Part shown: piece after piece, positions 1 to 34,998 of the stretch
How the letters are laid out: every line of letters begins with the position of its first letter
Numbering within the stretch: position 1 is the first letter of the stretch
NCBI GenBank assembly: GCA_001029675.1
Contig: CP011210.1
Location: 1,014,891 to 1,049,888, forward strand
Direction of reading: 5' to 3'
Source: Candidatus Beckwithbacteria bacterium GW2011_GWC1_49_16
Lineage (GTDB): Bacteria > Patescibacteriota > Microgenomatia > UBA1400 > CG1-02-47-37
Length of the DNA stretch: 34,998 nt
The notes under the pieces: model-generated
What the model was told of the DNA's origin: nothing
The model's database searches: none
Seen by the model: the letters and a program-made list of their open reading frames with translations, nothing else
Made by a program: the position numbers and the translations under genes

Positions 1-553
1 GTTTGGCTTTTAGCCCCAAGCGGGTCAATTGGCCGACCAGGTGGTCTCTTTTGGGCACCAGAGCGGTGGCGGCTTTTTGGATGATGTAGTCTTTGTCAAA
101 GGGGAGGCCTTTTGATTTTCTGACTACAGAAGAAAGGGTGGAGCTGACGCCCAGTTCCAAAGCCGAAAAAGGGATGACGATGTAGAATTTTTTATCCAAA
201 ACGTCGTTTTCCTTAACGGTTTGGGTGATAAAGTCGCGGTATTTTACCAGCTGGCCTTTGAGTAACGGGTTTTTGATTTTTTGCTCCTGGGTGTTTAAAA
301 GGGCCAGATAGCTTTGGATGTTTTTTTTCTGGGAGTGGATTAAGATTTGTACCGGAAAAGTCAACGAGTTTAACATTCCGGCATAAGCGTAGATGGTGGC
401 GTCTTGTTCGCCTTCGGACAGAAGCGAAAAGTTGACGGCGGTGGTTTGAAGAATTAGGCAACAAGAGCCGTCTTTTAAAATCACCAGGTCGTTTCTGATG
501 TCCTCGATGTCGAGGTGGTCTTGGGTGCTGGCTTTGATGGGGGCAGGGGGCAT
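1..553 (-). CDS. TraC/VirB4-associated protein of CPR T4SS-like loci (3' end beyond the window edge)
   Basis: Not in the ORF track. Manual translation from ATG at 553 gives MPPAPIKASTQDHLDIEDIRNDLVILKDGSCCLILQTTAVNFSLLSEGEQDATIYAYAGMLNSLTFPVQILI..., open to position 1. It starts 1 bp after the PrgI stop. The STQ.HL.I..I / VNF.L.S..EQ / LNSL.FP.QI pattern is typical of the protein found between PrgI and the VirB4 ATPase in CPR genomes. Confidence 0.75.
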   Translation of the reverse strand, partial: MPPAPIKASTQDHLDIEDIRNDLVILKDGSCCLILQTTAVNFSLLSEGEQDATIYAYAGMLNSLTFPVQILIHSQKKNIQSYLALLNTQEQKIKNPLLKGQLVKYRDFITQTVKENDVLDKKFYIVIPFSALELGVSSTLSSVVRKSKGLPFDKDYIIQKAATALVPKRDHLVGQLTRLGLKAK

Positions 554-554
554 G

Positions 555-1730
555 TTATTGGGCTTGAATTTTTAATGGCGGTATTACTTCGCCTTTGGCT
601 TCGAGTTTGATTATAGCAAAGGCGTGGTCAGGGTGGTCGGCCTCGATCTGGTAGATGCCGTCGGGTAAGGGGGTGGCGATAAAAAATTGGCCGAGCTTAT
701 TTGATTTTAGAGCCCGGACGGGGTGACCCTGGTTGTCTTTTATTTCCAAAATGACGTTGGGGGCGATTTTGCCAAGTTTGTCTAAAGTGACACCGGCCAG
801 CAGGTTGGGTTTTTCCGGGGTTTGGGGCAGGATGACGTCTTTGGCAAAAGTAGGAGTAGTGGTGGGTTGAGGTTGCGGCGCTGGTCCCGACCCGACTGTA
901 GTCGTGGCCGTGGATCCTCGGTCCGGCTTCTGCCGAGACCGGGGAGGGTTTTTAGCCGGAAGTTTTTTAACAGGTTTAGCTGGTTTGGCGGGAGCCGCCG
1001 CCGTGGAAGCGGTAGGGGGTTTGGTGGTTGCTGGGGGCGGAGGAATTGGAGTGGGGGCCCCGACGTTGCGGTCGGGGTAAACAGGCATGGCGGCCGTTTT
1101 TGGCTCGGCGGGGGCCTGGTAAAGGCTGGCGTGGGGTAGTAGGCACATTTGCGGGTGCAAAAGCTTTCGGACTCGAACGCCTTTAAGGCCGGGTTTGACC
1201 GGAGTTTGGGGTTGGCCGGGGTGGCTCGGTTCTGCCGGCGACGATGGCGGCAGGCCCAGGGCGCCAAACAAACTGGCGATGTGTTGGAGGTACTTTTTTT
1301 CGGCTTGTTCGAAGCTGGTTTCCGGAGTTTGGGGCAGGGTTTTTAAGTATTCAGCTAGTTTTTCCGGGTGGCCGCGTAAAGTCCCAGTGTCTACTGGGAC
1401 ACGCGGTAAACCCTTACTTGGGGCAAAGAAGTCGAGTTTTTTGGGTTTTTGGCGCCATAAGTATTGGGTGGGGGCGTAGATGGAGCGGAAGAAGTTAATA
1501 ATCCACTGGTCAAGCGGCCGGTCTTCGATAGGTAAAAAAGCCAGGGCAAAGCCAAAAAAGGCTAAGATCGGTCCCAAGGTCCAGCGGAGAAGCAGGTTCC
1601 AGCTGGAGTTGAAAACAAGGTAGGCAGTAACGACGCCGGAAGCCAGCTCCAAAAACTGCTTCAAGGTCATGTCACCTACCAACCGGAATTGGTAGGTGGT
1701 GATGTTTTGGGGGACGGGGTGTTGTTCCAT
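555..1730 (-). CDS. prgI: PrgI-family membrane protein with Pro-rich linker and C-terminal carboxypeptidase-regulatory-like beta-sandwich
   Basis: N-terminus MEQHPVPQNITTYQFRLVGDMTLKQF, two TM helices and 'IEDRPLDQWIINFF' match the PrgI pattern. A P/T/A-rich linker leads to 'GVTLDKLGKIAPNVILEIKD..G..VRALKSNKLGQF'. Start moved from 1739 to 1730 because TATAAT lies 7 nt upstream of that ATG. Confidence 0.8.
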   Translation of the reverse strand: MEQHPVPQNITTYQFRLVGDMTLKQFLELASGVVTAYLVFNSSWNLLLRWTLGPILAFFGFALAFLPIEDRPLDQWIINFFRSIYAPTQYLWRQKPKKLDFFAPSKGLPRVPVDTGTLRGHPEKLAEYLKTLPQTPETSFEQAEKKYLQHIASLFGALGLPPSSPAEPSHPGQPQTPVKPGLKGVRVRKLLHPQMCLLPHASLYQAPAEPKTAAMPVYPDRNVGAPTPIPPPPATTKPPTASTAAAPAKPAKPVKKLPAKNPPRSRQKPDRGSTATTTVGSGPAPQPQPTTTPTFAKDVILPQTPEKPNLLAGVTLDKLGKIAPNVILEIKDNQGHPVRALKSNKLGQFFIATPLPDGIYQIEADHPDHAFAIIKLEAKGEVIPPLKIQAQ

Positions 1731-1737
1731 TAGAGTC

Positions 1738-1743
1738 ATTATA
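1738..1743 (-). promoter_or_regulatory. -10 box (TATAAT) of a probable leaderless prgI transcript
   Basis: Minus strand reads TATAAT-gactcta-ATG(1730). Confidence 0.55.
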
Positions 1744-1760
1744 GAGTTGATTAAGGGAAG

Positions 1761-1789
1761 ATGACAAGGAACGGGTTGAGTGATAGATT
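1761..1789 (+). promoter_or_regulatory. sigma70-type promoter for the plus-strand orphan block, probably leaderless
   Basis: ATGACA(1761-1766)-17 nt-TAGATT(1784-1789) with TGn extension, then 7 nt to ATG 1797. Confidence 0.5.
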
Positions 1790-1796
1790 AATATAT

Positions 1797-3257
1797 ATGG
1801 ATGCCGTAGGAGTAGAGTTGCCACCAGGAAGAGGCCCGGATATTAAAGAGAAAATAACTAGAACTGCCCCGCGGAGCAGAGTAGGAATATTGGCTCAAGC
1901 CTTGTTTGCTAAAGAATCAGAACACCTGACTTTAATCAAAAGACAAAAAGGTAAAGAAAAAGGCGGAGTTAATTTAGAACGTGTTGGGGCCAGCAAATTA
2001 GTGATAGGACCCATGGTGGCGGAGATGGATCGACTAAAAAACGTCGCCAGAGCCGAAAAACAGGATAAAAGTGACCAACTAGTCAGGAAGGGCGGAGCAT
2101 ACGAGATGGTAACCCGGAATTCTGGTGAGGGAGTCGTTTTATCTAATGAAGCCACGGTGGCGCTTGACGCCTGGACTCCAGAAGGGATGGCGACTTGGTT
2201 TAACCAGGCTCTTAGCAGTTACCAGATGCCTCCTAGACTGGTGGATGTGTGGGGATACCCTGGAGAGTGGAAGTTTGACTTCTCAGCTTTCTCTAAAGGG
2301 GGGGGTATGAAGGTTGAGATCAACGGACAGGAGTTAAAGCTTAGTTATAAAGAGGCAACCAATTTAAGACGGGTGTTTTACACCAGGCTGGGAGTGGCTT
2401 TGGCTCACTATATTTTTGCCGCCCGGGGAGAAGTAGAAGGGGCCATCGCCCAGAGTTATAAAAAAACTCTAGAACGTTTAACTGAAGGGGGAGAATTAAG
2501 TTGGTGGAACTTAAACCAGAATGCGGCCCTGACAGCCGGGATTCAATGGCCGGACCTACCCGGTGACTGGTTAACTTGCGACCCCGTTCAACTTAAGGAT
2601 TGGAAAGAGTTGGCTTCGACCAGTCGTTCGTTCGGCAACAAGGCCGACAAGTTATTAAAACCTAAAGGCGAGCAGGCTAAAAAAGAAATTAGACCAGTGG
2701 CCTATACTAAAAAACAACAGCGCCAAGCTGGAAGAAAACTTTTGGAGCTGTTGGCAGTTTACCCAGAAGATTTTAAGAGCGTTTTAGAAGAAGTTAGGGT
2801 CGGTGACACTCCCGAATCAAAAGGCATGGATTGGTTAGTGGAGATGAAACCAGAAGTCTTGAGGGTTCTTTCGGAAGGGCGTTTAGCTCAATTAAAACAG
2901 GAGGTGGCCAAGTTGTCTGGGTCAGAAGCGGTGGAGAAACTGGATGAAGAGTTAACCAGGAGGGTCGAGCTGTTGCGTTCTTTAGCGAATGACCTTGAGT
3001 CGATTTCGACTGACCTGGAGGATAAAAAGCTTCAACTTCAGTTTGCTGAGGCTCAAAGGGAAAGAGGGGCGTTGGAAAGTGAGCTTAATAAAAAAAAGAG
3101 CGGGAAATACAAAGATGTAGAAGTTGACGTAGAGGATTTAGAGGCTCAAATTGCTGGCGTTGACCGAGAGATTTCTCGGTTAGGGCAAAGACTAGAGCAA
3201 CCAAGAGAGGAAGAGGTGGAGAAGGATAAAAGCAGCAGGAAGGATATGAGTTTTTAA
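1797..3257 (+). CDS. Hypothetical protein with C-terminal coiled coil
   Basis: Long ORF (track start 1761; 1797 preferred from promoter spacing). The last ~130 aa are E/K/L heptad-rich. No family recognised. Confidence 0.75.
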   Translation: MDAVGVELPPGRGPDIKEKITRTAPRSRVGILAQALFAKESEHLTLIKRQKGKEKGGVNLERVGASKLVIGPMVAEMDRLKNVARAEKQDKSDQLVRKGGAYEMVTRNSGEGVVLSNEATVALDAWTPEGMATWFNQALSSYQMPPRLVDVWGYPGEWKFDFSAFSKGGGMKVEINGQELKLSYKEATNLRRVFYTRLGVALAHYIFAARGEVEGAIAQSYKKTLERLTEGGELSWWNLNQNAALTAGIQWPDLPGDWLTCDPVQLKDWKELASTSRSFGNKADKLLKPKGEQAKKEIRPVAYTKKQQRQAGRKLLELLAVYPEDFKSVLEEVRVGDTPESKGMDWLVEMKPEVLRVLSEGRLAQLKQEVAKLSGSEAVEKLDEELTRRVELLRSLANDLESISTDLEDKKLQLQFAEAQRERGALESELNKKKSGKYKDVEVDVEDLEAQIAGVDREISRLGQRLEQPREEEVEKDKSSRKDMSF

Positions 3258-3265
3258 AAATTAAT

Positions 3266-6200
3266 ATGGCAGACGAAGCTAAAGAAATACAAATTTTAAG
3301 AGAAACTAATAAAGTGTTGGCCGATGAAGCTGAATTGTGGGGTAGTTACGAAAAATTGTTGGCCGATCCAACAGCCAATCCAGCCGGATTCAAGCGCTAT
3401 CTGAACGGAGTTAACCAGTTGTTTCGGGCGTGGCAACTAGATAGTTATTCAGAAGGGGAAACCGGGATGACCGGGCCAGACTTATACTGGGTAAAACCAG
3501 AACAGGGGTTGACGCGGCAAGAATTTGAGCGTCAGTTGAAGGAAGACTTAGAGATGGAAGAGGAAAAAATAAAAGAGGTGACCGAAACTATGTTTGGGCC
3601 CAAGGAGGGCAAAGAGGCCTTAACAGAAACAGAAATCAAAGAATTTAACAGTGATCAACTAGGAAAATTTTTAAAAGAGTTAACTGGTTTAGACGTTGTC
3701 AGCCAAGGATCTAAAAAGGACCAATTGGGTTTAGACGAAGTTTGGAAAGATTATATTGGTAATAGGATAAAGGCGATAAGACAAATAGAACAGCCGAGTA
3801 AAGACAGGCAGGAGTTGGTGGGCAGGTGGCTTCAATTCTTTGAGGCAGCCAAGGTTGAAGCCGAAGGGGGTAGCTATAAGCATATGAAAAGACTACAAGA
3901 GTATTTAGGTATTGGCAGATCACCAGTCGACCAATCAAATTGGCAGCAGCGGGCAGAGTTAGTTAAAAAACAGGTTGACAAGGGTGTGACCCGAGAAGAA
4001 GAACTGGTTCGGGAAATAGACGGGTACTTAAGGAAGCCATTACAAGGAGGAAGGCACACAGAAAAATTGATAAGAGAATTTAAACAGAGTGTTGAGTTAA
4101 AAGGAGAGGCGGCGACCCCAGAAGAAAAGCAGTATCTTAGTTTTTTAAATACTCGTTTCGATCTACAGCAAAGATTTCCCCCCAAAACTTTTATAGAAAA
4201 AATAAAACAGGTTTTTCCCAACCGTTGGCTAAAAGGTGAGAACTTAACCGAAAGATTAGATAGAGCAGCAGAATTGTTTTATTGGGCTGATATTGATCCG
4301 GAAAGCTTGTTAACCGGAGAGGGGGCAAAAAGCCTTGATGGTCAGCATATTTTCCTTGCCCGAAATCGGCAGACGTGGCCGTTGATGCAGTTTTTACTGA
4401 CGCAGGCACAAGAAAGAAAAGTTACCCTGGTGAGGAAGTTCGTCGACGAACTGGTGGCAAAGGGGAGAATCGCTTTTGAGGTTAAGGGTAGCGATATTAT
4501 CATGGCCAATATTAGCCGAGAAGCGGGCGGGGTGGGTCCTGATAGTGAGGGTTTGGCGGTGCAGGATCTGTTAGATGAGATCAGCAAGGCTAAAGAGATG
4601 CAGCAAAGGCACAAGCTAGGGAATATAGATTACGACTGGTTAGAGCTTTTGGCAAGGCTGACGACAGCAAACGAAATTAATAAACAGATGATTGACGATT
4701 TTGGTCTTTATCGGGACGAAAGCAGGCTTCCTGACGTAGGCACTTTGGTTGACGGAAAAACTATTGGTCGGCTTCTGGCTGACGAGGGGTTTGTACAGAT
4801 CATCAACGAAGAGGTTTGGTATCCCCAAAAAGACCCCCTTACCGGGGAAATTTCCCTAAAGAAATACGATCAAGTTATAGAAGAGGCCACAAGAGAGCTT
4901 CAGGGGAAATACCCTGGTTTCAAAATTAAAGCGGCGGGGATGTTTTTAGAACAGGCTAGTTCGGTGAGAGCCAGTTATTGGAACTTAATCAAAATGAAAG
5001 ATTTGGAAGATTATTACTCAAGAAACATGGGAATTTTAGGCTCCGGTCTGCCAATTGTTGAGTTACCGGATGGTTGGACTGATTCGGAAAAAAGGGTTGG
5101 CAAGTCATTTTTAAAACTAATGTCGGTGTTTTCTTTGCAGGACAGGTCTTGGAACTTGATGTTTCAAAGAAGTGTTTTAAACCCCGAAGAGATAGAAGCG
5201 GGCGTGAGAAGACATGGAGTGCCTTACGTAACGATGAAAAAATGGGATTGGGAAAAAGGGGGCGCGATTTTAGATTTAGAAGAAAGCCTTGATCAAGACA
5301 AGGTTTTGGAGGTAGCTGACTTAGCGGGCAAGGAAGTTGGGGTGGACGCAGAGGCGGTACTAGATAAAGTAAAAATTTTAGCCATAAGAAGAGAGCAGCT
5401 TAAATGGCAGGTATTTTCGTGGTTGACCGGCAAGCATGGCAAAAGAGTGATCGGGGAAAATGTGTTTATCGGCGAAGAAGGGGGGACGAGGCTGCCTTTT
5501 GGTTATACCCAGAAAGACCATCGGGAGAGGTTGCTTAGTTTTTTGAGAGACGAGAAGGAAAAGGGTAGGGCCAACTTAGAGAAAGTTGATTTTGACACAG
5601 ACTTTATCGATGGCGGATGGTTGGAAGCAACCTTGATGGACATTTTTAGGCATGAGTATAGGGAGGGGGAAAAGACGAAAGAGCTAAGAAACCACTTAGT
5701 TGCTTGGGTGGGCATGGGATTAAGGGCCTCAAGACAGGAAGCCCATGATAAAAAGGCGGAAATTCCAGGGAAGCGAGAGCGGCTAAGAAGTGCCAGAGAA
5801 GAAGCGGGCAATGGCAACTTTACCGTCTTAAGCCAAATGGTCAGCGACCACAAGTTTGCCGACAAAGAAGTTGACGTTGGCAATTGGCAGAGACAAGCTA
5901 GGGAGTTGGAAGATTTATTTAACAGGATTGAGCAAGGTTCGGAAATAACTTTGGATGATGTCAGAATTGCCGGACTTGAGGCATTTACTTTGGGGCTAGC
6001 GTATTTGTTGCGTCCGGAAAACGAGGCAACGTTAAGGCAGTTGGGGCTAGACAGCGAGGCGGGAAGAAGATGGTTGGAGCAACTTCAATCCGACCCCCGC
6101 GAAGCAGACGAGGCGACGAAATTGGAACAAGAAAGGTTCGTTCGGGCAGTAAAACTTGAATTAACCCTTGAAGACATAACCACTTTTGGCATCGGTAGTA

Positions 6201-9200
6201 AATGGCAAAGATATGTGCCGGCGGACGAAGGAGAGAAAGACATTGATTCTTATTTGAAAGAAGCTAAAAAAGAAACTGGTTGGCCAGGTTTACGCCGGTT
6301 GCATTACTATCAGGCTTATCTAGAGGATTATTTTAAATATATCGCTAAGAATTTAAGGGGTTGGCGGCCGCAGGTAAGAATTCCCAGAAGAAAAGGAACG
6401 GCGCCGCGCTACACAAACATAAAACCCTGGGAATGGGTGAAAGAAGCGATGGGGCATATGAGAGACACCTCGCCCCATGACGATATTTATTTTCAGCCCC
6501 ACTTTACCACCGGTTACGCTTTGTCAAAGCTGTGGGCTAACGTAGCTAAAAAAGATATTGCCGAAGATCCAGTATCGGTCACCCAAAAAATGGTTGATCA
6601 ATGGTTGAATGACGGTATGTTTACCGAAGCCATGGTGCCGGTGCCGTGGTTGATCGGCGAGGGGGTGGAAAATCGCGGAGAAGACCCCGAAGGCTATCTT
6701 AAATCAACAGAAAGATTTTTAACCCTGCAGAAGAACCTGTTGAGGGTTACAGTATCTCAAGGTTTCTTTAGGGAGCTGGCGACTCTACCGGTGGTGACAG
6801 CCGAACAGGCTTACGGCCGGCTGATTAATGACCGGATGTTTTTCCATGCGGCGCCACTATTAAATGAAGGCTTGTTGCGACCGATGGAGAGAACGCCTTA
6901 TATATTAGGGATTATCGACATTGAAGATGAAGTTAGAAACGGCAACATTCAAATTATTTCCGATGAGCGGCTGACCAAAGATAATGAGGGGAACTTGATT
7001 GAGGTGTATGACTCGAGGTTTAGAAAAGTCCAAATGGAGTTAATAGGCGGTTTGCTAACAGCGGGGAGCGATCGGGTGTTTGCCCAGATACATTTGTTCG
7101 GCTGGAACAAAATGCAGATGCCCTGGGACGAGTCGGAGCAGCCGTTAAACCAAGGGTTGTATTTGTGGGAAACGATGCAAAACTGGGCCGGATTGGACAA
7201 CTTAACTAACCCTCGGGTACAACTGCAGAGCATTAGGCAACAGTTGTTTGAGGCAGCCTCAGACCCCTTTATTTGGGACACGGAAATAATCGACGGTAAA
7301 GTGCAGTATTCCTTTGTGCCGGAGGCGTGGGTAGCGATTTGTGAGCGGTTTTATGGCTTCAACTTAAGAGACCACGAATCACTAGTTGAGAGATTTGGTG
7401 AAAATGGGGTTCAAGAGTTTAGGAGCAGGTTTGAAGAGGCGATGTTTGCTTATCAAGAGGGAGTAATGAAGGCGGTGTGGGGGGTGGATTTCGAAGGCCT
7501 TGAAGGAACGCCAGAGCTTTTAGGCGTATTTTCTACCTACATAAAAGGAGTGGTGTGGAGAATTTTGGGTTATTATGGAGCGGAAACAGAGTTTGGTCAG
7601 AAACCATCAGAAGCGCCTGAAAGGATAGTTATTCCGCCAGTCGAGTTAAGATGGGTTGACGAGAACGGAAACCAAAGGAGTGACAGTTTGCCTGCGATTA
7701 TCATGGGGTCAACCCCAAACCCAGCAGAGATCGCTAAGGACGTAGCCGAGGGGGAAGACAGAAAGTTAGTAGATATAGAGATTGACGGGCGTATTCAAAA
7801 GGCTGTTGAAGTAAGATACGCTTTGGCCCGGGTTTATCACCGGGATCCTTATTATCGAGAACTGCCGGTTTTCTCAGGACAAGAGTATGAAGAAGCGGCT
7901 AAATTGGCATTTTTGAATTTGCCTCAGCCAAGATCAAGGAATAGGGAAGAGCGCGAGCCGGGTACGGTTGCAGAACAGTTGGTACGAAAGTTGGCCCTTA
8001 TTGCCAAATTGTTAGATAAAGATATGGTCCCGGACCGGGAGGCGGCAGTAGCGGATGAAGACCAAAACATGGTTAGATTGGTGGAAGAACTAGAACAATT
8101 TGCCATTAATATCGGCATTGGCAGAGAGCCGGCGGTGTTGGCAAATTTGATTTACGGGGCCTTAGAAAGCGAAAAAGTAATAGATCCAAGGACTAATGAG
8201 GAGAAGGTAGTTAGGTACAGGAAGAGCAACTTGGAGATGCGGGGGCGGGCCTTTGAAGCAATTAGAGAGTTTTTGGCAAAACCCGAGGGCTTAAGAGCCT
8301 ATTTGAAGCTGATGTACTTTTATGATATTGGGCAAATGGCCTCCGAAGTTGTGGACGGAGCAGTAATAGAAAGAGCGATGAATCTTGTAGGTCAAGAAAG
8401 GCCGCTACAGATGAAAGTTGAAGACTGGTTGGGGGCGGTGGAGTTCATGAACGTTGTGCCTAATAAGCCGGAAGAGTTGAAGTTGATTACACATGAAATG
8501 GTGAAGCGCGCCAACTGGCGGCGGGAAGGGCTAGTTGACATGGTGGATGAGAAATGGGAGTCGGTGGGGATTCTGTTTAAGATGAAGCGGGTGGTGCAAA
8601 AGCGGCTGTATTACTATTTGACCCAAGAGCCGGTGAGGAGGATTAAGGCCTTAGGGATAGGCATAAGTATAAAACTCAAGCGCGATATTTTAAAAACAGC
8701 CATTGAGGCCCAAGATCCGGAATCTGCCAGAATGGCCACCAGACAGCTATCGGAAAAAATCGGCACAATTAAACAGATGTTTGAATTAATGTCCGAACTA
8801 GCAGAGGCACGGCTAGGAGATTTAGCCAAGGAAGTGTTTACCTTAAAGGGTAAAGAGATATTTATTGGTTGGTTGGAAAAGAAGGATGTGCAGACTTTAA
8901 GGGCAGACTTGGTGCCTTATTTCTGGAGCACGTTGGGGGAAAGGTTGGCTAAGAGAGGAGAGAAGGGTCTGGTTAGGGTGTTCTTGGAAACATTTTGGCA
9001 TTGGAGAGAGGGTTGGGATGGTTTGAACTGGAAAGCTCACCTATGGCGACACGGGAGATATCCGATTTGGTCTACGATTTTCGGTTGGCCTTTTGAAAAG
9101 ATGGGAGCACCTGGAGTCAAAGAGTGGATAAAGAAGGTGTGGGATCCCGTCCGGGGGCCGTTGGCATTCTTTGAGTTTGTCCCGCCTACTACTACTTTGG

Positions 9201-9634
9201 TACAACTTTTATCAACGGCTGAGGCAGTAAGCCAAAACTTTGCTTATTTAACTACCCTTGAGAAGTTTCTCCAAAATGCCGACCTAGTGACATTGGCCAA
9301 AGTGGCCGAGGGTATTAATGGAGTTTTATCAAGTGCTGGGGGTCCGGTTTTGGGGTTTGTCATCGCCTACATCCCCTGGCACTTCGGGGTTAAGTTGGTT
9401 AACTATTTAGCCTATAATTTAATTGAGCACGTGGTGAGAAACGGTGGGATTAATATAAACTTGAGAGATATCCCAATTCAGATTCCAATATTGAATAAGA
9501 TTAAAATTCAGATCCCAATTCGGAAGTTATTCAGGCCAGGTGGACAGCCACCCGATTGGACTAAGGGCAATCCGGATTATAATATGAAAAACTCCGACGA
9601 GTTTGTGGAGATTGAGAAAGAGCATAAGCTTTAA
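3266..9634 (+). CDS. Very large (2122 aa) hypothetical, mostly helical/charged protein with a hydrophobic C-terminal region
   Basis: Uninterrupted 6.4-kb ORF, 8 bp after the previous stop, E/K/R/L-rich. The C-terminal ~200 aa are Trp-rich with hydrophobic stretches (GGPVLGFVIAYIPWHFGVKLVNYLAY). No motif recognised. Confidence 0.85.
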   Translation: MADEAKEIQILRETNKVLADEAELWGSYEKLLADPTANPAGFKRYLNGVNQLFRAWQLDSYSEGETGMTGPDLYWVKPEQGLTRQEFERQLKEDLEMEEEKIKEVTETMFGPKEGKEALTETEIKEFNSDQLGKFLKELTGLDVVSQGSKKDQLGLDEVWKDYIGNRIKAIRQIEQPSKDRQELVGRWLQFFEAAKVEAEGGSYKHMKRLQEYLGIGRSPVDQSNWQQRAELVKKQVDKGVTREEELVREIDGYLRKPLQGGRHTEKLIREFKQSVELKGEAATPEEKQYLSFLNTRFDLQQRFPPKTFIEKIKQVFPNRWLKGENLTERLDRAAELFYWADIDPESLLTGEGAKSLDGQHIFLARNRQTWPLMQFLLTQAQERKVTLVRKFVDELVAKGRIAFEVKGSDIIMANISREAGGVGPDSEGLAVQDLLDEISKAKEMQQRHKLGNIDYDWLELLARLTTANEINKQMIDDFGLYRDESRLPDVGTLVDGKTIGRLLADEGFVQIINEEVWYPQKDPLTGEISLKKYDQVIEEATRELQGKYPGFKIKAAGMFLEQASSVRASYWNLIKMKDLEDYYSRNMGILGSGLPIVELPDGWTDSEKRVGKSFLKLMSVFSLQDRSWNLMFQRSVLNPEEIEAGVRRHGVPYVTMKKWDWEKGGAILDLEESLDQDKVLEVADLAGKEVGVDAEAVLDKVKILAIRREQLKWQVFSWLTGKHGKRVIGENVFIGEEGGTRLPFGYTQKDHRERLLSFLRDEKEKGRANLEKVDFDTDFIDGGWLEATLMDIFRHEYREGEKTKELRNHLVAWVGMGLRASRQEAHDKKAEIPGKRERLRSAREEAGNGNFTVLSQMVSDHKFADKEVDVGNWQRQARELEDLFNRIEQGSEITLDDVRIAGLEAFTLGLAYLLRPENEATLRQLGLDSEAGRRWLEQLQSDPREADEATKLEQERFVRAVKLELTLEDITTFGIGSKWQRYVPADEGEKDIDSYLKEAKKETGWPGLRRLHYYQAYLEDYFKYIAKNLRGWRPQVRIPRRKGTAPRYTNIKPWEWVKEAMGHMRDTSPHDDIYFQPHFTTGYALSKLWANVAKKDIAEDPVSVTQKMVDQWLNDGMFTEAMVPVPWLIGEGVENRGEDPEGYLKSTERFLTLQKNLLRVTVSQGFFRELATLPVVTAEQAYGRLINDRMFFHAAPLLNEGLLRPMERTPYILGIIDIEDEVRNGNIQIISDERLTKDNEGNLIEVYDSRFRKVQMELIGGLLTAGSDRVFAQIHLFGWNKMQMPWDESEQPLNQGLYLWETMQNWAGLDNLTNPRVQLQSIRQQLFEAASDPFIWDTEIIDGKVQYSFVPEAWVAICERFYGFNLRDHESLVERFGENGVQEFRSRFEEAMFAYQEGVMKAVWGVDFEGLEGTPELLGVFSTYIKGVVWRILGYYGAETEFGQKPSEAPERIVIPPVELRWVDENGNQRSDSLPAIIMGSTPNPAEIAKDVAEGEDRKLVDIEIDGRIQKAVEVRYALARVYHRDPYYRELPVFSGQEYEEAAKLAFLNLPQPRSRNREEREPGTVAEQLVRKLALIAKLLDKDMVPDREAAVADEDQNMVRLVEELEQFAINIGIGREPAVLANLIYGALESEKVIDPRTNEEKVVRYRKSNLEMRGRAFEAIREFLAKPEGLRAYLKLMYFYDIGQMASEVVDGAVIERAMNLVGQERPLQMKVEDWLGAVEFMNVVPNKPEELKLITHEMVKRANWRREGLVDMVDEKWESVGILFKMKRVVQKRLYYYLTQEPVRRIKALGIGISIKLKRDILKTAIEAQDPESARMATRQLSEKIGTIKQMFELMSELAEARLGDLAKEVFTLKGKEIFIGWLEKKDVQTLRADLVPYFWSTLGERLAKRGEKGLVRVFLETFWHWREGWDGLNWKAHLWRHGRYPIWSTIFGWPFEKMGAPGVKEWIKKVWDPVRGPLAFFEFVPPTTTLVQLLSTAEAVSQNFAYLTTLEKFLQNADLVTLAKVAEGINGVLSSAGGPVLGFVIAYIPWHFGVKLVNYLAYNLIEHVVRNGGININLRDIPIQIPILNKIKIQIPIRKLFRPGGQPPDWTKGNPDYNMKNSDEFVEIEKEHKL

Positions 9635-9635
9635 A

Positions 9636-11105
9636 ATGGCGGAAGATATAGGAGCAAGAATAGAGGGCGAGGGTGGGTGGGGAGAAAAACCATTGCAGCC
9701 GATTAATTTGTCTAGGATAGACGTGAGCGAATTTCGGGATTTAGGTTTAGGCGATGAGGGTGAGGTTGGTGAGGGCAGCCTAGAGATGATTAGGCCCGGG
9801 GAGGTGATTGATGAGGCAGTTGAAACTGTAAAAGATGCCTTGAAGACCAAAAAGGCCACCGTTGGTCAGTTAAAATCAATGGTTCCGCTTATGGCTCAAG
9901 TTTTTTTACAAGAAGGTGGTAATTCATCTTCTTGGAGCGAACCAAAATCAAGCGAGGAGTTTGTGCCGTGGGTGTTGATGGCGGCGGCGGGGATCGGTTT
10001 GGCTTTGGCGTTGTGGAAAAAAGATGAGATTGGACAGTTTATGAATAAACTAAGTCAGAGGGGGGCGATAAAAGAACTAAAAAGAGCGGGCCTAGAAGAG
10101 ATTGCGGGAGGACCGGCTGGTCGAGTTGAAATTCAAGAACCGGCGGGGTTGGAAACTAAAGAAGAGAAAGCGCGAAAAAAGAAAGAAAAAAGAAAGAAAA
10201 GGGTAAAAGCGATAAAGAAAGCGACACGACAGGCGATGATTCTTATTACAATAGCAGGCAGCGTGGGGGGCGCATTCTGGTTAGGAGTAGATAAGGTTAT
10301 GGGGATGATTGATGTTTGGAACGAAGTTAACCCTGTTAGGGAGCAAGCAGTGGAAGAAGGGTTGATCTCCGGCATTCCCGGGGTGGACGAGATTAGCCCC
10401 CAAGCTACAGGGGAGATGATTCAAAAAAGTCTCGAGATGAGAAAAATGCTGGCTTATTATGATGATTATAGCGAGCCCTCGACGTGGGGAGGAGAAATGG
10501 CGTGGGGGGTAAATAAAAGCGAACCGCTTTTAAAACTGGAAAATATCGATGACGAGAAAACCCAACAGTTTTCTGCCTGGAAAGGGGCGAGTTGGATTTT
10601 TGGGGTTTATACCGAAGGCTATTTGTCGGAACCAAACCCTTTACTGGTTGACTATTGGTCTGAGCAGTGGCAGCTTAGTGCGATTGAGAGGTTTGATTTG
10701 GAAAATAGCTGGTTAGAATTTAGCCGAGACCGAAAGGCAGCCTATGGTTACTTAGAGGAGTTGAATATAAAAAACAGGCTTGGCGATAAAGGCGAGGAGA
10801 TAATTAAATTTTATAGCGAGGCCAACAGGTTGTTTGAGGTTTATCCGGGAGAAGCCGGCTGGGAACAAAGATGGCAAGCTTTGAAAGCATGGGTGGAACA
10901 GCAAAAACAGACAGAGCCAACTCCGACAGCAGAGGCTTCGACAGGAGAAACTGTCTCTTTGTCCAGGATGCTGGCGTTGGCGGGGTTGGCTCACATGGGA
11001 GGAACCAGGAGGGATTTTTTAAATGGGTTGACGTTGTTGGTAGGAGCGGCGGCGCTAGGGCCGTTGGGGAAAACACAGATAAAGGCTGACGAAGAAGAGA
11101 TTTAA
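9636..11105 (+). CDS. Hypothetical membrane protein (2 TM segments, Lys-rich loop, C-terminal twin-arginine-like hydrophobic tail)
   Basis: ATG at 9636 lies 1 bp after the upstream TAA. TM segments are VPWVLMAAAGIGLALALW and MILITIAGSVGGAFWLGV; the C-terminus contains TRRDFLNGLTLLVGAAALG. Confidence 0.75.
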   Translation: MAEDIGARIEGEGGWGEKPLQPINLSRIDVSEFRDLGLGDEGEVGEGSLEMIRPGEVIDEAVETVKDALKTKKATVGQLKSMVPLMAQVFLQEGGNSSSWSEPKSSEEFVPWVLMAAAGIGLALALWKKDEIGQFMNKLSQRGAIKELKRAGLEEIAGGPAGRVEIQEPAGLETKEEKARKKKEKRKKRVKAIKKATRQAMILITIAGSVGGAFWLGVDKVMGMIDVWNEVNPVREQAVEEGLISGIPGVDEISPQATGEMIQKSLEMRKMLAYYDDYSEPSTWGGEMAWGVNKSEPLLKLENIDDEKTQQFSAWKGASWIFGVYTEGYLSEPNPLLVDYWSEQWQLSAIERFDLENSWLEFSRDRKAAYGYLEELNIKNRLGDKGEEIIKFYSEANRLFEVYPGEAGWEQRWQALKAWVEQQKQTEPTPTAEASTGETVSLSRMLALAGLAHMGGTRRDFLNGLTLLVGAAALGPLGKTQIKADEEEI

Positions 11106-12505
11106 CCCAAGAGGCTGCCGATAATAGGAATTTTTCGCAGAGTGCCGGAAACATCGGGTGCGGCGGCGCTGGTGATGCCGGCTTTAACGCTTAAGAGTTG
11201 GTCGAGAGCCTGGGGGATTTGGGCGGAGGCCATGAGGATGCCTAGGCCGATAAGTGGCTCGAGAACTCTTGGGTCGGCAGTAGTAATGACTTGGGCTGAC
11301 CCAGGAGCAAGAACGCCAGTCTTATTTAATGGAGGAAGGCTCGGGAGGTTTAAGCCGATATTAGAATCGACAATATAGGCGGCCAAATAGAACATAAAAG
11401 CCATGGCTGGGAAAGTAAGGGCGGCAGAAAGCATTTGCCGGAAAAAGTTACTGACTACTTCTTGGCGACCCGGAATGGCAGAAAAAAGAAAGACAAAAGG
11501 AGAAAAGATGGTTTGAAGAATTAGGGTGACGTATTTAGTAATCAGGGCAAAGAAGATTTTGATGCCGGTGCCAAGAAGCGTAAAGGCAAAAATCAAGGGA
11601 ATAATTTTGTCGGTGATGGTTAAAGTGGTCTTGGCGCACTTACTGCCCGGAAGTTTATTTATTCCAGGTATTTCACAAATAAGTGCAAAAAGGGTTCTAC
11701 CCAGACCACCGATAAACTCGCCCAATTTGTTAATAACGCCTGCTCCGCCAAAACTCCTTCCGGTTAAAAGGTCACCGACAAAGTCAAGGGTATAAGGATC
11801 TGGATTGGGATCAAGTTGGTTTAAAGGAAATTCTTTATAGTAGATGGTGTTGATTAGGTTGTGACCAAGATAAACCGTGTCGATAATCAGGCCGGCAATG
11901 GCAAAGCTAAAGGTGACTAAAATGAGCCCAACGACGATTCGGGGTAGGGCGAGTTGGACATTGATGACGGTTTGAGGGTTTAAGCGGGTGCGGAACATGA
12001 TCATCAAGCCGATAACCACTAAAACGACTACAAACAAAAGATAGGCGACGTTGCGGCTGATAGTCCAGAGTTCAAGGATGGCCTGGTCAGAGTCACCGGT
12101 GAGAAACTTACTGCCTTCACCGATGGCAATGGCCGGTTTGGCTATGCCGGCATTTTTTCTTAAGTAGGCTAAATAGTCCAGAGAAGATAGGGGGCGTTGG
12201 TCGTAGAGTTTGGCAATGAGGCTGGCTGTTACGCCAGTGGCCCCCCCGGCGATGGGGTTGCCGTTTTCGTCATAAGCGCCAACAATGGCAACGTTAAGCG
12301 AATCCATTAAGATGGGGATCATGCCCGAGCTGCCGTTGGGGGTGAGCTTGCCTGCCATAAAGCTTTCCAGGTTCATTTCCGGCGAGGTGACGGCCTGGAT
12401 GAAAGTATCGGAGGAGGGGGCAGTTTGGGCGTGAACCGCGACCGTAAAGCGTAAGCCATAAACCGCAATCAGCAAAACCAAGAAAAATTTGAGCAGGCGG
12501 GACAT
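11102..12505 (-). CDS. VirB6/TrbL-like polytopic membrane protein (CPR T4SS-like)
   Basis: Signal peptide ending VHA-Q. 'LWTISRNVAYLLFVVVLVVIGLMIMFR...LPRIVVGLILVTFSFAIAGLIID' and the later 'LILQTIFSPFVFLFSAIPG' match the VirB6-like pattern; about 6-7 TM helices. Confidence 0.7.
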   Translation of the reverse strand: MSRLLKFFLVLLIAVYGLRFTVAVHAQTAPSSDTFIQAVTSPEMNLESFMAGKLTPNGSSGMIPILMDSLNVAIVGAYDENGNPIAGGATGVTASLIAKLYDQRPLSSLDYLAYLRKNAGIAKPAIAIGEGSKFLTGDSDQAILELWTISRNVAYLLFVVVLVVIGLMIMFRTRLNPQTVINVQLALPRIVVGLILVTFSFAIAGLIIDTVYLGHNLINTIYYKEFPLNQLDPNPDPYTLDFVGDLLTGRSFGGAGVINKLGEFIGGLGRTLFALICEIPGINKLPGSKCAKTTLTITDKIIPLIFAFTLLGTGIKIFFALITKYVTLILQTIFSPFVFLFSAIPGRQEVVSNFFRQMLSAALTFPAMAFMFYLAAYIVDSNIGLNLPSLPPLNKTGVLAPGSAQVITTADPRVLEPLIGLGILMASAQIPQALDQLLSVKAGITSAAAPDVSGTLRKIPIIGSLLG

Positions 12506-12511
12506 AAGCTT

Positions 12512-12520
12512 AGGTTAGCA
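12512..12520 (-). promoter_or_regulatory. Extended -10 (TGcTAACCT), leaderless
   Basis: Minus strand reads TGCTAACCT-aagctt-ATG(12505). Confidence 0.45.
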
Positions 12521-12523
12521 CAA

Positions 12524-15500
12524 TTACTGGTTAAAGTTAATAGTTTCGTTGGCGCGGCAGACGCCGGAACCAATCGGTTGAGCTAAGTAAACGCTGTTGG
12601 TAATGGAAAAGGGCTGGTCGGTGAGCGAGTGGGCGGTGTAGCAGACTTCGTAGATGGTGCCGCCGGGGATAAAGTAGAGGAGTTGGTCAAAAAGATATGG
12701 GAAGAACTCGGCCAGAGCGGCGTTGATTTGTTCCTGGGTGAGGGTAAAGAAATTTTTAAACGGCTCAAGCAGCGAGCTGTCAACGTCGATGTCTTTGATG
12801 GCCTCGATATCCTGTTTGAGTTGGTTTTTGACCGCTTCGTCGTCGGTAGCTTCAAGCTGGGCTTCAAGTTCATCGATAATCGCTTGTTTTTCTTGTTCGG
12901 GGTCGGCGGCTGTGGCGATGCGGACCAGGATACCGACATAGTATTGAGTGATTTGGGTGGCGACGCCAGGGAGTTCGGTAAGGGGCTTTGGCCCTTCGGG
13001 GGCAGACAGGGCAACGTCGAGAGTATTCCAGATAAAGCCGGCCAAATTAAATTCCGGCCAGCCGGCGACATAGTATTCGTCGTTCTCCAGGGTCGGGGCG
13101 GATTTGCTTTGAACAAAAGTGGGGTTGGGGCGGAGCTTTAGGGGAATAAGCGACGGGTCGGTGGGAGTTTGGCGGGAGGCCGCGACCGAGTTTCTGTCGA
13201 TTTCAACCAGCTGAGGATCAACAAAGGCCTCAAACATGATGTAGGAGTATTGGATGATCTGATCGTTGGTGACGACAAACTGAGGGCAAAGCCTGGCCGA
13301 TTCAGAGGCGGTCAGGGAAGTGGGAGCTTCGGTATCAAGGTTAAAACAGGCAGAAACAGGGCCGGTAGCCAGTTCCTGTTGGGCGCTCCAGAATGAGGAA
13401 AAGATGATAAAGCCGGCAATGACGGTAACGGCGACAACCGAAGCCACGGCTAGGGCGGTAGATAAGACAGCCATGGTGATGGCGCCTGCGCCCAAGCCTG
13501 CCAGGACGAAGTTGATGCCTGAAAGAACGGCTTGGCCGACAAAAGCCCCCAGGCTTCCCAAGAAAGCGCCGATGGAGGGAATCAGGGCGGACAAAAGAGG
13601 CAGGCCGATAGTCCAGGCAAAGACGTACCAGGAAGGCAGGGCGACTCCAAAAAGGCCTAAGACAAATTGGGAAATGGTGCCGATGAAGAAGCCAGCCCAA
13701 GCAATGTAGTTGGCTTGGGCAAAGGGGAGTTTAAGAGTTGACTGGAGAGCTTTGTAAAACAGCAAGAAGCTGGCAGAGCCGGCCAGCGGTCCGGCGATCC
13801 AGGCCAGGGGAGCCGGCACGCCGGCGGCGATTAAGGGCTGGATCAGGCCAAAGCCGGCAAAAAAACCAGGGTTGAAGAAGTTTTGAAAGTAGGGACTAAT
13901 TCGGGCCCAGGAGTTTTTAAGAAAGCGGGTCACGTCTTGGGCAATTCTGAACCAAGCTCTTTCCGAGCCAGCACGAATGACGCCTTCCGGAGCGCCGTAG
14001 GCGATTCTAAGCCAAGTACGATAAATGACATTTTGGTAAAAACGCGAGAAAACAGAGCTGGGGTTTTTCAGGCTTAAATAGCGCCAGTGGGGAGAGGAGA
14101 AGGTTTTGCCAAGAATATTCCACTGCCTTTGAGTCAACTTTTCTACTAAGAGCTTAAAAAGGTTGCCTTTGACTTGCCAGAGATAGTCGGCGGCGGCAAA
14201 AGTGGCGGTAGTTCTAAATGGACTCCAGCCGAAAAATTCCTGAAATAAAGGGCTTAGTAGGCTGCCGATAGCCAGACCGTTAAAAGGAACTCTTAGCCAC
14301 CAGTTGTTGTAAAGAAAGTTGGCAAGACGGTTGATGGGGCCGGGTTTTAAACCGGGAACGTAGCCTCTGCGAATGGCTTGTAATTCCGTTTGTCTTAATT
14401 CTAGTGACGCTTGTTTTAACTGTTGACCGAATTGTCTGGTGTAGGGAGATTCCATTAAAGTTTTTGATTCGAGCAGCATGGCTTCGGATTTGACCCCGCG
14501 GATAAGGTCAAGATATTCTTTGGTCCAGGCAACTGGAGTTGGACCGAACTTGGGGTGAACGTAATTACCTAGTCTGGCGATTCTGGCGGCGGTGTTATAA
14601 AAAGCGCCGACGCCGGTGCCTAGTCCGGCAAAGCCAGCCCCGGCGGCATTTACCGGCAACCCAAACCAGCTGGTGAAAACGGCGTTGGGGAAAAGAGCGC
14701 TGCCGAGTTGGTAGCCGAGATAACCGGCAGAGACAGTGGTGGGGCTGAAGACACCGCGGGCAAATTGGGAAGCAGTGGTGCCGCCAACGCGATAGGCATT
14801 AAGCCAGCGGTTGGAGGTAAAGAATTCTAAAACCTTGGCTCTTAAAATTTTGACGCCGGGGATGTAGTCCAGAAGAGAAGTCAGACCCAGGCCAACGGTG
14901 TTGATAGCCAAGCCGAGGGTAAGATCGATTAAAAAGCCGGCCAGAAGCTGGGCGGCAAAGCTGAAAGGATCTTTATCGGTGTCTCGCAGTCTTTTGGCGG
15001 TGTTTCTAAAGAACTTACCGAAAATGTTTCTGAAGCCGGGGGTATCGTGTTTGGCTAAAAGCCCGGTGAGTTGTCCGTCGATTTGGCCCAGAGTTTTTTT
15101 GTCGTTTTTTTTGACTGCCTCTTGGCGGTTTTTAAACAGTTGATTGAGGCGGTAGTTTAGTTGCCTGGTGTCTTCGTCGGTTCTGCCCGATAACTTGTCC
15201 AAAAAGTCGGCGGCCGAGTGGCTGGCTTGGGAAGCGGCAAGAATGGGGGTGAAGACGGCTTTGGTGACATTTTCTCCGTTGTAACCTGCGTAGGTGATTC
15301 TTGACAGTAGCGGGGCACCGCCTTTGGATAGGACCGCCATAACGCCCCGGGTAGGCAGAGCCAAAAACTCAAAGGCGCTTGTTTCCGGCAAGGTTTTCAT
15401 GTAGTAGTAAATCGACATGGCGTTTAAAGGGTTTTTCATCCAGGCCATTTCAAAGGCGATTTTTTTGTGTTCCATTTGTTTCATCAGGTCGCCAGCCGGG

Positions 15501-16243
15501 CCAAGAAGGGTGAAAAGAAACAAGTTAGTGGCTTGGTGAAGTTGAAAGTTTAATAGCCCGGCGCGATAGAGTTTGAGGTAAGCCCAGGTGTTTTGACCGA
15601 ATCTGGCTGCGCCGAGTTTGGCATCTGGTGAAGCAAAATGTTCAAAGTAGCCAGTTTTAAAAGAGTTAAGGTACTTTTCGATTTTTTCTTGGTTGTTTTT
15701 GAGGTCTTCTTGGATGGTTTGCCATTTTTGCTGGGGGGTCTGTTCGGCGGCGGGCTCGACAAGCTCTTCGGCGGTTTTAACCGGAGGCGCTTCGGGCAGG
15801 GCCTCGGGCTGGGGTTGACGCTGAAAGGGTGGGGCGTTTAGGGTTCGGTCGAGAAGGGGCTTTAGGTCTGGATTTTTTTCGATGAGGCGATCAAGGCGGC
15901 GTTTTTGGGCGCTGTCGCGTTCCTGCCACCGAATTCGGTCTAAGACGTAGTAAGGGTCGGAGCGAAAAGCGGCGATTAACTCGTTGTCTTTAACTTGAGA
16001 TAGACGACGTCTTTCGAGAGCTTGAGAGGCAGGGGTGACGGCCACTCTTTGACCAAAGAGGCCCTCTTCTAAGCTGCTTGGTTGAAACGGTGCGGCAGCT
16101 GGGGCGCCTTTGGGCGGTTTTTGCGGAGGTTCTCCAGGTGGTGTGGCGGTAGCGGTCTTTTGGTCCGGCGGCTTTTGCGGCGGCGGCACGGCCGTGCCGG
16201 TTTGGGTTTTGGTGGTTTGATCGGTGTCGGGCAGAGCGGCCAT
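12524..16243 (-). CDS. Large (1239 aa) multi-pass membrane protein of unknown function
   Basis: Pro-rich N-terminus, long G/A/F/L-rich amphipathic region, a cluster of TM helices at about aa 790-950, and an acidic Cys-containing C-terminal domain. Confidence 0.8.
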   Translation of the reverse strand: MAALPDTDQTTKTQTGTAVPPPQKPPDQKTATATPPGEPPQKPPKGAPAAAPFQPSSLEEGLFGQRVAVTPASQALERRRLSQVKDNELIAAFRSDPYYVLDRIRWQERDSAQKRRLDRLIEKNPDLKPLLDRTLNAPPFQRQPQPEALPEAPPVKTAEELVEPAAEQTPQQKWQTIQEDLKNNQEKIEKYLNSFKTGYFEHFASPDAKLGAARFGQNTWAYLKLYRAGLLNFQLHQATNLFLFTLLGPAGDLMKQMEHKKIAFEMAWMKNPLNAMSIYYYMKTLPETSAFEFLALPTRGVMAVLSKGGAPLLSRITYAGYNGENVTKAVFTPILAASQASHSAADFLDKLSGRTDEDTRQLNYRLNQLFKNRQEAVKKNDKKTLGQIDGQLTGLLAKHDTPGFRNIFGKFFRNTAKRLRDTDKDPFSFAAQLLAGFLIDLTLGLAINTVGLGLTSLLDYIPGVKILRAKVLEFFTSNRWLNAYRVGGTTASQFARGVFSPTTVSAGYLGYQLGSALFPNAVFTSWFGLPVNAAGAGFAGLGTGVGAFYNTAARIARLGNYVHPKFGPTPVAWTKEYLDLIRGVKSEAMLLESKTLMESPYTRQFGQQLKQASLELRQTELQAIRRGYVPGLKPGPINRLANFLYNNWWLRVPFNGLAIGSLLSPLFQEFFGWSPFRTTATFAAADYLWQVKGNLFKLLVEKLTQRQWNILGKTFSSPHWRYLSLKNPSSVFSRFYQNVIYRTWLRIAYGAPEGVIRAGSERAWFRIAQDVTRFLKNSWARISPYFQNFFNPGFFAGFGLIQPLIAAGVPAPLAWIAGPLAGSASFLLFYKALQSTLKLPFAQANYIAWAGFFIGTISQFVLGLFGVALPSWYVFAWTIGLPLLSALIPSIGAFLGSLGAFVGQAVLSGINFVLAGLGAGAITMAVLSTALAVASVVAVTVIAGFIIFSSFWSAQQELATGPVSACFNLDTEAPTSLTASESARLCPQFVVTNDQIIQYSYIMFEAFVDPQLVEIDRNSVAASRQTPTDPSLIPLKLRPNPTFVQSKSAPTLENDEYYVAGWPEFNLAGFIWNTLDVALSAPEGPKPLTELPGVATQITQYYVGILVRIATAADPEQEKQAIIDELEAQLEATDDEAVKNQLKQDIEAIKDIDVDSSLLEPFKNFFTLTQEQINAALAEFFPYLFDQLLYFIPGGTIYEVCYTAHSLTDQPFSITNSVYLAQPIGSGVCRANETINFNQ

Positions 16244-16249
16244 AAGATT

Positions 16250-16258
16250 ATCTTAGCA
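16250..16258 (-). promoter_or_regulatory. Extended -10 (TGcTAAGAT), leaderless
   Basis: Minus strand reads TGCTAAGAT-aatctt-ATG(16243). Confidence 0.5.
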
Positions 16259-16280
16259 AGGATTAAATCTGGGGGCTAGC

Positions 16281-16296
16281 GGCGGGCTTGCCCGCC
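16281..16296. terminator. GC-rich intergenic hairpin, possible terminator or REP-like element
   Basis: GGCGGG-CTTG-CCCGCC just downstream of the peptidase stop codon; no clear U-tract. Confidence 0.35.
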
Positions 16297-16302
16297 ATAG
16301 CT

Positions 16303-17001
16303 TTAGCGGCGGCGAGGGGTGAGGAATCTAAGCGGCAGGAGAAGAGCGAGATTGAGAATAAGGATAAGGGCGAAAAGAGAAGCTAAAAGCCAAAACAGGT
16401 TGGCGGTGAATTGGGGGATGGCGGCTGGTAGGTTTAAGTTGGCGAGCTTGAAAACGCCGAGGAGAATTAAGATTAAAACCACGGGGACGCCGGCGGCTTG
16501 AAGGTCGGAGGGGGAGGAGAACATGGTGTTGGCGATGGCAAAGACCAAGTAAAGGGTGAGGGCGAGGCGGTAGAAGGGGAGAAAGGCAGAAAGGGTTTGG
16601 AGTTGGGACAGGAGGTTTTCGGCCAGATTCAGATTTAGCCCCACACGGATTAAAAGGTAGAGGACAATTAGGCCGACGACAAAGGGCGCGGTGCCGATGA
16701 GGGTGAGGCGGATCGGGTCGGTGGCGGCGATTTGAGCCGAGCCCAAGCGGAGCTCCCCCTCACGAAGCTGGGGTTTTAAGGATAGCTCGCCGGTGGGGAC
16801 GCGCAGGAGTTCAGCAGATAAAATATGGGAGAATTCGTGCAAAAAAACTCCGGGCAAAAGGAAGAAAAACAGCAAATTGACGGTGGCTTCCTGGGAGTGA
16901 GTCAGGCGCATCAAGAGCTTGATCAAGTGGCCGATGAGAGCGCGGGAGGAAAGATAAAGGAGAATGGCGGTGAGGATGAAGGCGAGAAGAGATAAAAGCA
17001 T
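16303..17001 (-). CDS. Membrane zinc metallopeptidase, M50-like (HExxH)
   Basis: 'LPGVFLHEFSHILSAELL', 'LIGTAPF' and 'NTMFSSPSD' (candidate third-ligand Asp), with several TM helices. Confidence 0.75.
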   Translation of the reverse strand: MLLSLLAFILTAILLYLSSRALIGHLIKLLMRLTHSQEATVNLLFFFLLPGVFLHEFSHILSAELLRVPTGELSLKPQLREGELRLGSAQIAATDPIRLTLIGTAPFVVGLIVLYLLIRVGLNLNLAENLLSQLQTLSAFLPFYRLALTLYLVFAIANTMFSSPSDLQAAGVPVVLILILLGVFKLANLNLPAAIPQFTANLFWLLASLFALILILNLALLLPLRFLTPRRR

Positions 17002-17006
17002 AGAGA

Positions 17007-17948
17007 TTATCGTTTCCTTTCTCGGCTATCAAGGTAGCGTTTTACCGCTGCCAGCGAAGTCAACCAGTTGCGTTTTTCTTTGTATGCCGCCAGCTTGCCT
17101 TGGCGGGCCAGCAAATTAAGATACTTGGCGGAAAAAGAGGTTTTTTTAGCAATAATGGCTAAGGGGTAAAATTTTTCTCTGGGTTTAGTCGTCGGCGTTA
17201 GGGTTTTCAAATAAATGTCTAAAGACCTTTCCACCGTTTGAGCAGCAAAACGGATTAAAGGCTGATAATTATTCTTGTCTGCCTCCTGTAGTACCCGATA
17301 ATATTTTTGGCGGTCGTTTTTCAAAATGACAGCTAAAGGGTAAGCTTTTCTCATTAAGATTAGATTCATCACTAGTCTGGCAGTCCGGCCGTTCCCGTCT
17401 AAAAAAGGATGGATAAAGACCAACTGGTGGTGGAGTCTTGCCGCCAGCTCAATTGGGTGGAGGCGATGGCGGTTTTTTCCAAGCCAGCTGATTAATTTAT
17501 TCATGGCTGCGGAAACCGCGCTGGCATCCGGCGGGGTGTGGTTACTACCGGCAATGAAGACATTAGTTTTACGGTAGCGTCCAGCCCAATCAGCCTCGGT
17601 TTTTTTCATGATTAGACTGTGGAGCTCGCGGACTAATTTTTCGGAAACAGTCACCTTTTTTTGCGGCCGAACCAGTTCATATAAAAACTCCAGGGCCTCG
17701 TGATGATCTTTGGCTTCCAAGTGATCTTTTAGAGGTTTGTTTTTAACGGTAATGCCCTCATTGATCACCCAAAAGGTTTCTTTAAGAGTTAAGCTGTTAC
17801 CTTCAATAGCGTTGGAGTTGTAGGTCATTTCTATCTGGAATTTTTCCTGGAGTTTTTTAACGGCCACTGGCGGCAAGGGGCGTAGTCGGCGCAGTCTTAC
17901 TAGTTTTTGGTCAACTCTGGAGAATAAAGCATTAATATGGTTTACCAT
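17007..17948 (-). CDS. fic: Fic-domain protein (class II, N-terminal inhibitory helix) with C-terminal helix-turn-helix
   Basis: Canonical HPFLDGNGRTAR motif, inhibitory SNAIEGN motif, and an HTH-like C-terminus 'LAIIAKKTSFSAKYLNLLARQGKLAAYKEKRNWLTS'. Confidence 0.92.
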   Translation of the reverse strand: MVNHINALFSRVDQKLVRLRRLRPLPPVAVKKLQEKFQIEMTYNSNAIEGNSLTLKETFWVINEGITVKNKPLKDHLEAKDHHEALEFLYELVRPQKKVTVSEKLVRELHSLIMKKTEADWAGRYRKTNVFIAGSNHTPPDASAVSAAMNKLISWLGKNRHRLHPIELAARLHHQLVFIHPFLDGNGRTARLVMNLILMRKAYPLAVILKNDRQKYYRVLQEADKNNYQPLIRFAAQTVERSLDIYLKTLTPTTKPREKFYPLAIIAKKTSFSAKYLNLLARQGKLAAYKEKRNWLTSLAAVKRYLDSRERKR

Positions 17949-17983
17949 AGTTTTAATGATATACCATATTAAGAGTTTGTCAA
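17936..17983 (-). promoter_or_regulatory. fic promoter overlapped by two palindromic operator-like boxes
   Basis: TTGACA(17983-17978)-16 nt-TATCAT(17961-17956)-7 nt-ATG. Boxes are TATGGTTTACCATA (17936-17949) and AATGATATACCATA (17955-17968). Confidence 0.6.
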
Positions 17984-17992
17984 GGACTAGGA

Positions 17993-18466
17993 TTATTGGG
18001 TTTTGATGGCGGAGAGAAAATCGTTCGGTTCTTGGAGCTTAAAAAAAGGCCGGGTCCAGGCGAGGCGGGTGCCGATTAAAGTCAGCAGAGTAACCAGGCC
18101 GAAGAGGAAGGGTTTTAAAGTTTTTAAAAAATAGAGGCTGGCGTAAGCCGCACCCGATAAAATCGACAAAAAGGAAAAGGCAATAAGGCCGGAGACAGTG
18201 GTCGACAGGGTGGACTGATTAAGGCCGGTTAGGGTCTGGATGATGCCCGGGCCGGAAGGTTCTCTCCACCTCGCAGGAGTCGGCTCCGGCTGGAAGCCGG
18301 CCGTCACCTCCGAGGAGGATCCAGTTGTTTGGGGAGAGAGTTGGCCGACCATGGATTTTAATTTTTGCAGCTGGTCGGCGGCGACCCTAACCTTGCCGGT
18401 ACCCTGGCAGGTGGGGCAGCCAACGCCGTTACAATTTGGGCAAGTTAGGATCTGATAATCTGCCAT
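17993..18466 (-). CDS. Small membrane protein with N-terminal DnaJ-type zinc finger (2x CxxCxGxG)
   Basis: CPNCNGVG-CPTCQGTG at the N-terminus, two C-terminal TM helices, no J-domain. Confidence 0.75.
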   Translation of the reverse strand: MADYQILTCPNCNGVGCPTCQGTGKVRVAADQLQKLKSMVGQLSPQTTGSSSEVTAGFQPEPTPARWREPSGPGIIQTLTGLNQSTLSTTVSGLIAFSFLSILSGAAYASLYFLKTLKPFLFGLVTLLTLIGTRLAWTRPFFKLQEPNDFLSAIKTQ

Positions 18467-18598
18467 ATTAATTTCTAATTGATCTAATTTCTAACTAATG
18501 TCTAATAACTCAATGTCAAATTAACTATTAGTTATTGATATTTGTGAATTGGTATTTGTTTAGGTCAATTAGGTTAATTAGTAATTAGGTTAATTTTA
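18467..18598. repeat. AT-rich intergenic element of degenerate 7-9 nt units arranged as a long imperfect inverted repeat
   Basis: The left half has (C)TAATTT/CTAAT units and the right half ATTAG/TAGGTTAAT units; the centre is TAACTA-T-TAGTTA at 18522-18534. Confidence 0.6.
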
Positions 18599-20815
<2,217 letters not shown>

Positions 20816-20829
20816 AATTTCTAATTGAC

Positions 20830-21102
20830 CTAATTTCTAAGTAATATTTGATAAGAAAAAAGAATAATGCCTACGGCAACGGACAGAAGAATGGCGCGTT
20901 TGATTAAGAAAAAACGCTTCAAAAACTTTCTGGTTTTAAGGTCGATAAAGTCGGGGAGGTTGAAGACAATCGGTTGGTCTTCCTGGAGGGCGTAGACGCC
21001 GTGGCCGTCGCAGGTTTGGCAGGCTTGACCGCCGGTTTGGCCCGTTCCCTGGCAGGCCTCGCAAGTGACGACGGCGATCGGTAGGGCAGGCTCGAAACTC
21101 AT
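20830..21102 (-). CDS. Small DnaJ-type zinc-finger protein with C-terminal membrane anchor
   Basis: CEACQGTG...CQTCDGHG, then a basic patch and TM helix AILLSVAVGIILFSYQILL. Confidence 0.72.
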   Translation of the reverse strand: MSFEPALPIAVVTCEACQGTGQTGGQACQTCDGHGVYALQEDQPIVFNLPDFIDLKTRKFLKRFFLIKRAILLSVAVGIILFSYQILLRN

Positions 21103-21108
21103 GAGTTT

Positions 21109-21117
21109 ATGATAGCA
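21109..21117 (-). promoter_or_regulatory. Extended -10 (TGcTATCAT) heading the Zn-finger/Clp unit, leaderless
   Basis: Minus strand reads TGCTATCAT-aaactc-ATG(21102). Confidence 0.55.
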
Positions 21118-21123
21118 CAGAAG

Positions 21124-22173
21124 CTAGGGGGTGGCGGGGAGATAGGCGGTGATTTCGGCTGTGTTACCAGTTTCTAGCTGGGCGGTGCCGGTGAGCTGAA
21201 AGACGGGTAAAAGCATCCCTTGATTGGCTTGGGCTTGGTAGCCGAGGTTTAGGTGTTGGTAATCAGCGGAGGTAACTTTAGTAGCGGTGGTAGGATAGGC
21301 GCGGGGGCCGGTTTTTAATAAAGTGACGGTGGGGAGGCCGGCTTGAATGTCTTGACTAACTTGGTCGGCGGTTTTTAAAGGATAGGTAGTGGTTTTGAGT
21401 TCGCCCGGATTGGTTAGGTAAGTAGAGTAAAGCAGGGCGGGGAGTTGATAGTCAACGATAAAGATGTTGCCGGCGCTGGTGACGGAAATAGCGATGGGAG
21501 CGTTATCGAGGTTGGTAGAAAAAAGCGGCAGGCGGTTTAAGGTGGGGAAAAAGGAAAATTGGTAAGTGTCGGCAAGAGCAGGATCAGCGACCGGTTCTAG
21601 CTGACCTTCATGGCTTTGGTAGTAGCTGGTTTGGTGGGGCGTATCTTGATCCATCAGGCGGTGGTCGGCCAGCCAAGTTTTGGCTATGGTGAGAGCATCT
21701 GGTTCTATCACCGGAGTAGAGTCGGAAAATTCAGAGGCAGAGACTTTTATGTAAAACTGGCCGGTTTGGAGATTGAGGCTTAGGGTGCTGGTGCCTTTTT
21801 TCCAGACAAGGTGGGGAACGGAGTTAAAAACCATTTCCTGGGGGGGTTCGATAAAGTTTAAGCTTTGGGCCATGGGGTTAAAAAAGTTTTGCAGGTCGAG
21901 GGAGGAGGCAGAATGTTGATAGACGGCGATGCTGGTTTGATCGCTTGGCGGGGGAGCTTGAAGTTGGTTTTGCCCAGGGCGAGAGAATTGATAAATGGGG
22001 TTATATGATGGTGGTGGCAGAAGTCCTTGTTGACTGGGTTTGGATTGGCGCAGGGCCGGAAGCAAAATAACCAAGGCTATCAGGAGAACTCCCAAACCGA
22101 TACCGAGGGCGGTTTTGGGTTTGGCTTTGAGCCAAGAGGTAAGCTGGTTCATGGTGTCAGATAATTTTAGCAT
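21124..22173 (-). CDS. Single-pass membrane-anchored extracytoplasmic protein (possibly YycH/YycI-like fold)
   Basis: N-terminal TM helix (ALGIGLGVLLIALVILLPAL) and C-terminal 'LLPVFQLTG...AYLPA'. The start is uncertain (22182, 22173 or 22152), and the fold call is weak. Confidence 0.65.
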   Translation of the reverse strand: MLKLSDTMNQLTSWLKAKPKTALGIGLGVLLIALVILLPALRQSKPSQQGLLPPPSYNPIYQFSRPGQNQLQAPPPSDQTSIAVYQHSASSLDLQNFFNPMAQSLNFIEPPQEMVFNSVPHLVWKKGTSTLSLNLQTGQFYIKVSASEFSDSTPVIEPDALTIAKTWLADHRLMDQDTPHQTSYYQSHEGQLEPVADPALADTYQFSFFPTLNRLPLFSTNLDNAPIAISVTSAGNIFIVDYQLPALLYSTYLTNPGELKTTTYPLKTADQVSQDIQAGLPTVTLLKTGPRAYPTTATKVTSADYQHLNLGYQAQANQGMLLPVFQLTGTAQLETGNTAEITAYLPATP

Positions 22174-24560
22174 CAGTTGCATAAGGGTTCTCCGGTGTTA
22201 CAGGAGCAGCCTGGGATGGCGGCGCAAGGGTCGGCGGTCAAGCCAGAGTAGTAGAAGTTGTAATAAGCACCGCCTTGGGATAGGCCGAGGTGGAGGTGAG
22301 ATTCAGAGCTTTGACCAGTATTGTCTTGGATGCCGACTTGGGTGGCGGTATCGACCTGCTGGCCGACGCTGACAAACTGGCCGTCGGAGAAGCTGTCCAT
22401 GTGGCCATAGAGGGTAAACGAGCCGTTGCAGTGGTCGATGATGACGCAGGCGCCAAAGTCGCCGCAGCCATTGGGCGAGCCATTGGTATAGTAGATTTGC
22501 CCGGAGCCGGCGGCGTAGACAGGTAAGGTGAAGGGAACATTGTCTTTAGCGTTGGGGCCACCCGGGTCCATGTCCAGGCCGCCGTGGCAGTAGGCACCGC
22601 GTTCTTCTTTATAGCAGGAGGTAAGGTAGGCGTTGTCGACGTCAAAAGCGTAGGGCCAGTCGAGCCAGGTTCCTGACGGGTTGGGGCCGCCGCTGCAGGT
22701 GGGCGGAGTCGGGCTGCCTCCGCCTGGAGGCGGGCTGCCTCCGCCAGGCGGAGAAGAGGCGCCAGGAGTTTGGGCCAAATCGCCGGCGGTGCCAAAGCCG
22801 CACTGGTCGCTGAAGGGTTGATAGGCTTGGCCGGTAACGAAGGGTTGGAGTTTAGCCAGGATGCGTTCCTTTTGGCAATGAATGTAGCCTAAGTATTTGT
22901 AGTAGAATTTGGCTGGTTTGGGCGGTTCGCGGTAGCCGGCTTCGGCCCTGCCGGGGGTAAAGTCATACTCAATGTTGGTTTCGGTGGGGTTGCCGACTCC
23001 AAGCCAGTTTTCCGGAGGCGGGTTGTCTTCAAGTAAAGGTTTAAAGATGCCAAAAAGAGCTCCGGGGCCGGTAACTAAGCGAGTCATGAGAGTGTCTAGA
23101 AACGGGGTGTAGGTTTTAAAGTAAGTCGGATCATAGCGGAGGTCTTGTTTGATAAGGCAACCGGTGTAGTCAATGCCGGCGATTCCTGCTATTGGGTTGA
23201 CGCACCTTTCGCACGAGTAGAGGTCACCGCAGGCAGAAGGTTGACTAGCCGGGCCGACGTATTCGGGGTTATCAATAGTTTTATACACCAGAGTGGTGAC
23301 GACGTCTTCTTGGGCAAAGTCACCCGACGAGGGGATTTGGGTATTGCCGGGATCGCAGACCGGGCCGAGGCCATCCCATTGAGACTGGTTTTCATCGGAA
23401 ATGATCCACCAGGGTTCCTCTGATTTAAGATACCAAGGGGCGGGGGTGAACCACTGGTCTGCCAGTTGGGGATCTTGGTCGTAATCGTGGGTTTCTTGAG
23501 GAGAAAGTAAAAAAGCCAAGGAGCTGCCGACTTCATAAGCGCGGGACAGATGAGGAAAAATTACGTCCTTGGTGTCGGCGTTGCTGATCTGACCCGGTTC
23601 GTCGATGACCTCGATGAAGCCCTTGGTGTCTTCGCGGGTAAACATGGGTACATACTCCCAGAGTTTAAACCATTTGCCGTTGTCTTTTTGCTGCCACTCG
23701 GCAGAGGCAGAGGCGTAGGCTTGAGCCGTGTCAAACTCTTCCGGCAATGGCGCCCAGTTTTTGTCATAGTCGTTGAGATAAATTTCTTGCCCGGCGCCGT
23801 AAGGAGCAACCTCGTTATTAACAGGGTTCCAATAACCGACTAAGTAGTCGTGGACTTCTTGGGTAGCGGGCTCAAAGCCGTAGGGGTTGTCGTTCAAGTC
23901 AAATTGGCCGGTGGCGCGTTTAATCAGGGCGCGGCGGAGGCGGTCTTGATAGGTTTTGGGGGCAAGCTCTCTGAAGACTCCTAAACGGGAAGGGATAAAG
24001 GCATTATAGATAGTGTTAAGAATGGGGTTGCCGGGGACGATGGGGTATTGTTGGCGCTGAAAATCTTCCTGAAAAGCGGGGTCGGCAGGGTCTTCGGCAA
24101 ACTCTTCATAGTAGGCGCGGCCTTCAAAGTAGTCAAGAAGATAGCGTCTGATTTTTTCGTCGTTGGGTAGAGTAAAGTCGTACTTGCTGTCGTCGGTGAT
24201 CGATAAAAGCGGAGTGACAAAACTTTGAAAGTTAGAAACGAGGATGCCGGCGGCGGTGAGCTTTTGGCTGCGGCGATCGACGACGTTAAAAGTTGGGGGG
24301 CGACCGACGACGGCGTTTACCGGCGGCGGCTGGACGATAGTCGGGCGTTGGGCGCAGTAGAGAGTCAGCGTGGGGTCGTCGATGGTTTTGGCTTCTTCTT
24401 CGGCAACCAACTCGAATGGGTTGGGCCGAAGAGGGTGGGGGTTTTGAGATGGGGTTTGGGCGGAGACGGAGCCACTAAAAACCAAAAACAAAAGACCAAA
24501 TAAAAATAGTATTGTGGGTATCAGCCAGAGGCTGATCGTCCTGTGGACGAGGCGGGACAT
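22173..24560 (-). CDS. Exported protein with C-terminal M23 (LytM-like) peptidase domain
   Basis: Signal peptide ending VSA-Q, a GGGSPPP linker, and M23 motifs HGGLD, YGHM and HLHL. Start 24560 preferred over 24599, which overlaps the upstream gene. Confidence 0.85.
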   Translation of the reverse strand: MSRLVHRTISLWLIPTILFLFGLLFLVFSGSVSAQTPSQNPHPLRPNPFELVAEEEAKTIDDPTLTLYCAQRPTIVQPPPVNAVVGRPPTFNVVDRRSQKLTAAGILVSNFQSFVTPLLSITDDSKYDFTLPNDEKIRRYLLDYFEGRAYYEEFAEDPADPAFQEDFQRQQYPIVPGNPILNTIYNAFIPSRLGVFRELAPKTYQDRLRRALIKRATGQFDLNDNPYGFEPATQEVHDYLVGYWNPVNNEVAPYGAGQEIYLNDYDKNWAPLPEEFDTAQAYASASAEWQQKDNGKWFKLWEYVPMFTREDTKGFIEVIDEPGQISNADTKDVIFPHLSRAYEVGSSLAFLLSPQETHDYDQDPQLADQWFTPAPWYLKSEEPWWIISDENQSQWDGLGPVCDPGNTQIPSSGDFAQEDVVTTLVYKTIDNPEYVGPASQPSACGDLYSCERCVNPIAGIAGIDYTGCLIKQDLRYDPTYFKTYTPFLDTLMTRLVTGPGALFGIFKPLLEDNPPPENWLGVGNPTETNIEYDFTPGRAEAGYREPPKPAKFYYKYLGYIHCQKERILAKLQPFVTGQAYQPFSDQCGFGTAGDLAQTPGASSPPGGGSPPPGGGSPTPPTCSGGPNPSGTWLDWPYAFDVDNAYLTSCYKEERGAYCHGGLDMDPGGPNAKDNVPFTLPVYAAGSGQIYYTNGSPNGCGDFGACVIIDHCNGSFTLYGHMDSFSDGQFVSVGQQVDTATQVGIQDNTGQSSESHLHLGLSQGGAYYNFYYSGLTADPCAAIPGCSCNTGEPLCN

Positions 24561-24582
24561 GATGCTTCTAGTATATAGAAGT

Positions 24583-24975
24583 TTATTGGGGAACGGCAAA
24601 CTGTAATAGGTCCAGGCCAGTGATGGTGTTTAAAAGCCTAAAGATAAACCAGACGCCGACGGTGGCGGCAATTCCGATGATAGCGCCGGTGATGATTGAT
24701 TGAGCTTTTTGAGTTTGTTTGGGGTCGCCGGCGGAAGTTAAGTATTGAAAACCCCCGACGATCAAAACGACAAAGGCGGCGACTCCGGCCAGGGGGATGA
24801 TAAGGCGGAGGAGGTTGGCGACGATTTGCTCAAAACATTGAAGAGTAGCAGCGCCTTGCTCGATACAATCTTGAGGCCAAGGTTCGGTTTGGGCGTGGGC
24901 CGCAGTAGCGGCAGATCGTAGATAGTAGATCGTCGACAGTAGAAAGAAGAGAAGTTTTTGGGGGCGTTTGGGCAT
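24583..24975 (-). CDS. VirB2/TrbC-like pilin (T4SS pilin family), copy 9 in transcription order
   Basis: Signal peptide AHA-Q, a Cys pair, and two TM helices around 'GGFQYLTSAGDPKQTQKAQSIITGAIIG'. Confidence 0.85.
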   Translation of the reverse strand: MPKRPQKLLFFLLSTIYYLRSAATAAHAQTEPWPQDCIEQGAATLQCFEQIVANLLRLIIPLAGVAAFVVLIVGGFQYLTSAGDPKQTQKAQSIITGAIIGIAATVGVWFIFRLLNTITGLDLLQFAVPQ

Positions 24976-24978
24976 GGG

Positions 24979-25311
24979 CTAGCCGCCGGCAGAGGGGATG
25001 TTGAAGGAGAAGACATCAATGCCGAAAAAGAAGCCGATGACTTTCATCAGGGCCCAGGCGGCGGCGACGATGCCTAAACCCACCAAGGCCATGGTGATGC
25101 GGTCACGGGCTGCCTGGGTTTGTTGTTTGTCGCCTCCGGACAGAATCCACTGGATGCCGCCCCAAACCAGGAAAGCAAAGGTTAAAATGGCGGCGATGAT
25201 CATAGCCACTTGGATTAAGCCGGAAAGGAGTTTGCTGATGTCCTTGATACCGGTGGGGGGTTCCTGGATGGTGATGGCTTCCTGGGCGCGGGCGATAAAG
25301 TTAAACATCAT
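24979..25311 (-). CDS. VirB2/TrbC-like pilin, copy 8 (candidate major pilin)
   Basis: 'WGGIQWILSGGDKQQTQAARDRITMALVGL'. Start at ATG 25311 or 25308, directly after its own promoter. Confidence 0.85.
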   Translation of the reverse strand: MMFNFIARAQEAITIQEPPTGIKDISKLLSGLIQVAMIIAAILTFAFLVWGGIQWILSGGDKQQTQAARDRITMALVGLGIVAAAWALMKVIGFFFGIDVFSFNIPSAGG

Positions 25312-25315
25312 TACT

Positions 25316-25364
25316 ATTATGAAAACGTTGCTCGAGTTTGTCAATCCCGGTGGCCACAGGGATT
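25316..25364 (-). promoter_or_regulatory. Near-consensus sigma70 promoter with adjacent 22-bp palindrome
   Basis: TTGACA(25344-25339)-17 nt-CATAAT(25321-25316)-7 nt-ATG(25308). The palindrome AATCCCGGTGGCCACAGGGATT (25343-25364) has one mismatched pair. Confidence 0.65.
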
Positions 25365-25367
25365 AGG

Positions 25368-25700
25368 CTAGGGGGAAGGGATGATAAAGTCTAACGGGCC
25401 TTGGGCAGACTCGGATAGGCCTAAGAAAAAGATAATTAGGCGCCAGATGATCCAGACGGCGGCTAAAATGACCAGGCCGAAGGTGGAGCTGGTGATTTTG
25501 GATTTGGCGGATTTGGCGCTTTCTTGGTTGCCGCCGGAGGTAATGAACTCGACGGCGCCCCAAATGAGGTAGAAGAGGGCGGCGATGGAACCGACGAAAA
25601 GGGCGACTTGGATGAGGTTTTGGAGGAATTGACCTAAGGAATCGAATTTAAAAAAATTAAAACCTTGGATTTGGTGTCTGATGTTGGTGTTGACTGCCAT
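25368..25700 (-). CDS. VirB2/TrbC-like pilin, copy 7
   Basis: 'WGAVEFITSGGNQESAKSAKSKITSSTFGL' between two TM helices. Confidence 0.85.
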   Translation of the reverse strand: MAVNTNIRHQIQGFNFFKFDSLGQFLQNLIQVALFVGSIAALFYLIWGAVEFITSGGNQESAKSAKSKITSSTFGLVILAAVWIIWRLIIFFLGLSESAQGPLDFIIPSP

Positions 25701-25703
25701 AGT

Positions 25704-26012
25704 TTATAGCGTGGGCCAAGGAGGATTTAGTATGTCTAAACCAGTGAAAAGACTGACGAGTTGAATGATAAGATATGAGAGCACCAGGATGGCCAATCCA
25801 AAGATACCGTTGCCCATTTTTTCTTTGGCGCGTTTGAGGCGCTCTTGGTTGGAGCCGGACAAAATCCAGTCGAGAGCCCCCCAGATAAGGTTTAAGAGGA
25901 CGGCGAGCCCGCCGACGATGACTAGAACTTGCCAGATAATGGCTAAATAGCGGGCAAAGGCAACGTCGCCTTGAGTGCCGATTTTGGGGATAGCTTTGTT
26001 GACGATGGCCAT
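25704..26012 (-). CDS. VirB2/TrbC-like pilin, copy 6
   Basis: 'WGALDWILSGSNQERLKRAKEKMGNGIFGL'. Confidence 0.83.
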   Translation of the reverse strand: MAIVNKAIPKIGTQGDVAFARYLAIIWQVLVIVGGLAVLLNLIWGALDWILSGSNQERLKRAKEKMGNGIFGLAILVLSYLIIQLVSLFTGLDILNPPWPTL

Positions 26013-26040
26013 GTCTATCTAATAGTATATAGCATTAATT

Positions 26041-26412
26041 TTATTCTGGTTTGAGACTGTTAATCAGCCTTTCAAGGTTGATAATGTCTAGACCGGTGAC
26101 GGCGCTTAAGATAAAGGTGATGGCGTAGGCGGCGACGAGCACGGCCAAGCCGGCGATAGCAGTGCTGATTTGCTTTTTAGCTTTGTCGAGTTGTTCGGGG
26201 TTGCCGGAAGAGGTGACCCAGGTGACGGCGCCGATGACAAACCAGGTTAGAAAAGCCAGGCCGCCAAAAATGGTAAAGACGGTGATGATGTTGCTAATAA
26301 TGGCGGTAAAGCGGTTTTCCGGGTTGGCTCCGGGCGCGGCGGAGAAGCCGGAAAGAAAGCCTTGGATTTGGCCGAGGGTTTGGGCAGAGTCGGCGAGTAG
26401 TTTAGGGTCCAT
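26041..26412 (-). CDS. VirB2/TrbC-like pilin, copy 5
   Basis: 'IGAVTWVTSSGNPEQLDKAKKQISTAIAGL'. Start 26412 gives an 11-bp overlap with the upstream gene. Confidence 0.83.
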   Translation of the reverse strand: MDPKLLADSAQTLGQIQGFLSGFSAAPGANPENRFTAIISNIITVFTIFGGLAFLTWFVIGAVTWVTSSGNPEQLDKAKKQISTAIAGLAVLVAAYAITFILSAVTGLDIINLERLINSLKPE

Positions 26413-26752
26413 AGATAGTGGGCGAGATAATGGCGGTGGCGCTGCCAAAGAATATCAAGCCGATGACGGCAGCGGCAACGGTTGAAGCGGCAATAAGCAG
26501 TAGTCCTAGCATCGAGATCCAGATGCGCGAAGAGGCTTTTTTGGCGACCTCCGGGTTTCCGGCAGAGCCGATATATTGAATACCTGATATGGCGAAGTTA
26601 ATTACGGCCAAAAGCCCGCCGCCATAAATGGCGACCCTGAAAATGTTATTTAGAAGCAGGATGAGACCTTGAGGGTCAGAGCCGTAAGTTTCTACTCCCG
26701 GAGGGGGTTCTAAGTTGGAGCCGAAAAAATCAGAAAGGCCGGGAACGGGCAT
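26402..26752 (-). CDS. VirB2/TrbC-like pilin, copy 4
   Basis: 'SGIQYIGSAGNPEVAKKASSRIWISMLGL'. Confidence 0.83.
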   Translation of the reverse strand: MPVPGLSDFFGSNLEPPPGVETYGSDPQGLILLLNNIFRVAIYGGGLLAVINFAISGIQYIGSAGNPEVAKKASSRIWISMLGLLLIAASTVAAAVIGLIFFGSATAIISPTIYGP

Positions 26753-26754
26753 AG

Positions 26755-27108
26755 TTAAAAGATTAAGTTATTAATAAATTCGGCGGGCTCGGCAAAGGGA
26801 ATGCCGACGAGTTGGGCTAAAACAAAAGCCATGGGATAGGCTAAGACGGAAACGGTGAGGCCGATTAGGGCGCTGGTGATCATGGCCCGGGCTTTTTGGG
26901 CCTTTTGGGCTTCACCGCCGGCGGTGATCCAGTTGATGGCGCCGAGCATAAAATAAATTAAAAAAACCACCCCGGCTACCAAGGAGATGATACCGATAAG
27001 GTTGGAAAAGATATTAGAAATGTTGCCGGCCAGTCCAGATCCGGAAAAGCTATAGCCTTGGGGGTTTCTCGAGAAAAAATCGCCGATTGATTTGGGTTCT
27101 GAAGCCAT
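26755..27108 (-). CDS. VirB2/TrbC-like pilin, copy 3
   Basis: 'LGAINWITAGGEAQKAQKARAMITSALIGL'. Confidence 0.85.
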   Translation of the reverse strand: MASEPKSIGDFFSRNPQGYSFSGSGLAGNISNIFSNLIGIISLVAGVVFLIYFMLGAINWITAGGEAQKAQKARAMITSALIGLTVSVLAYPMAFVLAQLVGIPFAEPAEFINNLIF

Positions 27109-27109
27109 A

Positions 27110-27442
27110 TTATTTTAGCTTGAATAAAGTGGGGCTAAGCAGGCTAGCGGCGTCGCCGTAGAGCACAAAGCCGACCAGGCCGGCAATAATAAAGGCGGCG
27201 GCGATGACCACGAGACCGATAATCGACTGGAGAATTTTGTTGCCGGCGGCGGCCAACCTTTGGGGGTCGCCCGAAGCAGACATATATTGGTAACCGGCGA
27301 TAATGAAGTTGATTAAGGTGAAAATGCCAGCCAAAGTGATGATTAAAGCCACTAAGTTGTTTAGAAATGAAACCAGACCGCCCTCCAGAAGTTTACCGTA
27401 AGGGTTTTGACTGGTCTCGAGTTGACCGACGACGTTTGCCAT
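27110..27442 (-). CDS. VirB2/TrbC-like pilin, copy 2
   Basis: 'AGYQYMSASGDPQRLAAAGNKILQSIIGL'. Confidence 0.85.
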   Translation of the reverse strand: MANVVGQLETSQNPYGKLLEGGLVSFLNNLVALIITLAGIFTLINFIIAGYQYMSASGDPQRLAAAGNKILQSIIGLVVIAAAFIIAGLVGFVLYGDAASLLSPTLFKLK

Positions 27443-27445
27443 AAG

Positions 27446-27781
27446 TTATAAACCTTGAATTAAGTTGATACCGGTTAAAAATTCGATAATGCGGATGACC
27501 CAAAAGGAGGAAAAAAGAATTAAAAAGCCGATGACGGCAGAGGAGAGGGTTTTGGAGGAGTTTTTTAATTTTTCGGCGTTGCCGGCGTTTAAGATCATTC
27601 CCAGTCCACCGACGACGATAAAGATAAATAAGATGATGCCGGCAATGACAAAAACGTTTCTTAAAACCACAGACAAAACAGCAAACAAGCCCTCCTTGGT
27701 ATAGGCTGTGCCGGCGATAGGGATGGGATTGCCGCCAGGGTCGGTGCCAAGAGAGAATTCGTCCTTGAAGATTACTGGCAT
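27446..27781 (-). CDS. VirB2/TrbC-like pilin, copy 1
   Basis: 'GGLGMILNAGNAEKLKNSSKTLSSAVIGF'. Start 27781 (MPVIF) preferred because it leaves room for the divergent promoters. Confidence 0.82.
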   Translation of the reverse strand: MPVIFKDEFSLGTDPGGNPIPIAGTAYTKEGLFAVLSVVLRNVFVIAGIILFIFIVVGGLGMILNAGNAEKLKNSSKTLSSAVIGFLILFSSFWVIRIIEFLTGINLIQGL

Positions 27782-27791
27782 AGTAAGTATT

Positions 27792-27815
27792 AGGATAGCA
27801 CAGAAATGGTACAAT
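27792..27815. promoter_or_regulatory. Back-to-back extended -10 promoters for the pilin array and the sigma/mevalonate operon
   Basis: Minus: TGcTATCCT (27800-27792), 10 nt before ATG 27781. Plus: TGgTACAAT (27807-27815), 7 nt before ATG 27823. Confidence 0.55.
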
Positions 27816-27822
27816 AGGCGAC

Positions 27823-28395
27823 ATGGATAAAAAGGAAGCGAGGCGGTTTTGTTTAGAATGGCGGCCGCGATTGATGAGGTTTGTAGCCCAAAAAGTAGGC
27901 AGGCACGAGGACGTGGAAGAGATAGCCCAGGATACTCTGATGAGCGTTTTGGTAAGTTTGCCCCGGTTTAAGGGAAAAAGCAAGCTGTCCACTTTTGTCT
28001 TTGCCATTGCCCGGCACGAGATCGCCGATTTTTACCGAAAGCAAAAGATTAAAAAAGTGCTGTTTTCTAAACTGCCGTTTTTGAAAGAATTGGTCAGCAA
28101 AGCCTTGGGCCCGGAACTGGCTTTTCAGGAATTGGAGACCAAAAGGCGGATTTTGGCGACTTTGAAAGATATTCGCGAAGGATATGCCCAGGTTTTACGA
28201 CTAAAGTATATGGAGGGACTATCGATGCGCCAGATAGCCGACAGACTAAACATCACGGTTAAGGCGGTAGAGTCGCGACTCACCCGAGCCCGAGCAGCCT
28301 TTCAAGAAGTTTATGGAGATAACGCAAAACTCAAAACGCAAAACTCAAAGTTTTTTGAAGAGATGGAGCCGGATTGGGCTGCTGTTGGCGATTAA
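27823..28395 (+). CDS. ECF-type RNA polymerase sigma-70 factor
   Basis: Region 2 'EEIAQDTLMSVLVSLPRFKGKSKLSTFVFAIARH' and region 4 'LRLKYMEGLSMRQIADRLNITVKAVESRLTRAR'. Confidence 0.92.
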   Translation: MDKKEARRFCLEWRPRLMRFVAQKVGRHEDVEEIAQDTLMSVLVSLPRFKGKSKLSTFVFAIARHEIADFYRKQKIKKVLFSKLPFLKELVSKALGPELAFQELETKRRILATLKDIREGYAQVLRLKYMEGLSMRQIADRLNITVKAVESRLTRARAAFQEVYGDNAKLKTQNSKFFEEMEPDWAAVGD

Positions 28396-28705
28396 GGAAA
28401 GCTACTTACTGACCAAAAACGTCTTGGGTCTTTGGTTTCACCCTTATAAAACCTTAAAGCTGATTTTTACTGAAAAAGACCGGTCCCAGCAGCTTTTGGT
28501 TTTGGGGTTGCCGGCTTATCTTTTGGCGGTGGGGACGTTTGTGGTCTGGTTGGGAAGAAGGCTTTGGGCTACCACGCCCGAGTGGGGCCGGCCGGCCAAG
28601 CTGACCGCGGCAGGGGTAATCGGCCTTACTGCCGCTCTGGGAATATATTTGGTTTTCTGGCTGATGGAGATGGTTCGCACCGAGAGGCGCTATGGCAAGT
28701 CTTAA
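28313..28705 (+). CDS. Small hypothetical membrane protein (2 TM)
   Basis: Fills the gap between the sigma and HMGR genes and has two hydrophobic segments. The start is uncertain (83-bp overlap with the sigma gene). Confidence 0.6.
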   Translation: MEITQNSKRKTQSFLKRWSRIGLLLAIKESYLLTKNVLGLWFHPYKTLKLIFTEKDRSQQLLVLGLPAYLLAVGTFVVWLGRRLWATTPEWGRPAKLTAAGVIGLTAALGIYLVFWLMEMVRTERRYGKS

Positions 28706-29777
28706 ACCCAAACAAGTCGAGGGGAGAAACATCGAGAACATGATCGGCGTCACAGAGGTGCCTTTGGGTCTGGCCGGGCCCCTAAAGATTAAAACCCGCA
28801 ACTATAGCCTTCCCTTGGCGACGACCGAAGGAGCCTTGGTAGCCAGCATCAACCGGGGGTGTAAGGCAACCAGGCTGGCGGGGACAGTTACAGTTAAAGT
28901 CGAAGAGGTGGGAGCCACCCGAGGACCGGTGTTTAAAGTGAAGGATTTGGCTCAAGCCGAAAAGCTGGTAGCTTGGCTTGACCAGCACTTTAATCACTTA
29001 AAGCGGTTGGCTAGTGCCAAAGAAAAACACCTCAAGCTAGTGGCGTTTCAGCCTCAAGTGGTTGGCAGGAGCGTTTACGTCCGTTTTGTCTTTGACACCC
29101 AAGAGGCCATGGGCATGAACATGGTGACAATGGCCACCGACGCCATCAGCCGCGAAATTAAAAAGAAACTTGGTATCGACTGTGTGGCTTTGTCCGGTAA
29201 TTTTTGCGTGGATAAAAAGGGAAGCTGGCTCAACTTTGTCGGGGGCAGGGGCAAAAAGGTTTGGGCCGAGGTGGTTCTGCCCAGAAAGGTAGTAAGGTTG
29301 GTGTTAAAGACTACGCCGGAGAAGATCGTCGAGGTGGTGTATCGCAAGCAGCTTTTGGGGTCGGTGGTGTCCGGGTCGATGGGTGCCAACGGCCATTATG
29401 CCAACATTGTCGCGGCGCTGTTTTTAGCCACCGGCCAGGACATGGCTCATGTGGTCGAGGGGAGCTTGGGCATAACCACGGCCGAGATTACTCCTCGGAA
29501 GGTGGCGCGAAGCGACCCCTCCGAGGTGGAATCGGCTTTATATTTCTCCGTCTATCTGCCGGATGTGATGGTGGGGACGGTGGGGGGAGGGACGCACCTG
29601 CCGTCACAGCAGAAGGCACTGAAAATGTTGGGTTTGGGGAATAAAAAAGGCGATGCAGTCAGACTTGCCGAAGTCGTCGGCGGGGCGGTTTTGGCCGGGG
29701 AACTATCATTGACGGCGGCGTTGGCGTCGGGGGATTTAGCCCGAGCGCACCAGAGATTGGGCAGAGGGAAAAAATAA
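28692..29777 (+). CDS. hmgA: HMG-CoA reductase, class I (NADPH; archaeal/eukaryotic type), short N-terminus
   Basis: IENMIG, ATTEGALVAS, EAMGMNM, SGNFCVDKK, GTVGGGT, AGELSL and the C-terminal catalytic His (RAHQRL). Confidence 0.95.
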   Translation: MASLKPKQVEGRNIENMIGVTEVPLGLAGPLKIKTRNYSLPLATTEGALVASINRGCKATRLAGTVTVKVEEVGATRGPVFKVKDLAQAEKLVAWLDQHFNHLKRLASAKEKHLKLVAFQPQVVGRSVYVRFVFDTQEAMGMNMVTMATDAISREIKKKLGIDCVALSGNFCVDKKGSWLNFVGGRGKKVWAEVVLPRKVVRLVLKTTPEKIVEVVYRKQLLGSVVSGSMGANGHYANIVAALFLATGQDMAHVVEGSLGITTAEITPRKVARSDPSEVESALYFSVYLPDVMVGTVGGGTHLPSQQKALKMLGLGNKKGDAVRLAEVVGGAVLAGELSLTAALASGDLARAHQRLGRGKK

Positions 29778-29778
29778 T

Positions 29779-30825
29779 ATGTTAAATAAGTTTAAATTTA
29801 AAAACGTCGGGGTGATCGGTTTTGGGGCGCACGTGCCAACTTACAGGATCACGGTTGACGAGATAGCTAAGGTGCACGAGAAAGACGGCCGGGCCATTGC
29901 CGCGTCTTTGGGGGTAAAAGAAAAAGCGGTGGCCGACCGCGACGAGGATACGGTCAGTTTGGCGGCGGCGGCGGCCCTTCACTCGCTCAAGCGAGTTCAG
30001 GGTAAACTTTTTAAGCCGAAAGATTTGGGGGCGGTGTTGGTGGGCAGTGAGAGCCATCCTTACGCGGTCAAGCCGACGGGGTCGGTGGTGGCCGAGATTT
30101 TGGGAGTGGGTAGAGAGTATCTGACGGCAGATTTGGAGTTTGCCTGCAAGGCCGGGACAACGGCGATGATTGTGATCGCCTCTTTAATCGAGGCGGGTTT
30201 AATCGAGGCGGGGTTGGCGATCGGCGCCGATGTGGCTCAAAGCCGGCGGGGGGACGCCTTGGAGTACACGGCCGGGGCAGGAGCGGCGGCAGTGGTCTTG
30301 GGCAGTAAAAAATATCCCTGGCAGGCAAAATTTGAGGCGGCGAGCAGCTTTAACTCGGACACGCCGGACTTTTGGAGGAGGGCAGGGCAGAAGTTTCCGG
30401 CCCACGCGGGCAGATTCACCGGCGAGCCGGCTTACTTTGCTCATGTAGAAGAGGGTACCAGGCAGTTTTTGAAAAAATTCAGGCAGAAGATAGGCTGGTT
30501 TAACCATGTGGTGCTGCATATGCCCAACGGCAAGTTTCCCAAAAAAGCCGCTGCCAGGTTAGGGGTAACGGCTGGGCAGCTTAAAACAGGTTTTATCGTC
30601 GAAAAGATCGGCAATCCTTACTGCGCTTCGGCGATGACTGGGTTGGTGAAAGTTTTGGAAGAGGGGAGAAAAAACCAGAAGATTCTGATGACCAGCTATG
30701 GCTCGGGGGCGGGCTCAGACAGCATCAGTTTGACGATTTTGCAGAAAAACTCGATTGGTAAAGATACTGATGTTTCAGAGCAAATAAAGAAGTTTGAGTA
30801 TATTAGCTATTCAAAGCTATGTTAA
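29779..30825 (+). CDS. mvaS: HMG-CoA synthase, archaeal type
   Basis: GSESHPYAVKP, EFACKAGT (catalytic Cys), YTAGAGA, RFTGEPAYF, HMPNGKFP, SYGSGAGSD. Confidence 0.95.
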   Translation: MLNKFKFKNVGVIGFGAHVPTYRITVDEIAKVHEKDGRAIAASLGVKEKAVADRDEDTVSLAAAAALHSLKRVQGKLFKPKDLGAVLVGSESHPYAVKPTGSVVAEILGVGREYLTADLEFACKAGTTAMIVIASLIEAGLIEAGLAIGADVAQSRRGDALEYTAGAGAAAVVLGSKKYPWQAKFEAASSFNSDTPDFWRRAGQKFPAHAGRFTGEPAYFAHVEEGTRQFLKKFRQKIGWFNHVVLHMPNGKFPKKAAARLGVTAGQLKTGFIVEKIGNPYCASAMTGLVKVLEEGRKNQKILMTSYGSGAGSDSISLTILQKNSIGKDTDVSEQIKKFEYISYSKLC

Positions 30826-31967
30826 TTACCGGAGCCTATCAAACCAAGTTCGGCGAGCTGTGGGATAAGAGTTTGTCCGACCTGATTTTTGAAGCCGGAA
30901 GTAACGCGATGAAGGACGCGGGGGTTAAGCCGGCGGAAGTTGATTTGGTGCTGGTAGGAAACATGCTTTCCGGCCAGCTTGAAGGGCAGGAACATTTGGG
31001 GGCGGTGGCGGCGGAAGCGCTCGGAATAAATCAGGCGGCGGCGATGCGGGTGGAGGCGGCTTGTGCTTCGGGAGGGGTGGCGGTCAACCAGGCAGTCAAC
31101 GCCATCAAGGCAGGGGCGGCCAAAACGGCGCTGGTGATCGGGGCGGAAAAAATGACGGATAAATCAAGCGGCGAGGTGGCTTTGAGTTTGATGGGGGCGG
31201 CAAGCGAGGCGGAGCGGCAGGCGGGGTTGACTTTTGTGGGGCTTTACGGCCTGATGGCCCGGGTTTATTTTGACCGCTTTGGTTTGAAAAAGGACGATTT
31301 GGCGCACGTGGCGGTGAAAAATCATAGGCATGCCAGTTTGAACCCCAAGGCGCAGTACCCGTACGCGGTGGATTTGGAGACGGTGTTGAAGTCGAGCTGT
31401 GTGGCCTCGCCTTTACACCTTTTTGATTGTGCCCCGATTACCGACGGGGCGGCGGCAGTGGTGATCCAAAATCGACGATCCACAAGCCACGATCAGAAAA
31501 GAGTCGTCGCCATCGCTGCCAGCCAGGTGGCGACAGACAGCGTCAGCCTGACCAAGAGGCAGTCTTTAGTGGAAATTGGCGCCACCAAGACAGCGGTAAA
31601 GAAAGCTTATCTTGAGGCCGGAGTCGAGGCAAGCGAGGTTGATGTGGCTGAAGTCCATGATTGTTTTTCGATTGCCGAGATTATGGCGGTGGAGGATTTG
31701 GGGTTTTGCAAAAAAGGCGAGGGGGCCAAAGCGATAAAACGGGGTGAGTTTGACTTTGGCGGCAGGCTGCCGGTGAATTTATCGGGCGGGCTTAAGGCTT
31801 GCGGACACCCGGTGGGGGCAACCGGGGTCAAGCAGGTGGTGGAGTTGGCGTTGCAGCTTCGGGGTGAGGCGGGAGAACGTCAAGTAAAAGGAGCCAAAGT
31901 GGGTTTGGCTCACAATGTCGGAGGCAGCGGGGGGACGGCGGTCGTCCACCTGTTAAAGAAGATATGA
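30819..31967 (+). CDS. Acetyl-CoA acetyltransferase (thiolase), archaeal/SCP2-like type
   Basis: EAACASGG, DGAAAV, EVHDCF, GHPVGATG, HNVGG. Confidence 0.93.
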   Translation: MLITGAYQTKFGELWDKSLSDLIFEAGSNAMKDAGVKPAEVDLVLVGNMLSGQLEGQEHLGAVAAEALGINQAAAMRVEAACASGGVAVNQAVNAIKAGAAKTALVIGAEKMTDKSSGEVALSLMGAASEAERQAGLTFVGLYGLMARVYFDRFGLKKDDLAHVAVKNHRHASLNPKAQYPYAVDLETVLKSSCVASPLHLFDCAPITDGAAAVVIQNRRSTSHDQKRVVAIAASQVATDSVSLTKRQSLVEIGATKTAVKKAYLEAGVEASEVDVAEVHDCFSIAEIMAVEDLGFCKKGEGAKAIKRGEFDFGGRLPVNLSGGLKACGHPVGATGVKQVVELALQLRGEAGERQVKGAKVGLAHNVGGSGGTAVVHLLKKI

Positions 31968-32269
31968 AAGCAGTCAGCGTTTGGCGCAGGCAAAAAACTA
32001 ACTACCAAAATTTGGGGATAGTCGGCAAGGTAGTTTCTAAAACCAGGATTATCGAAGCGCCCCAAGGATTTGTCGGGCCTTACTGGGTGGTGATGGTGGC
32101 CGCCCCACTTCGCTCGGAGAGCTTCGAGGGGCAAGAGAGGGTGGTGGGGCAGTGGGCGGATGTGGTGGAGCCAAAGATTGGGATGAAAGTAGTCGGGGTG
32201 TTGCGCCGGATTGGCGAGGCGGGGAGTTCAGGAGTGATTGAGTACGGAGTCAAATGGAAACAGCTATGA
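31964..32269 (+). CDS. DUF35-like OB-fold scaffold protein of the thiolase/HMGS complex, lacking the Zn ribbon
   Basis: ATGA-coupled to the thiolase gene. 'WR....Y', 'GKVVSKTRI..AP.GF..PY.V.MV' and 'KIGMKV..VLRRI...G.I.YG.K' match the OB-fold pattern; the protein has no Cys. Confidence 0.8.
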   Translation: MKAVSVWRRQKTNYQNLGIVGKVVSKTRIIEAPQGFVGPYWVVMVAAPLRSESFEGQERVVGQWADVVEPKIGMKVVGVLRRIGEAGSSGVIEYGVKWKQL

Positions 32270-32273
32270 AGTC

Positions 32274-32380
32274 TTGGCTCGACAGAGGGCACTGCGACGT
32301 GCTCACTCCTCTTCGTTCTATTTTAAATCTTAAAGGTACTCGAGATCTTGCGCGCGACGTTGCCCGTCTGTCTGCGCCAA
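32274..32380. repeat. 107-nt intergenic inverted-repeat element (REP/MITE-like or structured RNA)
   Basis: TTGGC..GACAGA-GGGCA pairs with TGCCC.TCTGTC...GCCAA around an AT-rich centre. Confidence 0.5.
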
Positions 32381-32384
32381 CTAT

Positions 32385-33230
32385 ATGACCAAAATTATAG
32401 TATCAGCGCCAGGGAAGGTGATTCTTGCCGGCGAGCACGCGGTCGTTTACGGTTACCCGGCGCTGGTGGCGGCCATAGACAAGAGGTTAACCTTGGCGGC
32501 TCGATTCGGGCCGACAAAAAAGCGTTACTCCGGTTTGGTTAAGTACGCCTTGAGCCAAATTTTGTCTCCAGGGGAAAAGGCGGATATAAAGATAGACTCC
32601 CAAATACCCGTTGGCAGCGGCCTGGGCAGCTCGGCGGCATTGGCGACGGGCTTGGTTTGGGCACTATTGCCGGATCAGTCGGAAGCAATAAAAAACAGCG
32701 TGGTGAGAAAAATAGAAGACAAGCAACACGGCCAGTCGAGCGGAGTAGACCAGACGGTGGTAAGGGAGGGTGGGGCAATAAAGTATGTTAAGGGGGAGGG
32801 GTTTGAGAAGGTGGAGCTTAATTTAGCAAAAGCGGTTTTGGTAGACAGCGGCCGGCCGGTGGAAACAACCGGAGAGATGGTGGCTGCGGTAAGGCGCAAG
32901 CTCGAAACTCGAAACTCGAAACTCGAAACTATTTTTAAACGCATTGGCGAAATTGCCGAGGATTGGCGGCCGGAGTTAATCCGGGAAAATCAGAGATTGT
33001 TGGAAGCGATCGGCGTGGTGGGGGAGAAAGCCAAAAAAGTGGCGCGAGAGATTGAGGCGATTGGCGGGGCGGCCAAGGTGTGCGGGGGAGGGGGAGTGAA
33101 AAGGGGCTCGGGAATGATGCTTGCCTATCATGAAGATCCGAATAAGCTGGCGGAGTTTTTAAAGGAGAAGAAATGGTCGTTTATGGAAGTTGGCTTGGGG
33201 GCAGAAGGGGTAAGACATGAAAGTGTTTAA
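32385..33230 (+). CDS. mvk: Mevalonate kinase (GHMP family)
   Basis: SAPGKVILAGEHAVVYG, IPVGSGLGSSAA, HGQSSGVD, AKVCGGGG. Confidence 0.9.
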   Translation: MTKIIVSAPGKVILAGEHAVVYGYPALVAAIDKRLTLAARFGPTKKRYSGLVKYALSQILSPGEKADIKIDSQIPVGSGLGSSAALATGLVWALLPDQSEAIKNSVVRKIEDKQHGQSSGVDQTVVREGGAIKYVKGEGFEKVELNLAKAVLVDSGRPVETTGEMVAAVRRKLETRNSKLETIFKRIGEIAEDWRPELIRENQRLLEAIGVVGEKAKKVAREIEAIGGAAKVCGGGGVKRGSGMMLAYHEDPNKLAEFLKEKKWSFMEVGLGAEGVRHESV

Positions 33231-34071
33231 AGCCACGGCTGTGGCGCCGGGGAAACTGTTACTTTTAGGCGACCACGCGGTGGTGTATAACCGGCCGTGT
33301 TTGACGGCGGCGGTTAACCGGTGGGTGAAGGTGGGGGTGGTGGGAAGAAAGGGTAAAGAGTCGGTTTTTGTGGCCGGAGTGAGGCGGTTGTTTGAACGCC
33401 TTTACGGTTCGGTAGCAGAGGGTTTTGCGGTCGAAGGGTTTGACAGCTATTTGGGTTTAGGGTCGTCAGCGGCCACCACGGTGGCGGTAGCCAAAGCCAT
33501 GTTTAAACTAAAAAAAATCAAAGTGAGCCAAAGAGAGCTATTTGATTTTTGTTATCAGGTGGTGAGGCAAGTTCAAGAGCTGGGAAGTGGTTTTGACGTG
33601 GCTGCCAGCATCTATGGTGGAGTGATTTACTTTGTTACCGGAGGTAAAAAAATTAATCGTTTAAAAGTTGACAGTTTACCCTTAGTGGTGGGTTACAGCG
33701 GGGTTAAGGCCGAAACGGCGACCATGGTTAAAAAGGCCGCCGCCAAAGTGACGGAGCGGTTTTTACATAGTTCAGAGCAGATTGTTAAGCAAGGGAAGCG
33801 GGAGATGGAAGATAAAAATTGGCCCAAGTTGGGAAAACTAATGAACCAAAACCAAAAACTTTTAAGACAGCTGGGAGTGAGCACGGTCAAGTTGGATAAA
33901 ATGATCGAAGCGAGTTTAAGGGCGGGCGCGTATGGAGCCAAGCTATCAGGAGCCGGCGGGGGCGACTGTATGATTGCTCTTCACCCTGACGGGATTCAGG
34001 GTAAACGCTTAGTGGAAAAGGCAATAGAGCGAGTCGGCGGTCAAGTTTTAAAGGTAAAATTAGCTTTATGA
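33217..34071 (+). CDS. mvaK2: Phosphomevalonate kinase (GHMP family)
   Basis: APGKLLLLGDHAVVY, LGLGSSAA, GSGFDVAASIYGG, AKLSGAGGGDC. It lies between mvk and mvaD; a second MVK cannot be fully excluded. Confidence 0.75.
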   Translation: MKVFKATAVAPGKLLLLGDHAVVYNRPCLTAAVNRWVKVGVVGRKGKESVFVAGVRRLFERLYGSVAEGFAVEGFDSYLGLGSSAATTVAVAKAMFKLKKIKVSQRELFDFCYQVVRQVQELGSGFDVAASIYGGVIYFVTGGKKINRLKVDSLPLVVGYSGVKAETATMVKKAAAKVTERFLHSSEQIVKQGKREMEDKNWPKLGKLMNQNQKLLRQLGVSTVKLDKMIEASLRAGAYGAKLSGAGGGDCMIALHPDGIQGKRLVEKAIERVGGQVLKVKLAL

Positions 34072-34997
34072 AAGCGACTGCTTTTGCACCGGTCAATGTT
34101 GCCGCGATCAAATATTGGGGTAAAGCCGATGCTGACTTAAGATTGCCGGCCAATAGTTCACTATCGGTAAATTTAACTAATTTGGGTACAACGACTACGG
34201 TCGAGTGGGATAAAAACTTAACTGCAGACATTGCTGATAATAGAATGGTTGAACATTTAGACAGAGTAAGAGAAATTGCCAAGTTTAATTTAAAAGCCCG
34301 GGTCGAAACCAAAAACAATTTTCCGGCCTCGGTAGGATTGTCCTCTTCGGCTTCGGGAATGGCCGCTCTGACTCTGGCGGCGACTGCTGCCGCCAACTTA
34401 AAACTTAAAACTAAAGACTTAAGTCGTTTGGCTAGACTAGCTTCTGGTTCGGCCTGCCGGAGTATTCCTGATGGTTGGGTCGAGTGGGTTAAAGGTAATG
34501 ATAAAACTTCTTATTCAAAGACCATTTTTCCAACCAACCATTGGGATTTGAGAATTTTGGTGGTGATTTTAAGTCAAGAAAAAAAGAAGGTCAGCTCCAC
34601 CGCAGGTCAGAAAATGGCCTTTACCAGTCCGTTTTATAAGGCGAGGGTTGCCGCTATTCCAGCAAAAATTACCAAGATCAAGCAAGCAATAGCCAAAAAG
34701 AATTTTTCCTTGCTGGGTCAAATTATGGAAGAGGACTGTTTAAATATGCACGCGGTGATGTTGACGCAACGGCCGCCCTTAGTCTACTGGTTGCCGGAAA
34801 CGGTGAGGGTAATGCAGGCAGTAAGGCAATGGCGGCGGCAGGGTTTAGAAAGTTACTTTACGGTTAACACCGGCCAGAATGTGTTTGTTTTTTGCCGCCC
34901 GCGCGATGAAGTCAGGTTGACGGCGAGACTAAGAAGGCTTGAAGGAGTGAAAGAGGTGCGACGTGATCAGATCGGCTCCGGGGCGAAGTTGCTTTAG
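34068..34997 (+). CDS. mvaD: Diphosphomevalonate decarboxylase family protein (atypical catalytic motif)
   Basis: N.A.IKYWGK, LPANSSLS, GLSSSASG, ARLASGSACRS, NMHA. Complete, with TAG at 34995-34997. The DAGPN motif reads NTGQN. Confidence 0.88.
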   Translation: MKATAFAPVNVAAIKYWGKADADLRLPANSSLSVNLTNLGTTTTVEWDKNLTADIADNRMVEHLDRVREIAKFNLKARVETKNNFPASVGLSSSASGMAALTLAATAAANLKLKTKDLSRLARLASGSACRSIPDGWVEWVKGNDKTSYSKTIFPTNHWDLRILVVILSQEKKKVSSTAGQKMAFTSPFYKARVAAIPAKITKIKQAIAKKNFSLLGQIMEEDCLNMHAVMLTQRPPLVYWLPETVRVMQAVRQWRRQGLESYFTVNTGQNVFVFCRPRDEVRLTARLRRLEGVKEVRRDQIGSGAKLL

Positions 34998-34998
34998 T

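Follow-up and report, generated by a model that had tools for sequence, protein, structure and literature searches.

The window analysed here, a stretch of 34,998 nucleotides, is part of a Microgenomatia genome that is complete at 1.05 Mb and assembled as a single contig (completeness 99.73%). The locus it contains abuts housekeeping genes, as a preliminary description of this DNA had said, and does so on both sides, with dnaN-dnaA at one end and an ECF sigma factor followed by the mevalonate pathway at the other. Every gene listed in that description was found in its place by family and ORF searches. The genes do not form a co-oriented run throughout, however: three plus-strand genes at positions 1761-11105, which had gone unmentioned, split the minus-strand block. 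The features are as follows, in window coordinates except for the first.

Contig positions 1012862-1014748 (G000:C1), wholly outside the window, 142 bases before its start: VirB4 ATPase, 628 aa (PF19044, E 4.3e-29)
1-553, minus strand: TrsD-like / VirB4-N-terminal-like protein, 232 aa (NF041427 TrsD, E 1.2e-5; NF045975 VirB4_plasma, E 1.1e-5; each well below its cut-off)
555-1739, minus strand: PrgI/VirB3-like membrane protein of 394 aa (PF12666) that has a Pro-rich linker and a further domain at its C-terminus
1761-3257, plus strand: leaderless E/K-rich protein, 498 aa, first gene of the opposite-strand block
3266-9634, plus strand: p2122, leaderless giant protein, 2122 aa, lacking Cys and having a single hydrophobic stretch, close to its C-terminal end
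9636-11105, plus strand: protein of ~490 aa, two TM segments, twin-arginine-like motif at the C-terminus (TIGR01409, E 0.0033, residues 468-487)
11102-12505, minus strand: divergent VirB6-like polytopic membrane protein (by predicted fold), 467 aa, signal peptide and ~5-6 TM segments
12524-16243, minus strand: p1239, membrane protein, 1239 aa, Pro-rich at the N-terminus, with a TM segment around residue 430 and several more clustered at 847-948
16303-17001, minus strand: p232, polytopic protein, 232 aa, with an LPGxxLHExSH motif, candidate intramembrane metalloprotease
17007-17948, minus strand: Fic-domain protein, 313 aa (PF02661, E 7e-25)
17993-18466, minus strand: p157, zinc-finger protein, 157 aa, CxxCxGxGCxxC, two C-terminal TM segments, downstream of Clp
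18599-20815, minus strand: Hsp100/Clp ATPase of the T4SS locus, 738 aa, two AAA+ modules (PF07724, E 1.6e-65)
18962-19034, no strand: palindromic, REP-like element whose 13-nt arms (AAGGTCWGACCTT) are separated by 47 nt, in frame in the Clp D2 module
20830-21102, minus strand: p90, tail-anchored zinc-finger protein, 90 aa, CxxCxGxG...CxxC, upstream of Clp
21124-22182, minus strand: p352, N-terminally anchored ectodomain protein, 352 aa, predicted YycH/YycI-like fold (AF2/Foldseek)
22173-24599, minus strand: membrane-anchored M23 peptidoglycan endopeptidase, 808 aa, N-terminal TM segment (PF01551, E 9.4e-15, residues 692-781)
24583-27814, minus strand: nine tandem VirB2-like pilin genes (PF18895 T4SS_pilin), namely pil1 24583-24975, pil2 24979-25344, pil3 25368-25700, pil4 25704-26012, pil5 26041-26448, pil6 26402-26752, pil7 26755-27108, pil8 27110-27442 and pil9 27446-27814
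27823-28705, plus strand: sigma factor of the ECF type, 190 aa, followed by a membrane protein of 130 aa (PF04542, PF08281)

The preliminary description listed a TraC-like gene and proposed looking for VirB4 beyond position 1. The TraC-like gene is the TrsD-like ORF at the window edge, and the true VirB4 comes just outside the window, next to dnaN-dnaA. It is the sole PF19044 gene found in the genome by profile search, is present in 38 of 41 order-level genomes (58-83% identity), and hosts a LAGLIDADG intein in some relatives. The TrsD-like ORF extends 145 bases past the window start, overlapping the start of the VirB4 gene, and its orthologues (45-71% identity) adjoin VirB4 in relatives. The PrgI-like protein matches PF12666 over residues 8-91 (E 1.4e-5, 26.0 bits for a cut-off of 27), and its gene is kept beside the TrsD-like gene in every fetched relative locus reaching that point.

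The 467-aa membrane protein is predicted to fold like VirB6 (TrwI, DotA), though sequence searches show no clear VirB6 similarity. By sequence it had no PDB matches, and the Pfam TrbL/VirB6 domain matched one of six members of its family (E 0.005); of its 250 homologues, none of the 120 listed has any Pfam domain. Its AF2 model (pLDDT 77, pTM 0.66) gave TrwI/VirB6 of R388 for all five top Foldseek ranks among 350,542 PDB chains, with E values (0.11-0.53; prob 0.57-0.96) that are not significant alone. With VIA-align, in which helical bundles give middling Z scores by chance, DotA came first (Z 11.5, 278 residues aligned) and TrwI/VirB6 second (Z 10.4, 227 aligned) among 48,161 chains, the third-ranked chain reaching Z 6.2.

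The nine pilin genes announced earlier were confirmed as PF18895-type: seven exceed the Pfam cut-off of 26.6 bits, and the two beneath it (pil6, 17.8 bits; pil7, 25.6 bits) are alignable. All nine align as paralogues with two TM segments each and share 16-37% identity (mean 24%), and G008, G006, G002 and G009 each have one-to-one orthologues (39-85% identity) arranged in this same order. The nine are old, anciently diverged paralogues whose order is fixed. The proposal that the locus has its own wall hydrolase is borne out by the M23 domain and by M23 proteins in all relative loci examined; the 808-aa protein plays the VirB1 role. Its conserved partner is p352, the membrane-anchored protein previously noted as exported, which adjoins M23 genes in G009, G012, G120, G019, G023 and G025. 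The p352 model (pLDDT 78.8, pTM 0.70) retrieved 5coz (E 5.8e-7) and YycI 2o3o (E 1.6e-5) in Foldseek with prob 1.0, at TM scores of only 0.28-0.41.

Sequence, fold and synteny place VirB4, TrsD-like and PrgI/VirB3-like proteins, a very divergent VirB6, an M23 peptidase with its YycI-like partner and nine pilins beside dnaN-dnaA. Synteny extends over the whole layout in G008, G006 and G002, and over the core layout in order-level relatives. The loci described in Patescibacteria combine VirB4, TrsD, PrgI, VirB6 and pilin arrays of 2-11 genes, close to dnaA/dnaN and without a relaxase (PMC12102498). The present system is the T4SS that Quinonero-Coronel 2025 and Wang 2023 described for Patescibacteria. 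We are confident that the window holds nearly all of a chromosomal, non-conjugative, MPF-FATA-derived T4SS/pilus system characteristic of Patescibacteria, and consider this known system, with a lineage-specific layer added, to be the probable overall explanation of the locus.

In agreement with the preliminary description, family searches with the ORFs of the window yielded no relaxase, integrase or transposase. Across the genome, the relaxase families PF03432, PF01076, PF02486 and PF08751 gave no match, and the coupling-protein families PF02534, PF12696 and PF10412 none over cut-off; a very divergent coupling ATPase is possible, given that PF10412 had weak P-loop matches, below threshold, at 86 kb and 928 kb. 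The genome has just two tyrosine recombinases, at 89 kb and 349 kb, and neither a tRNA at the locus nor direct repeats of at least 16 bases common to both flanks were found. Since relaxase and coupling-protein matches are lacking, the integrases are far away and there are no att-like flanking repeats, we take the locus not to be an ICE, and the proposal of a domesticated machine, now with a VirB4 and a syntenic core, holds. It is very improbable that the locus is an ICE, or the remnant of one, with DNA-processing genes too divergent to recognise: from family to family it keeps its place beside dnaA-dnaN and its flanking genes, and VirB4 is conserved across the order and carries an intein in some relatives. 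Inteins favour conserved, indispensable genes. An ICE would nonetheless fit the several large ORFs without an assignable function, the derivation of the VirB4 clade from monoderm conjugation systems, given in PMC12102498, and the room which that paper leaves for 'very different relaxases'. The domesticated, non-ICE reading is already in print (PMC12102498, PMC10633639), while the extra Clp/zinc-finger module is undescribed.

This module, earlier called a Clp module, is not a protease module. No ClpP was matched in the genome and no ClpS-like protein among the locus proteins in family searches; zinc-finger/TM proteins flank the Clp gene instead. The idea of a chaperone belonging to the locus is, on the other hand, well supported by synteny. 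The ATPase matches NCBIfam ClpB, ClpA and ClpV, all under cut-off, and alignment with the other two Hsp100 paralogues of the genome (ClpB-like and ClpC-like, located elsewhere) shows intact Walker A/B motifs and pore-loop Tyr, no M-domain and a short N-domain of its own. Its D2 module contains ~25 extra residues, missing from orthologues, that correspond to the REP-like insertion, whose arms are 100% complementary. In p90 the Cys residues are invariant in an 11-sequence alignment (PF00684 DnaJ_CXXCXGXG, E 2e-5, under cut-off); in p157 both Cys and Gly are invariant in 15 sequences, and an EPxDFLxAIK tail is conserved.

The preliminary description asked whether the accessory genes are syntenic in relatives, and the answer differs between genes. 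All 14 relatives fetched (four families, two orders) have the Clp gene embedded among T4SS-locus genes, six of them with VirB4 on the same stretch; p157 flanks the Clp gene in all 14 and p90 in 13, the single miss being a contig end. The position of the cassette varies: between M23/p352 and p232 in family f1, beside PrgI in f2, between pil1 and VirB6 in f16 and directly after VirB4 in f51. The zinc-finger/Hsp100/zinc-finger cassette is retained within T4SS loci across four families. Among 40 relatives, 11 have a Clp orthologue (54-77% identity; 9/13 in f1, 1/1 in f2, 1/1 in f16), and so do four of 300 class-level genomes, which all belong to family f51. Searches did not find the cassette in the remaining 29 order-level relatives. 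These include all three genomes of genus g2 in the same family and the complete loci of G019, G023, G025 and G027 (four other families), which indicates that the T4SS works without it.

The other accessory genes are scarcer. p1239, unrelated to the VirB6-like family by hhalign, occurs in five of 40 relatives, all of family f1, and also in f51; in some lineages it and the HExxH membrane protein p232 accompany the Clp cassette, and p1239 appears from its distribution to be a lineage-specific companion of the cassette. The M50-like protease assignment of p232 holds in so far as its HExxH is invariant in six of six orthologues, but no Pfam M50 match was obtained and a weak NCBIfam YydH/LiaK metalloprotease match (E 0.0077) is all that was added. 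The Fic protein, earlier regarded as cargo, has an intact canonical active-site motif, HPFLDGNGRTAR, but orthologues of at least 67% identity occur only in G012, G008 and G028 (3/40), and at another position within the locus in G008. With so scattered an occurrence Fic is a weak cargo candidate, an add-on that may be an effector or may have been inserted without any relation to the machine.

Such patchiness would be expected if the Clp cassette, p1239, p232, Fic and the plus-strand giants were all unrelated neighbours or insertions in a permissive, origin-proximal locus, as would the IS200-like and nucleotidyltransferase genes tolerated in relatives' loci, the REP-like element within the Clp gene and the lack of shared sequence among giant genes of different lineages. 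Chance does not predict that the same trio would recur inside T4SS loci at four positions, nor does this account easily for a third Hsp100 paralogue at the locus or for a p1239 orthologue fused to a C-terminal M23 peptidase in G072. Of 12 loci with related M-domain-less Clp genes in the other families of this class, seven have pilin-like or VirB6-like ORFs at a distance of 2.5-3 kb; the neighbour-joining tree of Clp paralogues is without support values. We regard a set of unrelated neighbours as a minority possibility, and lean, on the strength of conserved linkage, towards the cassette being functionally part of the T4SS machine. It would then be a membrane-recruited, ClpP-independent unfoldase serving that machine. 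It could feed a channel without VirD4 by unfolding large leaderless substrates, or pull pilins or other subunits out of the membrane for recycling, much as ClpV recycles the T6SS sheath; even taken together, these two specific mechanisms are tentative.

The plus-strand block could supply such substrates. Its three genes are tightly packed into 9.3 kb between PrgI and VirB6, the first starting 21 bases from the PrgI start and the last sharing 4 bases, stop against stop, with the VirB6-like gene that converges on it. The 498-aa protein has no TM segment and matches no Pfam, NCBIfam or PHROG family beyond a chance-level SMC coiled-coil match. For p2122, no family or PDB sequence match was found, and a single homologue turned up among 5.8 billion clusters; 1.84 billion representatives yielded four, of 1720-2184 aa. 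It shows no similarity to the same-position genes of relatives. Every relative locus has large opposite-strand ORFs at this place (939-1490 aa), E/K-rich and without a signal peptide, with no detectable sequence similarity between lineages. The block is the best substrate candidate at the locus, and would be a better cargo candidate than Fic. It is doubtful, all the same, that the giant proteins are T4SS substrates, as no feature marks them as secreted. The G+C content of the giant genes is lower (0.43-0.48 vs. 0.50-0.58), which, with their lack of homologues, is also compatible with repeated unrelated insertions.

By analogy with the Saccharibacteria work, a heteromeric pilus or channel would act on a host cell, in protein export or contact, without DNA transfer. 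That published work concerns the class Saccharimonadia, whereas the present locus belongs to Microgenomatia. According to PMC10633639, the Se T4SS is essential, with pilins present and the coupling protein and relaxase absent. A machine working in the opposite direction, for ComB-like uptake of DNA or nucleotides or as a conduit drawing host material into the epibiont, seems improbable: no competence genes lie in or beside the locus, and an unfoldase and leaderless giants would suit export better. The ComB system of Helicobacter is itself without a relaxase and coupling protein, and the present locus resembles it in having no match to either. Import would also suit the dependence of Patescibacteria on host metabolites, according to PMC12102498, and the ABY1-class T4SS genes that adjoin comF, recG and radA (PMC12102498). 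Against this, deletion of comEC in Southlakia ends competence and leaves cells viable, while the T4SS is essential, as reported in PMC12857230.

Lastly, although no sigma factor/130-aa membrane protein pair was seen in the G025 and G027 stretches, this pair, which diverges from pil9, adjoins the pilin array in G008, G006, G002, G009, G028, G023 and G019. The two proteins are a candidate regulator pair.

The window forms the final 34,998 bases of the source genome's single 1,049,888-base contig (G000:C1:1014891-1049888), in an assembly whose completeness is rated at 99.73% and its contamination at 0.12%. ORF listing and family scans of the window recovered all of the genes named in the preliminary description, which had recognized the locus in outline and whose gene run proved real; it had overlooked a block of three plus-strand ORFs at 1761-11105. 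The features of the locus, in window coordinates, are:

1-553, minus strand: TrsD/VirB4-N-like ORF, extending past the window start
555-1739, minus strand: PrgI-like gene
1761-11105, plus strand: block of three ORFs of 498, 2122 and ~490 aa (p498, p2122 and p500)
11102-12505, minus strand: 467-aa polytopic protein
12524-16243, minus strand: p1239, a membrane protein
16303-17001, minus strand: p232, an HExxH membrane protein
17007-17948, minus strand: Fic
17993-18466, minus strand: p157, a zinc-finger/TM protein
18599-20815, minus strand: Clp/Hsp100, 738 aa
20830-21102, minus strand: p90, a zinc-finger/TM protein
21124-22182, minus strand: p352, an anchored ectodomain protein
22173-24599, minus strand: M23 protein, 808 aa
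24583-27814, minus strand: nine T4SS_pilin genes (pil1-pil9)

The first start codon of the plus-strand block lies 21 bases from the PrgI start, and its final stop shares 4 bases with the stop of the convergent 467-aa gene. The remaining intergenic gaps of the locus are all 132 bases or less, so that, judged from spacing alone, the 18 genes from pil9 to the 467-aa protein (16.7 kb) appear to form a single transcription unit. Downstream, the locus is followed by genes for an ECF sigma factor and a small membrane protein, and then by the mevalonate pathway. The sigma factor and membrane protein genes (window 27823-28705) lie divergently, 8 bases from pil9. This pair adjoins the pilin array in 7 of the 9 relative loci that extend to that end, a recurrence that makes it a candidate dedicated regulator. 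No Rfam family reached its gathering score within the window, and a PHROGs search with ten locus proteins gave only two weak zinc-finger matches, both for p90.

The VirB4 that the preliminary description proposed to look for beyond position 1 is indeed present, as a 628-aa P-loop ATPase whose gene ends 142 bases before the window (PF19044, E 4.3e-29; PF12846, E 7.7e-10). It is the sole PF19044 match in the genome and, by Pfam family match, is assigned to the Patescibacteria/MPF-FATA-like type. The virB4 gene shares 4 bases with the TrsD-like gene and at its other end adjoins dnaN, followed by dnaA and then rnpA-yidC-jag. The TrsD-like (NF041427, E 1.2e-5, 25 bits vs. a cut-off of 200) and PrgI-like (PF12666, E 1.4e-5, 26.0 bits vs. 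a cut-off of 27) proteins score below the curated cut-offs, yet their position beside virB4 is kept in all relatives. A predicted TrsD-like and PrgI/VirB3-like pair beside virB4 is a defining trait of the Patescibacteria T4SS, as is the VirB2-like pilin array, found here about 25 kb from virB4 with nine PF18895 genes, seven of them above cut-off. Also in keeping with this type, there is no match to the four relaxase families searched and no coupling protein (T4CP) above cut-off, and dnaN and dnaA lie directly beside virB4.

Could the locus nevertheless be an integrative conjugative element? The four relaxase families searched (PF03432, PF01076, PF02486 and PF08751) had no match genome-wide, nor did the coupling-protein families PF02534 and PF12696. 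PF10412 gave two matches, confined to the P-loop (16-17 bits vs. a cut-off of 20.5), at 86 kb and 928 kb, far from the locus. The only integrase matches in the genome are two tyrosine recombinases, at 89 kb and 349 kb. No tRNA gene lies within the window, and no direct or inverted repeat of at least 16 bases is common to both flanks. An integrative element thus fails on relaxase and coupling protein, nearby integrase, att repeats and tRNA alike, and the earlier view that this is not an ICE is borne out by the genome-wide searches and the flank comparison. Among 41 genomes of the order, 38 have a VirB4 (58-83% identity), a degree of conservation in keeping with a fixed chromosomal gene.

In some relatives, VirB4 is interrupted at residue ~289 by about 600 aa inserted in frame (G002 L038:12281-16048; G098 L050:2708-6253; by layout also G017 and G120). 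Because the insertion matches the Pfam families Intein_splicing and LAGLIDADG_3, we identify it as a homing-endonuclease intein in the T4SS motor.

The locus is a member of the published Patescibacteria T4SS, and its core is not new because such a system is already described in PMC12102498, PMC10633639 and PMC12857230. Quinonero-Coronel et al. 2025 (PMC12102498) report a VirB4 clade sister to MPF-FATA across Patescibacteria, with TrsD as the commonest companion of VirB4 and PrgI/VirB3 and VirB6 also present; VirB2-like pilin genes form arrays of 2-11 members (mean identity 25%), relaxases are almost absent and dnaA/dnaN are often nearby. Wang et al. 2023 (PMC10633639) describe a Southlakia T4SS that is essential for epibiotic growth and has pilins but neither a coupling protein nor a relaxase; the system is reviewed as the first T4SS found essential for its owner (PMC12857230). 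The present locus has in common with the published systems (including Southlakia epibionticum SEML1_0006-0019) VirB4, TrsD-like, PrgI/VirB3, VirB6 and VirB2-like pilins (nine here with mean identity 24%, vs. 2-11 and 25%), as well as a peptidase-type wall hydrolase and the dnaA/dnaN site, and like them has neither a relaxase nor a linked coupling protein. It differs from these descriptions in adding a Clp/zinc-finger cassette (p90-Clp-p157), p1239, the HExxH membrane protein and Fic, in having a VirB6 recognizable by fold only, and in being split by a block of giant leaderless proteins. What our analysis adds is the fold-level VirB6, the cassette and its strict linkage, an M23/YycI-like pair and the hypervariable giant-gene slot.

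Compared with the Gram-positive conjugative systems of the MPF-FATA class (pCF10 Prg/Pcf, pGO1 Trs and pIP501 Tra) as described in PMC12102498, PrgI-, TrsD-, VirB4/PrgJ- and VirB6/PrgH-like proteins are common to both, as are a large membrane-anchored wall hydrolase and a monoderm architecture without VirB7/9/10. Unlike them, the present locus is chromosomal, fixed and not mobile, lacks a relaxase and PcfC/VirD4, and matched no PrgB-type adhesin family. A VirB8/NTF2-like protein was not found in it (the candidate, p352, is YycI-like), and it has VirB2-like pilins, which are missing in Gram-positive systems according to the same paper.

To compare layouts, up to 40 kb around virB4 from ten relatives was searched with all locus proteins by local tblastn. 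The full layout is found in three genomes of the same family (G008, G006 and the additionally compared G002), in the order dnaA-dnaN, VirB4-TrsD-PrgI, opposite-strand large genes, 467-aa protein, p1239, HExxH protein, zinc finger-Clp-zinc finger, (352-aa protein), M23, pil1-pil9 and ECF sigma. Four genomes of other families (G019, G023, G025 and G027) keep VirB4-TrsD-PrgI, the 352-like/M23 pair, the 467-aa family and the pilins; the Clp group was not found in their loci. The locus tolerates insertions, as relatives show: the T4SS locus of G010 contains an IS200-like Y1 transposase gene (L016:11308-11934), of which G013 has an 81% identical copy, and that of G008 contains a gene for a Pol-beta-type nucleotidyltransferase (L014:7584-8201).

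The nine pilin paralogues are 16-37% identical to one another (mean 24%); G008, G006, G002 and G009 contain exactly one orthologue of every paralogue (39-85% identity), with the order preserved. The array is therefore old, with each member kept. A heteromeric structure whose members have distinct roles fits these sequences better than recent amplification for variation, and the fixed order argues against simple antigenic or host-range variation. With one-to-one, ordered orthologues across genera, distinct roles are here a better fit than the host-range variation suggested in PMC12102498. Two additional T4SS_pilin-type genes lie just past the contig junction (G000:C1:1516-2468), where uppS and a SpoIID-like gene are their neighbours and the mevalonate operon stands between them and the main array. 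Their products, of 197 and 206 aa, are longer in the N-terminal part; relatives have a similar extra pair about 6 kb beyond the sigma factor.

The 467-aa protein has no Pfam match, and a profile of six orthologues had no match in PDB; the Pfam TrbL/VirB6 family was touched by one of the six (E 0.005). It has 250 homologues at E ≤0.001, and none of 120 among the matches listed has a precomputed Pfam domain. Its AlphaFold2 model, built from 71 sequences, has pLDDT 77.0 and pTM 0.66. With Foldseek, ranks 1-5 among 350,542 PDB chains were all TrwI/VirB6 of the R388 T4SS (E 0.11-0.53, probability 0.57-0.96, TM on target 0.33-0.43). With VIA-align, the best of 48,161 was DotA of the Legionella Dot/Icm protochannel (Z 11.5, 278 aligned), followed by TrwI/VirB6 (Z 10.4, 227/261 aligned), the next match falling to Z 6.2. 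Either score alone would be unconvincing for a helical membrane protein; together the model comparisons are persuasive, because both aligners single out T4SS channel proteins and the gene lies within a T4SS locus. We conclude that the 467-aa protein, by its predicted fold and not by its sequence, is a divergent VirB6. VirB6 is scarce in Microgenomatia according to PMC12102498, and the 467-aa family provides a VirB6 candidate for this class, where sequence profiles had found few.

The plus-strand block overlooked earlier includes p2122, which has neither a signal peptide nor Cys and matches nothing in Pfam, NCBIfam, PHROGs or PDB sequences. A single homologue was found among 5.8 billion clusters (38% identity, 2184 aa) and four among 1.84 billion representatives (1720-2184 aa), none with a Pfam domain. 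Large ORFs opposite to the T4SS strand and abutting the VirB6 gene are present at the same place in all relatives:

G008: 1490 + 452 aa
G006: 1474 + 563 aa
G027: 939 + 658 aa
G023: 1210 aa
G025: 1143 aa
G019: 446 + 963 aa

These proteins are E/K-rich and leaderless, and the sole detectable similarity among them is between G008 and G006 (44% identity). No homology of p2122, p498 or p500 to the same-position genes of relatives emerged: blastp gave no match at 1e-3, and profiles of p2122 plus P0135 and of the G008 plus G006 giants reached a best E of 0.29. Because position is fixed and sequence unconstrained, the slot fits fast-evolving host-interaction proteins that might be T4SS substrates. Repeated insertion of unrelated genes would leave the same combination of fixed position and unconstrained sequence, and fits equally well. 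The G+C content is lower at the plus-strand block (0.43-0.48 vs. 0.50-0.58). The ~490-aa protein has a twin-arginine-signal-like motif (TIGR01409, E 0.0033; window 11040-11100) at its C-terminal rather than its N-terminal end, which may be a simple C-terminal membrane anchor.

The Clp protein is one of three Hsp100 proteins in the genome, together with a ClpB-like protein at 486 kb and a ClpC-like protein at 779 kb. The latter (G000:C1:777461-779911, 810 aa) is extended at its N-terminus by a hydrophobic stretch, and its first Walker B is degenerate (DG, not DE). In the locus Clp, both Walker A and B motifs are intact, as are the two pore-loop tyrosines, and the protein has its own short N-domain. 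It is not ClpB, as the ~120-residue M-domain is missing in an alignment with the ClpB-like paralogue; its TIGR03346 (ClpB) score is 791.6 bits, below the cut-off of 1232, and it is also under the curated cut-off for ClpA. A ClpA/ClpC-ClpP protease is rejected since PF00574 (ClpP) has no match in the genome, the same search being positive in 12 of 14 control genomes. It is not ClpV (TssH) either (TIGR03345, 635.8 bits vs. a cut-off of 884.95), and no T6SS family was matched in the locus. In a neighbor-joining tree without support values (Biopython), the ten locus Clp proteins grouped apart from the genome's other two paralogues. The flanking p90 and p157 have an invariant CxxCxGxGCxxC knuckle; p90 is tail-anchored, while p157 carries two TM segments and ends in a conserved tail.

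Defining a Clp orthologue as a full-length match including the N-domain (54-77% identity), we found one in 11 of 40 order-level relatives (9/13 in f1, 1/1 in f2, 1/1 in f16 and none in the other 16 families) and in 4 of the 300 genomes compared at class level, which all belong to family f51. In the 14 of these 15 cases whose context was examined (all except G139), the Clp gene is among T4SS-locus genes, with VirB4 on the same stretch in six (G002, G006, G008, G014, G098 and G120). p157 adjoins Clp in 14/14 and p90 in 13/14, the sole miss being at a contig end. The position of the cassette varies: between the M23/352-aa pair and the HExxH gene in f1, directly beside PrgI in f2, between pil1 and VirB6 in f16, and directly after VirB4 in f51, which belongs to another order. 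Because the cassette stays in the locus through these four rearrangements, it is probably tied functionally to the T4SS; this conserved linkage is our strongest evidence. Against such a tie, the T4SS can do without the cassette, which was not found in 29 of the 40 relatives, among them each of the three genus g2 genomes from the same family.

A more distant Clp type, likewise without an M-domain, occurs in families f44, f45 and f61 of class Microgenomatia (800-950 aa, long N-terminal regions, 43-50% identical to the locus Clp), and is separate from the locus Clp in the neighbor-joining tree, which again carries no support values. Weak pilin-like or VirB6-like matches lie 2.5-3 kb from it in 7 of 12 class-level loci, and a motif scan found no zinc-finger ORFs beside it. 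These modules are apart from VirB4, whereas the present locus has the Clp cassette and VirB4 in one cluster, and thus ties the coupling of Clp to pilin/VirB6-like genes to a VirB4 locus.

A known parallel is ClpV, a dedicated recycler of T6SS machine subunits: like the locus Clp, it is an Hsp100 paralogue in a secretion locus, is ClpP-independent and has its own N-domain. The locus Clp differs in belonging to another secretion system, in not being an orthologue, in lacking the M-domain and in having no sheath-like client, so the analogy is functional only. To our knowledge, ClpV loci have no membrane-anchored zinc-finger proteins. We found no link between Clp/Hsp100 and the Patescibacteria T4SS in the literature covered: Clp, Fic, chaperone and AAA do not occur in the main text of PMC12102498 or in the accessible parts of PMC10633639 and PMC12857230, nor do Clp, AAA_2, PF07724, PF02661 and PF10431 in the accessible part of the supplementary text of PMC12102498. 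Tables S3/S4 of that paper, outside this coverage, list families near virB4; an AAA_2/Clp or Fic entry for Microgenomatia may already be among them.

Among the other accessory genes, p1239 is found solely alongside the cassette (5/40 relatives plus f51). It evolves fast (24-38% identity), and the G072 orthologue is fused to an M23 domain. There is no support for p1239 as a second VirB6 (hhalign probability vs. the VirB6-like family, 0.3%); its PDB profile search gave a chance match only (E 0.42) and the ESM Atlas no usable match. In p232, LPGxxLHExSH is invariant in 6/6 orthologues, as is a later N..FSSPSDLQ stretch, which may resemble the S2P motif NxxPxxxxDG. There was no PF02163 match and only a weak match to YydH/LiaK (E 0.0077); from its motifs, p232 is a plausible but unproven M50-like metalloprotease candidate. 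Fic has an intact active-site motif (HPFLDGNGRTAR, residues 180-191) fitting the Fic/Doc pattern HxFx(D/E)GNGRxxR (PF02661, 88.1 bits vs. a cut-off of 24). Its orthologues (at least 67% identity) occur in just 3 of 40 relatives, elsewhere in the locus in G008 and on short contigs in the other two.

The p352 model (pLDDT 78.8) has a YycI/YycH-type ectodomain fold, with matches to 5coz (E 5.8e-7) and YycI (E 1.6e-5) at probability 1.0, the TM scores being only 0.28-0.41. Despite its TM anchor, p352 is thus not the missing NTF2-like VirB8, which was not among the matches listed. Its gene shares 10 bases with the M23 gene in the source genome, and p352 or its relatives adjoin M23 in G009, G012, G120, G019, G023 and G025. 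In Bacillus, YycH and YycI regulate WalK, a regulator of wall hydrolases; by this analogy, a reasonable guess is that p352 controls or positions the wall hydrolase.

For both the cassette and the giant proteins, the mechanism is one that we infer. The cassette might be a membrane-docked unfoldase that replaces the missing coupling protein and feeds the opposite-strand giants to the translocon for delivery to a host, a scheme we judge improbable as a whole. In it, p90 and p157 would tether the Hsp100 hexamer at the channel, and the hexamer would thread giant leaderless proteins into the VirB4/VirB6 translocon; the rapidly diversifying giants, encoded between PrgI and VirB6, would thereby reach the host bacterium. 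If true, a secretion-dedicated Hsp100 would exist beyond T6SS, and T4SS substrates would be recruited by a new route. The locus offers three experimental handles. One is a dedicated unfoldase, independent of ClpP and equipped with membrane tethers, whose genes are linked to the machine in several families. The second is a concrete candidate for the VirB6 of Microgenomatia, and the third a set of positionally fixed, hypervariable giant leaderless proteins as natural substrate candidates. Should all of these links fail, the locus would be an ordinary representative of the published system.

Two minor observations concern the DNA itself. A REP-like element (window 18962-19034) consists of two 13-nt arms (AAGGTCWGACCTT), 100% complementary and 47 nt apart; it lies in frame within the Clp D2 module, adding ~25 residues that the orthologues are without, and its 13-mer has just 4 occurrences in the genome. 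On the plus strand, every 25-kb bin of the contig has a positive GC skew, ~0.2-0.27 in the stretch that runs from about 1,000 kb across 0 to 440 kb and ~0.05-0.14 elsewhere; thus a strong genome-wide G>C offset overlies a replication-linked switch, and within the window the skew is independent of gene strand.
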